From a virus, in the IMG/VR virus record IMGVR_UViG_3300017605_000706, positions 1 through 64,000 of that record: DNA of 64,000 nt. The stretch is one strand, 5' to 3'. The position numbers and the translations under genes were made by a program. How positions within the stretch are numbered: the stretch's first letter is position 1; the number at the start of each line of letters is the position of its first letter. Under the pieces are notes generated by a model. The model was not told where the DNA came from and ran no database searches. It saw only the letters and a program-made list of their open reading frames with translations. Below are positions 1 to 64,000 of this stretch, piece after piece.

Positions 1-333
1 GCTTGACGCAGATCTGTACGACGTCGACACGAATCAACGCGTTGCTTCGGGTAGACTGATTGACCTCGTGATGAATTATTTTCACACGAGCGTGGCTGGT
101 ACGTATATCCTTGTACTTGATCCGGCTTGCGCTGAGATCGACCGTCTCACGGAAGAGAACAAGCTCCTCTGGGAAGAGCTGAATCTCAAGCGGCCGCTGG
201 CCGAGATCATGTTCAGCGATTCGATGCGTGCCTGGTTGGAGCGCGAGGCTCCCCGAGAAGTTCACCTGTTCATGGCCATGCGCGAGAAGCTGCGCGCGTA
301 CGACAAGGCGCGCGGCGCAGATTCCGACGAGGA

Positions 334-648
334 GTGAAAAAGATGACCGATACCACGATCGACGAATTGCTCTCGCGTTCGCCCCAATACGTGCGCGAAA
401 TGTACGAAGCCCTCAAGAAGGGAAACGTTTCACGCATGGAAGAGATCTACACCGTAGATCTCGCTCGGCGCCAGTTGCGGTCCGATCGGCTCGCCGATCT
501 TGAAGAAAAAGTAGCCGAATTTTGTGGCGTGTTGATCGCGCGACTCAGAGCTGCAGGTCAAGATCATAAATCTGATCACTACGCGCCAGTGCTTACGCGG
601 TTGTCTGACGTGGTAAGAATGATCCGCAATTCTCGTGAAGGGTTCTGA
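334..648 (+). CDS. hypothetical protein
   Basis: ORF overlaps the stop of the upstream ORF 68..337 (GTGA) in a co-directional run; predicted helical. Confidence 0.55.
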   Translation: MKKMTDTTIDELLSRSPQYVREMYEALKKGNVSRMEEIYTVDLARRQLRSDRLADLEEKVAEFCGVLIARLRAAGQDHKSDHYAPVLTRLSDVVRMIRNSREGF

Positions 649-651
649 ACC

Positions 652-1704
652 ATGGGCCGCAGGCTTTACCGAGTCCCTCTTGACTTTTCCTGGCCTCTCA
701 ACAAGACGTGGCAGGGCTTCCTCAACCCGCACTACGGCGAGTGCCACAAGTGCGTCGCCTGTGACGGCTCGGGCTACAGCCCCGAGGCCAAGCTATTCCG
801 CGATCAGTGGTACGGCAACGCGCCGTTCGATCCGGTCGCGTACGGCGCCAAGCTCTTGGCCGCCGACCACCCGAAGATCCGCGCGCTTGCTGTACGCAAC
901 GTCAAGAACGCGCCCGAGTACTACTTGACGCCTGCCGAACGTCGCGCTGAGAGAGACGCCCTCGCTCGAGCGAGCGCTGATCTCGAAGCGCTGCACAAGG
1001 ATCGCACCCTCGATCAGCTCAAGGCAGAACTTGACGCGCCTGCAGGTATCGAAGATCTGGAGCAGCCAGGCCTTGCGCGTTTCAGTGTTTATCGTGAGGC
1101 AGCGGTAAAGCGTGAGCAGCAGCGCCTCCTCGAGATGTGTTTCAGGAACCACTGGAGCAATAACCTGATCCAGGCCGACGTCGATGCCCTGGTCAAGGCA
1201 GATCGCCTTTACGAGTTCACACGTCGTCCTCGCAATGACGCTCAGCGCGCTGAGCTTGAGGCGTCAGGTAACCACTGGCTGTCGGAGTGGAACGGCTACA
1301 CGCCTACCGCCGAAGAGGTCAACGAGTGGTCCCTGGATGGGTTGGCGCACGACGGCATCAACGCAAACGTCTGCATCGAAGCGCGCTGCGAGCGAGAAGG
1401 CGTCCCCGATACGTGCCCCGTCTGTAACGGCAATGGCGAGCATTGGACCAGTCCTGAAGCCGAAGCGATCGCCGAGGCGTGGGAGCCTCAAGATCCGCCC
1501 AAGGGCGACGGCTACCAGCTCTGGGAGACGACCAGCGAAGGCTCGCCCATCTCGCCCGTGTTCGAGACTCTCGAAGCACTCTGTGACTACGCGGCTGAGT
1601 ACTGCACGACGTTTGGCAGCTTCACGGCTACCGTCGACGAGTGGCGCCAGATGCTCGACGCTGACTTTGTTCACGCCAAGCGCGGCAACGCGATTTTCAT
1701 GTGA
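652..1704 (+). CDS. conserved phage protein with split DnaJ-type Zn-finger motifs
   Basis: CVACDGSG and CPVCNGNG (CxxCxGxG) motifs; 350 aa ORF. Confidence 0.65.
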   Translation: MGRRLYRVPLDFSWPLNKTWQGFLNPHYGECHKCVACDGSGYSPEAKLFRDQWYGNAPFDPVAYGAKLLAADHPKIRALAVRNVKNAPEYYLTPAERRAERDALARASADLEALHKDRTLDQLKAELDAPAGIEDLEQPGLARFSVYREAAVKREQQRLLEMCFRNHWSNNLIQADVDALVKADRLYEFTRRPRNDAQRAELEASGNHWLSEWNGYTPTAEEVNEWSLDGLAHDGINANVCIEARCEREGVPDTCPVCNGNGEHWTSPEAEAIAEAWEPQDPPKGDGYQLWETTSEGSPISPVFETLEALCDYAAEYCTTFGSFTATVDEWRQMLDADFVHAKRGNAIFM

Positions 1705-1880
1705 AGCGGCGTGATCTTACTATCTGGACGAAGTTCCGTTACATATACGAGAATAATCGCGTAGGCGGCTTCGTCTGGATTGTCGACTCTGATTACGACT
1801 GGTCGACGCAAGAGAATCAGGGATCGACTGGCTGGGTGGCCGCGAAACTGGATCAAGACGTTATTGAGGAGCCTTAGGCC

Positions 1881-2381
1881 ATGCTGAAGCTGTGTGATTA
1901 CCGACCGGTTGCGTCTACAAAAGACGACGCGTTGGAATTCGGTCGTCTAATCGCGGACAGTAAAAACAAAGGCCTTGATCCTGGGAAGGATCCTGCGTGT
2001 GAAGCTCTTTACAGAAAACTGAATCCTGACTGGTTTCGCAACTGCGACTGCCCCATCTACCGTGGAATTCTGTGTTGCGCCGTGGCAAAGGGCGCTGTAG
2101 AGCTTCGCGCTAAGCGTTTCCAGGCAACTATCGTAGCCGCTGTCATTGTCGGCATAGGTTATCGACCCGAACCGATGAAGCTGCTCATACACTCGACAGA
2201 AAACCTTGAATCTGCTTTGGATTCGGCGTGGCCACAGATCTATGAAGCGGTTCGACACTATCCCAGAACCCTTGGACCGTACAGATCGGTGGACGGAATC
2301 CCGTGGGAAATCCACAATATCAGCGACGCGACTGATCGCAAGAACGCCGTTGAACAGTACCTGAACGAGAAATTACCTTGA
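1881..2381 (+). CDS. PWEIH-module family protein
   Basis: IYRG motif; C-terminal SVDGIPWEIHNISDATDRKNAVEQY; GAGGAG RBS. Confidence 0.75.
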   Translation: MLKLCDYRPVASTKDDALEFGRLIADSKNKGLDPGKDPACEALYRKLNPDWFRNCDCPIYRGILCCAVAKGAVELRAKRFQATIVAAVIVGIGYRPEPMKLLIHSTENLESALDSAWPQIYEAVRHYPRTLGPYRSVDGIPWEIHNISDATDRKNAVEQYLNEKLP

Positions 2382-2785
2382 CTACTAAGAGTAACTACAT
2401 CGCAGCTCGCCGCGCCGCGCTTGCCGCTGCGACTCAATACGGCGCAGCTTTGGGGCAGGATCTAGACGCGAACGATCTACACGTCAAGCTCGAAGCCGCC
2501 CAACTGGCGCAGAGAGTGGCGTTCGAGGCGTGGGATCCCACCGCGTTTCGGGTGTTCACTGCGTGGGAGGTTTACGCCGACGCGTACCACGACGCAGCGG
2601 ACACCTTGGAGCCTCTTTCTGTGGATGCGACAGCAGACGAAGTCACTGCCATGATCTCGTTGATCAAGAGTGATCCGAGTGCAGCTGCGGCGCGGCAAAA
2701 GTACGAAGAAGCCGTCGCTGCAGCTGGCGGGCGCACTATCGAAGTGATCCGCGAACTGATGACAACGGAAGACGAAGGTAAGTGA
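2378..2785 (+). CDS. hypothetical Ala-rich protein
   Basis: coupled ORF in operon. Confidence 0.55.
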   Translation: MTTKSNYIAARRAALAAATQYGAALGQDLDANDLHVKLEAAQLAQRVAFEAWDPTAFRVFTAWEVYADAYHDAADTLEPLSVDATADEVTAMISLIKSDPSAAAARQKYEEAVAAAGGRTIEVIRELMTTEDEGK

Positions 2786-2961
2786 AGCCCTGGAAACGCG
2801 TGGTTCACGCCATTATCGGCTTGGTCTTGATCGGGCGGACCCTCGCGGTGCTGGTCGCCTTAGACCACGGCAACTGGAACGGATCGCGTCAGGATGGTGC
2901 AATCATGCTGCTAGCCATTGCTGTCTGGATCTTGCTCGACCGCAAGAAAGATGTTGAGTGA
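2782..2961 (+). CDS. small membrane protein (59 aa, below ORF-track cutoff)
   Basis: GTG overlapping the upstream stop, two hydrophobic segments, stop abuts the ligase ATG. Confidence 0.5.
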   Translation: MKPWKRVVHAIIGLVLIGRTLAVLVALDHGNWNGSRQDGAIMLLAIAVWILLDRKKDVE

Positions 2962-4077
2962 ATGCCACACCTGAAGAATTTCATCGCTGAAAACCCGTCC
3001 GACTGGCTCCCCAAGCTCGTCGAGACGTACAAGATCGACGCCGTTACTGCCGGTGACTTGGTCTCGCTCAAGTACGACCAGATCAACTCGCCGATGGCCG
3101 ATCCGATCGTCCAAGAATGCCGTGGAGTGATCGTCCACGTCCCAACCGGCGCCGTGTTGGCGCATCCCTACAACAAGTTCTGGAATCACGGCGAGCACCT
3201 GGCCGCAACGATCGACTGGTCGACTGCGCGCGTTCAAGACAAGCTCGATGGATCCTTGATGATCTTGTACTGGCACCCAGCGAACGGCGCTTGGCAAGTC
3301 GCCTCGAGCGGCAACCCTATCGCAGGCGGGCGTTTGGGCAAGCTCTCTTCGTCGTTTGCCGAAGCCTTCTGGGATACGTGGCGAACCCTGCGCATGACCC
3401 TACCGCGCATTCTGTTTCGGCGCGCTACGCTTATGTTCGAGTTCTGCAGCCCTGAAAACAGGGTTGTCTGCAGGTACCCCACACCGAGGATCGTTCTTCA
3501 CGGCGCTCGTTGGCTCGACGGCGAGCATGAGTTTTCTCGCGGTGACCTTATGGTGCTGGCAGACGAGATCGGCGCAGAGCTAATCCGTGAATGGCGCCTC
3601 AATGACCCTGCACTCGCGCTTCAGGACGCCGCTGCATTGGACCCAACGACACACGAAGGCTTCGTTGTCGTCGATGACTACTTCAACCGAGTCAAGATCA
3701 AGAGCCCGCGCTACGTCGCGCTTCACCACCTCAAGGGCAACGGTGCTGCGACAACTCGTCGAGCGATCGCCCTCTGGAAAGCCGGCGAAGTGGGCGAGCT
3801 GCTCGCGCACTTTCCCGAGCTGGTCCCAGATGTTCAGCCGGTGATCGACACGCTCTCTCTTGCTGCGGAAGCCGCTTACCAGCTTTGGCGTAGCGCCAGC
3901 GAGACGAGCGCTACCCGTAAAGACTTCGCGCTCGCCGTCAAAGACTCGCCTGTCGCGTCGGTCTGTTTCAAGCTGTACTCTCACGAAGCTCCGTCGCTGG
4001 ACGCAGCGCTCAGTATCCTACGAGACCTGAGCCTGGTTACGCTTGAGCAGCTCGTAGAGACTTTGACACGAAAGTAG
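2962..4077 (+). CDS. RNA ligase, T4 Rnl1-like
   Basis: ECRG, PYNKFWN, motif I KLDGSL, FEF, motif IV EGFVV, motif V KIKS. Confidence 0.85.
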   Translation: MPHLKNFIAENPSDWLPKLVETYKIDAVTAGDLVSLKYDQINSPMADPIVQECRGVIVHVPTGAVLAHPYNKFWNHGEHLAATIDWSTARVQDKLDGSLMILYWHPANGAWQVASSGNPIAGGRLGKLSSSFAEAFWDTWRTLRMTLPRILFRRATLMFEFCSPENRVVCRYPTPRIVLHGARWLDGEHEFSRGDLMVLADEIGAELIREWRLNDPALALQDAAALDPTTHEGFVVVDDYFNRVKIKSPRYVALHHLKGNGAATTRRAIALWKAGEVGELLAHFPELVPDVQPVIDTLSLAAEAAYQLWRSASETSATRKDFALAVKDSPVASVCFKLYSHEAPSLDAALSILRDLSLVTLEQLVETLTRK

Positions 4078-4081
4078 CCAC

Positions 4082-4864
4082 ATGACCGACGAGGAAATTA
4101 ACAAGTTCGAAGCGCTGCTGAAGGCAGCCACTCCGCAAAAGTGCGTCATCGCAAAAGGCGACCCACCCCGATGCTGTGTTCATGACGTGCTGACAGATTG
4201 GGAGGACGGCGACTGGCGTTGCCCCTACGGCGATACGCGATACTTTATCCCGGAGCGAGATCGGCCGCTACTTCGCACCACCCGTATCTACGGTCCTCGC
4301 CTAATTCAGGAGATCCGACGGCTGCGTAAGCCGTACCAGGAAGCGCTCTCGGCTGTCGCCGATCAGATCTGCGACGCGTCAGCGAAGAAGCTCGTTGAGA
4401 TCACTGCCGAGCGCGACGCCTTGCGTGTCGAGGTTGAACAGCTTCGTGAGGATGAACGGATGCTATTCCCGCATGAACGTCTGGACGTGATGCGGTCCGA
4501 GAACAAGATACTACGCGACGAAGTAGATCGGCTCAAGCACAGCCTAAAGATGGCGCGCTACGACCATGTCAACGACAAGGCGCTCGATACTCAGCGTGAA
4601 CGCTACGAGAAGGCACAAGAAGAGATCGAGACGACGGATAAGCGGCTCGGCGCATACTTCGACGACGCCATTAAGGACATTGACCAACTCCGTCGTGAAC
4701 GCGACGGTGCGTGCGGGCACCTTGCGGCATGTACCGCAGAGCGCGATGCGGCTCGGCAGATCGCACGTGAATTTCATCGCTACGTGCCAAGGCACAACAC
4801 GTCAGACCCAGAGTTCCCGTGCGATTGCGCCGCCTGTGACCCGCCAGACTGGCTAAAAGGCTGA
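4082..4864 (+). CDS. Ead/Ea22-like coiled-coil protein (paralog 1)
   Basis: MTDEEINKFEALLKAATP start, coiled coil, PPDWL end shared with 5085..5663. Confidence 0.6.
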   Translation: MTDEEINKFEALLKAATPQKCVIAKGDPPRCCVHDVLTDWEDGDWRCPYGDTRYFIPERDRPLLRTTRIYGPRLIQEIRRLRKPYQEALSAVADQICDASAKKLVEITAERDALRVEVEQLREDERMLFPHERLDVMRSENKILRDEVDRLKHSLKMARYDHVNDKALDTQRERYEKAQEEIETTDKRLGAYFDDAIKDIDQLRRERDGACGHLAACTAERDAARQIAREFHRYVPRHNTSDPEFPCDCAACDPPDWLKG

Positions 4865-4871
4865 AAACCAC

Positions 4872-5078
4872 ATGAAAGTATCCGGCGTTAACCATTGGGT
4901 CGGAAAGCCCATTCCGCCTCATCTTCAAGGCCAAGGCCCTTTCGAACTGTCGTTGGAAGACTTCGAGTCATTGACCCTGTACTATGACGTCATGCTTCGG
5001 CGTATCTCAACGCCTGGTGAAGACACCGAGTTTCACATCTTCCTCGACGACAGGGGACGGTCGTTTCGCCAGAGGTAA
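4872..5078 (+). CDS. hypothetical protein
   Basis: fills the gap between the two paralogs. Confidence 0.5.
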   Translation: MKVSGVNHWVGKPIPPHLQGQGPFELSLEDFESLTLYYDVMLRRISTPGEDTEFHIFLDDRGRSFRQR

Positions 5079-5084
5079 AAAACT

Positions 5085-5663
5085 ATGACCGACGAAGAGA
5101 TCAACAAGCTCGAGGCGTTGGTTGCCGCGGCGACGCCGACTGAACGAGAAGACTGCGGCCCACCTCTGTGCCCGCGCTGCAAGAGCGAGTGGACGCTCGA
5201 CGCGGGCATGGAAATCCCGGAGCACCGTCATTGCTGGCTGTGCGCGACCGCGGTTCTTGACGAAGCCCTCCCAGCCATGGCAGCTCTGGTCGCCGAGGTG
5301 CGCCGGCTGAGCACGACGCAGTGCCGCGAATGCGGCGCCCGGCTCCTCTTCTCGGCGCGGAAACAGGGTGACGGCCTGTGCGGACCGTGCCACCGCCGCG
5401 CGGCGGGCACCCAGACCGAGGCCGACATCGAGCGCGACGACCTGCGAGCTGAGATCGAGCGGTTGCGAGTCGAGGCCGTTGAAAGTCGAGCCAACGCGAT
5501 CCAGGCCGAGGCAGTATTTGACGAGGCGGCCAGGAGACTGGAGGCCGAGCGCGCCGAAGCTAGACGGATCGCGCGGCAGTACCACGCTGCCTGGGAGGCC
5601 GAGACTGCGCTGTTCCCGCCGCGCATCGACGGCGGCCCACCAGACTGGCTGGTGAAGCCATGA
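5085..5663 (+). CDS. Ead/Ea22-like protein with CxxC pairs (paralog 2)
   Basis: MTDEEINKLEALVAAATP start, four CxxC, PPDWL end. Confidence 0.6.
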   Translation: MTDEEINKLEALVAAATPTEREDCGPPLCPRCKSEWTLDAGMEIPEHRHCWLCATAVLDEALPAMAALVAEVRRLSTTQCRECGARLLFSARKQGDGLCGPCHRRAAGTQTEADIERDDLRAEIERLRVEAVESRANAIQAEAVFDEAARRLEAERAEARRIARQYHAAWEAETALFPPRIDGGPPDWLVKP

Positions 5664-5811
5664 ACAAGAAACCCAAGTCTCGAGAGCAAGTCGCCGCAGA
5701 TAAGCTGCTGAAGCTGGGAGCTACTCATAGCATCGTCGGCTGGCGGCAAGACGGCATCTTTCTCGCCAAGTCAGCCACCGAAGCGCTGCGTATTCTTAAC
5801 GGAAATTAGCC

Positions 5812-6027
5812 ATGACAATCGACATCGAGATCACGGCAAAGAAGTGCTACGACGCCTATCGGGATCAGCGCATCAACCACGAAGAAGACGGCGCCGACCC
5901 CTACGAAGTAGGCCTCCCCGACTGGAACGATCTCCCTGATTACAAGCGGGACCGCTTCCGAGCCGCTGCACGCGCGGCCTACGCAGCCATCGCCAAGCAG
6001 ATTATGCAGATCGCGAACGAGCCCTAG
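5812..6027 (+). CDS. hypothetical protein
   Basis: last ORF of the plus-strand run. Confidence 0.5.
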   Translation: MTIDIEITAKKCYDAYRDQRINHEEDGADPYEVGLPDWNDLPDYKRDRFRAAARAAYAAIAKQIMQIANEP

Positions 6028-6245
6028 GCAGCCTCGTCCAGCCAAACGATCTGTGTATCACCACCGTGTCCGTGCACGGCCTCAAGCTCTTTCACCGACG
6101 TCCAGATGCTCACGCATCGATAGGGCGTCATCCATGTTACGGCGCACATACCGTTAGAGAACTCGCAGCCTTCGGCGACCACGCCCGTCCCGCTAACGCC
6201 GCTGTGGTCCTTTTCGCGCTGCAGGTGAAATCGTCGGATGTTCAT
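6024..6245 (-). CDS. conserved small phage protein
   Basis: D.SGVSGTGVVAEG..F..G...HGHGG pattern recalled from phage hypotheticals. Confidence 0.65.
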   Translation of the reverse strand: MNIRRFHLQREKDHSGVSGTGVVAEGCEFSNGMCAVTWMTPYRCVSIWTSVKELEAVHGHGGDTQIVWLDEAA

Positions 6246-6269
6246 AGATTGCTTTTCCAGCCGCGCAGT

Positions 6270-6659
6270 CTATCGAATTCGATGCGCCTTGTATACGTCT
6301 GTCGCGATCTTGCGCGTTTCAGGATCATCGATGTCGTGGATCTCCCACGGCAAGTCGTCGAACGGCTCAATTTGATCCGCGTCTGAGTACGTAAGCCGCC
6401 ACGGGATCCCGTCCGCGTTGCGCCAGTTCGCGTCTGCCCATTCAGTCAGCTCAAACACGCTCATCTCGGGCGCTGACACTAGCCGAGGCTCCTCGAACAA
6501 GCACACCCAATGGGGATAAAGATCGCGACGGCGCGTTCTTAGGAGCGGCAGATACCCCAATATGACCACGTGATTCGGCGACCGCACCGTACCGATACGA
6601 ACGCCTCGGTACTTATACGTCACACGTAAGCGGTCGGTTAAACACGGTGCGTGTGCCAT
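6270..6659 (-). CDS. PWEIH-module family protein (module partly duplicated)
   Basis: KYRG; ADGIPWRL followed by FDDLPWEIHDIDDPETRKIA. Confidence 0.7.
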   Translation of the reverse strand: MAHAPCLTDRLRVTYKYRGVRIGTVRSPNHVVILGYLPLLRTRRRDLYPHWVCLFEEPRLVSAPEMSVFELTEWADANWRNADGIPWRLTYSDADQIEPFDDLPWEIHDIDDPETRKIATDVYKAHRIR

Positions 6660-6970
6660 GCGGCCATCGCGATATTTCGCGCCTCTTTGTCAACGATCCG
6701 ATGGATCTCCCACGGAACTCCGTCCGCAGAAATCACCCCCTCTAACCATTCAGGGCTATCGAACCCGTACTTCTGAAGATGCGCATCAAGTTCCCTGTAA
6801 GCGTTCTCAGCAAACTCAGGGCTGTTCATCTTGTCAAGTAGCAGATCGGGAAGCTCCGTGTACTGGTCCTCGTGTACGCTCGTGGCGATGATCCGTGTCC
6901 ACCCACTGCGATGGACGTACAGTGTGAAGCCTCTGTAGACCAGCGTCCTAGCGGTTGAGTTGGAAAGCAC
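6638..6970 (-). CDS. PWEIH-module family protein (start uncertain; ORF open to 7051)
   Basis: VYRG; SADGVPWEIHRIVDKEARNIA. Confidence 0.7.
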   Translation of the reverse strand: MLSNSTARTLVYRGFTLYVHRSGWTRIIATSVHEDQYTELPDLLLDKMNSPEFAENAYRELDAHLQKYGFDSPEWLEGVISADGVPWEIHRIVDKEARNIAMAAWHTHRV

Positions 6971-7256
6971 TGATCGCTTCTTGTCGTGCTTCGGGGTCGT
7001 CGATATCGTGAAGCTCCCATGGGATACCGTCAACGGCGCGTAACGAAACACTTCGACGCCGCGCGTTCTTCACGTTCCCCCAACGCGCGTCGATCACTTC
7101 TCGCATGTCGGCTGGTAGGTCGCTGCCAGAAAGCGTGAACGACGCCAGCAGAACGCGCGTGCTACGATCCGAGTAGGCGTACAGATCTAGAAGCGTCACG
7201 TCCTCTTCGAACCAGACGCCTCGATATTCGCCCTGCTGCAGCCCCTGCATGTTCAC
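6948..7256 (-). CDS. PWEIH-module family protein
   Basis: EYRG; AVDGIPWELHDIDDPEARQEAISAF. Confidence 0.75.
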   Translation of the reverse strand: MNMQGLQQGEYRGVWFEEDVTLLDLYAYSDRSTRVLLASFTLSGSDLPADMREVIDARWGNVKNARRRSVSLRAVDGIPWELHDIDDPEARQEAISAFQLNR

Positions 7257-7264
7257 GAGGGGCC

Positions 7265-7537
7265 TTACTTCACCCAGGCGCGCGTCTTACCTTCAGCCAG
7301 GAGTTTCTCTCGACGCTTCTCGCGCCAAGCGTCGCCGAGTGCGGGATGCGGATCGAGGACGTCCGCGTCTAGGTTGGAATGGCCATTGTCAGAATCCGCA
7401 TCGTAGAAGTATCCATGAAAATCGGTCACTGCTTGCAGCGCGGGCGAGCCGCAGCAGCCACACCCGGCGATCGCGATCCCGTACTTGGCCGACAACGCAG
7501 TCAGCTCTTTCATGAACTCGTCGAAATTAGCGTTCAT
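7265..7537 (-). CDS. hypothetical protein with GCGCCGSP motif
   Basis: LTALSAKYGIAIAGCGCCGSP. Confidence 0.6.
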   Translation of the reverse strand: MNANFDEFMKELTALSAKYGIAIAGCGCCGSPALQAVTDFHGYFYDADSDNGHSNLDADVLDPHPALGDAWREKRREKLLAEGKTRAWVK

Positions 7538-8048
7538 TGGCCTGCCTTTCTGAACACGCGCAGCCCGTGGCGCACGAGAGCCACCTCGTCTTCACGCCAG
7601 TCGCCATCATGAATCGCGTCTTCGGCCATGACGCGAAGAAGCGCCATCGGCGTACCGCCGATCAGACGATCCGTAAGATCTTCACCGTACCTGACGACGG
7701 CAAGCGCGCGCAAAGACGAACGCGCAGATTCGATTTCTTCTTGGGTAGGCTTCATAGTTCCTACTTTGACGGCTTCGCGCCTGAAATGTTCAGCGCGATC
7801 TTGTCCTCAAGCTCCGGCGGGTTTTCCACCGGTTGCCGTCCCCACCAGCGCCCGATGCTCGCGCAGAGCATTGTACGTGCCTTGGCTGTCGGCAACATCT
7901 GGTAGATATCGTATCGCCACGAAACCTCTTCGGGCTTGGCGTTCTTGTGCTTGCTATTGCCGTGACGTAGCCGGCGAAGAAGGCTGGCAACCTCGTCGGG
8001 GTGCCTCGTTAGCGCCTCTCGATACGTCAAGTCACAGAGCTTCATGCA

Positions 8049-8492
8049 TCACACTACAACACCTAGCGCCGTCTCCGCGAATTTACGAATCAAGGCGCGT
8101 TTCTTCTTGCAGTCTTTGACGTAGAAATCTCTGTTGGCGTCATTGTCCCAGCAAGACGGATTGGCGATGAAATCTGCGAGGGAGGCCGCGCGATCACGGA
8201 CGCGTCTGAGAATCAGACGCTGCTCTCCTCGCCATAGCATGTCGGCCTCGAGCGCCTTGTGCAGATATGGGACCGGCCCTAGCTTGCACATAGAAGCCAG
8301 GACGCGTTTCCGCGTCTTCGCGTCGCTTGACACAGACAACGCGTCTTCTAACTGGGCACGGCTCTTCTTGAGAGTCTTGGCCCACTTCTCAACGGCCTCA
8401 CACCACAAGGAAGACGCGATCGAATTGATCATCAACGCGTCACCGACGTCCTTGGGGACGCCGACAAAGTAGTTAACGCCGTCGGTTTTCAT
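8049..8492 (-). CDS. hypothetical protein
   Basis: coupled ORF in a minus-strand run that also includes 7534..7755 and 7761..8045. Confidence 0.5.
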   Translation of the reverse strand: MKTDGVNYFVGVPKDVGDALMINSIASSLWCEAVEKWAKTLKKSRAQLEDALSVSSDAKTRKRVLASMCKLGPVPYLHKALEADMLWRGEQRLILRRVRDRAASLADFIANPSCWDNDANRDFYVKDCKKKRALIRKFAETALGVVV

Positions 8493-8920
8493 GCGACGTC
8501 CAGAGACTTCTGCTGCCTGGCACGAAGCTTAGCTGCTTCTGAGACAGCGGTGATAGCGTCCCCGAGATCAGGATAGTCGGCGGCCAACTCACACACACGA
8601 TTCAGGTCTCTTTTCGAGAGTGTCCCGCCGATCATGTAGGTGATCACCTCAAGCGCCCATCCGGGCTCTTGACCGGTCTCCTTGCACACAGAAGCCCAGA
8701 CTTTGCCCAGCGTACTGGTCGCCCTATTCAAGCGGTATGCTACCACGTTAGGAATATCTGGCAGGTCTCGGCAACCGCTCGCCACGAGCGCCTGCTCAAG
8801 GCGCTCGTGCGCGCCTGATACGTCGTTTGCCTTACCTGCGTCTCGGCGTTTAAGTTCACGCGCCAGGGCACGCGCAGCAGCAGTTACAGGATCCAGCGGC
8901 ATCTTTTTGGGTCGTGGCAT
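8489..8920 (-). CDS. hypothetical protein, possibly DNA-binding
   Basis: basic MPRPKK start; helical. Confidence 0.5.
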   Translation of the reverse strand: MPRPKKMPLDPVTAAARALARELKRRDAGKANDVSGAHERLEQALVASGCRDLPDIPNVVAYRLNRATSTLGKVWASVCKETGQEPGWALEVITYMIGGTLSKRDLNRVCELAADYPDLGDAITAVSEAAKLRARQQKSLDVA

Positions 8921-9066
8921 GATCCTACGACGGCCCGCCCGCCCACAAATTCAAAAACTGTGTGGGGGCGTCCTCTCAGGAATCAGGGCCCTGACTCGAC
9001 TAAGAGGACGCCATGGGCGGCTTGTCCAGCCAAGACCCACCGCCATGCGAAGATCATAGCATGGAT

Positions 9067-9429
9067 CTACTTACCGCGCAAGCGATTTGCTTTCTCACAC
9101 TCGTTCGCGAAAGCCCTGAGATCAATAGCCATTTCACGCGTAGCGCCGTCGTTGACGCCCGCGATGGCATCGATCATCGCCGCCCACGCCCTGACCGCGT
9201 CGACAGGCCACGCCGAGATCTCAGCGCCCAGATTCGCCACAGCGTGCGCCATCGCAGGCACTGACGCGCGGATCAGACCCTTGAGATCTACCGTCTCTGG
9301 CGGCAGCTGGCACGCCCTCGCAAGGTCAAGATCCGCCGCTAGCTTGGCCGAGCGCTGGCGTTCCTCAGCCAGCGAGGCTCGCATCGCATCGTAGTCGTCC
9401 AGAGAAAGTGAAATTACCGGGCTACCCAT
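9067..9429 (-). CDS. hypothetical protein
   Basis: ORF in minus-strand run. Confidence 0.5.
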   Translation of the reverse strand: MGSPVISLSLDDYDAMRASLAEERQRSAKLAADLDLARACQLPPETVDLKGLIRASVPAMAHAVANLGAEISAWPVDAVRAWAAMIDAIAGVNDGATREMAIDLRAFANECEKANRLRGK

Positions 9430-10147
9430 ACTCTGTAGCTAACCACAGAGGTATGATCCGTCAATTATCCGATCCGAGAACCTTAACTGCGCTCAGGCAC
9501 GCATGGCACGTGCACTTGCCCGACAGCGCCGTTCTCTTGTGATGCGCGTCGATCATATCACTGAGCGCACCGCGGATCTCCTCCGTCTTGTCACGCAGGA
9601 GATCTCCTAGCAGCTCCGTGATCGCGCTGATCGCGCGGGATACCTCACGCTCGTCGCTGTCTCGACTGAACACGGGCTCGCACAGTGCGATGATCGACTC
9701 CACCGGCCAATCAGCGCTGACCTCGATCTTCTCAGCTTGACGGTCTAGCCGCATGACCATAAGAGGCTCGTAGAATCTTCTAGGGTTACCCGACATCGCA
9801 ACTCCTATACTATAGGGTCGGCCTGACACTAGACGCACGTACCGACTGAGAATTCGGCGCGTCAATCGATACCCCCGATCGGCCAGGGCTGATCGCGAAG
9901 ATGTCGACCTGATCGATCCCTGCTCCGATCAGCTCAACGAGTTGCACGATATCCGTAAGCGCCACTGAACCTGTGACTACGATCACCGACCGTTCGGAGC
10001 CGCACTCCACAGATGTGGCTGCCGGTCCCCAGATGTCCCTTACGACAGTCAACAGGTTACGGCTCGTCATACGTTTTACGAGCGTAGCAGGGGTTACAGG
10101 GATTACACCATAGCCGCTGTAGGGTGAACCCTGTTAACTGCCTTCAG

Positions 10148-12094
10148 TTACTCGACAGGCTCAATCTTATAGTAGAAAACAGACCCCTTGACCTCCGTTT
10201 CAACCATGAACGAGGTCGTAATGCTCGCTTCTTTTAGTTTGCGATGCATCGTGATCGGCTGCTTGACAAAGTGTCGACCGTTAGCAGTCGCGACCTCGCT
10301 AAGCTCCTTGTACAGGTCACTCTGACTGATCAAACGACCTACGTTACTTGTCGTGTTCAGCCAGAGAGCGAGTACGTCCTTGATGACGTCACCCTCGGCG
10401 ACGAACGCCTCACGTTCACGCTGACAGGCCTCGAGCATCGAGTCGATCTCGTCGGCGGTCCGGCCGAGTACGTGACCGATCACGTGCGCCATGACGGTAA
10501 AGTCCGCCATACGGTGCTTGCGATTCCGCACAGCAGCCGATGCTGCGATCTTGCCCTCGCGTAGGACTGCCACGATCCTGTTTAGGTACCAAAGCCACTC
10601 ACCAAAGAGCTGGCCGCGCTTATGCCCAACCTCTTGCTCGAGGTCGCTCGATCGCCCGAAGTCGTTCTCACGGCGATCCAGTTTGAGCAGAAGACATCGG
10701 TCCGCGACATCAGGACGCCTGAATGTCACCGGCGATCTCGAGCTGACGGCGAGAAAAGCCGTCGGCTTGATCTTCACGATCTCGTCGTCGGTGTAGAGCT
10801 TCCTCTTCTGCCACTCACCGCTCGTCGTGTACGCGCAGATCGCGTCCTGAAGCCACGGTATGTACGTGTCGATGTTGTCCATGAAGCCGATCGGCGTTCG
10901 CGCGATCTGAACACTGAACTCGCGCTCGTCACCTTTGCCGATGATCAGCGCCGATCGGCGACCATGGAGCGCCATCTGAACGAGCTGTAGCGCCGTCGAC
11001 TTACCTGATCCTTGGGGGCCGTCGACGAGCAGAATAGGCTTCGCCGGAAACAGATCCGGGAACGCGAGCGCGAAGATCCAGATTGAAAATAGCAACCTCT
11101 GTTGGTGCCCTGCCATGCCGCCACCGGTCGTCTTGGCCCAGCACAGATCCGTCAAGAACGGCAAGAGCACGCCGTTCGGGCCCACCACCACGTCTTCTTC
11201 CTTGGGCGCGACGCCGTCATCATCGTCGGCGAACAGCATCTCTTGTCCGTTGGGGATGATCTCGAGGCCTTCATCCTCTCCAAGACTGCCTTTGATCTTC
11301 CAAAGAGATCCGTCGTACCGATTCACGTAGAGCGTCTTGCGATCTTCGCTCCACGCGACAAACCGTCTTACACTTCTCTCCTTGCCGAAGCACGTGCAGA
11401 AAGCCTGCATTTGGTTGACGATCGCACCGCCGTACCCGCGACCGTCCGACGCATTCAAATTATAGTGATACCAAAGGTGCGCAGCGAAGCGCCGATTACG
11501 ACTGTCGATCGGTACGACCGTGTTCGTACGACCGAAGACGATATAGGGTAGTCCGTTAGGCGCCACGCGCAGAAATCGCGCCCCTGTCTGCTGCTCGTTC
11601 TGCAACACCATGCGAAAGATAGACTGCGCGATCGCTTCCTTGTTGCCTTGCAAACGCTTGTCGTAGCGAATGCCGTCGATACCGAACCGCGTGATCGCCG
11701 CGTTGGTTCCCGGCCCGGCGACCGTGACCGCTGGATCCGGCGCCAACGCTGCAGCGGCTTCTTGCGCCTGCAAAACCTCCGTGACGATCGTCAGAACATC
11801 GGGCGGCGCAGGTGGCGGCGGGATCGGCTCGAGGTCCTCGACCAACGCGAGCGGAGGCCTTGACTGGCCAAAGCCCGGCGCAGGCGTCGGCGTGAGGTAG
11901 ATCCTCTTCAGGATCTCCGCGTCACGCGCTCCTACGAAGACAGTTGTACCGGTTGGGTCCGAAAGAAATACGGCGTCGTCTACCTTACCTTTTTTCTTCT
12001 TACCGCCACCGGCGCTACTATCGCCTGCGTCCTCGTAGTCTGGATCTACATCCAGGTACTCGTCGGACCAGACTAGATCATCAGACATCGCCAT
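10148..12094 (-). CDS. primase-associated SF3-type helicase/ATPase
   Basis: Walker A GPQGSGKST, Walker B IGFMDN, RKLYTD, DVADRC; no primase domain recognised. Confidence 0.75.
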   Translation of the reverse strand: MAMSDDLVWSDEYLDVDPDYEDAGDSSAGGGKKKKGKVDDAVFLSDPTGTTVFVGARDAEILKRIYLTPTPAPGFGQSRPPLALVEDLEPIPPPPAPPDVLTIVTEVLQAQEAAAALAPDPAVTVAGPGTNAAITRFGIDGIRYDKRLQGNKEAIAQSIFRMVLQNEQQTGARFLRVAPNGLPYIVFGRTNTVVPIDSRNRRFAAHLWYHYNLNASDGRGYGGAIVNQMQAFCTCFGKERSVRRFVAWSEDRKTLYVNRYDGSLWKIKGSLGEDEGLEIIPNGQEMLFADDDDGVAPKEEDVVVGPNGVLLPFLTDLCWAKTTGGGMAGHQQRLLFSIWIFALAFPDLFPAKPILLVDGPQGSGKSTALQLVQMALHGRRSALIIGKGDEREFSVQIARTPIGFMDNIDTYIPWLQDAICAYTTSGEWQKRKLYTDDEIVKIKPTAFLAVSSRSPVTFRRPDVADRCLLLKLDRRENDFGRSSDLEQEVGHKRGQLFGEWLWYLNRIVAVLREGKIAASAAVRNRKHRMADFTVMAHVIGHVLGRTADEIDSMLEACQREREAFVAEGDVIKDVLALWLNTTSNVGRLISQSDLYKELSEVATANGRHFVKQPITMHRKLKEASITTSFMVETEVKGSVFYYKIEPVE

Positions 12095-12128
12095 CGTTCA
12101 GAGGGATCGAGTAAGTACCAAAACTGAC

Positions 12129-13739
12129 GTGCTACCCAAGGCAGCTAAACCAGACTGGTTCATCATTCCACGCAGCTGGTCGCGAGAGATCGACACGTTG
12201 CGTAAGAGCCCGCAGATTCAGTTCCTGTCGGAGTCCAAGGCCGCAGTCCATCTTTCGCACCTTCCGCTGATAACGCATCGGTCTGAAGTCCAGCAGACGA
12301 TCGCAGCGTTGGGCGCTCCCCAGATCAGCCGGACCGTTAGCCAGGACAACCTTTCTACTACAACGCTGCGACACCTGGAAGCGCTCTCGGCGGCAGGCAT
12401 CACGCCGAGGGCTCATCAGCTCGATATCCCGCGATTCGTTGCAACCCGACGCGGCGCCCTCATAGGTGACATGATGAGGACCGGCAAGACGGCCTCGAGC
12501 CTTCTGTGCCACGATCCCAGCGCTGGTAAGCTACTCGTCGTCGCGCCCTTGCCCACGCGCGAGGGCTGGCTGCGCTGGATCAACGCGATGTTCCCCAACG
12601 CTAGCACGTTCGTTGCGAAGGGCAAAGAGTACGATCCCGCTGTCTCAGAAGCAGACATCGTCTGGATCAACTACGACGTCTTGTCGCACTGGCGCGCTCT
12701 CGTAACGCTGCCTATCGGACTCGCCATCTTCGACGAAGCTCACCTGCTCTCGAATCACACCGCGCAGCGATCCTCGTCCGCGCTCATGCTCGCGACGAAA
12801 GCGCAGAAGACGCTGCTCCTGTCGGGCACGCCGCTTTGGAACAAGCCCGTCAACCTCTGGACGTTGTGCAACCTGATCGCTCCCGGCGCCTTCGGTTCGT
12901 ACGACGACTTCGGCAGTCGCTATGGCGCGCCAGAGCAGACCATGTACGGCCGCGTCTACAAGGGTGTCTCGAACGCTGAGGAACTCGAGGCGCGTTTCAG
13001 CTCGATCCAGATTGCCCGCTCATGGAAAGACGTCTCCGACAACGTTCCCGCGATCGAGCGCAGCACTGAGACCGTTCCGCTCTCGCAAGCTCAGCTCGAT
13101 CAGATAGACCGCGCTGTCTTCTCGGTAAAAGCCGCCCCTGGTAAGGGCGTCAAGGCCTTCCTAGCTGAGCTTGCACGATACCGCAAAGCCTTGGGGAAAG
13201 TCAAGGCGAAGACGGCGATCGAGTGGCTTCAGTGTGTCAACGAGCCCGTCGTCGTCTGGGCGTGGCACAAGGAAGTCGCCAAGGAGATCGCCGAAGGCTG
13301 CCACGGCTATCTAGTCACCGGCGACACGCCTCCTGAAGAGCGCGCGACGATCTTCGAAGCATGGGCCAAAGAGAACAGGCCTCTTGTCATGAGCATCTCA
13401 GTTGGCCAAGTTGGCTTGGATCTATCTCATGCGCGCCTTGCGCTCTTCTGCGAAGTTGACTGGACCCCGGCTGTTCTGGCTCAGACTGAAATGCGCGTGT
13501 TTAGCCCAGTGCGTCCGATGGCTGTCGTATACTTGGTCGCGGACCACCCATCTGAGCAGACTATGATCAAAGCCCTCTGGCGTAAGATAGACAACGCGCA
13601 GCAAATCGGCGTAGCTGCATCAGAAGGCGCGATCGACGTCCTCTGTGAAGCCTTCGGGATCGGTTACTCGAACTTCGATAAGCTTGCTGCCGCAGGCAAT
13701 CTTGATCGCCTCATGGCCGACGCGCTTAGCCATCAATGA
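12129..13739 (+). CDS. SNF2-family helicase (divergent)
   Basis: GDMMRTGKT, DEAH, LSGTP, VGLDLS, DWTP; motif VI QTEMRV degenerate. Confidence 0.8.
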   Translation: MLPKAAKPDWFIIPRSWSREIDTLRKSPQIQFLSESKAAVHLSHLPLITHRSEVQQTIAALGAPQISRTVSQDNLSTTTLRHLEALSAAGITPRAHQLDIPRFVATRRGALIGDMMRTGKTASSLLCHDPSAGKLLVVAPLPTREGWLRWINAMFPNASTFVAKGKEYDPAVSEADIVWINYDVLSHWRALVTLPIGLAIFDEAHLLSNHTAQRSSSALMLATKAQKTLLLSGTPLWNKPVNLWTLCNLIAPGAFGSYDDFGSRYGAPEQTMYGRVYKGVSNAEELEARFSSIQIARSWKDVSDNVPAIERSTETVPLSQAQLDQIDRAVFSVKAAPGKGVKAFLAELARYRKALGKVKAKTAIEWLQCVNEPVVVWAWHKEVAKEIAEGCHGYLVTGDTPPEERATIFEAWAKENRPLVMSISVGQVGLDLSHARLALFCEVDWTPAVLAQTEMRVFSPVRPMAVVYLVADHPSEQTMIKALWRKIDNAQQIGVAASEGAIDVLCEAFGIGYSNFDKLAAAGNLDRLMADALSHQ

Positions 13740-14167
13740 ACTGGGGGCCTTATCTAGCTGCTCGCGCAGCACAAGCGTTTCCGGGCATTCTGCTTTTGCG
13801 CGCTGTCAAAGACAGAGATGGTTCTATCTACTTGGACAAGACAACGATCTGGGCTGATTTTATGGCCTATCGGGGTCTCGTCTGGGCGTTCTCGGGTGGC
13901 GTAACGCAAAATCCATATCGTGCTGGCTACGGTCTAGGCCGCCACAAAGACCTGTTGGTGATTACGCGAAGAGTGCTGAGCCGTCCTGTCTGTAACCACT
14001 CAGACGCGGTCCATGTCGTTGACAGTTACTACCCCGAGCTAGCTGCTTGGCTTGGTACGATCAACGTACGTTCCGTAGACAGCCTTCCGTTCGAGTTGCA
14101 CGCGATCGACGATCTCGCAGCGCGTCGTGCGGCAGGGAAGGCTTACGTAGCGGCTAGCCTCGATTAG
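13736..14167 (+). CDS. PWEIH-module family protein
   Basis: AYRG; SVDSLPFELHAIDDLAARRAAGKAY; ATGA-coupled to the SNF2 gene. Confidence 0.7.
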   Translation: MNWGPYLAARAAQAFPGILLLRAVKDRDGSIYLDKTTIWADFMAYRGLVWAFSGGVTQNPYRAGYGLGRHKDLLVITRRVLSRPVCNHSDAVHVVDSYYPELAAWLGTINVRSVDSLPFELHAIDDLAARRAAGKAYVAASLD

Positions 14168-14936
14168 GGACGACGGCCACGTACGCGCTTGGGTTGTCGG
14201 TTTGCTGCTCTTCAAACTTTGGGCTCTTTGCTCGAGTAAAGATCTCGCCTCGAATCGATCCGAACTCAACTTCGATCGGAATCAGCGCCCACGCCCCCAC
14301 AAGCTCCTCTGCAGGGAGAGGCCCAACAGTCGCCCGCTCTCCTTCGGGCACTTCTTTGTGGTCACGGTGCCCGATCGTGAGCGCTTTGGGCGCGGCGATG
14401 ACAACCGCAGGCGTCTCGAACCCGGGCTTGTACGGCCACGGGGCAAAACCGTTTGCGTAGTACGCAGCCGTCGAAAAATCGTCGCCCCACAACGTCAAGT
14501 TGTCTTGGCCTATGTTGTAGTTTCCGAAGCTCTGAACGAACCCTGTCTTTCGGATGGCCGCCCACTCCTCCCATGCCATACCTCGATAGACCAAGTTTCG
14601 ATCGCTTGTCACGGCATCGAGATAGTGCGCTACTGGGATCGCGTGTACAGGCGCATCCCGTACCAGAGACTTTCGGCCGTACTCGCTTGTTATGACCTGG
14701 CCACGACCACGAGGAACGACTTCGATATGTAGATCGATGGTCGATCCTCTGGCCTCGAACCCGATCACAGTAAATTTGTATCTTCGCGCCGCGAACTGGG
14801 CCCGTAACGGATCGGTGTTATTTCGCGTCATCCAGAGCGTGAACAGCTCGTCGACTTGATGGAAGAGCTGCGAGTCCGCTCCGACCGCGTTGATCAGCAT
14901 CCTCAGCACCTTACACTGCGCCAGAAGAAAACTCAA
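14154..14936 (-). CDS. hypothetical protein, possible ADP-ribosyltransferase-like fold
   Basis: LVYRGM strand and late EGE; fold assignment weak. Confidence 0.4.
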   Translation of the reverse strand: MSFLLAQCKVLRMLINAVGADSQLFHQVDELFTLWMTRNNTDPLRAQFAARRYKFTVIGFEARGSTIDLHIEVVPRGRGQVITSEYGRKSLVRDAPVHAIPVAHYLDAVTSDRNLVYRGMAWEEWAAIRKTGFVQSFGNYNIGQDNLTLWGDDFSTAAYYANGFAPWPYKPGFETPAVVIAAPKALTIGHRDHKEVPEGERATVGPLPAEELVGAWALIPIEVEFGSIRGEIFTRAKSPKFEEQQTDNPSAYVAVVPNRG

Positions 14937-15038
14937 CTATGGACCTAGCGTAACGTCAGATGGTGGTGATACTGCTGGTCCTCGCGTAACGAGAGCCGTC
15001 TAGCCAACGGTTCTTTCTCCGTCGGGAAACGAGTCAGG

Positions 15039-16151
15039 ATGCCAACCTGTATCTTGTGCAGCGAAGCTTTGTCTCAAAGCTCCCACGATCTTCTCTGGTT
15101 GCACCCGGAGAGTGATCAGTGCCTTGTCCGGATCACGGACAGCCACGGCGTGTCAGTCGACGCGCGTTTTGAAGTCGACGCAGACGGTACGATCTGGGAC
15201 ACGCACCCGGCGCCTAGCGTCACACCGCGTCAAGAGATCGTCGCTGCGTTCAAGCAGTTTGGCGGGAACCTCTTCACGTCGTTCGACACAGCGGTAAACG
15301 ATCTATTTGACGCGCACGGGCTTCCCCGCCTCGGTGGCGCGTCGGGCGACAGCGGCTGGTCAGCGTACTCGACACTTCAGAAGTGTCCTTATCTGTACAA
15401 GCGCAAGTACATCGATAAGAGACCCGATCCGTACGCGCCGGCTGAGTCTGATGACACGAAGAACTCTGCGCCTGCTCTCGAGATCGGCTCGATGGTGCAC
15501 TTGTACCTCGCCTGTTTCTATCAGCTGCAGATTGACGATAAGTATCCGTTGACGGCGAACCTGTGTCACGAGTACTTCTGCGAACGGGGCGTGAATCCTG
15601 AGTCGACGGAGATGGCCAAGAAGGTCTATGACGGCTATCTCGTCGAGTACGCAGACGAGCCGTTGAGGCCGCTCGCCGTTGAGTATCTGAACGTTGACCC
15701 TCACACCAAGTCTAGCTGTCGCTACGACTTGATCGTGGAAGTCACGGAGCACACGACGAACTATCCCAAGGGCGTCTACAACATGGACCACAAGATCATG
15801 TCGAAGGCGGACTACGCCACCATGAACGGATGGTTCAACAACGGCGAAATCATCGGCCAGATGATGTTGTACCAGAAGAACAGGCTAGATCTGCGATTTG
15901 GCCCTCTTGCTGGCAGCCTGATCAATCTCGGGTTCAAGACGAAGGTCCCGAAATTTCACCGTGTCTACGTTCCCGTGAAAGAGTGGCAGCTCGAAGCTCA
16001 CGCTAAGGATCTCGCGTACTGGAGTGCGCAACGATCAACGTATCGGTCGCTGGGCGTGTGGCCAAGGGCGCGAAACTCTTGCCAGGCTGTCTACGGCCTT
16101 TGCAGCGAGTTTGACTGGTGTTCATCTGATTCGAACCCCGACAATGCCTAA
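15039..16151 (+). CDS. PD-(D/E)xK Cas4/AddB-like exonuclease
   Basis: CPYLY, G.MVH, RYDL..MDHK..Q..LY, C-terminal Cys cluster. Confidence 0.75.
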   Translation: MPTCILCSEALSQSSHDLLWLHPESDQCLVRITDSHGVSVDARFEVDADGTIWDTHPAPSVTPRQEIVAAFKQFGGNLFTSFDTAVNDLFDAHGLPRLGGASGDSGWSAYSTLQKCPYLYKRKYIDKRPDPYAPAESDDTKNSAPALEIGSMVHLYLACFYQLQIDDKYPLTANLCHEYFCERGVNPESTEMAKKVYDGYLVEYADEPLRPLAVEYLNVDPHTKSSCRYDLIVEVTEHTTNYPKGVYNMDHKIMSKADYATMNGWFNNGEIIGQMMLYQKNRLDLRFGPLAGSLINLGFKTKVPKFHRVYVPVKEWQLEAHAKDLAYWSAQRSTYRSLGVWPRARNSCQAVYGLCSEFDWCSSDSNPDNA

Positions 16152-16401
16152 TCTCAAGAAGCTCGAGATACTTGACGTCGACATCGATCACGTCGCGCCT
16201 GAAGATGCGTGCCGCGATGATGCGTGTCCGATCGTCGAGCTACACGCCAAGCACACCGTGTACACACCGAGGGGCAAAGCCCCGACGAAGTGCCCGCTGT
16301 GCAAAGCCACTTACGATAAGTCTGCTGCGGCCTGCCTCACCTGCGGTTGGACGCGGGCATTAGGCCGTCCCAAGCGTCCACACCGGAGAACAAGAGAATG
16401 A
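16144..16401 (+). CDS. small Zn-binding protein
   Basis: CRDDACP..H, CPLC, CLTC. Confidence 0.55.
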   Translation: MPNLKKLEILDVDIDHVAPEDACRDDACPIVELHAKHTVYTPRGKAPTKCPLCKATYDKSAAACLTCGWTRALGRPKRPHRRTRE

Positions 16402-17219
16402 GAGAGATCGCAATCAAAAAAGGCGGCTTGCCGAGACCGATTTCGTGCATGTCCTATGGACAGACGCGAAGCGGCAAGACGCGATGGGCGAGCACTTGGC
16501 CTCGTCCGCTGTTCTTCAGCGACGCTACTGAGAAAGGCTGGGAGTCGATTGAGACGGCTCCGCCGGAGTCATTCTTCGAGCCGGATCGCGCCCCGATCGT
16601 CTGGGCGATCGAGGCACCCGCCGACGTTCACACCGCGATCGACAAAGCAGGCCCATTGATCGCCAGCGGTGAAGTCTGCACCATCGTGTTCGACTCGCTG
16701 ACGTTCTATAGCGAACTCTTCTTGAACAAGGTCGTCGGCGACATGCAGAAGACCGGTAAGGTTGACTTGCGTACAGCTTACGGCGCATTGTCCAATCACT
16801 TGGGCGATCTGCGCATCAAGGTCGAGAAGCTGAACGCCAACGTCGTCTGGCTTGCACTCGAGCGTACCCCAGAAGAGAACGAGCGTATGTCCATGCCGAT
16901 GCTTGCGGGTAAGCAGGCGGCTAAGTTCAGTGCGGGCTGCTCATACATTCTGTATCACCGCACCGCGATCGTGGACAAGAAGCGTTCTTATGAGATGCAC
17001 ACGCAGCCAAGTGAAGCCTTCATCGCAGGTGGTCGTGACGCAGGTCTTCTTCCCGACATCATGACGAACCCAAACTACCGCGAATTCGCGGGGATTCTAG
17101 GCATCCTGCCATCCAATCAAACGGTGTTGCCGCTTCAGCCGGTTGTTAGCGCGACGCCCGCTCCCGCTCGACCTGTGCCTGCGCGTCCGGTTACAGCTGC
17201 AGCACAGATCAAGCGTTGA
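16398..17219 (+). CDS. AAA_24/Sak4-like recombination ATPase
   Basis: YGQTRSGKT, TEKG, IVFDSLT; located between a nuclease and an SSB. Confidence 0.75.
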   Translation: MREIAIKKGGLPRPISCMSYGQTRSGKTRWASTWPRPLFFSDATEKGWESIETAPPESFFEPDRAPIVWAIEAPADVHTAIDKAGPLIASGEVCTIVFDSLTFYSELFLNKVVGDMQKTGKVDLRTAYGALSNHLGDLRIKVEKLNANVVWLALERTPEENERMSMPMLAGKQAAKFSAGCSYILYHRTAIVDKKRSYEMHTQPSEAFIAGGRDAGLLPDIMTNPNYREFAGILGILPSNQTVLPLQPVVSATPAPARPVPARPVTAAAQIKR

Positions 17220-17267
17220 CCGTTTTAGCAAAACACTCCAACTGACAAGAGAACTAGAGACCAACAC

Positions 17268-17810
17268 ATGTCGAACACAATCTTTATCGAGAACGAAGAG
17301 AACATTCGTGCGTGGGACGGAAACGCGGGGCCGTCGCTCCCTGATGGTGAGTACCCGTTCGAGATCGTCGAGGCTCGTGCAGACATGGCGCGTACGGGCG
17401 CGCCGGTGATCTTTACTCGTTTCCGCGTCTTCGAGGGCGAGTACGAGGGCACCGACTTCCAGAAGCGGTACGTGATCAAGAGTGACAAGGACGCGGCTGT
17501 CGGCCGTACCATTCACTTTCTTCGCGTCTGCGGTCTCGAGAAGAGCGCGCAGGGAGGATACAACCTCGACGAGCTGGTCGGCCGTCGCATCTACGGCACG
17601 ATCCAGCGCCGCGAGCGCCCGATGGTGAACCAGCAGACGGGCGAGACGGAGATGCGGACCATGTCCGATCTCATGAACGAGCGCGCCTACGATGAGGCGA
17701 ACGGCGCGGGGTACACTGAGGCACCTGCTCAGCAGCCCGCTCCGGCTGCTCCTGCCGGCCGTCGTGCGGTGGGAGCCAAGAACGGCGCTACCGCTGCGCC
17801 GCGCCGCTGA
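17268..17810 (+). CDS. DUF669-like single-stranded DNA-binding protein
   Basis: LPDGEY..EI..A, FRV.EGEY.G pattern; flexible C-tail. Confidence 0.65.
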   Translation: MSNTIFIENEENIRAWDGNAGPSLPDGEYPFEIVEARADMARTGAPVIFTRFRVFEGEYEGTDFQKRYVIKSDKDAAVGRTIHFLRVCGLEKSAQGGYNLDELVGRRIYGTIQRRERPMVNQQTGETEMRTMSDLMNERAYDEANGAGYTEAPAQQPAPAAPAGRRAVGAKNGATAAPRR

Positions 17811-17879
17811 TCGAGGCTGGAAGCCGGAATAGGGCCTTGTGAGGGCCCTTGCGTGCGTCACTTTCAAGGGGAGAGCTGC

Positions 17880-18410
17880 GTGGCATTCAAGCTCAAGCTC
17901 GTCGAACTTCTCACATGGGATGATCCTCAGGAACTGTGTCGTGATGAGCAGTGCCCCTTTGAAGGTGTCCACAAAGCAGGTTCTTGTCGCACGAGCCGCC
18001 AAGAGGCGTGCCTAGCCGATCGCGCCGGGAAAGTCAGATCTGCTCTAGACGAGTGCGTTTACGACTGGGTTACAACCCGCTTCGTTAGAACGTTTCGTGA
18101 CGTATACAGTGACGTGATCCAAGACTACGGTTCTATTACCGAACGAGGCGTGTATCGCGCTCTCGAGCGCCTGATCGACGCGCACCGCGTGATTCGCGTC
18201 GTTCCCTGGCCAAACGGTAGACTCTTGCGCCTGGGCGCCTACCTGCGGTATGATTCTCCTCTGATCTGGGACCTTAGCGGTCACGCTAATATCCAAGAAC
18301 AACTCCGCGATTGCGGCGTTGTTGCAGACGCGATTCCGCTCAAACCGGCTAGAGCGGCGCTCAAGCGCGCCCGCAAGATGACGCTGACGAATGACGCATT
18401 TTACGGGTGA
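17880..18410 (+). CDS. winged-HTH-like protein with N-terminal CRDxxCP..H motif
   Basis: ITERGVYRALERLIDAHRVIRV; GGGGAG RBS before GTG. Confidence 0.5.
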   Translation: MAFKLKLVELLTWDDPQELCRDEQCPFEGVHKAGSCRTSRQEACLADRAGKVRSALDECVYDWVTTRFVRTFRDVYSDVIQDYGSITERGVYRALERLIDAHRVIRVVPWPNGRLLRLGAYLRYDSPLIWDLSGHANIQEQLRDCGVVADAIPLKPARAALKRARKMTLTNDAFYG

Positions 18411-18882
18411 ATCAGAGCAGTTCGGTGTCGCGTGGACGCCGGATCAGATCGCCGCAGTGTGCCTCCAAAAGCCATATCAAGATCGCCGCTACTGGAAAAC
18501 GTATAAGAACACAATCGTGGGTATCGGCACGGAGGCTTCTGAGGTCTTCTCATGGCGTGGTCTCTTGGTGAGATCGACCGCCGACTACGATATCTACAAG
18601 CCTCAGCTGCTATACTCAGCAGGCAACTTTATGCCGCTTCGCAATGCCCATTATCTTGACGTGGTTTGCTACGAGCCGCTCACAGATAAGATTTACGTAG
18701 ATTGGCTAGAGTACGTGCGCGCGTTTGACGACGCGCTGAAGAGCCCTAGACCTAACGCTCTTTTGGCTCCTAAAAAGAAAAGCGTCCTACCTGTCGACGG
18801 GGTCCCATGGGAGATCCACGGGATTTCAGACGCAGAGCCCCGCCGGATAGCCATCGAAGCTTACCTAGACGAGCGGGTCTAG
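18391..18882 (+). CDS. PWEIH-module family protein
   Basis: SWRG; PVDGVPWEIHGISDAEPRRIAIEAY. Confidence 0.75.
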   Translation: MTHFTGESEQFGVAWTPDQIAAVCLQKPYQDRRYWKTYKNTIVGIGTEASEVFSWRGLLVRSTADYDIYKPQLLYSAGNFMPLRNAHYLDVVCYEPLTDKIYVDWLEYVRAFDDALKSPRPNALLAPKKKSVLPVDGVPWEIHGISDAEPRRIAIEAYLDERV

Positions 18883-18887
18883 ATCCT

Positions 18888-19253
18888 GTGTCAGTATACT
18901 GTGCCTGTGGCGGCAAGAGCCGAGTTCTGGAGTCGAGACTCGACGAAGACGGCTGTATGCGCAGGCATCGTACGTGCCGCGTGTGCGAAGCGAGCTGGTA
19001 CACAGTCGAAGTGCGTTCTGAGGTCAGCGAACGGTCCCCTTCGAGCTACGCCTACTTCGCGCGTAAAGTTGCGGGGATCTGTCCTCGCTGCGCCACCACG
19101 CTCGCGCCAGACGACGATCACGTTGAATGCGTGCGATGCGTTGAGCTGCGTAAGAAACGCAAAACAAAGCCCACTGAGCCGAACGATGGCGGGGCAGGAG
19201 ACGAGCCATGTACGACGATGGAGATGACTGGGTCAGTCCCGATGATCTCGTAG
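18888..19253 (+). CDS. NrdR-like Zn-ribbon protein (no ATP cone)
   Basis: CACGGKSRVLESR...RRHRTCRVC...YTVE matches the NrdR N-terminus; additional CPRC/CVRC. Confidence 0.6.
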   Translation: MSVYCACGGKSRVLESRLDEDGCMRRHRTCRVCEASWYTVEVRSEVSERSPSSYAYFARKVAGICPRCATTLAPDDDHVECVRCVELRKKRKTKPTEPNDGGAGDEPCTTMEMTGSVPMIS

Positions 19254-22027
19254 CGAAGCCCGCGGAGCTTCGCGGTCCCGGCCCAGAAGCTGCCAACTGC
19301 GACGACTGTCCGCTTGCGAGAGGCAAGCACCGAGCTGTCCGTGGCGAAGGCTGCAGTAAGCCTCGCATGATCGTCATAGCGGAAGGCCCGGGATCGACCG
19401 AGATCTCACTCGGCCGTCCTCTTGTCGGCGAGTCGGGGAAGCTTCTCATGCGCGCGATGCTTTCGCAAGGCGTCAAGCGCGAAGAGGTCTGGCTCGGTAA
19501 CGCGACCCTTTGCCCGCCCGGCAACAACGACGACGCGTCTGTGCGCCGTCTTGCAGCTTATCACTGTAAGAACAGACTAGCCGCTGAGCTGGCGCAATTC
19601 GTCGACGAAGATACAGGCGCAGCTCCGGCGATCTTGGCTCTGGGCGGTGTCGCAGCCAACGCGTTACTCAACCCGAACAACGAGCCGAAGAAAGACGTCA
19701 CGATCTCGAAGATCGCTTCGACGCTTCATAACGTCAACCCGACGGGGCTCGCCGACCAGCACATGATCGCGCAGATCCACCCCGCGGCGATCTTGCGGGG
19801 TGGCGGCGGCTCAGGCGCACATGACGCGTCGCTGATCTACTGGAACCTGCAGTCCGACATCAAGAAAGTGGCGGGCCTGTCCGACGGGTCCATACAGCCG
19901 TTCAGCGCAGACGTTATCGTAGCCAACAACGATCAGGAAGGCGAAGACGCCTGGGCCAAGATCGAGATCTCGATCCGTCGCCACAAGCGGATCGCAGTAG
20001 ATACGGAGACACGTTCGTGGAACGATAAGCGCTGGTCTGCGCTTCAGCCGCTGCGCGTTCACATGCACGCGCTCGGGATCGCGACGGTTGATATGGGTAT
20101 CTCGTTCGACACCGAAGCGATGCTGCCCGCCGAGATTTTGTGCCTAGAAGATCATACGGCACGGATCGTCGCGCTGCGCGCGTACATCCAAGAGCATCCC
20201 GTGTTCCGGCGAATCGCTAAAGTCCTGGCGGACCCGGCGATCGTCAAGATCTATCACAACCGTCTGTACGATATTCCAGTCCTCGAGAACCACGGCTTCC
20301 GTCTGGAAGGCGCGCAGCACTGTACTGTTCTATTGCACCACGTAGCGTACCCCGGCGCTGCCCACAACCTACAAGCGGTCGTCGCGCAGCAGTTCCCGGT
20401 GAAGCCGTGGAAGAGCGAGTTCCGTAACGGTGTCGCCGAGAAGGGCGAGACACGGGCTGACCTGCTGGACTATAACGCCAAAGATACTTTGGGCACCGCG
20501 CGCGTCTTTCACCCGCTGTTCGTGCACGTCAAGCAGTGTAACGCCGAACGCGCGTACAAGTTCGATCTGCGTATGGCTGCGGCTGCCGATGAGATGCACC
20601 GTACAGGCATCCCCGTCGATCGCGACGAGAATGAGGCGCTCAAGACGCAGTTTGATCGCGTTCTACAGGAGTCGGAGGCTAGCCTCAACGAGATCTTCGA
20701 AGCCAATCGCGAGCCGATCCTCGAAGACATCGCGCGTGAGCAAGCGAAACGCCAACGCAAGAGCGACTCAGACGACTATCTCGAGCGTATTGAGATCCGT
20801 CGCTGTGAGCTACAAAAAGAGATCGCCAAGGGCAAGTTCAAGTGGTCTGTCGACGCAAGCGACCAGTTGATTGCTCTCTTGAAAGCGCTCAAAGTCACGC
20901 TCACGAAGCGGACTGAGAAAGGCAAAGTTGCGACGGACAAAGAAGTCCTTGAGCAGCTAGGGCACATCCCACAGATACGTAACATTCTCGATTATCGTCA
21001 GTCGCAGAAGATGCTCAGCACCTTTGTCGATCCGATGTTTGATCGTCATGACGACACCGGCAAGCTGATCTCTTACGGCTACGTCGATAACGACGGACGG
21101 ATCCACCCGCGCTGGTCCATCCACAAGATCTCGTCTCGCTGGGCAAGTGAAGATCCGATCGTCTCCAACGTTCCCAAGGACGACGCCAAAAAAGGCCGTC
21201 CAAATCTACGTCAGCAGTTCAAAGCAAAGCTTGGCCGCATCCTGGTTGGCTTTGATAAAGCACAGCTCGAAGTTCGTATCATTGCGCTACTGTCCGGTGA
21301 CAAGTTCCTGCTCGAAGTCTTCCGCGACAACAAGGACATCCACACGGAGCTAGCCAAAGTCATCTGGCCTACGTTCCCGTGGCACGCCTTCGAGATTGGC
21401 AAGAAACTAGTCGCCGAATGCGGCGACGACAAGAAGAAAGCCGCAGCTAAGTACCCCTCTCATGACTGGAAGTCGTGGGCAGAGGGCAAAGTCATGCGCG
21501 ATACAACTAAGCGCAGCGAGTTCGGCACGTGGTACCGCGGCGGAATTGAGGCCATCTGGCGCAATATCATCAAAGACTATCCCAGCGTCAAGATGGCGGA
21601 CATCGCGCGCCTTGTCGCTGTCATGAAGAAGAACTGTACGGGCGTGGCTGCTTGGCATGAAGAGCTTGCCAAGCGTGTCGCGCGCGCTCCTCACGAGCTG
21701 AGATCTCACTTCCTCGAGCGCCGTCGTGTGTTCCCGCTCGGTAATGCGTCTCCCACCGAGTACAGCAACATTATCGTTCAGACGTCCGCGACCGAGCTAG
21801 TCAACATGGGCCTCGATCGCATCATGCCGAGGCTGCACAACGACTATCACGACGCGCACCCGATCATCCACATGCACGACGCGATCGTGTTTGAGTGCGA
21901 TGAGGACGACGGTGACCGGCTCTTGAGCGACGTCAACGAGTGCTTCTACGACGAACACGAATCGAACGGCGTCACGATGAAGTTCCCAATTGACGCCAAA
22001 ATCGCAAACAACTGGGCTGACCTATGA
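19208..22027 (+). CDS. polA: family A DNA polymerase with N-terminal family-4 uracil-DNA glycosylase-like domain and 3'-5' exonuclease
   Basis: CDDCPL, EGPG, G..GKLL, HPAAILR (UDG); DTET, HN..YD, YN.KD (exonuclease); DKAQLE, R..TK..EFG..Y, HD (polymerase motifs A/B/C). Confidence 0.9.
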   Translation: MYDDGDDWVSPDDLVAKPAELRGPGPEAANCDDCPLARGKHRAVRGEGCSKPRMIVIAEGPGSTEISLGRPLVGESGKLLMRAMLSQGVKREEVWLGNATLCPPGNNDDASVRRLAAYHCKNRLAAELAQFVDEDTGAAPAILALGGVAANALLNPNNEPKKDVTISKIASTLHNVNPTGLADQHMIAQIHPAAILRGGGGSGAHDASLIYWNLQSDIKKVAGLSDGSIQPFSADVIVANNDQEGEDAWAKIEISIRRHKRIAVDTETRSWNDKRWSALQPLRVHMHALGIATVDMGISFDTEAMLPAEILCLEDHTARIVALRAYIQEHPVFRRIAKVLADPAIVKIYHNRLYDIPVLENHGFRLEGAQHCTVLLHHVAYPGAAHNLQAVVAQQFPVKPWKSEFRNGVAEKGETRADLLDYNAKDTLGTARVFHPLFVHVKQCNAERAYKFDLRMAAAADEMHRTGIPVDRDENEALKTQFDRVLQESEASLNEIFEANREPILEDIAREQAKRQRKSDSDDYLERIEIRRCELQKEIAKGKFKWSVDASDQLIALLKALKVTLTKRTEKGKVATDKEVLEQLGHIPQIRNILDYRQSQKMLSTFVDPMFDRHDDTGKLISYGYVDNDGRIHPRWSIHKISSRWASEDPIVSNVPKDDAKKGRPNLRQQFKAKLGRILVGFDKAQLEVRIIALLSGDKFLLEVFRDNKDIHTELAKVIWPTFPWHAFEIGKKLVAECGDDKKKAAAKYPSHDWKSWAEGKVMRDTTKRSEFGTWYRGGIEAIWRNIIKDYPSVKMADIARLVAVMKKNCTGVAAWHEELAKRVARAPHELRSHFLERRRVFPLGNASPTEYSNIIVQTSATELVNMGLDRIMPRLHNDYHDAHPIIHMHDAIVFECDEDDGDRLLSDVNECFYDEHESNGVTMKFPIDAKIANNWADL

Positions 22028-22193
22028 AAACTGCGCTTGTCGTCTCTCTCCTCCTAATGCCATGGGGATACCCACCGCCAAAGACGAGTACGCAGGATCA
22101 GATCGAGAGCCTCAAGAAGCGCGTGTCTGATCTCGAGATATCCGTCTACACGCTAGCTGTCTGCTGCCCGCAGTTGCAGGAGTGCCCTGACAA

Positions 22194-22832
22194 ATGACAG
22201 TATTTCCGATGGCTTGCATCGAGGGCTGCGATGGCGCGGGGAAGACAACCCTCGTCAACGCTGTCGTACAGTACCTGCACGACCTCGGCTACGACACGTT
22301 CAAGGTCTCGTTCCCGAGTCGTCTGACGGTCTCAGGTCAGTTCATTAGGCGGCAGCTGGAAGCAGGCGCACCGCTCTCGCCGGGCGCGGCCTACCACTTC
22401 CTGGCGGACATGGCCGACCTGGCGCCCGAGATCGCTGCGCGACAGCGCCATGGCGTGGTCGTCACGGACCGGTACACGCTCTCGACTCTTGTCTACCAAG
22501 GAATCAAGGCGGACCTGATCGACTCTACCAAGATCATGGTACCCGATCTGATGGTCTATTGCAAGGCGCCGATTGAGCAGTTGATCGCCGTCGCGCAAGA
22601 GCGCCGCAGCGCGAAGCGCCTCGAGACGTTTGATACTCTGGATCAGAAGATCATAGAAGAACGCGTCTTGTTATACGAACTCTACCTAAGCTTGATGAAG
22701 ACATCGGTGCTTGTTGCAGACATGCGTAAGCCTGTGAATGACTTGGCGGTTGAAGTAGGCCGTGCTATTATTGATCTGTGTCCAGTAGACAAGTCACGGT
22801 CCACCTCGAATCTTCGGGTCGTACCTTCCTGA
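22194..22832 (+). CDS. tmk: thymidylate kinase-like
   Basis: IEGCDGAGKTT, FP, DRY..STLVYQG, PDL. Confidence 0.85.
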   Translation: MTVFPMACIEGCDGAGKTTLVNAVVQYLHDLGYDTFKVSFPSRLTVSGQFIRRQLEAGAPLSPGAAYHFLADMADLAPEIAARQRHGVVVTDRYTLSTLVYQGIKADLIDSTKIMVPDLMVYCKAPIEQLIAVAQERRSAKRLETFDTLDQKIIEERVLLYELYLSLMKTSVLVADMRKPVNDLAVEVGRAIIDLCPVDKSRSTSNLRVVPS

Positions 22833-23189
22833 TTCGTGGCTGTGGGCAGCCCTTTGCTGATTACCGTGATCGTAACAACAAGCGTCTCTTCGTCTGGCTT
22901 CCTGAGCGACGGGGTTGGCGCGTTACTCGTCCGCTGTTCACTGCGTTCGTGCGCCATACGAAGTGCGACAACGACAATTGGAACTTCACGTCATACGCCA
23001 TGGCTGCCCTCATCGAAGATAGCCTCCCCGAAGAAGCGCTTTTCGCGTCCTGTGCGGTCCTCGGTGTTCGCACCGATGCGTTACCGTGCGTAGTACACGC
23101 GGCGTATCGCGCTCTTCGTGGTGGCGAGCACGATCAGATGTATCGCAACGCGTATTTACAGATCTGCGCGGCAAGGGACATAGAACCGG

Positions 23190-24029
23190 ATGAGACCTCC
23201 ACTTCGTTGGCCTGGCGGGAAGAAAAAGCTAGTCCCTAAGCTCGTAAGCGGCATGCCCGCGGACACGACGCGATACATCGAACCCATGTGCGGCGGAGCG
23301 GCACTGTTCTTCGCTCTTGACCGCGCGCAATCTGCGGTGCTGTGCGACCTTAACAATGACCTCATCAACGCGTATCGAATCATCCGGGATCGACCGAAAG
23401 AGCTGATCACCGAGCTGAAGTGGCATGAGGCCGCTCACACGACACGCGGCAAAAAGCACTATTACAGCGTCGTCAGCCAGTTCAACGGCATGGCGCTTAG
23501 CTCTACGACACGAGCGGCGCAACTCGTCTACCTGAACAAGACGTGTTTCAATGGCGTTTGGCGGGTCAACAAGTCGGGCGCGTTCAATACCCCAATGGGG
23601 CGCACAGCATCGGGGAAGCCTCCTGTCATCTGCGACGAGTCGGCGATCTTGGCTGCTTCTCGCGTCCTCGCAGGGACTGAACTTCACGCGATCGACGTCC
23701 TCGAGAAGCTAGAAGCGCGGCTAACGTTTGGCCCAGGCGACTTCGTGTACTTCGACCCACCCTACGATCCTGCGTCGAAGACGGCCAATTTCACGAGCTA
23801 CACCAAGTCTGGCTTCGGCGTCGCCCATCACGAAAAACTTGCTGCGCTAGCAGACCGCATCCGAGCTACGGGTGCGTGTGTAGTCCTGTCGCTCAGCGAC
23901 ACGCCGTTCATGCGTGAACTGTACGCAAGTTGGGAGATCGAAGCGATCCAAGCCTCGCGCTCGATTAGCTGTAAGTCTGATAGCCGCAAGCCGGCTGCTG
24001 AACTCATTGTCAGGAGTCACCGTCCTTGA
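23190..24029 (+). CDS. dam: DNA adenine methyltransferase (Dam/D12 class)
   Basis: WPGGK, EPMCG, DLN..LIN.Y, YLNKTCFNG, DPPY. Confidence 0.9.
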   Translation: MRPPLRWPGGKKKLVPKLVSGMPADTTRYIEPMCGGAALFFALDRAQSAVLCDLNNDLINAYRIIRDRPKELITELKWHEAAHTTRGKKHYYSVVSQFNGMALSSTTRAAQLVYLNKTCFNGVWRVNKSGAFNTPMGRTASGKPPVICDESAILAASRVLAGTELHAIDVLEKLEARLTFGPGDFVYFDPPYDPASKTANFTSYTKSGFGVAHHEKLAALADRIRATGACVVLSLSDTPFMRELYASWEIEAIQASRSISCKSDSRKPAAELIVRSHRP

Positions 24030-24193
24030 TCACCGTTCACGAACCGTCAAAGTGTGAATATTGCTATAAAAATAAGCCGAACGTGTATTGTGGCCGATGC
24101 CATCGCGCGTTGTGTCCGTCTTGCCACGTCGGCCTAAAATGCACCGAGAAAAAGTGCTCAGCACGCCCCGATGATTCTGGCGTTCGATAAGTC

Positions 24194-24243
24194 CTTGACA
24201 CTAGGTCAAGCCTCATGTCAACCTCTGGATCAGATCCTTGATC
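24194..24243 (+). promoter_or_regulatory. putative promoter/operator: CTTGAC-N5-GTCAAG inverted repeat and GATCA-N6-TGATC palindrome
   Basis: intergenic; contains TTGACA; upstream of an AGGAG RBS. Confidence 0.5.
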
Positions 24244-24279
24244 CCGGTACTGGGATCGTATCCAAACAGGAGACTATCC

Positions 24280-24462
24280 ATGGCTCGTCATCGTCGTACT
24301 CGTCGCCGTCGTCTTGGTGATGGTGTTCAGCTGCTCGGCCGCGCGCGCAAGGTGCGCAAGGCCAAGAAGGCCACTGCGTGCAAGACTGCCCGCGGCAAGC
24401 TCCGTAAGGGCTGGCGCTACGGTAAGGGCGGACGCTGCATCCGCGCCAAGGGCAAGCGCTAA
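24280..24462 (+). CDS. small Arg/Lys-rich protein (putative core/DNA-condensing)
   Basis: AGGAG RBS; MARHRRTRRRRLG...GKLRKGWRYGKGGRC. Confidence 0.7.
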   Translation: MARHRRTRRRRLGDGVQLLGRARKVRKAKKATACKTARGKLRKGWRYGKGGRCIRAKGKR

Positions 24463-24484
24463 GCACGAGCCCGTTCCGGGATCC

Positions 24485-24513
24485 GCGTCGGCTCGTGACG
24501 AACGAGCCGACGC
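24485..24513 (+). terminator. 12-bp hairpin downstream of the basic protein gene
   Basis: GCGTCGGCTCGT-gacga-ACGAGCCGACGC; no U-tract. Confidence 0.45.
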
Positions 24514-24542
24514 TCACGTGCCTAAAAGCCTAGGAATATCAG

Positions 24543-24794
24543 ATGCTTTTGCTTCAGCAATGGCAACAGACCGAAAATTTCGAGCCTGATAATCCGACGC
24601 AGGCGCGTTTCGAGACGTATTTCGCTCTTCCGGGGGGTCATGTATCGACCTATTGGAACGGTGAAGCTGTTACAGGCGGCACCCTCATGGGTCCCGTCGA
24701 CACCGCTGTTGACATGGTCAAGTCTAACTGGAAGATCCTCGGCGCAATCGGCCTCGTGGCCGGCGCGCTACTCGCTTACAAGCATAGCCGCTAG
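24543..24794 (+). CDS. small tail-anchored membrane protein
   Basis: C-terminal WKILGAIGLVAGALLAYKHSR. Confidence 0.6.
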   Translation: MLLLQQWQQTENFEPDNPTQARFETYFALPGGHVSTYWNGEAVTGGTLMGPVDTAVDMVKSNWKILGAIGLVAGALLAYKHSR

Positions 24795-25091
24795 GTACGC
24801 GCCTTTTGCAGCTGCGTACGCTACCTCGTCCTCGATCGCGTGGATCTCAAGAGGGACCTCATCGAATGACTTGAGGCGGTGCTGCGCAGCTAGCTCTACG
24901 ACGTAGAGCCACTCCGATCGAGGCCACCCAGACCGAATGCGGTGGCGCTTATCAGTGCCTGGCTCAAGCGCGTCTACGTTGTAGAAAACGTTCCCGGCGT
25001 AGTTGATGCGCAACGTCTTCATCAGGGCCATCGCAGCCGTTATCTGGCCGGGGCTCTCAACCAACGTCCAGTCAAGTCCGCGATAGATCAT
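24768..25091 (-). CDS. PWEIH-module family protein
   Basis: IYRG; SFDEVPLEIHAIEDEVAYAAAKGAY. Confidence 0.7.
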   Translation of the reverse strand: MIYRGLDWTLVESPGQITAAMALMKTLRINYAGNVFYNVDALEPGTDKRHRIRSGWPRSEWLYVVELAAQHRLKSFDEVPLEIHAIEDEVAYAAAKGAYLAAMLVSE

Positions 25092-25401
25092 ACGCGTCGG
25101 CCGCTGCCTTGAACGTGTCCTCGTCTTCGATCAGCATCAGTTCGATCGGGTACGCCAACTTGGCGTGTAGCTGACGATTGAAGAACACAGACTTAGCTTC
25201 AACCGTCTTTCTAAGATACTCGATCATGTACACGCTGGCCAGTACTTCGATGGGCCAAGTCATGTCCTCCGCCGTAAGCCTTGCAACGTACTTTAGCTCA
25301 CCATCGATCACTGCGTACAGCGCCGGGCCCTTCTTGGCGCCACTGCGAAACTTGTCGCCGCTATACACGGCAACTTCGATTCCTCGCCAGCTATACCCCA
25401 T
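25072..25401 (-). CDS. PWEIH-module family protein (divergent)
   Basis: SWRG; YPIELMLIEDEDTFKAAADAY. Confidence 0.6.
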   Translation of the reverse strand: MGYSWRGIEVAVYSGDKFRSGAKKGPALYAVIDGELKYVARLTAEDMTWPIEVLASVYMIEYLRKTVEAKSVFFNRQLHAKLAYPIELMLIEDEDTFKAAADAYDLSRT

Positions 25402-25860
25402 CTAAAGCGCGCTTCCGAAGTAAGCGTCAAGCGCCGCCTCGAGCGCGGTGGGATCTAAGATCATGGCGATCTCCCATGGGATACCTGAAGGCGTCACGGT
25501 TCCAGGCTCTGGCGCCCAGATCGACAAGATGAATTCGTCGAGGGTCAGCTTGGCCCAATGAGGGGTCATCGCCTGGAATGGCAGGACTGTTTCGCAGCGG
25601 AGCAGCTCACGTGCGCTATGCTTTGCGTTGGCAGGCCGCGCGTACAAGTACTCTAGTCCTATAGCTTCATCTTCATCGATACTCAAATGCCATAGCGTCC
25701 CCAGGGCCAGAAACGAGATCGTACCCAACCGAGCGTGCATGGGCCACGTAGCGCGGCGCGCCCACGTACTAGACGACTCCGCGAACAGCTCACCATCTCT
25801 ATCGCGCGAGCAGCGCATGAGCTTGCCGTACAGGGTATCGAACGGGTCACGCTTGGTCAC
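25402..25860 (-). CDS. PWEIH-module family protein
   Basis: PSGIPWEIAMILDPTALEAALDAY. Confidence 0.65.
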   Translation of the reverse strand: MTKRDPFDTLYGKLMRCSRDRDGELFAESSSTWARRATWPMHARLGTISFLALGTLWHLSIDEDEAIGLEYLYARPANAKHSARELLRCETVLPFQAMTPHWAKLTLDEFILSIWAPEPGTVTPSGIPWEIAMILDPTALEAALDAYFGSAL

Positions 25861-25866
25861 ACGCCC

Positions 25867-27753
25867 TCAGACCTGCGGCACCTTCGATTTATTCACGAGG
25901 CTGATCGCCAACCTCCACTCTGTATCGGTCAGGCCAGTCTCAAGGTTTGTCACTAGTCCCTTGGCTATCTCGTTAGATTCCGCTAGCTTAGGCAACTCTT
26001 GCGCGGCGCGGCGTTCCTTGCCGGACTTCGCTTGCCGTACCGCGGGCACGCCTAGCTTAGCGATCTCTTGGATCATAGATCCGATCATGGCCTGGCGGAC
26101 AACCGTCTCCGTTACCAGATCCGCATCAGGCGCCGTGACAGCTGCGTCTACGCTCGCTGCGATATGCTGGCGCTTCTCCGCGATCACGTCAGCGATGCGT
26201 CGCTCGAGAGGGTGATCAGCCACGAGTGTTCTGATCTGACACGCGCGCGTTTGCCCGATTCTGTGAACGCGGTCGCTCGCTTGGTCATTCTCACCGGGCG
26301 TCCAAGCCTGATCCACGAACATTAGCTCGCTCGCTCGCGTGAGTGTCAGCCCTGTTGATCCTGCGCCGATCGTCAGTGCTACCCCTCTGAGCTTTCCCTC
26401 TTGGAACGCTTCTGCGACGGCTTGCGCTTCTTTGACACGCCGACCGTTCACGTAGTAGTCACCGCCACCGAGCACAGTGCCCCAGAAGGCGCGTTTGCAC
26501 AGCACTTCGATCGGCGCTCTGTGCGCCGAGAACACGATGAGCGGCTGTTCCTCTTCCTCAGCTTCTTCAACAACAGTCAGCATCGCCGGGATCTTGCTGG
26601 CTGCTACCTGAGCGCGCACGCGCGACATGTCGTAGAAGTCCGGCATGACGCCGTCGAAACTCTCGAGATCGATCCCGCGTGCTTGCAAAACGGTCACGAC
26701 TTCGTCGAGGGCTGATAACGCCTCCATGTCGATCTCGACGAACGTGTCCGTGTAGATCTTGTCCGGCAAGTCGGTCAGTACGTCTTCTTTTCTACGGCGC
26801 AGCATGACGCGGCGCAGGCGATCAGCCACTTCAGGCTGCGCAAAACCCCACGCCGCGCCTGCGCCTTGTTCGCGGCCGTCGTGCAGCTCGAGGAAGTTCT
26901 TGTAGCTACCAAACGCTTCGTCAGCAGCGCCGATATTCTCTAGGATCGTCCACAGCTCACCAGGACGGTTCAGGAGCGGCGTACCTGTCAACGTCCAAGC
27001 GTACCCGCCACGAGACCGCGCAAGGCTGGCCAGCGCTCTCCATCGCTTGGTCCGCTTGGCCTGAAACGACTTGACGTAGTGCCCCTCGTCGGCAATGACG
27101 GTCAAGCCTTCCGGGATCGGATAGATCGACTCGTAGAGCGCAAGCTTCTCGTCGTCTACAAGGCGCTCGTAGTTCAGGATCACGACTTCGGACTTGCCGG
27201 GCCAGCGAAATGTCTTCGGGATCGTCGCCTTGAGGTCAGGGCGCCACTTGTTGATCTCAGCTCGCCACGTACCGCGGACGTTGGCAGGGCAAATCACGAT
27301 AGCGCTGCCGTAGGGCAGAGCTGCAAGTGCTTGACATGATTTACCTAATCCCATCTGGTCGGCCAGTAGCGCCGAGCTTCTCGAAGCCAGCCAACGCCCG
27401 CCCTCTCTCTGGAACGGGTACAGCGACAGACCTCGCCGGGACGCGATCTCGTCGAACCAGATGAGCCTCTTGTCGGCTTCAGTCCTGATTGCCGACGCGG
27501 TCTCTACGAAAGCCTGAACGCGCTCGGCCACGGCGCGGTCAACACGTAGCGCGACGCTCGATAGCTGCGTCAACCGCTCGAGGATCGCGACCGCCTTGTC
27601 GACGGCTACTTCATAGCGGTGCGACTCGCTGTTCCAGTGCGCGCCGTCGAGAGCGCGCCGGTACGCCTCGTACTTCGGCTTGTCCAGGTTCGAGTGCGAG
27701 ATCTGGATCAGCCCGTCGACGTACGTGACGTTTACGGAAGGGGGTCGTGACAT
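25867..27753 (-). CDS. SNF2-family (HARP/SMARCAL1-like) helicase
   Basis: YPFQ, ADQMGLGKS, DEGH, LTGTP, RRRKEDVL..LP.K, GLTL, QASDRVHRIGQ. Confidence 0.9.
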   Translation of the reverse strand: MSRPPSVNVTYVDGLIQISHSNLDKPKYEAYRRALDGAHWNSESHRYEVAVDKAVAILERLTQLSSVALRVDRAVAERVQAFVETASAIRTEADKRLIWFDEIASRRGLSLYPFQREGGRWLASRSSALLADQMGLGKSCQALAALPYGSAIVICPANVRGTWRAEINKWRPDLKATIPKTFRWPGKSEVVILNYERLVDDEKLALYESIYPIPEGLTVIADEGHYVKSFQAKRTKRWRALASLARSRGGYAWTLTGTPLLNRPGELWTILENIGAADEAFGSYKNFLELHDGREQGAGAAWGFAQPEVADRLRRVMLRRRKEDVLTDLPDKIYTDTFVEIDMEALSALDEVVTVLQARGIDLESFDGVMPDFYDMSRVRAQVAASKIPAMLTVVEEAEEEEQPLIVFSAHRAPIEVLCKRAFWGTVLGGGDYYVNGRRVKEAQAVAEAFQEGKLRGVALTIGAGSTGLTLTRASELMFVDQAWTPGENDQASDRVHRIGQTRACQIRTLVADHPLERRIADVIAEKRQHIAASVDAAVTAPDADLVTETVVRQAMIGSMIQEIAKLGVPAVRQAKSGKERRAAQELPKLAESNEIAKGLVTNLETGLTDTEWRLAISLVNKSKVPQV

Positions 27754-28100
27754 GCAGAGATGAAGGCTTGCCTAGCAGCCGCGTACGCGATCTCGTCTTC
27801 TATACGGTGGATCTCCCAGGGAACGCCGTCAACAGGGTGGCCTAGCGGCTGCCTCATCAGAAAAGCGTCGTCGTCACGCGGTATGAACATCGTCCAATCA
27901 GCTCCAGCCCAGTGCAGCAGGCCCCTCTCGACCAAGATAGGCGTGAAGCCCTCCCTCTGATCAATCTCATGAGGTGGGCAGCAATCGGTAATATACGTGT
28001 ACGAAGTGCCGTCAAAGACGAGCTTTAGGCCGATCAGATTGTAGCACTGCGCCAGCCGAATGCAACCCGCTGTCCACGGTGTTATCTGTACGATATTCAT
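27732..28100 (-). CDS. PWEIH-module family protein
   Basis: PVDGVPWEIHRIEDEIAYAAARQAF. Confidence 0.75.
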   Translation of the reverse strand: MNIVQITPWTAGCIRLAQCYNLIGLKLVFDGTSYTYITDCCPPHEIDQREGFTPILVERGLLHWAGADWTMFIPRDDDAFLMRQPLGHPVDGVPWEIHRIEDEIAYAAARQAFISACHDPLP

Positions 28101-28471
28101 AGACTTCTCAGGTAAGCTTCCCGCGCCGCCGCGTACGCAAAGCCGTCATCGATACGGTTGATCTCCCACGGAACGCCGTCTACGGAATGCTTGCCGTCGA
28201 TCACGGGGTGGAACCCGGGGTAGTAACTCACGACTTCGAGCGTGAATCTGTCAGCGCTCAACGCGTATCTCTGGTCGAAGACATACAAGCAGCCTCTGAT
28301 CCGCGTGGCCACCTCAGCGTGAACTCGGTATTCGAGGCTTAGGCGCTCTAGGAGCGCGCTGTTGTCGTTAGATCCTGTAGAGAAGCAGCGCAGCCACGCG
28401 CGTCCGTGATCACGGATCAACAGCGTGTCTGCGGAGCGCCACCCTGATATCCTTGTGGGGAACCTCGTCAT
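28097..28471 (-). CDS. PWEIH-module family protein
   Basis: SVDGVPWEINRIDDGFAYAAAREAY; ATGA coupling. Confidence 0.75.
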   Translation of the reverse strand: MTRFPTRISGWRSADTLLIRDHGRAWLRCFSTGSNDNSALLERLSLEYRVHAEVATRIRGCLYVFDQRYALSADRFTLEVVSYYPGFHPVIDGKHSVDGVPWEINRIDDGFAYAAAREAYLRSL

Positions 28472-28893
28472 GCGCACGATTCCACGAAAGCCTTGCGCGC
28501 CGCCGTGCGTGCGATCGGATCTGTGATCCCGTGAATCTCCCACGGTACGTCGTCGACTGGCCTGAACCCTTGTACGACAGATGCGTGGTCTCGCCAGATG
28601 TCGTTGACGTTTTCAAGAGGGCGCGCCATGGGCATACTTACAGCCATGACAGGGCTCCACCAGCCTTCTTCCGCTGCTGCAAGGTCTGTCGCACGGGCCG
28701 CTCGTACGGGGGAGAGGGCCCAACACGCTTGGTCGAACATGACTACGCCCCGATAGATGAGCCCAATTGGCTTGTCCGGCCTGTCTGTCCGCAGCAGCCC
28801 CGGACTCATCCACACAATCTCACACTGACGACAAAACAAGCGGTCGTCAGCCGTCCAAGACGGCCAAGTCTTTAGTCTTTCTGTCCGCATCAA
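28468..28893 (-). CDS. PWEIH-module family protein
   Basis: IYRG; PVDDVPWEIHGITDPIARTAARKAF. Confidence 0.75.
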   Translation of the reverse strand: MMRTERLKTWPSWTADDRLFCRQCEIVWMSPGLLRTDRPDKPIGLIYRGVVMFDQACWALSPVRAARATDLAAAEEGWWSPVMAVSMPMARPLENVNDIWRDHASVVQGFRPVDDVPWEIHGITDPIARTAARKAFVESCA

Positions 28894-28951
28894 CCTCTGT
28901 AGACGCCACTAGACGGCGCGTTATTCACTGTGGTAAGCTCGCGATACTCAT

Positions 28952-29860
28952 ATGACTGACGCCGAAGCGGCTGCGATCCTCAAGTCGACGACCGATAACG
29001 TCGAGGCGATGTACAATACTCTTGTACAAACCAGCCGTTCCGCGTCGATTTTGCTCCAAAACGACAAGGCGTACTGCAACGAGCTGCGGCAGTACAACCT
29101 ATACGCCATGGGTACGTACCAGTGGCAGCTCTCGATGATTCAGAGCGCCAAGGCGTTGGGCGTTCAGAACGTTCCTGCCGCGCCTAAGTTCCCGACACTA
29201 TTCAAAATCGCCGGGCAGTCGGGCCAAGACAGCCTGAACATCCAGTGCAGCAAGCTTTCCGGCCTCGGGGGCCTTAACGACGACGGCACCGTCAAGCGTG
29301 AAGCCATCGAGGTCGTCACATCGGACGCGCAGCTCCTCAACCCGAACGCGCCGGTTCCGACGTTCAACGTCGACCCTAACCAAGTCTTCGCCAAGGTTCC
29401 AGGCCTTGGCATCGAGCCGATCACGGTCGTCGTGATCGTCCTCGTAGGCGTCCTGATCACGATTGGCCTAGCCTACGCTATCAAGTTTGTTGAGGCACTT
29501 ACGGGTCAGGGCATTGAGAAAGAGCGCACGCAGCAGGCGAAGCTTCAGATCGCCGCGTTCAACAGTACGATCACAGCGCGGTCCGACTGCTTCAACAAGT
29601 GCCTGCAGACGGGCCAACCCGCCTCGGACTGCGCGAAGACTTGCGAAGCGGCCTTCAAGGCCGACATTCCGAGCATACCTGGCGGCTATACTACGATGTC
29701 CGTCATCGGCGTAGCTGCTGTCGCGATCGGCGCCTTCTGGCTGTGGGGCAAGCGCAAGAAGATCGCAGGCGCCGGTCGACGGTTCGTCTCGGACGAAGGC
29801 GACGACGAAGATCCTATCGAGCTGACACGGTCGATGCGCCGCACACGAGGGTACGCTTGA
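28952..29860 (+). CDS. putative virion membrane protein (two TM segments, Cys-rich region)
   Basis: ITVVVIVLVGVLITIGLAYAI; CFNKC/CAKTC; VIGVAAVAIGAFWLWGKRKK. Confidence 0.6.
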   Translation: MTDAEAAAILKSTTDNVEAMYNTLVQTSRSASILLQNDKAYCNELRQYNLYAMGTYQWQLSMIQSAKALGVQNVPAAPKFPTLFKIAGQSGQDSLNIQCSKLSGLGGLNDDGTVKREAIEVVTSDAQLLNPNAPVPTFNVDPNQVFAKVPGLGIEPITVVVIVLVGVLITIGLAYAIKFVEALTGQGIEKERTQQAKLQIAAFNSTITARSDCFNKCLQTGQPASDCAKTCEAAFKADIPSIPGGYTTMSVIGVAAVAIGAFWLWGKRKKIAGAGRRFVSDEGDDEDPIELTRSMRRTRGYA

Positions 29861-29861
29861 G

Positions 29862-30233
29862 ATGAGTCAGATTCCTGAAGACATCGACGCGATTGTTGTC
29901 GTTTTTGTGATGAAGGGCTGCGGCCACTGCGAAGACTACCTGCCGACGTTCAGGCAGGTAGCCCGTAACTGGAATCGTACCGTGCCTGCGTACGAGATCC
30001 GCGTCGATAAGATGACAGAAGAGCAGACGCGCTTCGCCGACCGCATGAAAATTGAAGCGACGCCGACGACGGTAGCCGTCAATCGTCATTCGGGCGGCGC
30101 GATCCGTCTCGAGGGCGCACAGAGTCCTGAAGCGGTAAATTACCTGTTTCAACGGGCGCACGCGCACAATTACGCAGTCGATCAGGCGCGGCGCAAATGG
30201 GCGAAAATGCGCGCTGAAGGGCGTATTAAGTAG
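29862..30233 (+). CDS. thioredoxin-like protein
   Basis: VVVF..GCGHC, I.ATPT cis-Pro motif. Confidence 0.8.
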   Translation: MSQIPEDIDAIVVVFVMKGCGHCEDYLPTFRQVARNWNRTVPAYEIRVDKMTEEQTRFADRMKIEATPTTVAVNRHSGGAIRLEGAQSPEAVNYLFQRAHAHNYAVDQARRKWAKMRAEGRIK

Positions 30234-30670
30234 TGACCACCAAAGACGACATCAAAGGCATCTTCAGACAATGCCTTCCCGCGCAGCTGTACGTGCACAT
30301 TGATGACATTGTCGACCATCGCAAAGTCCTGGTAAGAAGCGAATCAGGCGTCACGCTGGTCGCTGAGCCTGATTGGGTGTACCAAGCGCGTCACTGGCAC
30401 TATTTCGTAGGCCTTTGCAGCGTAGTTTGCGCCACCGACGTCGCGTCGGTCATGTACTGGACGTTCAACGGAGGCGAACAGGGGTTCGCCCAAACGCGCG
30501 TGAATGCTTGTGTCACCGACACAGTGAGTGCGATACGCAGGGGCCTTACATTGATGGAGGCCGAGCCCGCCTCGTTCAGGCATCCCTTGAATCTGCCCGT
30601 TGAGATCTATCGGATTGAAGATCCAGACGCGGCTATCGTCGCAGCAGACACGTACCGGCAGTACCTATGA
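30233..30670 (+). CDS. PWEIH-module family protein (divergent)
   Basis: LNLPVEIYRIEDPDAAIVAADTY. Confidence 0.6.
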   Translation: MTTKDDIKGIFRQCLPAQLYVHIDDIVDHRKVLVRSESGVTLVAEPDWVYQARHWHYFVGLCSVVCATDVASVMYWTFNGGEQGFAQTRVNACVTDTVSAIRRGLTLMEAEPASFRHPLNLPVEIYRIEDPDAAIVAADTYRQYL

Positions 30671-30804
30671 AACTGGTTCCGCTTCTTGTGGCCGCTTTGA
30701 TCATGTTTGGAGTCCCGTGGTTGACGGGTCTCGGGCTAGGGCTCACAAGCGCAACGTCTGCAAAGATAGGCGTCAGCGCGATCCTCGCGAGCTTGTTGGT
30801 CTAC

Positions 30805-31104
30805 TTATCGGTCAAGCCCGCGCGTAGTACCTAGCGCGAATTCATCTTCCATCGCAAACTCATCCACGGACGAAGCTCTGCTAGAGCTTCGCCGGGTAGA
30901 ATTGATCTCGTCGGTGATCTGCTCGAGACGGTCGCCGAGGTCATCCATGCTCGCGTAACACGCCGCCAGCTGGACGTCGATTGACCGGAGCTTGTGGATG
31001 ACTTCTGGTGGAAGGCTTACCTCTACTGGCGGAGGCATCTCATTGAGAGACTTCTCGACCAGAGAGATTAGACGCATAGCGCCAGACGGTAGTTTAGCCA
31101 TCAC
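30805..31104 (-). CDS. coiled-coil protein
   Basis: coupled to 31101..31436. Confidence 0.5.
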   Translation of the reverse strand: MMAKLPSGAMRLISLVEKSLNEMPPPVEVSLPPEVIHKLRSIDVQLAACYASMDDLGDRLEQITDEINSTRRSSSRASSVDEFAMEDEFALGTTRGLDR

Positions 31105-31436
31105 GTACCCCGTTTGCGGTCGCGTTCTACAATGCGCCTGAGAGCCTCAAGCGCTGAGGCAATCTTCTCAGCTAGGGCGTGGTATCTGTCAACCTGGGTC
31201 TGATTGGTCGCGATGTACTTGTCGATCATCGCAGCCATCTCTGCCCTGTGACTAGTTTCACGCTCATCATTGCTGCGCCTGAACTCGTCGATAAGCTTGG
31301 CGACGTCGTTCTTATGCGCGTCCGTGAGTTGGTTGACACGGCGCCATAGGTGGACGACTGCCCAAATCAGGACCAAGCAAAAAGCGCCTAAGACGCCTTG
31401 CGCGAGCCAGAATTTAGCTGAGAGGATTTCGGGCAT
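31101..31436 (-). CDS. holin-like protein (N-terminal TM plus coiled coil)
   Basis: QGVLGAFCLVLIWAVVHLW followed by a coiled coil. Confidence 0.45.
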   Translation of the reverse strand: MPEILSAKFWLAQGVLGAFCLVLIWAVVHLWRRVNQLTDAHKNDVAKLIDEFRRSNDERETSHRAEMAAMIDKYIATNQTQVDRYHALAEKIASALEALRRIVERDRKRGT

Positions 31437-31468
31437 GATACTGAGAGGGCCTCAGGCGCCCTCTTAGA

Positions 31469-31780
31469 TCAGAGATACGCGCGCTGTCTGCGCGCTCGCT
31501 TAGATCCCTTACGTGCGCACTTCGCGAACAGATGCGTTTTCTTGTCGCGGCACTGGTGCGGGTTCCGCTTCCTGGGAAGCTTGCGTCCCGCACAGCGCTG
31601 AGCGGCCGTTACCTTGGCGCCACGCTGGAAGAAGACGATCAGGCAGCCCTTGCCAGAACTCAGCTTGTCGCGTGAGGCCATATCAACAATCGCTTTGTTG
31701 ATACTCACGTTCGACATGCGGTTCTTGGGAGAACGGGCCGCATAGAACTTGTTACCGACCTTGAGCTTCGTGATCGCCAT
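31469..31780 (-). CDS. small basic protein
   Basis: K/R-rich with Cys; AAGGAG RBS. Confidence 0.55.
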   Translation of the reverse strand: MAITKLKVGNKFYAARSPKNRMSNVSINKAIVDMASRDKLSSGKGCLIVFFQRGAKVTAAQRCAGRKLPRKRNPHQCRDKKTHLFAKCARKGSKRARRQRAYL

Positions 31781-31872
31781 GGGACTCGGGCTCCTTACTT
31801 TTTCACTGGCGGCCGGATAGGCCGGATGCAACATCCGGGTTTGGACTTGCTCATGGGGGCTACCATACACTA

Positions 31873-31890
31873 GGATCAGGCGCCTGATCC
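31873..31890. promoter_or_regulatory. perfect 18-bp palindrome (GATCA-N6-TGATC class)
   Basis: GGATCAGGCGCCTGATCC abutting ATG 31891 in a divergent intergenic region. Confidence 0.5.
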
Positions 31891-32778
31891 ATGACTTTCT
31901 GTCTACCCAAGTGGTACCCGCTGTATGATTCTCCTGCCTTAAAGAGTTTCATACTCACGTCGGGCTGCTCGATGGGTACGCCCTCCTGCAGCGCAGGCCT
32001 CAGCGCCGGCAATATTAATTGTAATCCCGCGCAGATGGCCGCGCAGGCTGATCAAAAGCTACGCGCGACGGGGTATATGGGCCCCGCAATTACGCTAGAC
32101 GCTTATACTTTAGCGCGATACATCGCGTCCGAAGTCGGTTCTAGTGCGACCCCGGGCGAGAAAGTGGCCGTCGCCGAAGCGGCAGTTAACCGCGCCCGGC
32201 GCTGGAAGCTGTCGATCACAGGGCTTTTGCTCAACCGATCGCCCGCCCCCAATAAGGGCTACTTCGGCCCGATCCACTGCTCGAACCCCGATGGGTCGCT
32301 CGGCGCACCCTACGGACGGTGGGCGGCCACGAGCAAGGACCCGTCCGCGGCCGACGTCATGCTTGCTCTCCTCGTCACGTCAGGGGAGTCGAACAACTTC
32401 TCACGCGGTGCCGATGACCAGTTCGGTCCCGACATCGAGGGCACCAGCTCTCACCCTACAGGGTGGGCGGCTAAGGCAGTCGCGGCGAAGGGCGAGGCCA
32501 ACAACTACTGGGTAGGACCGCTCCCTGGTGTCGACCACTGGAGAACGTTCCTTTTTACTTATAGACCAGATATATCACCTACTTCGGCACAAGGCAAGGC
32601 TTTAATCGCAGCGGGTGTTCAGGCACTGACGAACCGAACCCGACCTAACTGGACCGGGCTTCCGATGTGCTCGACTGGCGTCAACACAGCTGCGATCGCT
32701 GCGCTGGCGACTGCCGGGATTGCTAGTTTTTTTCTGTACCGGTATAGGGATCTCTGGATCAAACACCTGATCCCATGA
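31891..32778 (+). CDS. SleB/Hydrolase_2-like cell wall hydrolase with C-terminal TM
   Basis: LARYIASE...EKVAVAEAAVNR; C-terminal hydrophobic anchor. Confidence 0.6.
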   Translation: MTFCLPKWYPLYDSPALKSFILTSGCSMGTPSCSAGLSAGNINCNPAQMAAQADQKLRATGYMGPAITLDAYTLARYIASEVGSSATPGEKVAVAEAAVNRARRWKLSITGLLLNRSPAPNKGYFGPIHCSNPDGSLGAPYGRWAATSKDPSAADVMLALLVTSGESNNFSRGADDQFGPDIEGTSSHPTGWAAKAVAAKGEANNYWVGPLPGVDHWRTFLFTYRPDISPTSAQGKALIAAGVQALTNRTRPNWTGLPMCSTGVNTAAIAALATAGIASFFLYRYRDLWIKHLIP

Positions 32779-32785
32779 TAGGGTC

Positions 32786-33337
32786 TTGACTATGTACATC
32801 AGTGGCTTCCTTGGCGCAGACGCGACTGCGTACAGTTGCACCAGCACGATCTGTTACGGCGTGGGTACCGTTAACGACGCCGCCGTTCGTGCATTTCAAT
32901 CTGCCATTAATCGCTACGCGTCGAAAGCAGGATTCTCGGCATTCGTTGCCGACGGCAAGATCGGCAATACAACGCTGAGCGCGCTGAAGAAGATTGCAGC
33001 GTGGTTGCCGACGAATTCGTCGGCGAAAGTAGGCGTGGTCAATGCTGCGATCAGCATTCAGACGGCTGCTGCTGCCGCGACTGGTGGTGGCCTGACGTCG
33101 CTGCTGAATTCGTACGCGTCGAGCGTCGGCGCAACCTCGACTACTCCAGCGCCCAAGCCGGCTACGCCAGCGACGAGTACGCTGCCCGCGAGCCAGGTTC
33201 CCGACATCTGGACAAACGCTGCGGCTAGCGCAGGCAGTAGCGGTGGATCGAACACCAAGTGGTACGCACTAGGCGCCGCTGTTCTTGGCGCTGTTGGTTA
33301 TCTGGCGTATCGCAACTACAAGGAAGCCTCGCAGTAA
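32786..33337 (+). CDS. peptidoglycan-binding-domain protein, tail-anchored
   Basis: VRAFQ...ADGKIGNTT; C-terminal TM followed by YRNYK. Confidence 0.6.
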   Translation: MTMYISGFLGADATAYSCTSTICYGVGTVNDAAVRAFQSAINRYASKAGFSAFVADGKIGNTTLSALKKIAAWLPTNSSAKVGVVNAAISIQTAAAAATGGGLTSLLNSYASSVGATSTTPAPKPATPATSTLPASQVPDIWTNAAASAGSSGGSNTKWYALGAAVLGAVGYLAYRNYKEASQ

Positions 33338-33338
33338 G

Positions 33339-33902
33339 ATGCTCGGCTATCTAACCGACAGCGACTTCTACTGCTTCACGAAGGGCTCCATTTTTGCCTG
33401 CCGTGGGCGGAACAAAGACATCAAATATGTCTTTGAGACGCTGCAGTCTGTCGTCAAGCAGGTCATGACGCTCCTCGCGCAGAACGGCAAGCTTGCCGTT
33501 CCCGCGAACCCGTCAGCGATCATCGTCGACGGCGATATCGGCAATACGACCGCGACGGCGACGCAGATCGTCGCCGCTTCGTTCGTCAACAACGCCGAAA
33601 TTCGAAATGCGCTTACGCAGCGGGGTACGAGTATCCCGCCCGAGATCAACTCGATCTTGGACACTTCGCTGAGCGTCCAAGAACTCGTTCAGCGCGTAGC
33701 TGCAGGCGCGGCGGAGATCGCTGGCTTCTTCAAGTACGTCTCGGAGAACTTTCCCGAGATCTCGAGGGAGCCTGTCGTCATTCAAGTTCCTGAGCCGCCT
33801 AGACGCCTCACGCCCATCGGGCTTATCGTCATAGGTGTCGTAGCTCTGATCGGCATTGGATTTCTCGGCGCAGCCGCAGCCCGTTCCAAGGAAGATATCT
33901 AA
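33339..33902 (+). CDS. PG-binding-like protein, tail-anchored
   Basis: LQ...VDGDIGNTT; C-terminal TM. Confidence 0.55.
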   Translation: MLGYLTDSDFYCFTKGSIFACRGRNKDIKYVFETLQSVVKQVMTLLAQNGKLAVPANPSAIIVDGDIGNTTATATQIVAASFVNNAEIRNALTQRGTSIPPEINSILDTSLSVQELVQRVAAGAAEIAGFFKYVSENFPEISREPVVIQVPEPPRRLTPIGLIVIGVVALIGIGFLGAAAARSKEDI

Positions 33903-34579
33903 TGCTTCGCATGACGCTTATGGGTCTCGGTGCGCTATCTCCGCCAGATGAGGCTATTTGGTGGCTCGCGCCTGGCGGCCGTGACAGTTGGCCTGTTGTT
34001 GTAGCGGCGGGTCCGCTGCATCCTGATGTGAATGTACGTACTGACGACACGCGTCACTACTATTACTGGAGCAAATCTTTCTACGATAGCGTAGCTGCGT
34101 CTCTCGCTGCGATCGGACGGTCTCTTGCTACGCAGCCTCCGCCGGACAAGTCGCAAATATCCGAGGACGCTTGGCCACCTCTTTTGAGTCTCGGCAAAGC
34201 TGCCGACGTCAGGACGGCGATCCAACTCGCGCTCGCGAATCCGCTGAAGCCGAGCGCCCCAGCTCCTGCGCCCGCGCCGGTACCGACCTCGCCCGTACCA
34301 CAGGCATCTGTGCCTGCTCCTGCGGTAACACCGACGAATCCGGCAGTGCCTACAGCGCCCGCACCCACAACGCAGGTTACTCCTGCGTCGGCTGCGTCTG
34401 CCATCGTCCAATCAGGTAATCCGGCGCCTGTACAAGCCGTTCAGGCTTCGGCCACGACCGCGATTACGCCCCCCAGCAGCGCTCTTCGTTGGGTCTTGCT
34501 AGGTGTGCTCGCCTTGGGCGGCGCGGGCGCAGGGACGTACTACTTCATCAAGAAAAGAAAGGCTGTCAAGAATGCTTGA
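33902..34579 (+). CDS. Pro/Ala/Thr-rich tail-anchored protein
   Basis: PAPAPVPT linker; WVLLGVLALGGAGAGTYYFIKKRK. Confidence 0.6.
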   Translation: MLRMTLMGLGALSPPDEAIWWLAPGGRDSWPVVVAAGPLHPDVNVRTDDTRHYYYWSKSFYDSVAASLAAIGRSLATQPPPDKSQISEDAWPPLLSLGKAADVRTAIQLALANPLKPSAPAPAPAPVPTSPVPQASVPAPAVTPTNPAVPTAPAPTTQVTPASAASAIVQSGNPAPVQAVQASATTAITPPSSALRWVLLGVLALGGAGAGTYYFIKKRKAVKNA

Positions 34580-34832
34580 AGGAATCAAGGCGCTGCTCAG
34601 CTCTGAGAAAGCCATCGCCGCTGGCGTACTCGTCTTCTTGTCGGGCGTCTTCGTCCTAACAGGTAAGATGACCGTCGACGCTTGGCAAAATTACACGCAG
34701 TGGGTGCTGGGCATCTACGTGACGGGTAAGACCGTTCAGGGTTCGGTCTCTGCATGGGCTAGCACGAAAACGCCTACGTCGCTTGACGGTACCACCGGCG
34801 GATCGACGATGGGCACTGGGAAGGGCGGTTGA
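34572..34832 (+). CDS. small two-TM protein, holin-like
   Basis: two hydrophobic helices. Confidence 0.45.
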   Translation: MLEGIKALLSSEKAIAAGVLVFLSGVFVLTGKMTVDAWQNYTQWVLGIYVTGKTVQGSVSAWASTKTPTSLDGTTGGSTMGTGKGG

Positions 34833-35104
34833 TCGTGGCTAAGCGCAGAACCAAGCCTTCCAAGAATCGCTATTTTTGCTACGCCGTTGCGAACGGAAAG
34901 CTCAAGTGGGTCGCCAACACGACCACGGGCTTCTCCTTTCACAAGGCCCGCGCGAAGCTACTGCGTCCTAGCGAGGCCGCTGATCTGGCCTCCAACCGCG
35001 GAGTACGCTGCAAGATCGCAAAGTACAACGCGCACAAAGGCCAGCTGGGGTACGTCTACACCGGACGTACGCATCAGTGGAAGGCTAAGCGGCGGGGGCG
35101 CTGA
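34829..35104 (+). CDS. basic protein with LGYVY tail
   Basis: ends GQLGYVYTGRTHQWKAKRRGR. Confidence 0.65.
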   Translation: MIVAKRRTKPSKNRYFCYAVANGKLKWVANTTTGFSFHKARAKLLRPSEAADLASNRGVRCKIAKYNAHKGQLGYVYTGRTHQWKAKRRGR

Positions 35105-35107
35105 CCA

Positions 35108-35395
35108 ATGGCCAAGATTAACGTCTGCGGCGTGAAAGTTCCGGCAAGCGGGATGAACACGTATGGCGGTGGCCACATTGCGCCCACCGCGCGCAACCTG
35201 GGCCAATACGCCAAAGTTAGTAAAGCGACGGCGAAGAAGCTCGCTGCTAGCGCAGGCCGCGATCGGCCACCGCGACCTGGCTACGAGATGACGTTGTGTA
35301 ACGGCGTCTATCTTAGCAACAGCGCCGGACGCTTCGAAGTCGTTAGCCGCGGACCCGGCGAAAACTTATTCGGCGTTCGTAGAAGGAGACGTTAG
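35108..35395 (+). CDS. basic protein with poly-Arg tail
   Basis: ends LFGVRRRRR. Confidence 0.6.
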   Translation: MAKINVCGVKVPASGMNTYGGGHIAPTARNLGQYAKVSKATAKKLAASAGRDRPPRPGYEMTLCNGVYLSNSAGRFEVVSRGPGENLFGVRRRRR

Positions 35396-35397
35396 TC

Positions 35398-35625
35398 ATG
35401 GCCAAGCGGCACAAATCCCCAGAATTCAGAACCGGCGACTGCGTCAAGTCGCCGCCTGAGCATCACGACGCTGGTAAAATCGTCGGTCGGGAACGCGATC
35501 TGTACCATGTCATGTTCTTCGGCGCCATGCGCCCCAAACGCTTCAAAGCCTACGAGCTTGTGGCCGCGGCGTGTCCTACGTGGCTTGCCGGCACTAAGCC
35601 TCGTCGCAGACGCCGTAGGCGTTGA
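35398..35625 (+). CDS. basic SH3/KOW-like protein with poly-Arg tail
   Basis: FRTGDCV...GKIVG...YHVMF; ends LAGTKPRRRRRR. Confidence 0.55.
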   Translation: MAKRHKSPEFRTGDCVKSPPEHHDAGKIVGRERDLYHVMFFGAMRPKRFKAYELVAAACPTWLAGTKPRRRRRRR

Positions 35626-35654
35626 TCTCTTCCTGCTTAGCCTAGCTAATCCTT

Positions 35655-36047
35655 ATGAATCCCAGACTCAACTATCTTGCGTGTATCACGGTTTCTGTCG
35701 CGCTCCTGTTGAACGCGTCCTGTTCGAACCCCGAGCAGACTCGTCGCAAGACGGTCGCTGGCGCGTTCAAAGGCGTCAACGCAGCTCGAGACGGTTTCGT
35801 TGCATGGGATCTAGCGCGGCAGGACCAGATCATCGCAGCCGCAACGTCGATCAGCGACGGCGAGGCCAAGCTCAAGAGCTATCGCGAGCACCGTCATATG
35901 GTCGAGCTTGCCTTCGAAGTTGCCTATCGTGGGCTCGCGCTCGCCGCGCTTGAACCGACGATCGCCAATCTCGACAAGGCGCTTACTGGCGTCAACCAGC
36001 TCTACAATCTGATCCAGGGCTTGACCGGAAAGAAGTTGGGACCGTGA
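35655..36047 (+). CDS. putative lipoprotein
   Basis: hydrophobic N-terminus with a lipobox-like LNASC. Confidence 0.5.
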   Translation: MNPRLNYLACITVSVALLLNASCSNPEQTRRKTVAGAFKGVNAARDGFVAWDLARQDQIIAAATSISDGEAKLKSYREHRHMVELAFEVAYRGLALAALEPTIANLDKALTGVNQLYNLIQGLTGKKLGP

Positions 36048-36304
36048 GTACAACCGACGAACTTCTCGATCTCGCCACGGAAGGCTTGTCCGTCATTGCG
36101 CAACTGACGTCCAACGTCGTTGACGACAATGCCGTGCTTGTCATCAAAGCCGTTCGCGCCGTGATCGAAGCATTCGAGAGCCACAAAGCAGGCGCCGTCT
36201 CGTATACCGACGTACTCGATGAGTATGCCAAGCTAGCGAAATCGCTAGAAGCGAACGACACTGCTGCTGACGCAAAGCTCAAAGACAAGTTCCCTTCTAC
36301 GTAA
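36044..36304 (+). CDS. hypothetical helical protein
   Basis: coupled to the lipoprotein gene. Confidence 0.55.
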   Translation: MSTTDELLDLATEGLSVIAQLTSNVVDDNAVLVIKAVRAVIEAFESHKAGAVSYTDVLDEYAKLAKSLEANDTAADAKLKDKFPST

Positions 36305-36308
36305 GAGC

Positions 36309-36350
36309 TTGACTTTCCTATCAGCTTCAGTAGATCATATCTTTGATCTA
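36309..36350 (+). promoter_or_regulatory. TTGACT plus TAGATCA-N6-TGATCTA palindrome
   Basis: directly upstream of the AGGAG RBS of 36365. Confidence 0.5.
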
Positions 36351-36364
36351 GGAGATCCTACCCA

Positions 36365-36775
36365 ATGGCTTCCAAGGCACAGCCTCTCTACAAGCGCTGC
36401 AAGAAGGGCGTCCACAAGTCGGGCGCTAAGAAGGGCCGTCTCATGCAGGGCTATATTTGGCCCGGTGGCGGCAAGTGCCCTGTGAAGGGTGTTGTTGGTG
36501 GCAAGAAGGCAAAGGCTTCGCCCAAGAAGCGTAGCCGTAAGCCGAGCCGTCACAGCGTCGCGTACCGCTCTCAGGCTGCTGCTGCCGGACGCTACGGCGC
36601 AGGCGCCGAAGCGTTCATTCGTCGCATGAAGATGACGAAGTCCAGCGGTGCACGCCCGCCCGCTAGTTACTCGCAGCAGGCTTCTGCACTTCAACGTATC
36701 TACGGCCGTTCGGGTTCGATGTCCGGCGCTAGGCGGTCGCGGCCTGTGCGCGGTCGTCGTCGGCGTCGCCGCTAA
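36365..36775 (+). CDS. Arg/Lys-rich core-like protein
   Basis: GRLMQGYIWPGGGKC resembles 24280; ends MSGARRSRPVRGRRRRRR. Confidence 0.7.
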   Translation: MASKAQPLYKRCKKGVHKSGAKKGRLMQGYIWPGGGKCPVKGVVGGKKAKASPKKRSRKPSRHSVAYRSQAAAAGRYGAGAEAFIRRMKMTKSSGARPPASYSQQASALQRIYGRSGSMSGARRSRPVRGRRRRRR

Positions 36776-36827
36776 ACGTAGACGGCGCTAAACCAAAACC
36801 AACCCAGAAAGAGATAGGTAAACTACC

Positions 36828-37274
36828 ATGGCTATCACGTTCTCGCTCGTCTACGCCTCGCCTCGCCACCTTCGCTACCTGGCTACCAACTCGGGTTCGC
36901 CCCTGGGTGGTACTCAGAACATCCCGAACGACGGCGGCGCGACCCCTGACCTTCTGACCGACATCAACACGCAGGCGTCGGGTTCGCTCCAGAAGATCAT
37001 CACGGCCCGCACCAACGGTATCGGTACCGTCGTTGCTGGCGCGCTGACTCAGGCGCAGGCCCGCGCGATCATGAACGCCGACGGTACGGTTAGCGTCGGT
37101 AACGCGCTCGTTCCCCGTGCCGTTACGACGGTCTCGCCGCGCTCTGGTACCGCTACCTGGGTGATCGACATCAACGTCGACGGCCAGGGCGACCCCGTTG
37201 TTGCCGTGACCTCGTCGGCTGCTGCCGGCGACGCGTACGTCGACATCCAGGCGCTGCACTCGATCCGCGACTGA
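36828..37274 (+). CDS. candidate abundant structural protein (beta-rich, 148 aa)
   Basis: A-rich leader, biased codons (GGT/GCT/ACC), G/A/T/V-rich, followed by a terminator. Confidence 0.6.
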   Translation: MAITFSLVYASPRHLRYLATNSGSPLGGTQNIPNDGGATPDLLTDINTQASGSLQKIITARTNGIGTVVAGALTQAQARAIMNADGTVSVGNALVPRAVTTVSPRSGTATWVIDINVDGQGDPVVAVTSSAAAGDAYVDIQALHSIRD

Positions 37275-37305
37275 TCGGTCTGGCGACCGATTGGCCGATA
37301 CCATC

Positions 37306-37357
37306 GGCCCCGGCCCGTGCTGTACGAAGCCAGCCGGACGGGGCCTCTCTTTTTTTC
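37306..37357 (+). terminator. rho-independent terminator
   Basis: GGCCCCG...CGGGGCC stem followed by TCTCTTTTTTT. Confidence 0.7.
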
Positions 37358-37369
37358 AGGGGGTGAGTC

Positions 37370-37606
37370 GTGGCAAAGCCGAGACGCAGCCGATCAGCTG
37401 CCCAAAAACGACGAATTAAAGAAACGGCTGTGTGCAAGGGTCTGTGGCGTAAGATGCACGGCGCCCAAGCCCCTAAATCCGGCAAGCGCATGATGAAGTT
37501 CATGGCTGAGTGCTTCCAGCATATGGGCACACGCCGAGGCGGTCTCGGCTACGTCTACCAGGGAACGCATCACACCTGGAAAGCCAAGCGCCGCGGAGGA
37601 CGTTGA
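37370..37606 (+). CDS. basic protein with LGYVY tail
   Basis: ends GGLGYVYQGTHHTWKAKRRGGR. Confidence 0.65.
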   Translation: MAKPRRSRSAAQKRRIKETAVCKGLWRKMHGAQAPKSGKRMMKFMAECFQHMGTRRGGLGYVYQGTHHTWKAKRRGGR

Positions 37607-37609
37607 ACA

Positions 37610-37849
37610 ATGTCTAAGGCAATTAGCATTACAGCGCGCGCGGCTATCTCAAACGCGCGCGCAGGTCATTGCAAGGCGGCGAAGCTTCTAAGAGGCGATT
37701 TGAGGCGCCTCCCAAAGAAGACGGCCTCCGACAAGAAGACCGCTAAAATGGCGCGCGTGATCGTCGATCACTTGTGCGGCGGACTCGGCTACGTCTATCA
37801 AGGCACAGCTCAGCGTAGTTGGAAGGCTTCTCGTAGGAAGGGTCGCTGA
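37610..37849 (+). CDS. basic protein with LGYVY tail
   Basis: ends GGLGYVYQGTAQRSWKASRRKGR. Confidence 0.7.
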   Translation: MSKAISITARAAISNARAGHCKAAKLLRGDLRRLPKKTASDKKTAKMARVIVDHLCGGLGYVYQGTAQRSWKASRRKGR

Positions 37850-38296
37850 GTGGCCAAGGCGCCTGCAAATCGCCGCGTCAAGCATCAACACGACGCCATG
37901 ACTGCCGCCAAGCGCGGCCAGTGTCGCGTTGCGGCCGTGCACATGCAGAGCGCCAAGCCTACTCGAGGCAGCTCGCCCGTCGAGCGCAGCCACTTCAAGC
38001 GCGCGGCGGCGATCGTCCATGAGAACTGTCAGTGGTCGGCGGCCAGGCTCGCCGGGCCATCGGCGGACTCGAGCAAGTATATCGTCACGTGGGGCGCGGG
38101 TTCGCAGCGTGAAGAGTTTATCACCGATGCGCTCAAGCTCGCCAAGCGCAAGAGCGGTAGTCCGTTCGGCGCGTCGATCTATCGCCGTGACAAGCCAGGG
38201 CGCGGAACACTGATCGCGACCTGCGCGAACGCTGTCTGTAAGCCGGTCAGCGGCCAGACACTGTCTGGCGCCAAGTCCAAAAAGAGGCGGAGATGA
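37850..38296 (+). CDS. basic protein
   Basis: A..G.C..A motif shared with 37610; ends LSGAKSKKRRR. Confidence 0.6.
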   Translation: MAKAPANRRVKHQHDAMTAAKRGQCRVAAVHMQSAKPTRGSSPVERSHFKRAAAIVHENCQWSAARLAGPSADSSKYIVTWGAGSQREEFITDALKLAKRKSGSPFGASIYRRDKPGRGTLIATCANAVCKPVSGQTLSGAKSKKRRR

Positions 38297-38637
38297 GCAC
38301 ATCGACGTCAAAGATTGTCGGTTTTGGCAGCGCCGGTGTCGCTGCGGCGGCTCTTGTCGTGTCGTTTCTGCACAAGCCTAAGGCTACCAAGATCATCGCA
38401 AGCCTAAGCGGTGTCCTCGGCGCGACAACTCTTGGCCTAGCCGGCCGGCAGATGACCGTAACCCACACGCTCATGCCTGCGCCAGGAGGCCAAGCGGACC
38501 AGTCAAACTCTACAGCGCTTCGCGCAGTCGCCTTTGGCGGCGGCGCGCTCCTGACGAGCGCGGTTGCGCTGTTGATCGGATCAAGCTCGTGCAAGGCGCC
38601 CAAGGCGCTGGGGCGCGCTCGAGGAAGAAGGAGATAG
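38293..38637 (+). CDS. multi-TM membrane protein with basic tail
   Basis: three hydrophobic segments; ends LGRARGRRR. Confidence 0.55.
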   Translation: MSTSTSKIVGFGSAGVAAAALVVSFLHKPKATKIIASLSGVLGATTLGLAGRQMTVTHTLMPAPGGQADQSNSTALRAVAFGGGALLTSAVALLIGSSSCKAPKALGRARGRRR

Positions 38638-38640
38638 CCG

Positions 38641-38907
38641 ATGCCTCGTGGAAAATGCAGCCGTGCCGCGTTCGCGGCAAAGATCCGCGACGTCAAGCGC
38701 CTCCGTTCGAAGGTCCCGGCGGATCTACGCCCGCTGTTCAACCACCTGCTCAAGCTGTCTATAAACAGCGTCGAGCATGGTTACTGCCAACGCGCGGGAC
38801 AAGAAATCGCCTACGCGCGCAAGCTCTACCAGAAGCATGGCCTCGGGTACGTCTACCAGGGAACGCCGCAGCGTAGCTGGAAGGCTTCCCGCAGGAAAGG
38901 TCGTTGA
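38641..38907 (+). CDS. basic protein with LGYVY tail
   Basis: ends HGLGYVYQGTPQRSWKASRRKGR. Confidence 0.7.
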   Translation: MPRGKCSRAAFAAKIRDVKRLRSKVPADLRPLFNHLLKLSINSVEHGYCQRAGQEIAYARKLYQKHGLGYVYQGTPQRSWKASRRKGR

Positions 38908-38909
38908 AA

Positions 38910-39206
38910 ATGTACCTAGCAGAAGCCACCGGGTTCGATGCCGCTACTTGGATCGCCGCACGCGGTGGCGCAGGCGTCGTCACGCCGTATCAAGTTGCGC
39001 TGCTCTTCACCGATAGCGCAGCCAACCAGTGGGACTCGATCGCCGCGAGCCTCATCGCCGCCAACGTCCCGTCGAGTGTCGTCAGCACGGGCCGCGGGTT
39101 CGCCAACCAAGTCGGCATCACGCCTGATTGGCGCGTGAAGGCAAAGTGGGCAGGCATTGGCGCTCTCGGTGGAGCCATCCTGTGCATTCTGGGAAACCGT
39201 CGATGA
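38910..39206 (+). CDS. tail-anchored protein
   Basis: C-terminal WAGIGALGGAILCILGNRR. Confidence 0.55.
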   Translation: MYLAEATGFDAATWIAARGGAGVVTPYQVALLFTDSAANQWDSIAASLIAANVPSSVVSTGRGFANQVGITPDWRVKAKWAGIGALGGAILCILGNRR

Positions 39207-39694
39207 TGAGCCTCGGGCTTCTGCCCAAGAAGACGCACGGTTCTGGGGGCCTCTTTGGTACGGAAGGCCAACCTACAGACCTAACTTCGTTCGTCGCTTG
39301 GCTCGCCACGAAGCCCGCGACTGATATTGTCTACATCGTTGACGACAAGAATCCGCAGGGTACGGTCGTCACCGTCGAAGCTTGGCAGGCGATCGACGCC
39401 GACGCCAAGTCCAAGAAGATCAACTTTCAGCTGCGCGACGCCAACATCAAGAACGCGCCTGCGTTGGCCATCAAAGCCGTCGGGCCTGCCGGCATGTTGC
39501 ACGACGCGCTGGCGAAAGTCCTCAGCCAACCGCTGCCCACGCAGCCGGTCACGATCAAGGCCGACCCCGTTCGAACCGGCGCTAAAGTCGTCATGGCCCT
39601 CAGCGCCGTGACGGCGGTTGGGCTGCTGCTCCTCTGGTACGGACCGGGCGCGAAGAAACGCTACCCGCATCGCTACGCCAGGGCCAGCCGATAG
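39203..39694 (+). CDS. tail-anchored protein
   Basis: C-terminal TM followed by KKR. Confidence 0.55.
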   Translation: MMSLGLLPKKTHGSGGLFGTEGQPTDLTSFVAWLATKPATDIVYIVDDKNPQGTVVTVEAWQAIDADAKSKKINFQLRDANIKNAPALAIKAVGPAGMLHDALAKVLSQPLPTQPVTIKADPVRTGAKVVMALSAVTAVGLLLLWYGPGAKKRYPHRYARASR

Positions 39695-40160
39695 ACTGCA
39701 GCAAGTCGCGATCAGCGCGAGTGAGCGCCGCGCCTGCGATCGACGACATGGCGCCTTGGTTCGGCGCTAGATGACCCCCTGAGTTCAAGATCAGGTGGCC
39801 TAACTCATGGGTCGCGACGTTAGCGCGGTCTTTGCCCTGGGCGTCTTCGCGGATCCAGAACGCCCTGTCGACCAGATAGGCCCGTCCCCACGCTGGATCC
39901 TCGCCCTCCATGCGATCCGCCCACACTGTAATATCGAGACGGCACTCTCGGTTTTCGTACTTGAACCATTGCGGCCTGCAGACCGGCAAAGGCGGCGCCG
40001 AGGCTACTAGCACTTTGAATCCGCATTCTTCCCAGCGCTTCGCGCCCTCGACGACCTTGTCGTGCTCAGCGACGCCCCGCCCGAAGTGTAAGACGATCGT
40101 CGGTAGGCTCTTGGGGTAGCACGCGGTGGTAAAGGTAAGCAGAAGTACTAAAACCCTCAC
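39600..40160 (-). CDS. zincin metallopeptidase, putative lipoprotein
   Basis: LLLTFTTAC signal; HELGHLILNSGGH followed by Met. Confidence 0.6.
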   Translation of the reverse strand: MRVLVLLLTFTTACYPKSLPTIVLHFGRGVAEHDKVVEGAKRWEECGFKVLVASAPPLPVCRPQWFKYENRECRLDITVWADRMEGEDPAWGRAYLVDRAFWIREDAQGKDRANVATHELGHLILNSGGHLAPNQGAMSSIAGAALTRADRDLLQSIGWPWRSDAGSVSSRPVRTRGAAAQPPSRR

Positions 40161-40178
40161 CCGAGAATAGTATCACGT

Positions 40179-41237
40179 TCATTGACGCAGAATCTCGGCA
40201 ATTCGTGAACCGGCTCCACCGTCGCCGAACCGCCCACGCGACTTCCGGCGGCACCTGATCGCGACAGGGACCATTCGTAGTAGTTCATCGATCTGATCGC
40301 CTATCAGCCGGCAAGCGCTGTCCAGCGCTTCGGGGCGCTCAGTCTCACGCCGCAGGATCAGGCACGGCTTCTCGGCGTCCGCCGCTTCTTCGATGAGGCC
40401 CCCTGAGTCCGTAATGACCAAGCTCGACCAGTCTACAAGCTGCGCCATCGCCGTGTGCTCGAGAGGGCCAGGCAAAACAACATGGGGCGGCAAGACAGCC
40501 TCTTGCATCATGGCTTTGAGCTTGGGGTTGGCGTGCGCGGGCCAAACGGCCAAGTAGTCCTTCGGCAAGCTGGCGATCAAAGACACGAGCTTGGGCATGA
40601 TGCTGTCCCACGCCTCGCGTCGGTGGCACGTAATCAAGATGATCGGCTTGCCCGCAGCCCGCTCGACGATGTCCGAGACGATCGACGGCGTCGTGTGCTC
40701 AAGAGCCGATCGGAACGCGTCGATACCCGTGTTGCCGGTGACGTGAATCTCACCCTCAACCTGTTCCCGACGAAGGTTCCGCGCTGCCGCCTGCGTGGGC
40801 GCGAAGTGCAGTGTGGCGATCTTCGAGATCGCGCGGCGGTTCATCTCTTCAGGAAACGGGCTAAACACCGTCGGCGAGCGCAAGCCGGCTTCGATGTGCG
40901 CCACGCGTGTCCCGCTCAAGAACGCGGCCTGAGCGCCTGCGAATGCCGTGGCGGTATCGCCTTGCACCACGGCGTACGCATACTCCCCCCAGCCTACCCT
41001 ACCCGATCCCAACTCCTTGATAGCATTACCGACGAACTCCGTCAAGCTTCCTGTTGTACGATCGACTTCGATCCACTGATCAGGGATCAGGCCCTGCTCG
41101 CGGAGATGGCTAGTCAACAGCTCGCGGTGTTGCGTAACAGCGATCAGATGACATGACTTGCCGAGCGCACGAACGGTACTGGCGACCTTCATGCATTCCG
41201 GTCTAGTGCCTATGATGACAGCCCCCCGGCGCGTCAC
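40179..41237 (-). CDS. wecB: UDP-N-acetylglucosamine 2-epimerase (non-hydrolysing)
   Basis: GTRPE, QGDT, HIEAGLRS, PFPEE.NR, TGNT.ID, HRRE, TDSGG..EEA, TERPE. Confidence 0.92.
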   Translation of the reverse strand: MTRRGAVIIGTRPECMKVASTVRALGKSCHLIAVTQHRELLTSHLREQGLIPDQWIEVDRTTGSLTEFVGNAIKELGSGRVGWGEYAYAVVQGDTATAFAGAQAAFLSGTRVAHIEAGLRSPTVFSPFPEEMNRRAISKIATLHFAPTQAAARNLRREQVEGEIHVTGNTGIDAFRSALEHTTPSIVSDIVERAAGKPIILITCHRREAWDSIMPKLVSLIASLPKDYLAVWPAHANPKLKAMMQEAVLPPHVVLPGPLEHTAMAQLVDWSSLVITDSGGLIEEAADAEKPCLILRRETERPEALDSACRLIGDQIDELLRMVPVAIRCRRKSRGRFGDGGAGSRIAEILRQ

Positions 41238-41298
41238 ACCTTGATGCTAACACAGTTGACGGGCAGGTTCGACCTATAGCAGGCTAGGCGGAGTTCTG

Positions 41299-42879
41299 AT
41301 GACAAGACCTTTGGTTTGCGGGTTCCTGAAAGCGCGTAACGAAATTCTGAGGGGTAACCTCCACCGTTGCATAGAGAACCTGTCTAAGTACGTAGACACG
41401 ATCGTTGCGTGCGACGACGGCAGCACCGACGGTACACGTGAGTACCTTCAAAGCGTCATTCCAAAAGATCAGCTGCTCTTGATCGATCCCGGTGATCAGG
41501 ACTTTCGTAAAGAGCTGGCTGTCAAGAATCAGATGCTTGATATGGTCAGACGGATCAACCCGGTGTTCGTCTTCTGGGCAGACACCGACGAGACCGTCGA
41601 CGAAAGCCAAATCCACCTGATCCGGCCTTTCCTGCTTGCGCAGAAAGACAAGCACGAGGTTCACGCCTGGCGCTCTCACTACCTACAGCTGTGGCGCAAC
41701 AAAGAGTACTGCCGCACCGACGACGGATTTGGGGACGGGCGCTTCGTCAAAGTATGGCGGTGGCAGCCGGGACTTAGCTTCAGAATCATTGATGGCACTC
41801 ACCACCAGCAGTTTCCCCAGCAGATCGACCTCACGAAAGTCGAAGACACGCCTTGGAAAGTCATCCACTGGGGCAACTACGGGGTGAGCCTTCGCTGGAA
41901 AGCTATTCAGTACTACGGCGGTCTCGGTGGCGTTGAGCGTCACATGAACTTCGAGGATGCGACTTACGAGTCGACGGACAAGCTTCTCGGCAAGCCGGTA
42001 TCAGCGCCGCTGGCGCCCAAGCCGGTCCCGTACACGCCTCGTGAGAAGCGCGTCATTCTTGACATGAAGAACCTGAAGAATCTGCCTTCATGGTTCACAG
42101 TGGTTATTCCTACGTTCAATCGTGCTGCGTTTCTGCCTGAGACGCTCAACTCGCTCCTACGTCAGACGTACCAGAATTGGGTAGCTGTCGTCCTCGATGA
42201 CGGCTCGACGGACAACACGTACGATTTGATGCAGAAAGCGATGGAACGCGACCCGCGTATCTTCTACTGTCGCTACGACAAGCTCGGCGCAGTCGCCATG
42301 AATGAGCGCGGCGGTGACATGGCAAGTGAGTTCACTGAGTACTGGACGCGCCTTGGCAGTGATGACACGTTCGAGCCTCACAAACTGCGCATGGACGCGG
42401 CTGCGATGAGCCTCGGGCACGATCTTGTCTATGGGTCGTACCGTGTACACAGAGACGGCGCGCTCGCGGAGATCTGCAACCTGCCCGAGGACAAGACAGC
42501 GCTTCGGGACCGCTTTGCCGCTGGCGGTTTCGCGGTCTCGTGGGCTAATATTGCGTGCACGTCAAAGCTGCTACGTAAAGTCAAGAAGCACTACGGTTCG
42601 TATTGCGACGCGCGCCTACGTAACATGGAAGACTTCCTGGTCAACTACAGGCTCACGCGCTTTGCGAAGCCGGTCTGGCGTGGCATCTACAAAGACACCG
42701 TCATCATCGACCCTGGCGTGCCCATGATCGAACAGATGAGCGCGGATCGTGACAACATCAAGCATGACGCCATGTGGCGCGTGAACCCGGTTGGCGCGTC
42801 ATCGGACACTCAGACAACTGCAAACGAAGACGTTCTCACTCGAGAGCTGATCGCCGAGGACATCAAGAAATGGATCTGA
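41299..42879 (+). CDS. tandem GT2 glycosyltransferase
   Basis: DDGSTDG/DTDE domain followed by VVIPTFNR..DDGSTD..GSDD domain. Confidence 0.85.
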   Translation: MTRPLVCGFLKARNEILRGNLHRCIENLSKYVDTIVACDDGSTDGTREYLQSVIPKDQLLLIDPGDQDFRKELAVKNQMLDMVRRINPVFVFWADTDETVDESQIHLIRPFLLAQKDKHEVHAWRSHYLQLWRNKEYCRTDDGFGDGRFVKVWRWQPGLSFRIIDGTHHQQFPQQIDLTKVEDTPWKVIHWGNYGVSLRWKAIQYYGGLGGVERHMNFEDATYESTDKLLGKPVSAPLAPKPVPYTPREKRVILDMKNLKNLPSWFTVVIPTFNRAAFLPETLNSLLRQTYQNWVAVVLDDGSTDNTYDLMQKAMERDPRIFYCRYDKLGAVAMNERGGDMASEFTEYWTRLGSDDTFEPHKLRMDAAAMSLGHDLVYGSYRVHRDGALAEICNLPEDKTALRDRFAAGGFAVSWANIACTSKLLRKVKKHYGSYCDARLRNMEDFLVNYRLTRFAKPVWRGIYKDTVIIDPGVPMIEQMSADRDNIKHDAMWRVNPVGASSDTQTTANEDVLTRELIAEDIKKWI

Positions 42880-43526
42880 TCAAGGCCCGGGAATTCTGGA
42901 CGTGCGCGGCCGGCTTCCCTGTAGATAAAGAAGCAATTTATCCCCAGCACAGGATCGCTCAGCAGTTCGACGATATCGTTGCTAAGAGCGTCCTCGAATA
43001 CGGCTGTGGCGGAGGCTCTGATACGCTGAGCTTCCTGCGCCGCGGCAACCGCGTGTACTACGCGGACATCGTACCGGGCAACGTTCAGACAACGTCGTCG
43101 CGTGTGGCCGATGCAGGCTTCGCGTCGATGGCTCGGCCGATTACGCTTGCTGCGTCGGACGCGATCCCGCTCAAGGATGCGTCGATCGACGTTGTCTCGA
43201 GCCATGGCGTAATTCACCACATTGAAGAGCCGTTCGCAGTCCTGCTCGAGTTCCATCGGATCCTGAAGCCTGGCGGTTTGATCTACGTCATGTTGTACAG
43301 TGAAAAGCTGCGCGCGGATCTTGATCCTGAGGTCAAGAAGCGGACTGACAGAGGCGCGTCCGAAGGTCGCGCGTTCGGCGAAGCTACCGACGGTGACGGC
43401 TGTCCGTACGCAAGGCCGTACACTGAATCAGAGGGCCGCGATCTGCTCACGAACGCAGGCTTCACCGTCACGAGTACGTATGAATATCTCGACGGCAAGT
43501 TCAGGACTTTCAGGGGAGTCAAGTGA
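42870..43526 (+). CDS. class I SAM methyltransferase
   Basis: VLEYGCGGG, IPLKDASIDVV, HRILKPGG. Confidence 0.85.
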   Translation: MDLIKAREFWTCAAGFPVDKEAIYPQHRIAQQFDDIVAKSVLEYGCGGGSDTLSFLRRGNRVYYADIVPGNVQTTSSRVADAGFASMARPITLAASDAIPLKDASIDVVSSHGVIHHIEEPFAVLLEFHRILKPGGLIYVMLYSEKLRADLDPEVKKRTDRGASEGRAFGEATDGDGCPYARPYTESEGRDLLTNAGFTVTSTYEYLDGKFRTFRGVK

Positions 43527-44126
43527 TCTTTGCGAAGTCGGATAAACTGGAAACGTGCACGTGCTTTTGCCACATTCCAGAAGGCAAGCAGTGGCGGCTA
43601 CACTGCTTCGGCCCGTGCTGTGATCAGCCTGATCAAAGCGCGCCCGATCCTATGATTGCAGGGCAAATCAAGGCTGAACATGACCGCGTTCTAATGGGAG
43701 TCAAGTAAATGGCGAGTCGTAAAAAAGTCACGATCGACGTTTTGTCTAACGGTTTCGTCGTAGACTACATAGGTTCTTCTAGTATCGCGCATCCACGCGT
43801 CATCAAGACGTTCGAGGAACTCGCCACTGAGTTGTGGTCGCTTCTAGGCGAAGCACACAACGTCGGCGATAGGGCCGACTTGATCGTCACGCGAAGCGGC
43901 GTAACGACGTCTGCTGACAAGATCAGGAAGCACTGACAGCGATGATCTTCGAGCGAAGAACAGACGATGTCGACTTGAGAAAGCAGCCATGCTGCTGCTG
44001 TGTCTGCAAAGAAGTGTCGTTGTGCACGCCGTCCAACGACTTCTATACGACGCCGATCACGGGCGATTTTCTCGTCTGTGAGCGGTGCTTTTGGGCCAAT
44101 CGGCATCAAGACGTGGAGATGACCAA

Positions 44127-44672
44127 GTGCCGCTAACGTCACCGCACTTCAGCGACAAGATCGAAGATTGGTTGCGCATCGTCCAGGCTGGCGGCGAGGC
44201 GCTGTTCACGGACAAAGACGTGCTGGATCTCGGGCCGTCCTACGGTATCGACACGTACATGTTCGCGCCCAAGTGCCGTAGCTACACCGTCGTCGAGACG
44301 GCGCCTGACGTCCTCGAGCATCTCGCCAAGCTTCAATCCGTCGTCAACTTCAACGTCGTCGTGCACAACCTCCAACGCACGCTGCCGTTCTCCGACGCCA
44401 GCTTCGACCTCGTCATGGACCTGGGTACGCTCGACAACGTCTTGGGCGGTGTCCTGCCATACCAAGAGTGCATGCGCGTCCTGCGCCCTGGAGGCCTGTT
44501 CCTCTGCGCGTTCGCGAACCAGGAAGTCTTGGGAACGCGCTTTTCGGAGTGTGGCGACGAAGAGCGCCGTACGTACCACGAGCTTGTTGCGCTACTGACC
44601 GACGCGGGCGCCAAAGACGTCGTCGGTGCGCGAGTCATGCAGGCTCGTGCGGGCCTGATTGCGAGGAAGTAG
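44127..44672 (+). CDS. class I SAM methyltransferase
   Basis: VLDLGPSYG, LPFSDASFDLV, RVLRPGG. Confidence 0.8.
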   Translation: MPLTSPHFSDKIEDWLRIVQAGGEALFTDKDVLDLGPSYGIDTYMFAPKCRSYTVVETAPDVLEHLAKLQSVVNFNVVVHNLQRTLPFSDASFDLVMDLGTLDNVLGGVLPYQECMRVLRPGGLFLCAFANQEVLGTRFSECGDEERRTYHELVALLTDAGAKDVVGARVMQARAGLIARK

Positions 44673-45974
44673 ATGACTAGCTACGATTTGGCCGTTCATT
44701 CCGGCGGATACGTCGGTCTCACGTGCGCGATCCATTTCGCAAAGGCAGGTAAGCGCGTCATCTGCTACGATCCCGATAGCCGTGTCGTTGACGGCATCAA
44801 CTCAGGACAGCCGAAGGCCGGCGAATTCCTGGGTTACCTCGGCAATACGTACCCGCGCGAGAACCTGATTGCCACGAGCACCTTCGAAGAGACTCTAAGC
44901 TGCGACGTTCATATCCTGGCCGTCCCCAGTGAAAAAGATGACGAGCCTTGGATGTTGATTGTTGAGGGCTGCCTCAGCATGATCGCGCGTGAGCGCGCTG
45001 GTAAGAAGACGCTTGTCATCATCGAGAGCACGCTTCAGCCGGGCGCCGTTGACGGCTTTATCAGGGCCAACTCGAGCCTGATCTCGGACACGCTCGAGAT
45101 CGCTGTCTGTCCAAGGCGCGACTGGTTCGCTGATTCTAATAAGAATCTCAGTAGCTTACCTCGCGTCGTCGGCGGCTACACGCCAAGTGCGACTGATTGG
45201 GCATGCGAAGTCCTGTCGACCGTCACGCCGCCCGAGAAGCTCATGAAGACGAGCTATCGAACTGCCGAAGTCACTAAGGCGCTAGAGAACGCGCTCTTCC
45301 ACGCGCCCATCGCGTTGTGCCACAGCCTTGCGCTAGCCTACCCCGAGCTGGATATCGCCGAAGCGGCGCGCCTCGCAGCGACGCACTGGCGCTTCGAGAG
45401 CTTCGGCGGTCTGCACCTGAACTTGGGCACCTCTGGAAGATGTGTGCCAATCGGCTCGAAATATTTGCGCGACGGCGCAGGTGATCAGATTGTCGATCTG
45501 CTCGATTCTGTCCTCGATACCGAAGACGAGATGCCCGAGGCCGTCGCCCAGGCGATCACGCGGCGTATAGGGCCTGACGCGCGCGTATTGATCCTCGGTG
45601 TCGCGTATCGGCCTGGGTTCCGGGACGCCGGCATGTCGGGCGGGCTACGCGTAGCCCGCGCGTTCATGAGCCCCGTCAAGATTGACTTCGCCGATCCCGT
45701 CTTCGCCAATTACGAGATCTGCGACTTAGCGCGCAAGTACGGCCTTCAGAACTTCGAAATCGTCGACGTGGGTGAACTGCACGAAGAGCGTTTGGCGACG
45801 TATGCCGCTGTCATCTTGGCCACACCGCACGCGCAGTTTGCGAACCTGCCTGAGCGCTTCACGCGACTAGGCCAAGTGCTGTTCGACGCGCGCGGCGCGT
45901 GGCTATCCCAGAGACAAACGTTCCAAGATCGTAGTATACTGTACTTGAACGTTGGCTCACCGGGATGGCGTTGA
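44673..45974 (+). CDS. UDP-glucose/GDP-mannose dehydrogenase family (WecC-like)
   Basis: GYVGL, IESTLQPG, AE.TK..EN, GRCVP, LGVAY. Confidence 0.8.
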   Translation: MTSYDLAVHSGGYVGLTCAIHFAKAGKRVICYDPDSRVVDGINSGQPKAGEFLGYLGNTYPRENLIATSTFEETLSCDVHILAVPSEKDDEPWMLIVEGCLSMIARERAGKKTLVIIESTLQPGAVDGFIRANSSLISDTLEIAVCPRRDWFADSNKNLSSLPRVVGGYTPSATDWACEVLSTVTPPEKLMKTSYRTAEVTKALENALFHAPIALCHSLALAYPELDIAEAARLAATHWRFESFGGLHLNLGTSGRCVPIGSKYLRDGAGDQIVDLLDSVLDTEDEMPEAVAQAITRRIGPDARVLILGVAYRPGFRDAGMSGGLRVARAFMSPVKIDFADPVFANYEICDLARKYGLQNFEIVDVGELHEERLATYAAVILATPHAQFANLPERFTRLGQVLFDARGAWLSQRQTFQDRSILYLNVGSPGWR

Positions 45975-45977
45975 GAT

Positions 45978-46358
45978 ATGGCTAACCGCCCAGGAATCAC
46001 CGAAGCGAGCCAGCGCGCGCAGGAACGCGTACGCGCGACAGTGACCACACCTCGGAGTAGCATGGCTAAAGATTACGTATTCGACGCAGCTCGTTTTGCA
46101 GGCGAGCGTTCTGACCCAGACACGCATACGTACCTCGTCGAAATTCATCAAGCAGGCGAGACTGTGTTCACCAACCGTGTCGACGCCCTCAGCGTCGAAG
46201 GCGCGCTAAGCGCAACGCGCCAGCGCCTCGACAGCTTGTCGCTCGAAGACCGCAAGAGACTCGTCGGCGACGCGCCGTACGAGATCCAAATCTCTCGCCG
46301 ATTCAAAATCGTTCCCAAAGTCGTCCATATCGTCGTAGATACCGAGGAAGTGACCTGA
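45978..46358 (+). CDS. hypothetical protein
   Basis: ORF within the operon. Confidence 0.55.
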   Translation: MANRPGITEASQRAQERVRATVTTPRSSMAKDYVFDAARFAGERSDPDTHTYLVEIHQAGETVFTNRVDALSVEGALSATRQRLDSLSLEDRKRLVGDAPYEIQISRRFKIVPKVVHIVVDTEEVT

Positions 46359-47419
46359 TGTCGTCGAGCGGTTGTAGCACAAAGCGCCCCAGTTCTGCCG
46401 CGTTGGCCCCAACCAAGCTGCGCCTCGTAGTTACAGGGGCAAAAGGCTTTGTGGGATCGATCCTGTCGCTACGCGCTGTCGAGCGCGGTCATAGCGTTCT
46501 CGCGCTCGATAACGAGTCGCGAGGCCTGAACCCGATCGGTGCCAAGATAGGCGACTCGTACCAGAAATTCGACTGCATGCAGGGTATCGCAGAGGCGGTC
46601 AAGACACGCGGCTGGGATCGCATCGACGCTGTCGTGCACCTGGCCGCTGCGACTGGCAGCCTTGAACGCCCTCTCGATGAGCTGCTCGAGTTCAACGTCG
46701 GCATGACCCAGCACGTCTACACTGACGCGCTCGCGCTCGGCGCCAAGACGTTCCTGTGGCCGACGACAAGCCTCGCGCTAGGCGTACCCGATAGCCCCTA
46801 CGTAGAGTCCAAGGAGCAAGCACTCCGCTGGCTGCTCCAAGTAGACAAGCAGGCGCGCATCTCACAGCCCGTGCGCTTCTTCAACATGACTGGCGCATAC
46901 AAAGGCCTGACCGAGCGCCGGCTCAATGAAGTGCACATCCTACCCGTGATGCTACAGAAGTATCAGGCACGCGAGCAGTTCGTCGTCAACGGTGGCGACT
47001 ACGCGACTGTAGATGGTAGCCCCAGCCGAGACTTCACGAACATCGTCGACGCCGTCGACACGCTGCTAGACATCGCTGAGAACCGCGCTCGAGGTAAAGT
47101 TGATCAGCCTCGCGCCAAGGACGAAGCCGTCTGGCTGGGTACCGGCCAGAGTACGACGGTCCTCGAGCTGATCAAGATGTTCGATCAGTGGGTAGGCGCG
47201 CTTGACTACAAGATCGGCCCACGGCGCGCGTTCGACTGCGGGTCTCTGATTGTCGAGCCTACGCAGGCCTCGCAGTTCAAGGCCATGCGAGGCGGCCTCG
47301 TACCCGTGCGCATCTCGGTGCGCGATGAGCTAATGGCGCTCATGGAAGACCCCGCAGCGGTCGCAGCTGAAGAGCCTGTCACAGAGACGGTCTTAAATCG
47401 AGTTGTGGAGACAGACTGA
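46358..47419 (+). CDS. NAD-dependent epimerase (GalE-like SDR)
   Basis: VTGAKGFVG, HLAA, Y..SK, RFFN..GA, DGSP.RDF. Confidence 0.85.
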   Translation: MSSSGCSTKRPSSAALAPTKLRLVVTGAKGFVGSILSLRAVERGHSVLALDNESRGLNPIGAKIGDSYQKFDCMQGIAEAVKTRGWDRIDAVVHLAAATGSLERPLDELLEFNVGMTQHVYTDALALGAKTFLWPTTSLALGVPDSPYVESKEQALRWLLQVDKQARISQPVRFFNMTGAYKGLTERRLNEVHILPVMLQKYQAREQFVVNGGDYATVDGSPSRDFTNIVDAVDTLLDIAENRARGKVDQPRAKDEAVWLGTGQSTTVLELIKMFDQWVGALDYKIGPRRAFDCGSLIVEPTQASQFKAMRGGLVPVRISVRDELMALMEDPAAVAAEEPVTETVLNRVVETD

Positions 47420-47422
47420 AAA

Positions 47423-47605
47423 ATGAAGATAGAGCAGATCAACAAGCTAGTGCGTAACCAGATCATCTACCATATTCAAGAAGATCTAAATGGTGGAGAA
47501 GGCCTCATGAAAGAGGTGTGGGAGGCGCTTGAAACGGACGCTGATTTTGGCGCAGCCCATACGGAAATGAAGCGTATTATCGAGGCGATCAAGACACTGA
47601 AATGA
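47423..47605 (+). CDS. small protein, tandem paralog A
   Basis: KLVRNQII..LMKEVWEALE. Confidence 0.6.
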   Translation: MKIEQINKLVRNQIIYHIQEDLNGGEGLMKEVWEALETDADFGAAHTEMKRIIEAIKTLK

Positions 47606-47787
47606 CTCAGCAAGACGTCCGCAAGCTTGTCCGCCAGCAGATCATTGCCGCGATCAAGTACGATCTTGACACACGCGGCGATCTGCTTATGAAAGACGTC
47701 TGGGCGGCTCTCGAGGACGACGCCCAATTCGCGACAGCTCATGACGAGCTGCGCGCTATTATCGCCCGGATAGGCCCTAGTAAGTAA
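47602..47787 (+). CDS. small protein, tandem paralog B
   Basis: KLVRQQII..LMKDVWAALE. Confidence 0.6.
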   Translation: MTQQDVRKLVRQQIIAAIKYDLDTRGDLLMKDVWAALEDDAQFATAHDELRAIIARIGPSK

Positions 47788-47788
47788 A

Positions 47789-48505
47789 CTAGTCCTGCGT
47801 CATCAGGTTGTAGTGCGCTAGCAGCTGCGCAGCCGTCAACTCGTAGTTGTACAGCGCGACTTTGCCAACGCCGCCCTCGAAGAAGCTAGCGAAGTTTCGC
47901 GTTCCGATGCGAAACGGAGCGTCGTTGGCGACGGGTACGATCGCCAGATCACTTAGGGAGTCTTGGTCCCTGAAGACGCCGTTCTTGAAGATCTTCGTGT
48001 ATCCCGTTGGATACGCGCCACTGACGCTGACTGTGTTGACGACGAACGCGGCATGAATCCACTGGCCTGCCGTGACGGGATCTTGAAAGAACGACCCAAT
48101 GCCAAACCCGCCAGCGGGGTTGTAGCATTCACCTAGAATACGGTTTTCGCGGCCTTCTGTGTTGTTCAGGCCGTACATGCGCATGACGTATTCGTGCTTG
48201 CCCGGCGTCCCCTTGCCGAGCCAGTTTACGTACCCTGTACCGTCTTCGTCCAAAAAGGTCAGTACGTCTGGGCGCATCCACGCTTCAATCGTGAGCACGC
48301 CCGTTGTTGGGATAGACATCGTCGCGGTAGATGGGTACTCGACGTAGCAAGTTTGGCCACCGGACGGAAACAGCCATGCGAGGTCCCCGTTAGGGACCGC
48401 TGTATACCCGACAGCCGGCGACGTCCAGCCACCTGTCTCGGGGATCATGTAGTGCACGGGCCCGTCATTCAGGATGGCTAGGTCGTACAAGCTGCTAGGC
48501 GGCAT
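47789..48505 (-). CDS. LamG/concanavalin A-like domain protein (copy 2)
   Basis: LTIEAW, W.H, FKNG, FRIG, F.G..KVALYNYEL. Confidence 0.8.
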   Translation of the reverse strand: MPPSSLYDLAILNDGPVHYMIPETGGWTSPAVGYTAVPNGDLAWLFPSGGQTCYVEYPSTATMSIPTTGVLTIEAWMRPDVLTFLDEDGTGYVNWLGKGTPGKHEYVMRMYGLNNTEGRENRILGECYNPAGGFGIGSFFQDPVTAGQWIHAAFVVNTVSVSGAYPTGYTKIFKNGVFRDQDSLSDLAIVPVANDAPFRIGTRNFASFFEGGVGKVALYNYELTAAQLLAHYNLMTQD

Positions 48506-48506
48506 A

Positions 48507-49226
48507 TTAGCAGCCGCCTTGCGTCATCGTTGTGTAATGCGACGCCAGCTGCGACGTGGTCAATTCGTAGTTGTAGAGAGCGACTTTGCCGATCGCACCC
48601 TCGAAGAAGGACGCGAAGTCACGCGTGCCGATTCTGAATGGCGCGTTGTTGGCTGTAGGCACGATGTTGAGCGCACTCAGCGAATCCGTGTCGCGCAGGA
48701 CGCCGTTCTTGAAGATCCGCGTGTACCCCGTCGGGTACGCGACGCTCGTGTCGACCGTGTTGATCGTCAATGCGTAGTGAATCCATTCGAAAGGTGTCAC
48801 GGCGTCTTGGAAATACGACCCGACGCCCAAGCCGCCGGCTGCATTGAAACAGTAGCCGGAGATCCGATTGTCTCGGCCCTCACTGTTGCCCTGTCCGTAC
48901 ATGCGACAGGTATACTCTTGCTTGCCGGAGACACCTTTGCCCATCCAGTGGACGTACCCGGTGCCCTCTTCGTGTGTGAAGACGTTGACGTCGGGGCGCA
49001 TCCACGCCTCGATCGTCAAGATGCCCGTCGATGGTACCGACATCGTCGGCATGGACGCGTACTCGACGTAGTACTTGTGGCCAACTGGGAACCACCACGC
49101 CGTGTCGCAGTTGGGCATCTCAGCGAAGCCGACGGCAGGAGACATGCCGCCGCTGATTTCAGGCGTCATGTAGTGGACAGGATTGTCGCCTAGAATTGCG
49201 ATGTCGTAGAGACTGCTTGGCGGCAT
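48507..49226 (-). CDS. LamG/concanavalin A-like domain protein (copy 1)
   Basis: full-length paralog of 47789..48505. Confidence 0.8.
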   Translation of the reverse strand: MPPSSLYDIAILGDNPVHYMTPEISGGMSPAVGFAEMPNCDTAWWFPVGHKYYVEYASMPTMSVPSTGILTIEAWMRPDVNVFTHEEGTGYVHWMGKGVSGKQEYTCRMYGQGNSEGRDNRISGYCFNAAGGLGVGSYFQDAVTPFEWIHYALTINTVDTSVAYPTGYTRIFKNGVLRDTDSLSALNIVPTANNAPFRIGTRDFASFFEGAIGKVALYNYELTTSQLASHYTTMTQGGC

Positions 49227-49231
49227 GGCTT

Positions 49232-49459
49232 TTAGCACTTCTTTCTGAGCTGAACGCCCGGCTCGTACCAATCGCTGCAGAACGAGTCTGGCTCACACGG
49301 AATGAGTGGCGTACCCGCCCACTGCTGATAGTAGGCGTTTGTGCACGATCCGTAGCGACCGCCGACAGGCGCATAGAATCTACAGTTGGCGCAGCAAGAG
49401 CCGCCCTTGGGGACTTGTAGTCCAGGCTGGTGATTGCGAGGGAGCGCGAACTTACCCAT
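49232..49459 (-). CDS. small Cys-rich protein
   Basis: CCANCRFY..C..C...CSDW. Confidence 0.55.
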   Translation of the reverse strand: MGKFALPRNHQPGLQVPKGGSCCANCRFYAPVGGRYGSCTNAYYQQWAGTPLIPCEPDSFCSDWYEPGVQLRKKC

Positions 49460-49488
49460 TAGCCTGTAGCCATGCTATCATACTAGCT

Positions 49489-49752
49489 ATGAGACGGCTA
49501 TCCTTTCGAGGCTGTAAGCCGAACCGCCTTCCAGGCGGGAAGGCCGCTAGCCGGCGCCCTAGCGACTTCGATCCCGTTCAGCTTCACGCAGGCGCGCTCG
49601 TCGAGTTCGAGCACACGAAGGATCCGTGTGTCGCGCGTGAGATCGCGATGGATCATCTAACCGAGCGCTGGGACTACTACATCCGGCTGCGCAAGATGGA
49701 GCGCCTGCCTATCTTGAAGCGCCGCCACAAGGCGATCAAGCGCAAGCGCTAA
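49489..49752 (+). CDS. DUF5661-like protein
   Basis: G..VEFEHT...AREIAMDHL.E..DYY..L..ME. Confidence 0.7.
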   Translation: MRRLSFRGCKPNRLPGGKAASRRPSDFDPVQLHAGALVEFEHTKDPCVAREIAMDHLTERWDYYIRLRKMERLPILKRRHKAIKRKR

Positions 49753-49753
49753 G

Positions 49754-50050
49754 TCAGACTGCCCAACGGCACTTGTACTTGCGGCCCATCGCCATCGCTT
49801 TCATAGCGACGCGTCCGTGATGGAATTGTCGCGCCCTTGCCAAAGCCGTACGAATTCCTTCACAGTCGGGCCTACAGCCGTCGTTCTTGGCGACAACCGG
49901 AAACGCTAGCGTGCTGTTTAGGCGGCCAGGCTCGAGAAACGCCTTGGAGCCGCAGCGTGACAAGACGCGCCTGCGCTCCTGGCGGGTCTTAGGGGCCAGC
50001 CTTGCCCAGCCGCTGGTCGTCTTGGATCGTTGATGCTTGGCCCTAGCCAT
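49754..50050 (-). CDS. basic Cys-containing protein
   Basis: GW..LAP...R.....CG.KAFL.P....FPV....C..DC.G...A..RARQ. Confidence 0.6.
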   Translation of the reverse strand: MARAKHQRSKTTSGWARLAPKTRQERRRVLSRCGSKAFLEPGRLNSTLAFPVVAKNDGCRPDCEGIRTALARARQFHHGRVAMKAMAMGRKYKCRWAV

Positions 50051-50071
50051 ACGTGATACAATAACATAGCC

Positions 50072-50731
50072 GTGCGCATCAAAGGTAGACGGATCCTGAT
50101 CATAGGCGACTCGCTGTCCTACCCGGGTCAAATCGTAACTGACCTTACGTCGCCGAGCACAAAGAACGCGAGCGCACCCGGCGCTGTCTTGGCTAGCATG
50201 CTGCTTGATCTCGGCGCCAGCGCCGTTCGCATCAACGCTAAGGTCGGCCGCTCCGCCTACAACTTCTTCAAGAGTGAGCAGGGTGATGCGCTCCTGGCGC
50301 AGGACGCCGCAGGCCATCCCGATGTCGTACTCGTCTTCCTCGGGACCAACGACAAGAGTCTCAATACGACCGAGGACAAGAAGGCTTTCACGCGTATCGT
50401 CGACGCGTTCCCCAAAGCCGACGTCTGGGGTATCGGGCCACCGCAGGCAGCCGGCTACGATCCCGTCTTCGCCACGATGCAGTCCGTCTTCGGACGCAAG
50501 CTCATCGACAGCCGGCCGTTTCTAGACGGCGCGTCGAAGGCCTCCGACGGCATTCACTTCCAACAGGCGGGCGCGCAGCTCCTGGCTGAGCGGTTGGCGA
50601 TCGCGCTTGCAGCTACGCCATCACCGTGGCTATCGTACGCTGTCCTGGGAGCCCTGGGGGCGACCGGGATAGGCTTGGCCTATGTTACACTAACACGGCT
50701 AAAGGCCAGGAAGCAACTGAAATCACAATGA
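50072..50731 (+). CDS. SGNH/GDSL hydrolase, tail-anchored
   Basis: GDSL, GTND, DGIH; C-terminal TM. Confidence 0.8.
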   Translation: MRIKGRRILIIGDSLSYPGQIVTDLTSPSTKNASAPGAVLASMLLDLGASAVRINAKVGRSAYNFFKSEQGDALLAQDAAGHPDVVLVFLGTNDKSLNTTEDKKAFTRIVDAFPKADVWGIGPPQAAGYDPVFATMQSVFGRKLIDSRPFLDGASKASDGIHFQQAGAQLLAERLAIALAATPSPWLSYAVLGALGATGIGLAYVTLTRLKARKQLKSQ

Positions 50732-51279
50732 GACCGCCAGTTCTTCCCTTGAAGGCGACCACTCACGGCGGGTTTGCCGTAATTCGTAACGGTCCGTCAG
50801 ACGGCGCGTGCGGTACGCATCCGTACCCGTGTGTTCACCCGGGCTACGACGCTGCGGCGCCAGAAGGCACGTCGGTCTACGCGCCGATTAGCAGTATCAT
50901 TGTCGGTATCGGCGACGGAAACTCAGCGCCGTACACTGGGTATGGGCCCTACGTCGCTGAGCTACTAGGCCGAGACGGCTACTACCAATTGATTGCCCAC
51001 ATGAATCCAGGCGATTTGAGTCTGGGTCAAGTAGTCGATGAGGGCGAACAAATCGGAACCGTTAGCTCAGCGAACCACGTTCACTGGGAAGTACGCCGCA
51101 AATTGACGCCTGGGATCGGCAAGACGAACATGGATAACAACCTGGATCCGATCGCCTGGCTGACAGGCGCATACGGCTCGGGTTGGCAGTGGTGGAAATG
51201 GGGCATTGTAGCTGCGCTTGCCGGGCTCGGCTGGTACAGCTACAAGAAGTACGGCGCGGACTATTTCTTGACTAGTTGA
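50728..51279 (+). CDS. M23 peptidase, tail-anchored
   Basis: HPGYD, AHM, HVHWE; C-terminal TM. Confidence 0.8.
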   Translation: MRPPVLPLKATTHGGFAVIRNGPSDGACGTHPYPCVHPGYDAAAPEGTSVYAPISSIIVGIGDGNSAPYTGYGPYVAELLGRDGYYQLIAHMNPGDLSLGQVVDEGEQIGTVSSANHVHWEVRRKLTPGIGKTNMDNNLDPIAWLTGAYGSGWQWWKWGIVAALAGLGWYSYKKYGADYFLTS

Positions 51280-51369
51280 GCAGGTGCTCGGGCACGTACG
51301 GTATCTTTCGACGGTACTCGTACGCGCCAACTAGGAATCCGACCGCAGCTGCGAGAATGAGCCTCTTGA

Positions 51370-52098
51370 TCATCGTGGAATCTCCCTTACGCGTGACGCC
51401 CAACTGTCTGTGACCGCGTCAATCGCAGCGCGGCCTTCTGGAAGCTCCGTATAGTACGGATCACTAAGATAGTGCGGGATCTCGGGCGTGGCGTGGTTGC
51501 CGCCGTGGATCAAGTACACGTATCCGGTGTTGACAATTTTGTAGGGCGCGCCTCCGGCGAGGGCGGGTACGATCATGGCTGTATCTGCGCCTGTCTGCGA
51601 CGGGACCCCAGTATGGGTAGGGTATGGATTCTTCAGCGCGAAATCTCGTCGCATGACAAGCGACGCACCGATCATCCACGGCGTTTCTCCCCCGTAGACG
51701 TACTTCCACGCCTTGTCGGTTCGGATCTCGTAGATGTGCATCTCGGTGGATCCGATCATCTGAAGATACGGGTTGTCGCGGATTGCTCGATCAACCACGC
51801 TGAGCCGATCGGGCGCTAGCCAGTCGTCATCGTCCCAGACCGCGATCCATTCCCCTAGACATGCTTCTGTTGCTGCGTTACGTCGGGCGCCGTCGGTTTC
51901 GATCGGCGGGATACCTACGACGCGAATGTTAAACGCTTGAGGTACGACTTTGAGAACGGCGTCTATATGGCTGATTGGACATACGATCACAAGCTCGCGT
52001 CCACAGGCGGCGTACGTTTGCTCCTGAAACCTCTTAACGGCTTCGGGCAGGATCCAAGTTCTAGACTTCGTGGTAAGAGTCACGCATGAGAAGCGCAT
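51370..52098 (-). CDS. GT2 glycosyltransferase
   Basis: QTY..ELVIV, RN....GEWIAVWDDDDW. Confidence 0.8.
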   Translation of the reverse strand: MRFSCVTLTTKSRTWILPEAVKRFQEQTYAACGRELVIVCPISHIDAVLKVVPQAFNIRVVGIPPIETDGARRNAATEACLGEWIAVWDDDDWLAPDRLSVVDRAIRDNPYLQMIGSTEMHIYEIRTDKAWKYVYGGETPWMIGASLVMRRDFALKNPYPTHTGVPSQTGADTAMIVPALAGGAPYKIVNTGYVYLIHGGNHATPEIPHYLSDPYYTELPEGRAAIDAVTDSWASRVREIPR

Positions 52099-52133
52099 GT
52101 TCTGTTCAGACCTGTGTGATAGACCGTACTTCA

Positions 52134-52718
52134 ATGAACGTCTGGTTTGCAACTGCCTCTCGAGATAGAGAGGCGACTTCTGAATGCCTGGCAACGTGGC
52201 GTGAGCATGGGTACAAAACGGCAGCGCTGTTCGAGTACGGCATGGAGACTGTGACGGAGGCTGACCTGATCTTCTTCACAGGATCGTGGGACAGTAACTA
52301 TGCGGTACTGAATCTCATGGCGCGTCTTTTGGCCGAGAATCACGAGGCGGACGTCGTCATCGCAGGCCAGCCGACATCGCGCCCGGATCCGACAGTGGAC
52401 CCTGTCGTAGTAGCTGCTAACGCCTTCAACCGCTTTTCTGACGGGTGCTTTGTAGTCCGGGCCGCCTCGCCCGGGCCATTGTGGCTCGGCCGCGGCTGGA
52501 TAGAACAAGCGTACAAGGGTACAGGGCCGTTCTGGATCGGCTACAAGAACGCTTGGGCTGAGACTGAGACTACAATGATCGCCGCGAGGCTCGATCGTAT
52601 GATCGACCGGCCTGATATCCAACAAACGCACCTGTTCGCGACAAGCGAAGAAGACAGCGCGTTGTTTCACGAACGCTTAGCGCAATCTTTCCCGGAGTCG
52701 AGCCTATGGGAACCGTGA
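52134..52718 (+). CDS. hypothetical protein, possibly a degenerate glycosyltransferase
   Basis: divergent from the GT2 gene; weak GT-A-like pattern. Confidence 0.4.
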   Translation: MNVWFATASRDREATSECLATWREHGYKTAALFEYGMETVTEADLIFFTGSWDSNYAVLNLMARLLAENHEADVVIAGQPTSRPDPTVDPVVVAANAFNRFSDGCFVVRAASPGPLWLGRGWIEQAYKGTGPFWIGYKNAWAETETTMIAARLDRMIDRPDIQQTHLFATSEEDSALFHERLAQSFPESSLWEP

Positions 52719-52878
52719 AACAGCCAACAGAGCGTGACGTCGAAGATCTGAACCAGGCGCGCAACGCTCTGGACAGAGCGCTTTCCATGTTCGAGGCAAA
52801 CTCCAAGAGCCTCACTCTTGTCGATGTTGAGCTTGCGCTCAAGCTCCTCGAGAACCTCAGAAAAAGGCTAAGCTTCAA

Positions 52879-53331
52879 GTGACTGATCTTGAACTGTACA
52901 CGCGCGCTATGACGACGCGTCCCTGGATTTTCGTTAGTGGTCCCATGGCCAAGGAGCCGTATATTGGCCCTCGTCGGGCTATGGAGTTCGCTGCGAAACT
53001 GTGGCGAGCCGGCTGGCACCCGTTCGTTCCGCATCTGAACGCCTTGTGGGAGCTGTCGCAGGGTGAGCTAGAGCCAGGAAGCATCGATGGCGTCGGAGGT
53101 TGGCTGGACTACGACTTCTCGGCCATGTCGCGCTGCGAAGCCCAAACTCGCTTACCGGGCGCGTCGTCGGGTAGCGATCGAGAGACAGCTCTAGCAAAGA
53201 CGACCTACAAGCGGATCCTTACGCCTGAGGAAGCCTTGCGCGGCCCTCAAGAGTTCTTACACTGGCACGTACCTACATCTCGCTGGGGCCGCGTGGTCTC
53301 GGCTGCTGATGCCGACGAGCAGGGACCATGA
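52879..53331 (+). CDS. DUF4406-like (nucleoside deoxyribosyltransferase-like fold)
   Basis: IFVSGPM, PFVPHL, WL.YD, RCEA..RLPG.S.G...E. Confidence 0.6.
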   Translation: MTDLELYTRAMTTRPWIFVSGPMAKEPYIGPRRAMEFAAKLWRAGWHPFVPHLNALWELSQGELEPGSIDGVGGWLDYDFSAMSRCEAQTRLPGASSGSDRETALAKTTYKRILTPEEALRGPQEFLHWHVPTSRWGRVVSAADADEQGP

Positions 53332-53506
53332 GCCTATTCAAGCCCGATTGGGAACGCACACTCAAGATTCTGTACGCTGTGGGTGAGACGCTCGCTACGG
53401 GGAGCGTTCCCACGAAGGGCCTTTCTGATGCCGACCAACGTACAGTCAAGCTGACCGCAGCTGCGTTCGAGCACGCGATTCGTGGTGTGGTTAGCGTCGT
53501 GAAGCG

Positions 53507-54004
53507 TTACCGCGAGTAGCTAGGCTCGAGGATCGTTCCTGTGGGGAACGTCAGCGTCGCAGTAGCCCCCGCTGTGACGTATTGGTCAAACGGCGCCCAG
53601 TCCAGCGCGTTGTAACCCATGATTACGTGGGATGCGATTTTGACCTCGTGTTCGAACGTGAACGCGCGCGTTGCTGCGTCTCGAGCGACGTGGTGATGAA
53701 TTCTGTGAATCTCCCACGGCAGTCCATCGATAGCTACGCAGCTCTCGAGGAGCCGTTCGCCCCGGAAGGTTCTGTGTTCGAATTCGAACCAGTAGGCGTT
53801 GATGCGCTGCCGTACGTGTTCGGCGATCTTCTCGGGATCAGGCTTGCCCTTGGTCGATAGAATCTGGCGTCGGTGCAGGCTGAGGGGATCGCTCTTTCCG
53901 TGAAGTTCCCGCGTGAATAGCTCGACGACGCCGCGCGCTTCGAGCCTCACCTCGAAGCCTCGATACCATACGATCTGGCGCCCGACGGTGATTATGTCAG
54001 CCAT
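53507..54004 (-). CDS. PWEIH-module family protein with C-terminal extension
   Basis: WYRG; AIDGLPWEIHRI; LDWAPF..FPTG. Confidence 0.75.
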   Translation of the reverse strand: MADIITVGRQIVWYRGFEVRLEARGVVELFTRELHGKSDPLSLHRRQILSTKGKPDPEKIAEHVRQRINAYWFEFEHRTFRGERLLESCVAIDGLPWEIHRIHHHVARDAATRAFTFEHEVKIASHVIMGYNALDWAPFDQYVTAGATATLTFPTGTILEPSYSR

Positions 54005-54498
54005 GCTTTGATCTCATACTTCAAGTGCTCGCCTGTCGGAAATCGTAAGATAGCCTGCTTGGGGAACTGGACATAGCCTAGCGTCGTCCTTGGCAGCTTC
54101 TTCTTCGCTGAACCAGAACACTCGGTGACTGATCTGAATGGCGGCCAATCGAGTACGCCGCTGTCTAGATCTACGGTGATCTCGACGCTCTTTAGATAGC
54201 TGCAAAGAGCAGACGCGTAAGCTATCTCGTCTTCGATCGCGTGGATCTCCCAAGGCACGTAGTCGATCGCGTGATAGTACTCAAGGTCTCTGAACCTGAC
54301 TACTCGGTTTGACTCGAAAAAATACCTTCCGGGCGGCTTCTTCCGTGGCCGAACCAAGACGCGTGCGTCCCGCGTTTCTACACCGCGTATCCAGCTGAGG
54401 CCTACAGGATCTTGCGAAGCGCTTCGCTGCCAGCGGTACATGCCAGGGCCGCCAACGCTAAGATATCTGCCCCCAGTCCGTGAAAGATGCACCGTCAT
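53992..54498 (-). CDS. PWEIH-module family protein with C-terminal extension
   Basis: WIRG; AIDYVPWEIHAIEDEIAY; LDWPPF..FPTG. Confidence 0.75.
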   Translation of the reverse strand: MTVHLSRTGGRYLSVGGPGMYRWQRSASQDPVGLSWIRGVETRDARVLVRPRKKPPGRYFFESNRVVRFRDLEYYHAIDYVPWEIHAIEDEIAYASALCSYLKSVEITVDLDSGVLDWPPFRSVTECSGSAKKKLPRTTLGYVQFPKQAILRFPTGEHLKYEIKAWLT

Positions 54499-54962
54499 AG
54501 CTTGGCTTTGGGACGCGTGATCTCACCTGTAGGGAATACTAGCTTCACTGAAGCGCCGTTGAACGGAGGCCAATGTAGCGTCTCGTGGAGAGTCACCTCG
54601 GCGCTCTGTAGATAGGCCTTTGTCGCAGCAAGGCGCGCCGTGGTGTTCGTGATCCGATGGATCTCCCACGGAATGTAGTCTACGGCTGTCATCGCGCTCA
54701 TCGCGCCGTCTCGTAGAAGATGCGTTGTCTTGCCTCGGATCTGAAGCTCGATATCGCCTTTGAGGCGGGCCTTGTGCAAGGCGATGAAACACAAGTTGCC
54801 GTGCGATCGGACGTGGAACCGCAGCTCGCGTTGGTCTGCCAGGCTGTAATGGAGAACGCGAATCTCAAATCCGCGATGCCATGCTAGGTCTCGCTTCTCG
54901 TTCCAGTAGATGTCAGACGACGTCGACGGGGTCGTTGTCGGCATGGAGTACAACGTCTTCAT
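54495..54962 (-). CDS. PWEIH-module family protein with C-terminal extension
   Basis: WHRG; AVDYIPWEIHRI; LHWPPF..FPTG. Confidence 0.75.
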   Translation of the reverse strand: MKTLYSMPTTTPSTSSDIYWNEKRDLAWHRGFEIRVLHYSLADQRELRFHVRSHGNLCFIALHKARLKGDIELQIRGKTTHLLRDGAMSAMTAVDYIPWEIHRITNTTARLAATKAYLQSAEVTLHETLHWPPFNGASVKLVFPTGEITRPKAKL

Positions 54963-55680
54963 TGAACCACGAAACCGCGACATCGATCGGCGTCAGCTCA
55001 AGGGACGCCCGAATCGTCGATGGGTCGTGCGCGTCCTTGATGCCTTTCTTGATGTCCTTGACAGCCGCTTTCACGCAGTCGACGGCGTTGCGTAGGATGG
55101 TTCCCGGGACGCCGAGCGCTAGCTTGTCGAGGTTGCGTGACCGGATCTGGATCGTCTTGACCAGATTCAGATCGAGGGCGAGAAGCGCATCCTTGTAGTC
55201 AGCCAGGTGACTCGTGATCGTGTCAGCGATAGCCTTCGCAGCTGCAGGACCGTCCTGGCCGTCTCCGCTCGAGAGGAGCGCAGTCATCATGGCAATACGA
55301 ATCCTGTGACGAGAGCCGACTGTACGCGCCTCTTCGTTCAGAGCATCGGCCTCTTCCTTGAGAGGGCCGATCTCGGCACGGAGCTTAGCCAGCTGCTCAT
55401 CAGTCGCGACGAAGCCGAAGCTGACGAGAGTGGCGTGGCTGCGGAACATGTAGTCGATCTTGTTGCGCAGCTTAGCCATCTTCGCAACCACAGGCTCGTG
55501 GTCAACCTTCTTGACGACGATCGACTCAGTCCGCGTTCCAGCCGTGCCTTCAGCGGTTGTGCTAATTGGCTGCCGCTCGTACTGAACGCCGCCACCGGAC
55601 TGCGTCGCGTTCAAAAGGATCCACTTTACAGCGAGGGTGACGGTCTTGTTATCTGCGCTCGTGATACTAATCGTGCTCAT
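54913..55680 (-). CDS. helical protein downstream of the AAA/VWA pair
   Basis: coiled-coil-rich 255 aa ORF. Confidence 0.6.
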   Translation of the reverse strand: MSTISITSADNKTVTLAVKWILLNATQSGGGVQYERQPISTTAEGTAGTRTESIVVKKVDHEPVVAKMAKLRNKIDYMFRSHATLVSFGFVATDEQLAKLRAEIGPLKEEADALNEEARTVGSRHRIRIAMMTALLSSGDGQDGPAAAKAIADTITSHLADYKDALLALDLNLVKTIQIRSRNLDKLALGVPGTILRNAVDCVKAAVKDIKKGIKDAHDPSTIRASLELTPIDVAVSWFNEDVVLHADNDPVDVV

Positions 55681-55731
55681 GGTTCGCTTCTTTGACAGGT
55701 TTCAGGGTAATAAATTCACAAGTTCATGGGA

Positions 55732-57027
55732 TCAGATCTCAGGATCCACGAGAACCTTCTTGAAATTCTCTGGCGCGCTGTCCAGGCTGCCGTAGCCAAC
55801 GAGCGCAGCAACCGCCATCGCGACGTTTTTGGGCCGCGCGGGCCACTGCCCAAAGCAACCGCCATCGGTTAGGTGCACCAGCGCATCAAACTTGTCGCGT
55901 AGCTCGCTCACGGCTTGGTAGGCCGGATCGAAGATCGTTCCTCCGCGACCCTTCATGCACTTCCAAACGGCGGGCAGCGACGACGATGGCTGCAGCCAGC
56001 CCTTCCACTGCACCTCCGCGTCGTGGACTACCAAGTACAGTCGAATAGCGGGATTGGACGACGCGGCGACGACTTCGCTGACACAGCGGGCAACGGCTTT
56101 GTCGGACATGGAGCCAGACGTATCGACGATGATGCAGATATTCTTGCGCGCTGAGATGTAGCCTGGCATCAGAAAGCTAGAGCCGTAGTACCGCCGGTTA
56201 CGGCGCTGCCACGACTGGTCATCGCGCCCTGGCCACGCGAGTACCTGGCTAATCGTGTGCCGGACGAGGCGCGCCCAAGAGATTCTCGCCTTGGGCGGTT
56301 CGATGATGCGCGCCAGCGCCTGACCTGCCTGTGTCCCTGCGCCGAGGGACCTCGCCATCTCGCCCATGGCTCGCCAGATAAGCTCGGGGTTCCGCTTGGC
56401 GGTATCCGGATCGAGATCCTCGCCTTCACCTTCGTTGTTGGGCAGATCCGTGTCCACGCCGCAGCCCTGGCCCGCCTGCGGGCGCTTGTTGCCAACGGAT
56501 TTGCCCTTACCAGAGCCGGACCCTCCTGCGCTTACCACTGCAACGGGCGTCTCCGGCTCGACGTCGTATAGGCGCTCTGCCTCCCACAACTTCTGCTCGT
56601 CCGTGAGAGGAAATAGCGGCTTGACTTTCTCGGGAATCGCCAGAACGTCAGCGTGCCGATCCTGCGAGATCTCCAGTAGAACTTGATTGATGGCGCGGTC
56701 TGCGGCTCTGTTCCAACGCGTAGATTCACGGTGCTGCTGGCGCTCCAGCGTTGACGTGATCAGGTGCAGCGACTCATGCGCCATCACGAACGCCAGCTCA
56801 GGCATCGTGAGCATCTGGACAAACTTCGGGTTGACGAAACAGACGCCGTACCGATTGATCGCGGCGGTTTCGACTTTCTCCGTGATTCGAATGCGGAGCG
56901 CGCTTGCGATGATGGCGAACATGGGAAGCTGGTAGCCTAGAACCACCAGCGCTTGACGGACCTGCGCGATCTCAAGAGACTTCGCGTTGGGCCACAGCTT
57001 ACGCAGCTTTTCTTCGTTCAGCGCCAT
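55732..57027 (-). CDS. DUF2201-type metallopeptidase-like plus VWA domain protein
   Basis: HESLH, WN.AAD..IN, MIDAS DTSGSMS, GRGGT.F, LTDG. Confidence 0.85.
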   Translation of the reverse strand: MALNEEKLRKLWPNAKSLEIAQVRQALVVLGYQLPMFAIIASALRIRITEKVETAAINRYGVCFVNPKFVQMLTMPELAFVMAHESLHLITSTLERQQHRESTRWNRAADRAINQVLLEISQDRHADVLAIPEKVKPLFPLTDEQKLWEAERLYDVEPETPVAVVSAGGSGSGKGKSVGNKRPQAGQGCGVDTDLPNNEGEGEDLDPDTAKRNPELIWRAMGEMARSLGAGTQAGQALARIIEPPKARISWARLVRHTISQVLAWPGRDDQSWQRRNRRYYGSSFLMPGYISARKNICIIVDTSGSMSDKAVARCVSEVVAASSNPAIRLYLVVHDAEVQWKGWLQPSSSLPAVWKCMKGRGGTIFDPAYQAVSELRDKFDALVHLTDGGCFGQWPARPKNVAMAVAALVGYGSLDSAPENFKKVLVDPEI

Positions 57028-57059
57028 GTTCGTTTAGACTTTCTGTGAGGGCAGTCAGA

Positions 57060-58178
57060 TCAGAAGATAGCGCGATTGTACGCGACGAGTCGACCCAGAG
57101 CAGCTGCGCCGGCAGGAGCCCACTTCGGGTTCTTGGTCACCTGCTTGGGAACAGACTGAACGATCATAGCAGCAGTAGCGCGCTTGATCTCCGCGGACGG
57201 CAAGCGATCGATCCAGACGAAGGCTGCCCAGTAATCCTTCTCAGCGGCGCGGCGCGCGACCGTGATCGCCGCCAGCTCGTACTTGCGCTCCGAGGGCACC
57301 GGCGTCTTCTCGGGATCGTTGGCGATCTGGTCGGGCGTGGGCAGGTGCTTGCGCAGCTCGCGTTGGGCCAAGAACTTGAGCGCGGGGCCGGTACCGACAA
57401 CGCCTGCCAGGATCGCAGCGCCTACCATGTCGCCCTGGCCCGTGGCGTAGTCGCGCGCGAGCGCCGAGTACGCGCGAAGCCCAAGCTCCCACGCGCGGGG
57501 GCTTCCCCACGGCTGCCCGTCGGCGATCGACGACTCGGGCGGCGCGAACTCGATCAGATCTCCCAGGTGCTTGGCGGCAAGCGAGAAGTCCTCGGCTTCG
57601 TTCTTGTACGCAGTCGTAGCGTCGTCGTCTGCGAGAAGATTGGATAGGTTGGGCACGACAGGCGTGCCTGCGAAGAAGTTGGCGATCTCATCGAGCTGAG
57701 GCTGGACCTTGACCTGGACCATGCGGTTGACCATCGCTGCAGAGAGCGTGATGCCGCCCGGGGCCTGATCCGGGTGGTTGCCTGCCATGAGGATGCGCGA
57801 CTTCGGGTGCAGCTGGCGACCGCCTGCGTTACGCTCGAGAGCGAGGCGCAGCATGGGCGCTTCGACAGAGCGCGGGATCGCCGTGATCTCGTCGAGGAAC
57901 AGGACTACAGGCTCGTCACACGCCTGCTCGATCTCGGGAAAGAGCGCGCGCTGGACGTGGCCCTCGTCGACGAATGGCAGGCCCGCGAAATCGGTCGCCT
58001 CCATGTTGGACGCGATCAGCGTGACGCATGGCATGTTGAGTTGCTTGCTGACAGCGCGGGCGATCGCCGTCTTTCCGACGCCTGGCGAGCCGAGCATGAG
58101 GCAGGCGACATTCGCGCGAGCGCACGCGGCGGCGATCTCAGCGGTCTGAGCGAGATTCGAATCGGGGAGCTTGGCCAT
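57060..58178 (-). CDS. MoxR-type AAA+ ATPase
   Basis: GSPGVGKT, D..GLP, LFLDEI, AGN, NR, SPRAWE. Confidence 0.85.
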   Translation of the reverse strand: MAKLPDSNLAQTAEIAAACARANVACLMLGSPGVGKTAIARAVSKQLNMPCVTLIASNMEATDFAGLPFVDEGHVQRALFPEIEQACDEPVVLFLDEITAIPRSVEAPMLRLALERNAGGRQLHPKSRILMAGNHPDQAPGGITLSAAMVNRMVQVKVQPQLDEIANFFAGTPVVPNLSNLLADDDATTAYKNEAEDFSLAAKHLGDLIEFAPPESSIADGQPWGSPRAWELGLRAYSALARDYATGQGDMVGAAILAGVVGTGPALKFLAQRELRKHLPTPDQIANDPEKTPVPSERKYELAAITVARRAAEKDYWAAFVWIDRLPSAEIKRATAAMIVQSVPKQVTKNPKWAPAGAAALGRLVAYNRAIF

Positions 58179-58455
58179 GGGATTTACTCAAATTCCTTTC
58201 AGGGTTACAGAAGCACAGACGTGTGAGTCGATCAGGTATTCAAGACAGCTTCGATTTTGCGCTGGTTGATAACGCTCCACTTGTAGTGGGTTGTCGAGAC
58301 AGCCAGCCGTTCGCACGCAGCCCGACACGCGTTAAAGAGTCCAGCGGCGGAATCCTCGCCCCCGACGTCACCGACCTCAAAGGCGTCGTTCTCGTATACG
58401 GCTGTGAAGATCCAGCCCTTATCCCAGTCCAGTGTGATCTTGGTTGGCGTCACGG

Positions 58456-58677
58456 CTACGCAGCCTCGATCGTCAGCACGAGCTTGCCAACCCACGCGGG
58501 CGTGTCGTCGTTGCCCCACACCTCGATGATGCCCTTCTCGTAGTCGACGTTGACACCGGGCAGCTCAGCGCCGACAGCGTACGGCCCGAACGCCTTCGTG
58601 ACAGTGCAGCGAGAAAAGCTGAACACCATCGTGTCGTGCTGATCCCAGCCCTTCCAAGTAAAGAATGCGCTTTCCAT
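58456..58677 (-). CDS. hypothetical protein
   Basis: GAGGAG RBS. Confidence 0.5.
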   Translation of the reverse strand: MESAFFTWKGWDQHDTMVFSFSRCTVTKAFGPYAVGAELPGVNVDYEKGIIEVWGNDDTPAWVGKLVLTIEAA

Positions 58678-58696
58678 TGTCTTTTTCTCCTCTGTT

Positions 58697-59092
58697 TCAG
58701 TCGTCGTTATCGTAAGAATTGCGCTGTCGTTCCAAAAGCTCTTGCCTGGTGATTCCGTGCTTGTCCATAAGCGCCTGCACGTGCTGGATAGACTTGGCGA
58801 GCTTCCCGCCGGGAACCGATTCTCTATGGCGCTTGACGGCTCTGATATAACCGTCGGGATCCCCTCGGAGAAGCGTCAGCAGCTCCTCATCAGAATAACT
58901 AGCTGGGGCTGGCGCTGGCCGCGCTTCGATCGCTAGCAGCGTGTTATACAGCCTCAAGAGGGGACAGCTCTCGTTCACACCACCGCTTTTTTCAAGCGCT
59001 TTCTGCAAAGCGCTGCGCAGATCGTATGCGTCATCGGGCGACAGCGTGATCTGCACACACTCGACAGTCGTCTCTGCTTTCTTAGCCTTCAT
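58697..59092 (-). CDS. protein with C-terminal L7/L12-CTD-like motif
   Basis: YIRAVKRHRE..GGKLAKSIQHVQ. Confidence 0.4.
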   Translation of the reverse strand: MKAKKAETTVECVQITLSPDDAYDLRSALQKALEKSGGVNESCPLLRLYNTLLAIEARPAPAPASYSDEELLTLLRGDPDGYIRAVKRHRESVPGGKLAKSIQHVQALMDKHGITRQELLERQRNSYDNDD

Positions 59093-59123
59093 GTCACCTG
59101 AGACGCCTCTCTCGGTTAAAGAT

Positions 59124-59468
59124 TCACAGCAATCGGATCGACGGAAGATGCGCGAGACGCGCAGGAATTTCCGGGCCGGTCCTGAGAATGATCTGCGCGC
59201 CCGGAGCCCCATCGAGGATCAGGCGCAACATAAAATCAGGCGTCGCGTCGGCGCCGTTAACCAGGATCATCGGAGGCTTTGCCCTCAAGATTGCAGCCCA
59301 GTCAACATGATCGTGATGTATAGCGAAGACTGCCGGCTGATAAGCCTGCAAGATTGCCGTGGTGACGCCCGATCCATACGGTCCTGCCACGACAAGAAGC
59401 GCGTCGTTGCTCCAGTTGAGTTTCTTGAGGACGCCCTCAACCGAGACGACACGATGCTCTTTGGCCAT
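59124..59468 (-). CDS. degenerate P-loop-like small protein
   Basis: LLVVAGPYGSGVTT (Walker A Lys absent); GGAGG RBS. Confidence 0.45.
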   Translation of the reverse strand: MAKEHRVVSVEGVLKKLNWSNDALLVVAGPYGSGVTTAILQAYQPAVFAIHHDHVDWAAILRAKPPMILVNGADATPDFMLRLILDGAPGAQIILRTGPEIPARLAHLPSIRLL

Positions 59469-59885
59469 GTCCCTGAGACGACCTCCGCGCTCAGATATTC
59501 ACGACGATCGTTTCAGGATGCAGACGGCGATCGCCTAGCCGACCTTGACGCAAAGCGCCAAGGACCGTCGCTACCTGTGGGCACAAGGGCACCACCTGTC
59601 GGTCCTCTACTTGTACCAGACAGGGCTGATCGCAGGCGATGCTCAAGCGGTCAGACAGGCTCCTGGGAGTCTCAGCCCACGCAAGTACGCGGATCTTGGT
59701 CATGTAGCCTCCTACGACGGGTCGACCCGTCGGGGCATTCATGTACTACAAGATCTCCCTAGGCGCTATCACCCCTGGTTGAATGGTCGGTCCGGTATGA
59801 CCGACATCGATTCGAGTAAAATCAATGACTTAGCGGATTCTCTCAGGGCTTTGAATCCTGAGCTGGGGCTGGCGTCTTAGCGGGC

Positions 59886-60296
59886 ATGAACGGCAACATC
59901 ACGGTCGGCGAGACGAACTACTCCACGGGCCAGCGCGCGGTGACTCTGGTCAATCCAATCGCGCGGGCGTTCGTTGACAACAAGCGTTACGTCCTGTGGT
60001 TCGGCGCCTACGGGGAGACGCGCCTCATGGTGTGGGCGCGTTCGCTCGAGTCGGCGCTCGATGAGTGCGTCGACTGGATCGCCGACAACGCGCCGGGTCT
60101 ACTGGCCGATGACGGTGTGCATGAGCAGTACAAGCGCCTCGTGGCTGAGGGCGTGGACGAGGAGAAAGCTCAGGAGGAGGCGACTGTCGACACCACGTGC
60201 GCGGGCAACAACGGCCACTACCTCAACTCGTGGGAGTGGGGCATCGTTGCGGAGAACCCGACGCGGGCCCAGGTTCTCGAAATCTTGGGCCGTTGA
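59886..60296 (+). CDS. hypothetical early-type protein
   Basis: first ORF of a divergent plus-strand run. Confidence 0.6.
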   Translation: MNGNITVGETNYSTGQRAVTLVNPIARAFVDNKRYVLWFGAYGETRLMVWARSLESALDECVDWIADNAPGLLADDGVHEQYKRLVAEGVDEEKAQEEATVDTTCAGNNGHYLNSWEWGIVAENPTRAQVLEILGR

Positions 60297-60312
60297 ATTT
60301 TAACTGAACCAC

Positions 60313-60332
60313 CGGAGTCTCAAAGCCATGAC
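60313..60332 (+). repeat. 20-bp direct repeat spanning RBS and start (copy 1)
   Basis: CGGAGTCTCAAAGCCATGAC. Confidence 0.85.
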
Positions 60333-60825
60333 GAACGCGAACCAAATGTTCTGGCTGTCCACGCGCCCCTACACCTTGGTGGATGCGATCAACCGAGCGG
60401 CTGCGGCGACTGGCTCGGTCCGCTATGCGCAAGCGGCGGCCGGTGCCAACTACAACGGGCATTCGGTGAGCGTGGCCTGGAACGAGTATCGCAAGTACTG
60501 GGTGACCGAGTACTACTGGGGCGAGCGCGTGGTGCTGTACCGGGGGCGCTCACTCGAGCAGGCCCTGCAGGCTGCCAAGCAAGAATACGATCGTGGCGCG
60601 CTCGGTGCCCGCTGCACCTTTACTGCGCGAGACGAGAATGAGGCTGCGGCCGCGCTCGCGGCAGGCTGGTCGCCAACCTCACGAGAGGCGATTAACGCGC
60701 ACTACCGCACGTTCTCTGACGATCGGTTCGGTGAGGTCGGCCATGCGCTCCGAGACAGGACCGACCACCTACTACTGCAAGCAGCTACCGTCGATGAGTA
60801 TCGGGCACTTTGTCGCTCACGTTGA
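60328..60825 (+). CDS. hypothetical protein
   Basis: GGAG RBS; 165 aa. Confidence 0.65.
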   Translation: MTNANQMFWLSTRPYTLVDAINRAAAATGSVRYAQAAAGANYNGHSVSVAWNEYRKYWVTEYYWGERVVLYRGRSLEQALQAAKQEYDRGALGARCTFTARDENEAAAALAAGWSPTSREAINAHYRTFSDDRFGEVGHALRDRTDHLLLQAATVDEYRALCRSR

Positions 60826-60841
60826 ATTTCATCTAGGCAAA

Positions 60842-60861
60842 CGGAGTCTCAAAGCCATGAC
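60842..60861 (+). repeat. 20-bp direct repeat spanning RBS and start (copy 2)
   Basis: CGGAGTCTCAAAGCCATGAC. Confidence 0.85.
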
Positions 60862-61081
60862 CAAGAAGCAGTTTGCGGCCTTCTGTCGCAGCGACGCAAA
60901 CTGCGTCACCGCCGTGATCCAGGGTGACGGATATCCCGCTGCGGTACGGCTAGACAGCGACCGCCCCAGCATGCAGCCGGTAAGCGCGTTCGTGGCCATG
61001 CGCTACATCGATCGGTGCTGGTCTGAGCGCGTCGGCGGCTTGCTCGGTTATCGCGAGAATCGGTGGCGGGCCGTTAAATAA
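60857..61081 (+). CDS. hypothetical protein
   Basis: starts within the repeated leader. Confidence 0.6.
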   Translation: MTKKQFAAFCRSDANCVTAVIQGDGYPAAVRLDSDRPSMQPVSAFVAMRYIDRCWSERVGGLLGYRENRWRAVK

Positions 61082-61112
61082 CTCATTCATCTGATCCGTC
61101 GTAAAGGATATC

Positions 61113-61418
61113 ATGACCAAGCGAAACAGCCTCGATCTGGAGTCGCGTCTTGACCGTGCGCTGGCCGCGCCAAAGCCTGCTCTAAAGGCGCCGTTTCAGC
61201 TCGGCCAGTACGTCGAGTTTGTACCTCTCTCAAGCTGCGAAGAGCCGTTTCGCTCCGACGACGTCATGGAGGTGGCGGGCCTCTCCAAGAGCGGTCGCGG
61301 CAAGAAGATCTCGTGGCGCGTTCGCGTATTTACGCTCAACCGCGCTACCGGAGGCGCCTGGGTAAGCGCGGACGTGCTGCAGCCGTACGGCGAGCCGTCG
61401 AATAACTCAGCTACTTGA
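61113..61418 (+). CDS. hypothetical protein (SH3/KOW-like)
   Basis: AAAGGA RBS; FQLGQYV. Confidence 0.55.
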   Translation: MTKRNSLDLESRLDRALAAPKPALKAPFQLGQYVEFVPLSSCEEPFRSDDVMEVAGLSKSGRGKKISWRVRVFTLNRATGGAWVSADVLQPYGEPSNNSAT

Positions 61419-61710
61419 TCCGTCGGAGATGAACATGCGCAAGACTACGAAGGCAACTCTCGAAGACCGCTTGGCGCAGGTTGTGGACCTGAGGGCGCTT
61501 CTGGTCCCGATCACTTCGGCTGTTGTCTGCGCAGAAACGGTCGAAACCCCTGAAGACTTCGACGCCAATCTTGACGCCGTCGAGGACGGGATCAAGGAGC
61601 TTCTCGCTGCTCTCAAGGAGATTCGGTCATGAAAACGCTGCAATATCGACGGTTGCAATGACCCGGCTTACCTCGGAACCTGCCTCGCCCACCGACTCGG
61701 AGTTGTTCCC

Positions 61711-61977
61711 ATGCCTTCAACCGACAGCAAGAATCGCATGTCACGAGCCGTGGCCAAGCGCATCGCCAAGGAATTCAAGCGTACTACGCGGCGTGACGCG
61801 TGGGCTTGGACGACAGCGCACGCGGAGATCGTTGACGCGCTTGTGATGGATGAGATCCGCGTCGCATGGACGGCCGACAGCGCCGCCGTCTTTACTCCGG
61901 CTGAGATCATGGAGTTCCGCTCGATGCTCGTCGAGGAACTTGCCGCTGCCGGGTACCCGATGGAGGAAGCCAAGTGA
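61711..61977 (+). CDS. hypothetical protein
   Basis: GGAG RBS; plus-strand run. Confidence 0.55.
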   Translation: MPSTDSKNRMSRAVAKRIAKEFKRTTRRDAWAWTTAHAEIVDALVMDEIRVAWTADSAAVFTPAEIMEFRSMLVEELAAAGYPMEEAK

Positions 61978-62492
61978 CCGCCCGCATCGAAGTGGATCAC
62001 TCCGAGGACTGCCCCACGCGCATCCGGGGCGGTCGATGCACCTGCGAAGTCCAGGTGAGCGCACGCAACGTGACCGAACCGGTGAAGGCCCGCATCACCA
62101 CCCGAGCCGGCCGCAAGATCCGCCACGTCGCGCCGGGTCACGTGGTGGACGTGGCGACGGGCCAAGGATTGTGGCGCTACAACGCGCCCGGGTTCATGCC
62201 GCGAGCCGTATGGATGGGGATGGAGCCCGGCAGCGGCGCGTGGCTGGACTGGTGGGTCGCGAGGCGCCCCGAGCGAGAGGACCGCGCACCTAAGCAATTC
62301 ACGCTCGGCCGGATGGTTCCACTTCTCGTCCGCGTGATGCTGGCGATCGGGGGCTGGGGTATCGAGGAGCGCAACCGTCTCGCGGATTCGATCATCGAGG
62401 AACTTGCCTTGGAAGAACAACTCGTGCGCGGGGCCTGCGGCGTAGTCTCCGGGCTTATCGAGGCGTGGCAGGCGATCGGGGGATGGTCGTGA
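61974..62492 (+). CDS. hypothetical protein
   Basis: GGAGG RBS; coupled; H..DC..C.C N-terminus. Confidence 0.5.
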   Translation: MTARIEVDHSEDCPTRIRGGRCTCEVQVSARNVTEPVKARITTRAGRKIRHVAPGHVVDVATGQGLWRYNAPGFMPRAVWMGMEPGSGAWLDWWVARRPEREDRAPKQFTLGRMVPLLVRVMLAIGGWGIEERNRLADSIIEELALEEQLVRGACGVVSGLIEAWQAIGGWS

Positions 62493-63435
62493 GCCGTTAC
62501 AATCGCAAGACAACGCCGGTGGCTACTCTTCGCGACGACGAGATCTCGCAGGAGATCGCGCTCCGAAAGTCCGACGCCAACCTGAACGAGAAGCACGTCA
62601 CCGTGACCAGCTATACGTGGCCTAGCACGCCTGCGATCACTGGTCGCCGCACGGCTCCGCTTCCGCCCAACTGGGTCGTACCGAAGGTTTGAATAGCCTA
62701 GCACAGCTAAAGGTCAAATTGCCATGTCAAAGATCAAGCTTGTCCCGCCTACGAACACTCACAGCATGTTCACGATCATCACGTACGACGCCGTTGGCGT
62801 GACTCACACAGTTCTTCATGTCGCGCCCTGGAAGTTGACGGCTGTAGGCGCGCAAGGCGAAGTGGTCACGCTGCGCGACGTGGGAGGCCCCCTTGCGACG
62901 ATCCCATGTACTGACAGCGAAGAGGCCCAGAACCTCTCACGGGACATCGCAGACCTCATGGAAGAGACTGAGCGCTAGCCATGCCCAAGACCACCCCTAC
63001 GTATCGAGTCACTGTTTCAGTGTGCGTGCCGGTCTCCCTCACGCTGACGATTCAGCGTGATGAGCACGATCCCGATATTGCCCAGATTATCGCCGTTGAC
63101 GGTCCTATGTACGCTCCGTCTCTGACAACTGTGCGTGAGTGCCTCGACGAAGAGACGCTCACGTATATCGACAAGCAGCTCGCTGCGCTGGCGCTTGAGG
63201 ACGCGCGCTAGCGTCATGCCCCGCGCAGAGCTTACCCCAGCGCAGCAGGCACTGTATGATTCTATCCAGAGTAGCGGTGAATCAATCATCCCCAATCGCG
63301 GGCAGACTCGAGAGTCGTCACGCGCGCGGTCCGCGTGGATTCGGACGGCGAAGAGCCTTCGCAAGAAGAATCTGATCGCGCTGCAGCAAGTTGGTGTTGA
63401 TACCTGGAAAGCCTCTAGGCTATGAAGCAAACTGG

Positions 63436-63861
63436 ATGATCTACGCGCTAAGATCGGGGTCGGCGCGCCCTCCAGCGCGTGTAACACGTTGGCCAGGGAT
63501 CGCGTTTCCTATCCCATTCCAAGAATGGCGAGGCCGCATATACCGCGGCCTCTTTTTCGGTGTGCACGGAGTGAAGGAAGGCTCACCTATTTGGTCCGGC
63601 GTGGTGCGCGCGCGGACCTGCGACTACGTTGACTACAAGTCGACTATGATCGCCTCTAACGCAAACTCGCTGCGTCACTTCATCGCGACCGGAGAGCTTC
63701 CTCCGCGCGTCGAGGACGCGTTTGGGTGCTGGCTGCACGAGCGGTTAGCTCAAGGTACACGCAGCCTTGATATGATTCCTCTCGAGATTCACGCTATCGC
63801 TGACCCTGCTGCGTATCAAGCTGCGATCAGAGCTTACCAGAGCGCGTCAGCGCCCTTCTGA
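63436..63861 (+). CDS. PWEIH-module family protein
   Basis: IYRG; SLDMIPLEIHAIADPAAYQAAIRAY. Confidence 0.7.
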   Translation: MIYALRSGSARPPARVTRWPGIAFPIPFQEWRGRIYRGLFFGVHGVKEGSPIWSGVVRARTCDYVDYKSTMIASNANSLRHFIATGELPPRVEDAFGCWLHERLAQGTRSLDMIPLEIHAIADPAAYQAAIRAYQSASAPF

Positions 63862-64000
63862 ATAAGCCAGGCGCTGGTTCGTCTCAGAGACATGACGATC
63901 CTAGCCCATCTTACCAAGCCGGACCTGTTGATCTTGATTGACGCGCTCACGCAGTACACCAAGGCACCTGTCAAGCCCGAGCCTGAAAATGATCTTGTGA

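Follow-up and report, generated by a model that had tools for sequence, protein, structure and literature searches.

ASFV MGF110/360/505 and the Bcl-2-like family of poxviruses are old panels of paralogs on one scaffold, in which the copies are conserved and are thought to bind different host targets. Among phages, similar genes form tandem arrays of more than 30 in the jumbo phages G and 121Q (Hua et al. 2017, PMC5646251). Here we describe a family of small proteins with 37 members in an uncultured soil phage of ~97 kb (viral record of 97,432 bp), whose genes together occupy 15.6 kb, or 16% (about one sixth), of the record. The window analyzed is the first 64,000 nt of this record.

A preliminary description of the window had put the family at about 17 genes genome-wide. 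All 17 of these ORFs are real, with translations that each contain the conserved module (Table 1), but the family is larger, since 20 of the 37 members lie beyond the window, chiefly at 64-77 kb. Sequence matching the coding pattern for P-W-E-I-H-x-I was counted 9 times across the window, versus 0 expected from 100 shuffles. The codons of the motif vary synonymously, as had been noted (CCG/CCA/CCC/CCT, GAA/GAG, ATC/ATT, and CAC/CAT), which supports the accompanying claim that selection acts on the peptide and not on a DNA site. For a non-circular test of membership we built a profile exclusively from 134 proteins that came from other samples. This external-only profile recovered 15 of the 17 window members at in-genome E values of 6e-10 or below, and the weak E values of the other 2, at 25072-25401 and 30233-30670, mark these as diverged members. 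Start codons are uncertain since Shine-Dalgarno-like motifs are found upstream of only 11 of the 37 starts, and some long N-termini are artefacts of the longest-ORF rule; the ortholog of 6638-7051, for example, begins 7 residues before YRG. No tRNA genes were found in the phage, and a search for a repeated intergenic motif that would mark a promoter class found none.

Table 1. Family members in the 64,000-nt window and the tail-like segment of the DNA polymerase. L021 is a related metagenome contig; E values for diverged members are from the external-only profile.
Feature	Coordinates	Strand	Evidence
Family member, 166 aa, C-terminal tail	1881..2381	+	External-only profile E 9e-15
Family member, 129 aa; degenerate second DGIPW upstream of tail	6270..6659	-	~86% aa relative on L021
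Family member; start probably GTG ~6970, 12 residues before YRG	6638..7051	-	dN/dS 0.23 vs L021
Family member, 102 aa, minimal form	6948..7256	-	dN/dS 0.18 vs L021
Family member; start overlaps stop of SNF2 helicase 12129-13739	13736..14167	+	Profile match
Family member, upstream of UDG-exo-PolA gene	18391..18882	+	Profile match
Family member, 107 aa, minimal, begins MIYRG; protein modelled	24768..25091	-	pLDDT 79.6, pTM 0.67
Diverged member, tail YPIELMLIEDED	25072..25401	-	E 3.4e-4, aligned over profile 14-91
Family member without His (PWEIAMILD)	25402..25860	-	Profile match
Family member; overlaps start of SNF2 helicase 25867-27753	27732..28100	-	Profile match
Family member	28097..28543	-	Profile match
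Family member, first gene of array-SNF2-array string	28468..28893	-	Profile match
Most diverged member, tail LPVEIYRIEDPDA	30233..30670	+	E 2.2e-3
Family member with extra C-terminal W-x-PF...FPTG module	53507..54004	-	Profile match
Family member with extra C-terminal module	53992..54498	-	Profile match
Family member with extra C-terminal module; AAA / DUF2201-VWA genes upstream, same strand	54495..54983	-	Profile match
Family member, first in 63.4-77.3 kb block; ATG inside ORF 63391-63861	63436..63861	+	Profile match
Tail-like segment LPAEILCLEDHTARIVALRAYIQEH in PolA exonuclease domain, residues 306-330	20123..20197	+	18 bits, in-genome E 1.8e-4

Conservation across 171 family sequences is found in an N-proximal hairpin with the consensus [Y/W]-R-G-[LFV]-x-[WFI], a central Trp in the middle helix, and a tail consisting of a turn and a helix, [PSA]-[VIL]-D-G-[VI]-P-W-E-I-H-x-I-x-D-x-x-A-[RY]-x-A-A-x-x-A-[YF]. 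The upstream [Y/W/H]-R-G motif reported earlier is real, with R and G invariant in the 135-136 of 171 sequences that align there. The intervening sequence, described as not alignable by eye, does align with profiles, conserved Trp included. The tail had been placed at the C-terminus except in the trio at 53.5-55 kb; this exception stands, but the members at 95906 and 96803, outside the window, are extended too. The tail is the best-conserved part of these proteins (71% identity versus 52% for the body in 20 ortholog-like pairs), and its D, E, H, and D, all polar, hardly vary among the 171 sequences. His is absent from the member at 25402-25860 and from the 76.0-77.3 kb trio (PWEIALI), and the 64-67 kb group has the tail variant P-x-A-I/L-H.

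The preliminary description interpreted the tail as a common tag attached to different N-terminal domains. A search of 1.84 billion representatives with a profile of the 37 members gave 212 proteins; the best 150 of these 212 were 61-179 aa long, and most matched from hairpin to tail. A tail-only profile run against longer proteins matched solely proteins of 85-195 aa, and neither fused forms nor any other protein type carrying the module were found, only stand-alone proteins of 60-195 aa. Among the 20 strongest long-range covarying pairs, 6 join a hairpin column (10-16) with a tail column (77-97) where ~2 would be expected by chance, a modest signal of a kind that subfamily structure can inflate. 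The AlphaFold2 model of 24768-25091, built from a 59-row alignment, is a compact alpha/beta domain in which three long strands and two helices are accompanied by a short helix at PWEI and another at the terminus, with middling confidence at residues 20-60 (pLDDT 60-70). An earlier model of the longer member 27732-28100, with only its own paralogs in the alignment, was poor outside the tail, and a homodimer prediction for the minimal member, run without controls, scored 0.01, which speaks neither for nor against a dimer. In its model the minimal member is a single compact domain, tail helix included, an outcome named beforehand as contrary to a common tag on different N-terminal domains. The hairpin-to-tail span of the profile matches, the covariation between the two, and the restriction of the module to stand-alone proteins likewise argue against a modular tag. 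As modelled, the family is one compact domain rather than a body with a tag, and support for the tag interpretation is only partial.

The invariant polar residues (R of YRG and D, E, H, and D of the tail) exceed what a fold core usually needs and could mark a common functional site. One version of this, which we consider quite unlikely, is that they form a catalytic or ligand (metal or nucleotide) site in all paralogs, with the variable parts setting specificity. The N-terminal and the C-terminal motif each have invariant charged or His residues, and from the model and covariation these motifs probably touch. Conserved members do, however, lack the His or Glu (25402, the 76.0-77.3 kb trio, and the 64-67 kb group), no enzyme or ligand-binding family or fold was matched, and it would be difficult to account for a single phage with 37 isozymes. 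The pI of the members ranges from 4.7 to 10.0, a spread that argues against one common property such as DNA mimicry.

Another way to explain the constrained tail is that, perhaps together with the YRG hairpin, it docks all paralogs to a single hub of phage or host, for example the replisome, while the variable surface recruits targets. The conservation of the tail relative to the body, the near invariance of D, E, H, and D, and the stringing of members with replication genes would all fit such an adaptor, as would a tail-like segment in the phage PolA. This segment is the top non-family match of three family profiles (in-genome E 1.8e-4, 0.008, and 0.024) and is an insertion of 21-23 residues restricted to the three closest polymerases; family similarity within the exonuclease domain is limited to the insertion. 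PolA itself is at most 25% identical to the PolA of any cultured phage. The similarity to the tail is marginal, however, and is lost in one of these three polymerases (P0165), so that kinship of the segment to the family is an unproven lead from sequence. The tail was also found on no other protein type, the model and covariation place it within the fold, and the Ala-rich face of its helix (A..AA..A) suits tight internal packing. We therefore regard docking on a common hub as unlikely. A more specific proposal, that the tail is a common interaction element also acquired by the phage DNA polymerase as a lineage-specific insertion, so that ~37 proteins and the polymerase compete for or assemble on one partner, seems very unlikely. 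If it were true, the phage would encode an adaptor or regulator system at the replisome derived from one expanded fold, and a real polymerase link would point to a new layer of replisome control.

Near-full-length external partners with 46-66% identity were found for 21 paralogs, and for three more at 93-98%, whereas the best matches between paralogs within the genome are mostly to the ~29-aa tail alone or reach 26-35% identity. In a maximum-likelihood tree, an external protein is the nearest neighbor of 27 of 28 members. Three genes compared with contig L021, a ~90% relative, gave dN/dS values of 0.18, 0.23, and 0.29, with 16-26 substitutions per gene. The preliminary description had proposed comparing dN/dS of tail and body; on the body side, the bodies alone gave 0.11-0.13, versus 0.18-0.29 for the whole genes. 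This pattern indicates that the bodies are anciently diverged yet conserved, not fast-evolving, and that the duplications are old, with each paralog held by purifying selection in related phages. It also bears on whether the copies are selfish or mobile cassettes that, in the manner of free-standing homing-endonuclease genes, spread between core genes, or that recombine at a common 3' end. The presence of copies on both strands adjoining core genes is compatible with this, as is the dispersed repetition of the tail-coding DNA in stretches of 43-68 nt with 60-81% identity. This identity is nonetheless insufficient for frequent homologous exchange, divergence between paralogs is saturated while orthologs are conserved, the order of the 6.3-7.3 kb trio is preserved in a relative, and no nuclease family or fold was matched, making such cassettes extremely improbable.

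Copies are found as singles, pairs, and triplets among replication genes and in one long plus-strand block at 63.4-77.3 kb that contains 18 members. The coupling to core genes described previously holds, with members overlapping or abutting SNF2, PolA, and AAA/DUF2201 (VWA) genes on the same strand. Two members adjoin tailspike genes at 90.8-95.2 kb. In phage T4, internal proteins carry a common targeting peptide for loading into the capsid, and the module here could similarly be a signal that loads diverse small proteins for injection. A common terminal module on otherwise diverged small proteins and the two tailspike neighbors are what this would predict, but most members are found amid replication genes and small, probably early, genes rather than structural ones, the module belongs to the fold instead of being a detachable peptide, and no feature resembling a protease site was seen. 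We consider a role as virion cargo highly improbable.

The family has no counterpart in the reference collections searched, in agreement with the earlier statement that it has no named family. In a Pfam-A hmmscan of all 37 members no family was matched at E ≤ 0.1 in more than one member, and there were three unrelated chance matches; across Pfam, PHROGs, and PADLOC the best E was 0.019, every such match being confined to a single member. An earlier suggestion of likeness to F-box or PRANC proteins did not hold up: none of the 37 members matched PF00646, PF12937, or PF09372, and these are not among the three chance matches. Repeat domains (ankyrin, LRR, and WD40) were likewise not found in the family members, which are 100-180 aa long. 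The family profile had 0 matches to PDB sequences at E ≤ 10. Structure searches with the model, at whose medium confidence a known fold may have been missed, gave a best E of 0.28 against PDB (Foldseek), a best Z of 3.3 against 48,161 chains (VIA-align), and a best E of 0.15 against BFVD, and the ESM Atlas gave no usable match. A GIY-YIG nuclease, considered on account of "YRG", was dropped with neither a profile nor a fold match, and a DEDD 3'-5' exonuclease domain was rejected since the members are too short for this fold (~170 aa) and do not match PF01612.

Other IMG/VR records, searched with two DNA patterns, the family alignment, and the SNF2 protein, yielded neither the family nor a close relative. 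No member was found in 185,579 species genomes (13 chance matches) or matched in GenBank phages, and we found no relevant description of such a phage family in the literature. A pattern scan of metagenomes gave 20 loci, with true members only on three short contigs (L018, L021, and L022) that carry two or three each; the remaining loci are chance PWEIH matches. Short, near-identical but fragmentary pieces occur in four sequencing runs labelled soil or freshwater, and a search of sequencing runs for the phage found no RNA run. Among the data searched, the family thus appears only in scattered metagenome contigs.

The explanation we favor, to which we give about an even chance, is a lineage-specific multigene family of single-domain proteins that expanded long ago and provides a panel of intracellular binders on one scaffold. 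The stand-alone core of ~95-105 aa would be a single fold made up of the hairpin, the Trp-bearing middle helix, and the C-terminal turn and helix. Hairpin and terminal helix would clasp one another while the intervening sheet and loops vary among paralogs. Inside the infected cell, each binder would be retained for its own host or replication-related target, in host takeover or counter-defence, and would be co-expressed with the strung replication genes (SNF2 helicases, PolA, and AAA/VWA) and within the plus-strand block of small genes. Jumbo phages and large eukaryotic viruses, with their expanded families of small proteins, would offer a parallel to such a panel. Selection retains every copy in related phages, so the family must be important for infection, and yet one sixth of the phage DNA encodes proteins described in no database. 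Massive small-protein expansion, so far noted in jumbo phages, is now seen in a ~100-kb phage, where the copies lie in between replication genes. Should the members prove to be binders on one scaffold, the phage would carry a natural library, compact in size, of proteins that target the host. The family profile offers a marker for an uncultured lineage of soil and freshwater phages.

Resemblance to other known systems varies in depth. The C-terminal tip of bacterial SSB, D-D-D-I-P-F, must be a free C-terminus. D-G-I-P-W resembles D-D-I-P-F and the family sits amid replication genes, which may be a lead, but in this family the motif lies inside the chain, within a folded domain and with a 20-residue helix after it. 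The likeness to poxvirus ankyrin/PRANC proteins is conceptual only, in that many paralogs in a single virus have a conserved C-terminal element; the present family has neither repeat domains nor an F-box/PRANC match, and its C-terminal element is inside a single small domain. PRANC acts via eukaryotic SCF ligases, for which no bacterial counterpart is evident here. The ASFV MGF and poxvirus Bcl-2-like families appear analogous as old panels of conserved paralogs on one scaffold, although sequences and hosts are unrelated and functions are known for some of those proteins. The arrays of phages G and 121Q differ in motif and show no sequence kinship (our searches returned neither phage), and the present phage, at ~100 kb, is not jumbo and has scattered copies plus one block instead of a single array. 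The likeness to these arrays is otherwise extensive: a single small protein without annotated function that is present in dozens of diverged copies per genome, a conserved helix or motif with a variable remainder, no recognized fold, and a presumed intracellular action. As in the jumbo-type arrays, one phage has numerous paralogs of a small domain that diverged anciently and that, in the data searched, are confined to one lineage.

All 17 ORFs in which the preliminary description had recognized a conserved C-terminal module do carry it, in translations of 102-168 aa, and its consensus is [PSA]-[VIL]-D-G-[VI]-P-W-E-I-H-x-I-x-D-x-x-A-[RY]-x-A-A-x-x-A-[YF]. The PWEIHxI coding pattern occurs 9 times in the window versus none in 100 shuffles, and its codons differ synonymously between the window copies, as had been described. 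A profile of this module (the tail), run over all stop-to-stop frames of the whole record, recovered 35 members at E <= 1.4e-3 plus a diverged pair at 25072 and 30233. A second profile was made from 134 external proteins, all from other samples, and retrieved 35 members at E <= 2.5e-6, with 25072 at 3.4e-4 and 30233 at 2.2e-3. Since both profiles recover 35 members and the 2 diverged ones, we count 37, together 15,645 bp or 16% of a linear record of 97,432 bp estimated to be 87% complete. Beyond the window lie 20 of the 37, and 17 of those 20 fall in a block of small genes that opens with the last member of the window.

This family is real, sizeable, and undescribed. Its members have no match in Pfam, PHROGs, or PADLOC, and the family profile had zero matches among PDB sequences at E <= 10. 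Structure searches with a model of medium confidence stayed at background level with both Foldseek (best E 0.28 in PDB and 0.15 in BFVD) and VIA-align (48,161 chains, best Z 3.3); type III chaperone-like and YbjN-like chains recurred at Z 2.2-2.8, but such scores are no evidence of relationship. GenBank phages and other IMG/VR records yielded no member, and a motif scan of 185,579 species genomes, within its stringency, detected none either. Ten external members were examined, and each is an unnamed singleton from a metagenome contig 0.7-11 kb long (Logan, JGI, ENA, NCBI); short near-identical contigs are present in sequencing runs labelled soil and freshwater.

The 37-member alignment has three conserved elements: an N-proximal hairpin, [Y/W/H]-R-G-[LFV]-x-[WFI], a Trp ~20 residues upstream of the tail, and the tail itself. 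The R and G of the hairpin motif are invariant in 135-136 of 171 family sequences (those aligning there), and the Trp is found in 92 of 144. These proteins had been read as variable bodies bearing a common docking tag; hairpin-to-tail matches, a compact model, covariation, and the lack of fusions argue for one domain instead. The 37-member profile matched 212 proteins at E <= 1e-3 among 1.84 billion representative proteins, and among the 150 matches listed, which are 61-179 aa long, most matched from hairpin through tail. In minimal members M-I-Y-R-G forms the very N-terminus and the chain stops a few residues past the tail helix, which sets the domain at ~95-105 aa. For one of these (24768-25091), an AlphaFold2 model from a 59-row alignment (pLDDT 79.6, pTM 0.67) combines three long strands with two helices, to which are added a short helix at P-W/L-E-I and a terminal one; a longer member, aligned with in-genome paralogs only, gave a poor model except in the tail. 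Six of the 20 strongest long-range column pairs link hairpin columns 10-16 with tail columns 77-97, where ~2 are expected, and this covariation lends modest support to a predicted contact between hairpin and tail. Searched against longer proteins (71-2000 aa), a tail-only profile returned family-sized matches only (85-195 aa), with no fusion of the module to other protein types.

Among the 37 members, 21 have a top external match that is near-full-length at 46-66% identity, and three further members have near-identical ones (93-98%). Within the genome, the closest paralog usually matches over the ~29-residue tail alone, or at 26-35% identity over the length. In a maximum-likelihood tree the nearest neighbour is an external protein for 27 of 28 members, and in-genome paralog distances, at 3.4-5.6 substitutions per site, have reached saturation. 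The stretch at 6.27-7.5 kb has a ~90% relative in a 1-kb metagenome contig (L021), where the same three members follow one another in unchanged order. Compared with L021, these genes have dN/dS of 0.18, 0.23, and 0.29, and their bodies alone 0.11-0.13, on small counts of 16-26 substitutions per gene. Because of these orthologs, saturated paralog distances, and low dN/dS, the paralog bodies are not hypervariable; they diverged anciently and are under purifying selection. Member pI spans 4.7 to 10.0, and Trp content is high (3.6% versus 1.6%).

Members are co-stranded with the SNF2, PolA, and AAA/DUF2201 genes, and stop/start overlaps are frequent (table). Two members with C-terminal extensions sit just upstream of the tailspike-like genes. 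The second C-terminal module of the trio downstream of AAA/DUF2201 is also present in the external relatives P0015, P0022, P0049, and P0067. Shine-Dalgarno-like motifs precede just 11 of the 37 family starts, GC3 is 0.64 in the family versus 0.73 in large genes, and no tRNA genes were found in the whole record.

Features of the record and arrangement of family members
Feature	Position	Strand	Remark
UDG-exonuclease-PolA fusion			phage-encoded
Tail-like segment, PolA residues 306-330	20123-20197	+	in exonuclease domain
Two SNF2 helicases (paralogs)	12129-13739; 25867-27753	+; -	family members flank each
RNA ligase			phage-encoded
AAA ATPase with DUF2201 VWA/metallopeptidase protein			phage-encoded
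Sugar-nucleotide enzymes, glycosyltransferases			phage-encoded
Tyrosine recombinase			phage-encoded
Two adjacent tailspike-like genes	L002 (same record, beyond window) 9804-14172 = genome 90804-95172	-	748 and 709 aa; N-terminal tailspike PHROGs matches
Three members, SNF2, three members	28893-24768	same strand	
SNF2, one member	12129-14167	same strand	
One member upstream of PolA		same strand	
AAA, DUF2201, 255-aa gene, three members	58178-53507	same strand	
Trio with second C-terminal module in common	53507-54983	-	W-x-PF ... FPTG
Small-gene block	64-77 kb	+	
Three candidate small, very basic ORFs	37367-37606; 37607-37849; 38638-38907	+	79-89 aa
Tandem paralogs	47789-48505; 48507-49271	-	238 and 254 aa
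Neighbouring genes, probable paralogs	4082-4864; 5085-5663	+	
45-nt repeat	60291-60335; 60820-60864		82% identical

The three very basic ORFs have unlike bodies and a common C-terminal tail, GGLGYVYQGT-x3-(S)WKA-x-RR-x-GR, and form a candidate second mini-family; longer minus-strand ORFs overlap them, so that either strand may be coding. The tandem paralogs are ~60% identical by eye. The genes at 4082 and 5085 have their first 18 codons in common (MTDEEINK.EAL..., DNA 74% identical) and are probably paralogs. Each copy of the 45-nt repeat takes in a stop codon and the following ATG with the short spacer between them, and may represent a recurring translation-initiation or regulatory region.

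The analysis demonstrates the family's membership, anatomy, and evolution; what the family does we infer from these patterns. Dozens of separately conserved copies could act as intracellular binders on a common scaffold, one conserved clasp being retained and surfaces varying between paralogs. We give about an even chance to such a panel serving host takeover, counter-defence, or replication control; it fits best because of the conserved clasp, the variable surfaces, the dozens of conserved copies, and the lack of virion context and enzyme signature. That the proteins are virion cargo is very unlikely and that they are mobile cassettes more unlikely still, with little to support either.

The tail is the best-conserved part (71% versus 52% identity for the body in 20 ortholog-like pairs), and its D, E, H, and D are near-invariant. 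Both points favor a weaker form of the proposed hub adaptor, in which tails would bind one partner, a possible but doubtful reading. A shared catalytic or ligand site is improbable, as the His or Glu is missing from several conserved members. The hub adaptor also draws on an unexplained tail-like echo in the phage PolA, itself at most 25% identical to any cultured-phage PolA. Residues 306-330 (LPAEILCLEDHTARIVALRAYIQEH) are the top non-family match of three family profiles (in-genome E 1.8e-4, 0.008, and 0.024) and fall within a 21-23-residue insertion that the three closest polymerases (73-100% identical) alone possess and three more distant ones lack. Among the three closest the insertion evolves fast. 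Since the similarity is marginal and fades in one of them (P0165), it may be a chance resemblance.

The nearest known phenomenon to this family of putative binders is found in the jumbo phages G and 121Q, which have tandem arrays of >30 similar genes (PMC5646251). The families have no sequence relation. In contrast to those jumbo phages, the phage described here is ~100 kb in size, and its copies lie scattered among replication genes on both strands.

Follow-up and report, generated by a model that had tools for sequence, protein, structure and literature searches.

IMG/VR record IMGVR_UViG_3300017605_000706 (hereafter G0) is a linear sequence of 97.4 kb with a CheckV completeness of 87%, and it represents the incomplete genome of a bacterial virus with a full size of roughly 110 kb. 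The window analysed here covers its first 64,000 nucleotides, and the locus of interest is the span from 24.5 to 51.3 kb, which the initial annotation had described as a structural region built from about ten tail-anchored membrane proteins. Relatives were retrieved via the UDG-PolA polymerase; their clade comprises genomes of 100-220 kb, with three records rated 90-100% complete and two (129 and 138 kb) carrying short terminal repeats. G7 and G8 were treated as complete.

The span opens on the plus strand with an 83-aa tail-anchored protein (24543-24794; helix 65-79, then KHSR), whose anchor is kept in the orthologues of G1, G2 and G8. On the minus strand lies an SNF2-family helicase (25867-27753; Pfam SNF2-rel_dom, E 4.7e-23, and Helicase_C; PHROG 62, E 1.2e-78), which by its family matches is a predicted replication or recombination gene and non-structural. 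A plus-strand run then begins with a 302-aa membrane protein that has a Cys-rich loop and a charged C-terminal tail (28952-29860; transmembrane (TM) helices 157-177 and 244-266) and is without a match in Pfam and PHROG searches. It is followed by a thioredoxin-fold protein with a CGHC, PDI-type site (29862-30233; phmmer against the PDB gives PDI A4, E 8.2e-11), a 55-aa small membrane protein (30667-30834; hydrophobic stretches 3-20 and 34-49) and a 295-aa tail-anchored candidate wall hydrolase of SleB/CwlJ-like, Hydrolase_2-like type (31891-32778; anchor 266-283). Next come three further tail-anchored proteins: one of 183 aa with a weakly PG_binding_3-like N-terminus (32786-33337; anchor 159-175), whose family occurs in four of five compared genomes and has a paralogue at 80743-81402; one of 187 aa (33339-33902; TM 160-178, KD 2.7) with orthologues in G1 and G8; and a Pro/Ala-rich one of 225 aa (33902-34579; TM 197-216, then KKRK).

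The run continues with a plus-strand cluster of small, very basic proteins (34829-38907), about nine of which have a pI of 11-12, with termini that are poly-Arg or of the form GLGYVYxG..WKAxRRxGR. The cluster includes a lipoprotein-like signal protein (35655-36047) and a protein with three TM helices and an RGRRR end (38293-38637). Within the same coordinates, a 148-aa beta-rich core protein (36828-37274, plus strand) recurs in all five genomes compared by all-vs-all BLAST, in some of them in multiple copies; it has no family match, and an Atlas search was uninformative. Two more plus-strand tail-anchored proteins, of 98 aa (38910-39206; anchor, then NRR at the end) and 163 aa (39203-39694; TM 126-144, KD 2.0, basic tail), complete the run. 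On the minus strand, a 186-aa protein (39600-40160) carries a lipoprotein-like signal and a HELGH zinc-peptidase motif, both read from the sequence, and has no match in a PDB sequence search.

Downstream lies a nucleotide-sugar and glycan cluster (40179-47419), non-structural by its Pfam and PHROG matches, with a UDP-GlcNAc 2-epimerase, a double GT2 glycosyltransferase, two methyltransferases, a UDP-sugar dehydrogenase and an NAD epimerase; the cluster is also found in the complete relative G8 at 42-63% identity. Two paralogous LamG/concanavalin-like proteins follow on the minus strand (47789-49271; Pfam Laminin_G_3, E 1.2e-11), both matching PHROG 8510, 'virion structural protein' (E 4e-6 and 2.7e-4). 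Finally, the plus strand encodes a 219-aa tail-anchored SGNH esterase (50072-50731; anchor 186-208) and an M23 metallopeptidase of 183 aa whose C-terminal helix is rich in Trp (50728-51279). Because an SNF2 helicase and a 7-kb sugar/glycosyltransferase cluster lie inside it, the term structural region is too broad for the span, which is a mosaic; the description fails for 25867-27753 and 40179-47419. Tailspike-like genes, LamG proteins labelled 'virion structural' and M23 matches to tape-measure families, features common in tailed phages, were counted against the reading favoured below.

The initial annotation's central observation, that ten open reading frames (ORFs) end in a Gly/Ala-rich membrane helix plus basic residues, is borne out by the translations and two hydrophobicity scans. 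All ten carry a C-terminal uncharged, Gly/Ala-rich stretch of 15-23 residues followed by K/R, as in ...ILGAIGLVAGALLAYKHSR (24543) and ...LLGVLALGGAGAGTYYFIKKRKAVKNA (33902), and the stretch sits 3-18 residues from the protein end in all except 28952, which has a 36-residue tail. Obvious signal peptides are likewise missing: no N-terminal n/h/c signal was seen by eye in the ten, except perhaps in 33902, and in 50072 the SGNH GDS block already occupies residues 12-14. Nine of the ten have a single TM helix at most about 40 residues from the C-terminus and no N-terminal signal, and for these the name tail-anchored is apt; 28952 is instead bitopic, as its pair of TM helices is followed by a charged tail of 36 residues. 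In 50728 the helix contains much Trp and is of low hydrophobicity, and the G7 orthologue of this protein retains the anchor. Two further anchors had been overlooked, at 30667-30834 and, outside the window, at 80743-81402.

In total, 12 anchors were counted among 181 called proteins, where a uniform placement of single helices would give 6.4. The same script found three in a tailed control phage (94 kb, 58% GC), compared with 12-17 per genome in the clade, and orthologues only 30-45% identical retain the anchor despite differing anchor sequences. Small proteins with a pI of at least 11 number 12-19 per genome in G0, G1, G7 and G8, versus one in the tailed control, and several anchors finish in poly-Arg tails resembling those of these protamine-like proteins. 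Both the anchors (12-17 per genome) and the protamine-like proteins (12-19) are traits of the lineage, and the basic proteins of 34829-38907 are candidate DNA-condensing core proteins.

The enzyme domains assigned to the anchored proteins fared unevenly. The SGNH esterase matches PF13472 (Lipase_GDSL_2; E 4.6e-8, 34.2 bits where the cut-off is 32.9) with GDS, GTND and DGIH blocks all present, and its G1 orthologue (41% identity) adjoins the spike genes. The metallopeptidase matches M23 (PF01551; E 1.7e-13, above the cut-off) with intact HPGYD and HVH zinc-ligand motifs, and its PHROG matches are to peptidase, endolysin and tape-measure lysin domains. The SleB-like identity of 31891 is only a structural lead: its ESM-Atlas model aligns to Hydrolase_2 (PF07486) clusters (TM 0.74 over 118 residues), and an Atlas feature search scores 0.89 against a cluster with PF07486 in 15% of members, while no match was found in Pfam (E up to 0.1), PHROG or the PDB, the last searched with the family profile. 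The peptidoglycan-binding call for 32786 is weak, with PG_binding_3 reaching E 0.036 in Pfam.

The initial annotation had also recognised no terminase, portal, HK97 capsid or tape-measure gene in the 64 kb, and within the families searched this holds for the whole 97.4-kb record. Genome searches used a loose prefilter, each hallmark being represented by one to three Pfam families. Terminase_6N, TerL_ATPase and Terminase_3 (PF03237, PF03354, PF04466) gave no match across G0 and nine relatives between them, the latter including both records with terminal repeats, while control genomes were positive. The single HK97 capsid family used (PF05065) was absent from five relatives, again including both terminal-repeat records, with G0 outside that search; the single portal family (PF04860) and FtsK (PF01580) were each absent from five genomes, and no Walker A protein lies in or near the conserved block described below. 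When almost all large G1 ORFs and the G8 block were run through hmmscan against PHROG and Pfam, no head or packaging family was returned, and tube, sheath and tape-measure proteins had no match among the scanned ORFs, which yielded spike-like beta-helix proteins only. The P-loop proteins of the complete G8 genome are a primase-helicase, SNF2, a Sak4-like protein and a RecD-like helicase, with no spare ATPase, and the only conserved unassigned protein of at least 350 aa among the relatives is a coiled coil. In G0, ORFs of at least 300 aa have replication, sugar, MoxR/VWA, integrase or spike functions or are without a match, none being a head or packaging gene, and family searches agree with the earlier view of a tailed-phage-like replication module. 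The adjacent 33 kb, where terminase, portal, HK97 or tail genes would contradict the idea of a lipid-containing, possibly non-tailed virus, hold two tailspike-like genes (90.8-95.2 kb) and no terminase, portal or HK97 match. Both have a pectate-lyase (beta-helix) fold and match PHROG tail-spike families; the spikes share an N-terminal attachment domain and are accompanied by small adaptor proteins. An FtsK/HerA-type ATPase is present in most jelly-roll dsDNA viruses, and its absence here was also counted against the favoured reading.

A possible shell emerges from the relatives. Their most conserved non-replication proteins, about 234 and 170 aa long, form an adjacent pair (46-68% identity, versus 35-40% for the polymerase), and pair and polymerase occur together on 16 of 21 contigs of at least 77 kb. 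The model of the larger, ~230-aa protein (pLDDT 77) is a jelly-roll that aligns to the SPV1 major capsid protein (MCP) at Z 8.2 (rmsd 3.3, 141 aligned, Foldseek probability 0.98), and further to HHIV-2 (7.2), STIV (6.9) and HCIV-1 (6.5); the 170-aa model (pLDDT 94.7), also a jelly-roll, reaches Z 7.9 for EhV, 7.5 for PBCV-1 and SPV1, 7.2 for HCIV-1 and 7.0 for HHIV-2 and FLiP, a Z of 7-8 being the usual best score for any model in that structure search. Non-viral jelly-rolls score nearly as high (PHM 6.6-7.1, GOLD about 6), as do phage cement and tail-fibre domains. The fold comparison left out three G0 ORFs of 328-350 aa (652-1704 and, beyond the window, 70303-71316 and 84827-85813) and a conserved protein of about 320 aa in the relatives.

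The pair sits 2-10 kb from homologues of 28952, 29862 and 31891 and from the spikes, in a block packed with small membrane proteins. Specifically, 28952 homologues lie 2-8 kb from it in 9 of 29 IMG/VR loci and 29862 homologues close to it in 14 of 29, and orthologues of 31891 (40-47% identity) adjoin the block in G1, G8 and MAG contigs. Gene order differs in G0, where 28952 and 29862 are not beside the spikes, and since the pair itself is absent from the G0 contig, the capsid type of G0 is extrapolated from relatives. Capsid proteins of membrane-containing viruses head the fold matches of the pair (Z 7-8.2), and those of giant viruses are among the best; an FtsK/A32-type ATPase was not found.

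The available data lean, by a modest degree, towards a model in which G0 is part of a large internal-membrane jelly-roll virus and the span carries the membrane and core part of its virion. Such a particle would have a jelly-roll protein shell, presumably icosahedral, around an internal lipid membrane instead of an HK97 head with a tail, and the rightward run 28952-39694 together with 24543 and the pair 50072-51279 would be its membrane and core genes. About ten proteins without a signal peptide would be inserted post-translationally by their C-terminal helix, with a PDI-like thioredoxin encoded beside the Cys-rich membrane proteins, and DNA condensation would probably fall to about nine protamine-like proteins. 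The predicted topology keeps the SleB-like, SGNH esterase, M23 and PG-binding-like domains on the cytoplasmic side during synthesis, so that they could not harm the host wall while being made. Once the viral membrane forms, the enzymes would lie on its outer face beneath the shell, with their short basic tails pointing to the DNA-filled lumen. Upon infection, the beta-helix spikes may bind and degrade surface polysaccharide, and the anchored enzymes may open a local hole in the peptidoglycan, like the membrane-bound P7 of PRD1.

G0 is thus probably an unusually large membrane-containing, non-tailed virus, as the initial annotation had supposed: the idea came through the search of the adjacent genome and gained the relatives' jelly-roll pair beside homologues of the membrane proteins. 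It is supported in part, because the jelly-roll block lies off the contig and the case rests on relatives, because the scores are middling (Z 7-8) for a fold that tail fibres and decoration proteins can have too, because no FtsK/A32-type packaging ATPase was found, and because the 27-kb span is a mosaic and not a single structural module.

A different reading makes G0 a fragment of a very divergent tailed phage (Caudoviricetes), with hallmarks off the contig or too diverged, jelly-rolls serving as decoration or fibre proteins and the anchored enzymes as lysis or tail lysins. The linear, 87% complete record, the phage-like replication module, the tail-spike matches of two pectate-lyase-fold proteins, the tape-measure/endolysin and 'virion structural protein' PHROGs hit by M23 and LamG, the tailed-phage cement and tail-fibre proteins among the jelly-roll matches and the automatic Uroviricota labels of look-alike Atlas clusters all fit it. 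We nevertheless regard it as unlikely, given that terminal-repeat and 90-100% complete relatives lack terminase, portal and HK97 family matches where controls are positive, that hmmscan of large G1 ORFs and the G8 block found no head or packaging family, that G8 has no spare P-loop ATPase and that the sole conserved unassigned protein of at least 350 aa is a coiled coil. Furthermore, no part of the genome is better conserved than the jelly-roll pair, which would be unusual for receptor-binding or decoration proteins.

Whatever the capsid, the anchored proteins might act in the host membrane and not in the virion, in lysis, superinfection exclusion or envelope remodelling with the sugar cluster. 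Some actinobacteriophages are reported to encode endolysins that carry a TM domain at the C-terminus, a precedent for this role, and the SGNH and M23 genes lie apart from the main cluster, beside the glycan cluster, with M23 matching endolysin PHROGs; basic residues after the helix also fit the positive-inside rule. At least ten such proteins per genome, however, far exceed the need of a lysis cassette, no holin or spanin set was recognised, several anchors have protamine-like poly-Arg tails, and the SleB-like, 28952-like and thioredoxin genes of relatives lie between spikes and jelly-roll block, all of which makes this role improbable. A non-viral, large plasmid-like or integrative element, with wall hydrolases serving a secretion or transfer apparatus, is very improbable indeed. 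Wall hydrolases do accompany conjugation systems, G0 has a tyrosine integrase (86177-87097) and G1 a large serine recombinase, and no packaging ATPase was found; against this, VirB4, a coupling protein, a relaxase and an FtsK-like P-loop protein were not found either, the spike depolymerases, jelly-roll pair and protamine-like proteins are virion features, IMG/VR classes the records as viral, and two of them carry short terminal repeats.

Returning to the internal-membrane jelly-roll virus, one of its closest known parallels is in the Tectiviridae, where P7 of PRD1 joins a peptidoglycan-cleaving domain to a C-terminal transmembrane helix and lacks a signal peptide. PRD1, whose virion-bound lytic enzymes are P7 and P15, also shares a morphogenesis module rich in small membrane proteins and, if the particle proposed here is correct, a spiked, tail-less build with jelly-roll capsid proteins (P3 against the 170-aa model, Z 5.5). 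It differs in its 15-kb genome, protein-primed family B polymerase, double jelly-roll MCP and FtsK-type ATPase P9, whereas the present clade has genomes of about 100-220 kb, a UDG-PolA polymerase, two separate single jelly-roll proteins, four wall-enzyme types and no packaging ATPase found.

Two adjacent single jelly-roll genes, of about 170 and 230 aa, also characterise Sphaerolipoviridae/Simuloviridae (SH1, HHIV-2, HCIV-1) and P23-77, with structural matches at Z 7.0-7.2 (HHIV-2), 6.5-7.2 (HCIV-1), 5.7-6.1 (P23-77 VP17) and 5.4 (VP16). Such two-MCP viruses are tail-less, with a protein-rich membrane and vertex spikes (PMC12643093, PMC12642351). They have genomes of 16-31 kb, a packaging ATPase and mostly haloarchaeal or Thermus hosts; the relatives' pair has no sequence similarity to theirs and the large/small gene order is reversed, and the clade combines the pair with genomes of 100-220 kb and no ATPase. 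SPV1, a member of the Portogloboviridae, gave the ~230-aa protein its best match (Z 8.2) and reached Z 7.5 with the 170-aa one; it is not known to encode a recognisable packaging ATPase, and one is apparently missing here too. SPV1 has 20 kb, the genome here being 5-10 times larger, and a hyperthermophilic archaeal host without peptidoglycan, whereas the wall enzymes here imply a bacterial host; its resemblance to the relatives' proteins is one of fold at a middling score, short of demonstrated homology. With tailed phages bearing multiple tailspike depolymerases, the clade shares beta-helix spikes, their common N-terminal attachment domain, adaptors and phage-type replication, but no terminase, portal, HK97 capsid, tube, sheath or tape-measure protein was found in G0 or complete relatives within the families searched.

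The clade of 100-220 kb bacterial viruses appears to be previously undescribed, and no prokaryotic non-tailed virus above roughly 50 kb is known to us, a point likewise counted against the favoured reading. More speculatively, and with rather less confidence, it may constitute a new high-rank lineage, with two single jelly-roll proteins forming a shell over a membrane, a protamine-condensed genome without a motor and entry by anchored wall enzymes. If so, its members would exceed all known non-tailed viruses of prokaryotes 5-10 times in size, with an SPV1- or sphaerolipovirus-like shell and condensation replacing pumping by a packaging motor.

Translation of the ten open reading frames (ORFs) singled out in the initial annotation, combined with a search for uncharged hydrophobic stretches in all 181 called genes of the 97.4-kb record (G0), confirms that all of them (10/10) have a Gly/Ala-rich helix at the C-terminus with Lys/Arg residues after it, as in the tails ...LGAAVLGAVGYLAYRNYKEASQ and ...LGALGATGIGLAYVTLTRLKARKQLKSQ. 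By a strict definition, nine are tail-anchored; 28952 (ORFs are designated by start position) is not, having a strong central helix (residues 157-177), a second helix (244-266) and a charged tail of 36 residues. Two further anchored proteins are encoded at 30667-30834 and, beyond the window, at 80743-81402. As had been noted, none of the ten carries an N-terminal signal peptide that is convincing on inspection by eye, and in 50072 the catalytic GDS block begins at residue 12. Two other proteins, at 39600-40160 (minus strand) and 35655-36047, one of them with a HELGH zinc-peptidase motif, carry lipoprotein-like signals; G0 thus does employ classical export signals when required, and their absence from the anchored enzymes is the more telling. 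The 12 anchors observed in G0 compare with 6.4 expected under uniform placement of single helices, and the same script returned three, none of them on an enzyme, in a tailed control, the siphovirus RcTiptonus (94 kb, 58% GC). G0 and four related IMG/VR genomes each encode 12-17 C-terminal anchors (5/5 genomes). The anchor is retained in orthologues at 30-45% identity, while its sequence is itself unconserved, and several anchors of the relatives end in RRRRR, resembling the protamine-like proteins of these genomes.

The enzymatic domains proposed for the anchored proteins fared unequally. Specifically, the SGNH domain of 50072 (Pfam E 4.6e-8; GDS, GTND and DGIH motifs) and the M23 domain of 50728 (E 1.7e-13; HPGYD and HVH motifs) are both supported by profile and catalytic motifs, and the peptidoglycan-binding assignment is weak (PG_binding_3, Pfam E 0.036). 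For 31891, no sequence match was found in Pfam, PHROGs or the PDB; its ESM-Atlas model aligns with Hydrolase_2 clusters (TM 0.74 over 118 residues), so that a SleB-like cell-wall hydrolase is a lead only, from predicted structure. PDB sequence profile searches with the 31891 family, 32786, 39600 and two protein families of the relatives, of 230 and about 320 aa, were empty or at chance level.

The span from 24.5 to 51.3 kb, which had been read as one structural region, is a mosaic. It includes an SNF2 helicase (25867-27753, minus strand) amid members of a G0-specific family of small genes, a nucleotide-sugar and glycan cluster (40179-47419; UDP-GlcNAc 2-epimerase, double GT2 glycosyltransferase, two methyltransferases, UDP-sugar dehydrogenase and NAD-dependent epimerase) and two LamG-fold paralogues (47789-49271, minus strand) that match a PHROG named 'virion structural protein'. 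The size of the genes at 41299-47419 had made them candidates for terminase, portal and capsid, which their identity as glycosyltransferase, dehydrogenase and epimerase rules out. The cluster, of ManNAc-type nucleotide-sugar and glycosyltransferase genes, is shared with the complete relative G8 at 42-63% identity. What stands of the structural region is the coherent run at 28952-39694. Eight of its products are anchored or membrane proteins, two have the lipoprotein-like signals described above, one (29862-30233) is a thioredoxin whose CGHC site is of the PDI type (PDB PDI A4, E 8e-11), and about nine have a pI of 11-12 and terminate in poly-Arg or a common GLGYVYxG...WKAxRRxGR tag. Counted across 34829-38907, 24238-24462 and 31469-31870, poly-Arg tails or the GLGYVYxG..WKAxRRxGR end occur on about 12 small proteins with a pI of 11-12. 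Small proteins of pI at least 11 number 12-19 per genome in the four genomes with the relevant region versus one in the tailed control. An Atlas search with one ORF of the run, 36828-37274, was uninformative. The thioredoxin keeps its place next to the membrane protein of the 28952 family in relatives, and it is possible that it acts as a disulfide oxidoreductase of virion proteins, as in large eukaryotic DNA viruses.

The remainder of G0, a viral record on a single contig of 97,432 bp that lacks terminal repeats (CheckV completeness 87%), bears out the phage-like replication module that had been recognized: the left 24 kb encode an RNA ligase, primase-helicase, SNF2 helicase, exonuclease, Sak4-like ATPase, UDG-exonuclease-PolA fusion and Dam methylase. 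Beyond the window lie a tyrosine integrase and two pectate-lyase-fold proteins (90,804-95,172, minus strand) that match tail-spike PHROGs. No G0 ORF of at least 300 aa matches a head or packaging family; three of 328-350 aa are without assignment (652-1704 and, in genome coordinates, 70303-71316 and 84827-85813).

The search for tailed-phage hallmarks was extended to relatives. Eight kilobases of the window found no blastn match among 50,697 phage records, and the polymerase is only 21-25% identical to those of the nearest known phages; its UDG-PolA fusion defines a clade in metagenomes at 33-48% identity. Single-protein IMG/VR scans with the polymerase and with 31891 found nothing, and an alignment-based scan returned 54 loci, the longest contig measuring 221 kb. 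Four relatives were taken whole: G1 (101.7 kb), G2 (146.9 kb), G7 (137.9 kb) and G8 (129.4 kb). The last two are treated as complete on account of their terminal repeats (123 bp in G7, 110 bp in G8); the two complete records are IMGVR_UViG_3300019487_000004 and IMGVR_UViG_3300006880_000001. Profiles for Terminase_6N, TerL_ATPase, Terminase_3, Phage_portal, Phage_capsid and FtsK_SpoIIIE gave no match in G0 and nine relatives, with positive controls, the set of families differing between records (Phage_capsid, for example, covered five of the relatives only). An hmmscan against PHROGs and Pfam of nearly all large G1 ORFs and of a conserved G8 block found recombinases, a kinase, helicases and spikes, and no head or packaging family. 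The P-loop proteins of G8 comprise only the primase-helicase, SNF2, Sak4-like and RecD-like helicase proteins. Together, the missing hallmark matches and this inventory leave standing the initial suggestion of a lipid-containing, possibly non-tailed virus: for the families searched, the adjacent genome gave no hallmark match apart from the spike-like proteins, a class that is not confined to tails.

In an all-against-all comparison of the five genomes, the shared genes comprise a core for replication, those of the spikes, the 36828 family and a number of the window's anchored proteins; G1, G7 and G8 have in common a further block that is absent from G0 and G2. Its protein of about 234 aa (56-68% identical) is the best-conserved non-replication protein. 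It is adjoined by a 170-aa protein (about 48% identity), after which come a small transmembrane protein, one of about 320 aa and numerous small membrane proteins, including a transglutaminase-like one; a 736-aa coiled-coil protein closes the block. In public metagenome data, the larger protein forms at least 87 clusters of uniform length, all 'hypothetical' and with no Pfam family, and the smaller has 154 representatives. AlphaFold models both as eight-stranded jelly-rolls (pLDDT 77 for the larger, 94.7 for the smaller), a predicted fold that we regard as firm. The best fold match of the larger protein is the SPV1 major capsid protein (Z 8.2, rmsd 3.3, 141 aligned), ahead of HHIV-2 (7.2), the STIV turret protein (6.9), HCIV-1 (6.5) and P23-77 VP17 (5.7), and the smaller matches capsid jelly-rolls of EhV (7.9) and PBCV-1 (7.5) as well as SPV1 (7.5), HCIV-1 (7.2), HHIV-2 (7.0) and FLiP (7.0), all at Z values in a range that the fold-search tool calls common; P23-77 VP17/VP16 and PRD1 P3 also match the smaller protein. 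Jelly-rolls from outside viruses, and cement or fibre domains of phages, follow the viral capsids closely in score; a capsid role is suggested by rank, conservation and context taken together. A BFVD search with the larger model did not discriminate, its matches being a mixture of jelly-rolls from fibre and tropism proteins and from capsids of small viruses. By hhalign, the two families are unrelated to each other and the roughly 320-aa family to either, and complex prediction for the pair scored 0.00, which counts neither way.

The jelly-roll block is linked to the genes of the window. The 234-aa protein is present in eight of ten related records examined whole and on 16 of the 21 polymerase-bearing contigs of 77 kb or more, and the 170-aa gene follows it in 21 of 29 IMG/VR loci. 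Within 2-10 kb of the 234-aa gene lie homologues of 29862 (14/29 loci), 28952 (9/29) and 31891 (5/29), and the spikes and their adaptor in 4-6 of 29; the window-gene homologues show the same proximity on three MAG contigs. The complete G8 is ordered as anchored-protein cluster, spikes, 29862/28952 homologues, jelly-roll block and coiled-coil protein. The pair is absent from G0 and G2, both incomplete, and the ends of the G2 contig flank the place expected for the block. At 87% completeness, G0 would extend to about 112 kb; since its spikes lie at the right end, the block would probably fall in the missing 14 kb or so. The gene order of G0 differs from that of G8. An exact 34-mer taken from the right contig end was absent from the metagenome contigs searched, which precluded extension of the contig.

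On balance, a membrane-containing, jelly-roll-shelled virus is somewhat more likely than not, ahead of three other explanations. A very divergent tailed phage, which the spikes, the incomplete G0 contig and the limited set of hallmark profiles would allow, appears unlikely, given the complete relatives, the missing packaging ATPase and the lack of a conserved large unassigned protein. Slightly less likely still is that the anchored proteins work in the host membrane, for lysis or exclusion: the position of the SGNH and M23 genes would suit such a role, but the anchored proteins are numerous and linked to the jelly-roll block. A non-viral element, for which no transfer genes were found, is highly improbable.

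For the membrane-containing virion, we infer the following mechanism as a whole. Signal-less proteins with a C-terminal helix would be inserted only once synthesized in the cytoplasm and would keep their enzyme domains on the cytoplasmic side, which would permit bulk production of wall hydrolases without contact with the wall. The PDI-like thioredoxin may oxidize conserved cysteines of the anchored proteins in the cytoplasm. The viral membrane of PRD1 comes from the cytoplasmic membrane; were this also the case here, the cytoplasmic face would end up outermost on the vesicle, beneath the shell, and the short basic tails would point into the lumen, facing the DNA. The many protamine-like proteins and the lack of a detected packaging ATPase suggest genome condensation rather than motor-driven packaging, and the genome might form a nucleoprotein core like the condensed one described for SPV1 (PMC8459092). 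During entry, the spikes would degrade surface glycan and the anchored SleB-like, M23 and SGNH enzymes, a ready-made candidate entry lysin set, would open the peptidoglycan locally.

In mode of working, the closest likeness is to the membrane-bound lytic enzyme of PRD1, and to the two-MCP membrane viruses (sphaerolipoviruses, P23-77) and SPV1. The clade belongs to none of these groups: its genomes are 5-10 times larger and replicate with a PolA-type module, the searches detected no ATPase, and sequence similarity is lacking. To our knowledge, the known non-tailed dsDNA viruses of bacteria and archaea all have genomes smaller than about 50 kb, and tails are assumed for prokaryotic viruses with large genomes; automatic pipelines currently label contigs of this clade as tailed phages. 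Full-text literature searches turned up no account of jelly-roll viruses this large in prokaryotes, an absence rather than proof, and a 2026 review mentions only small prokaryotic varidnaviruses (PMC13598248). If the jelly-roll shell, the membrane-rich virion module and the lack of a terminase, portal or FtsK-type motor hold, a widespread clade of 100-220 kb would break this size rule. It would be the bacterial equivalent of the architectures seen in archaeal SPV1 and sphaerolipoviruses, and make motor-less entry of a large genome into a membrane vesicle a directly testable question.

Host assignment failed. MAG contigs that encode the conserved 230-aa protein are variously labelled Actinomycetes, Gemmatimonadota, Polyangiales and Woesearchaeota. 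CP070815.1, published as the 'chromosome' of a Gemmatimonadota MAG, includes two contigs of the clade that are viral throughout (2228479-2275462, 47 kb; 3658441-3719593, 61 kb); both are bounded by 100-N gaps, which looks like a binning or scaffolding artefact, not integration, and they were rejected as prophage or host evidence. No tRNA genes were found, and a sequencing-run search gave shares of 0.16 or less and listed no RNA holder.

Several further features were observed. At least 15 small proteins form a family specific to G0 and have only a C-terminal D-x-(V/I)-P-W-E-I-H-x-I motif in common (in the window at 1881-2381, 6270-7051, 18391-18882, 27732-28893 and 53507-54983; elsewhere at 71.8-76.0, 84.4 and 96.8 kb). 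The 170-aa family has D-(K/R)-P-F-E-I-H-R near residue 50; homology of the two was rejected, as hhalign links the 10-residue motif only, at a probability of 13%. The coiled-coil protein (710-810 aa; L085:14012-16222 in G8, L057:1103-3271 in G1) has conserved end domains around a long Glu/Arg/Gln-rich coiled coil; kept in four relatives beside the membrane-protein block and absent from the G0 contig, it could be a capsid-size ruler or scaffold. The clade-defining polymerase, a UDG-3'5' exonuclease-PolA fusion at 19208-22027, reaches 1100-1500 aa in several relatives, with intein- or HNH-type Pfam domains inserted. Finally, an operon of a MoxR-type AAA+ ATPase and a VWA-domain protein (55732-58178) is kept in G2 and in a viral contig inside CP070815.1.
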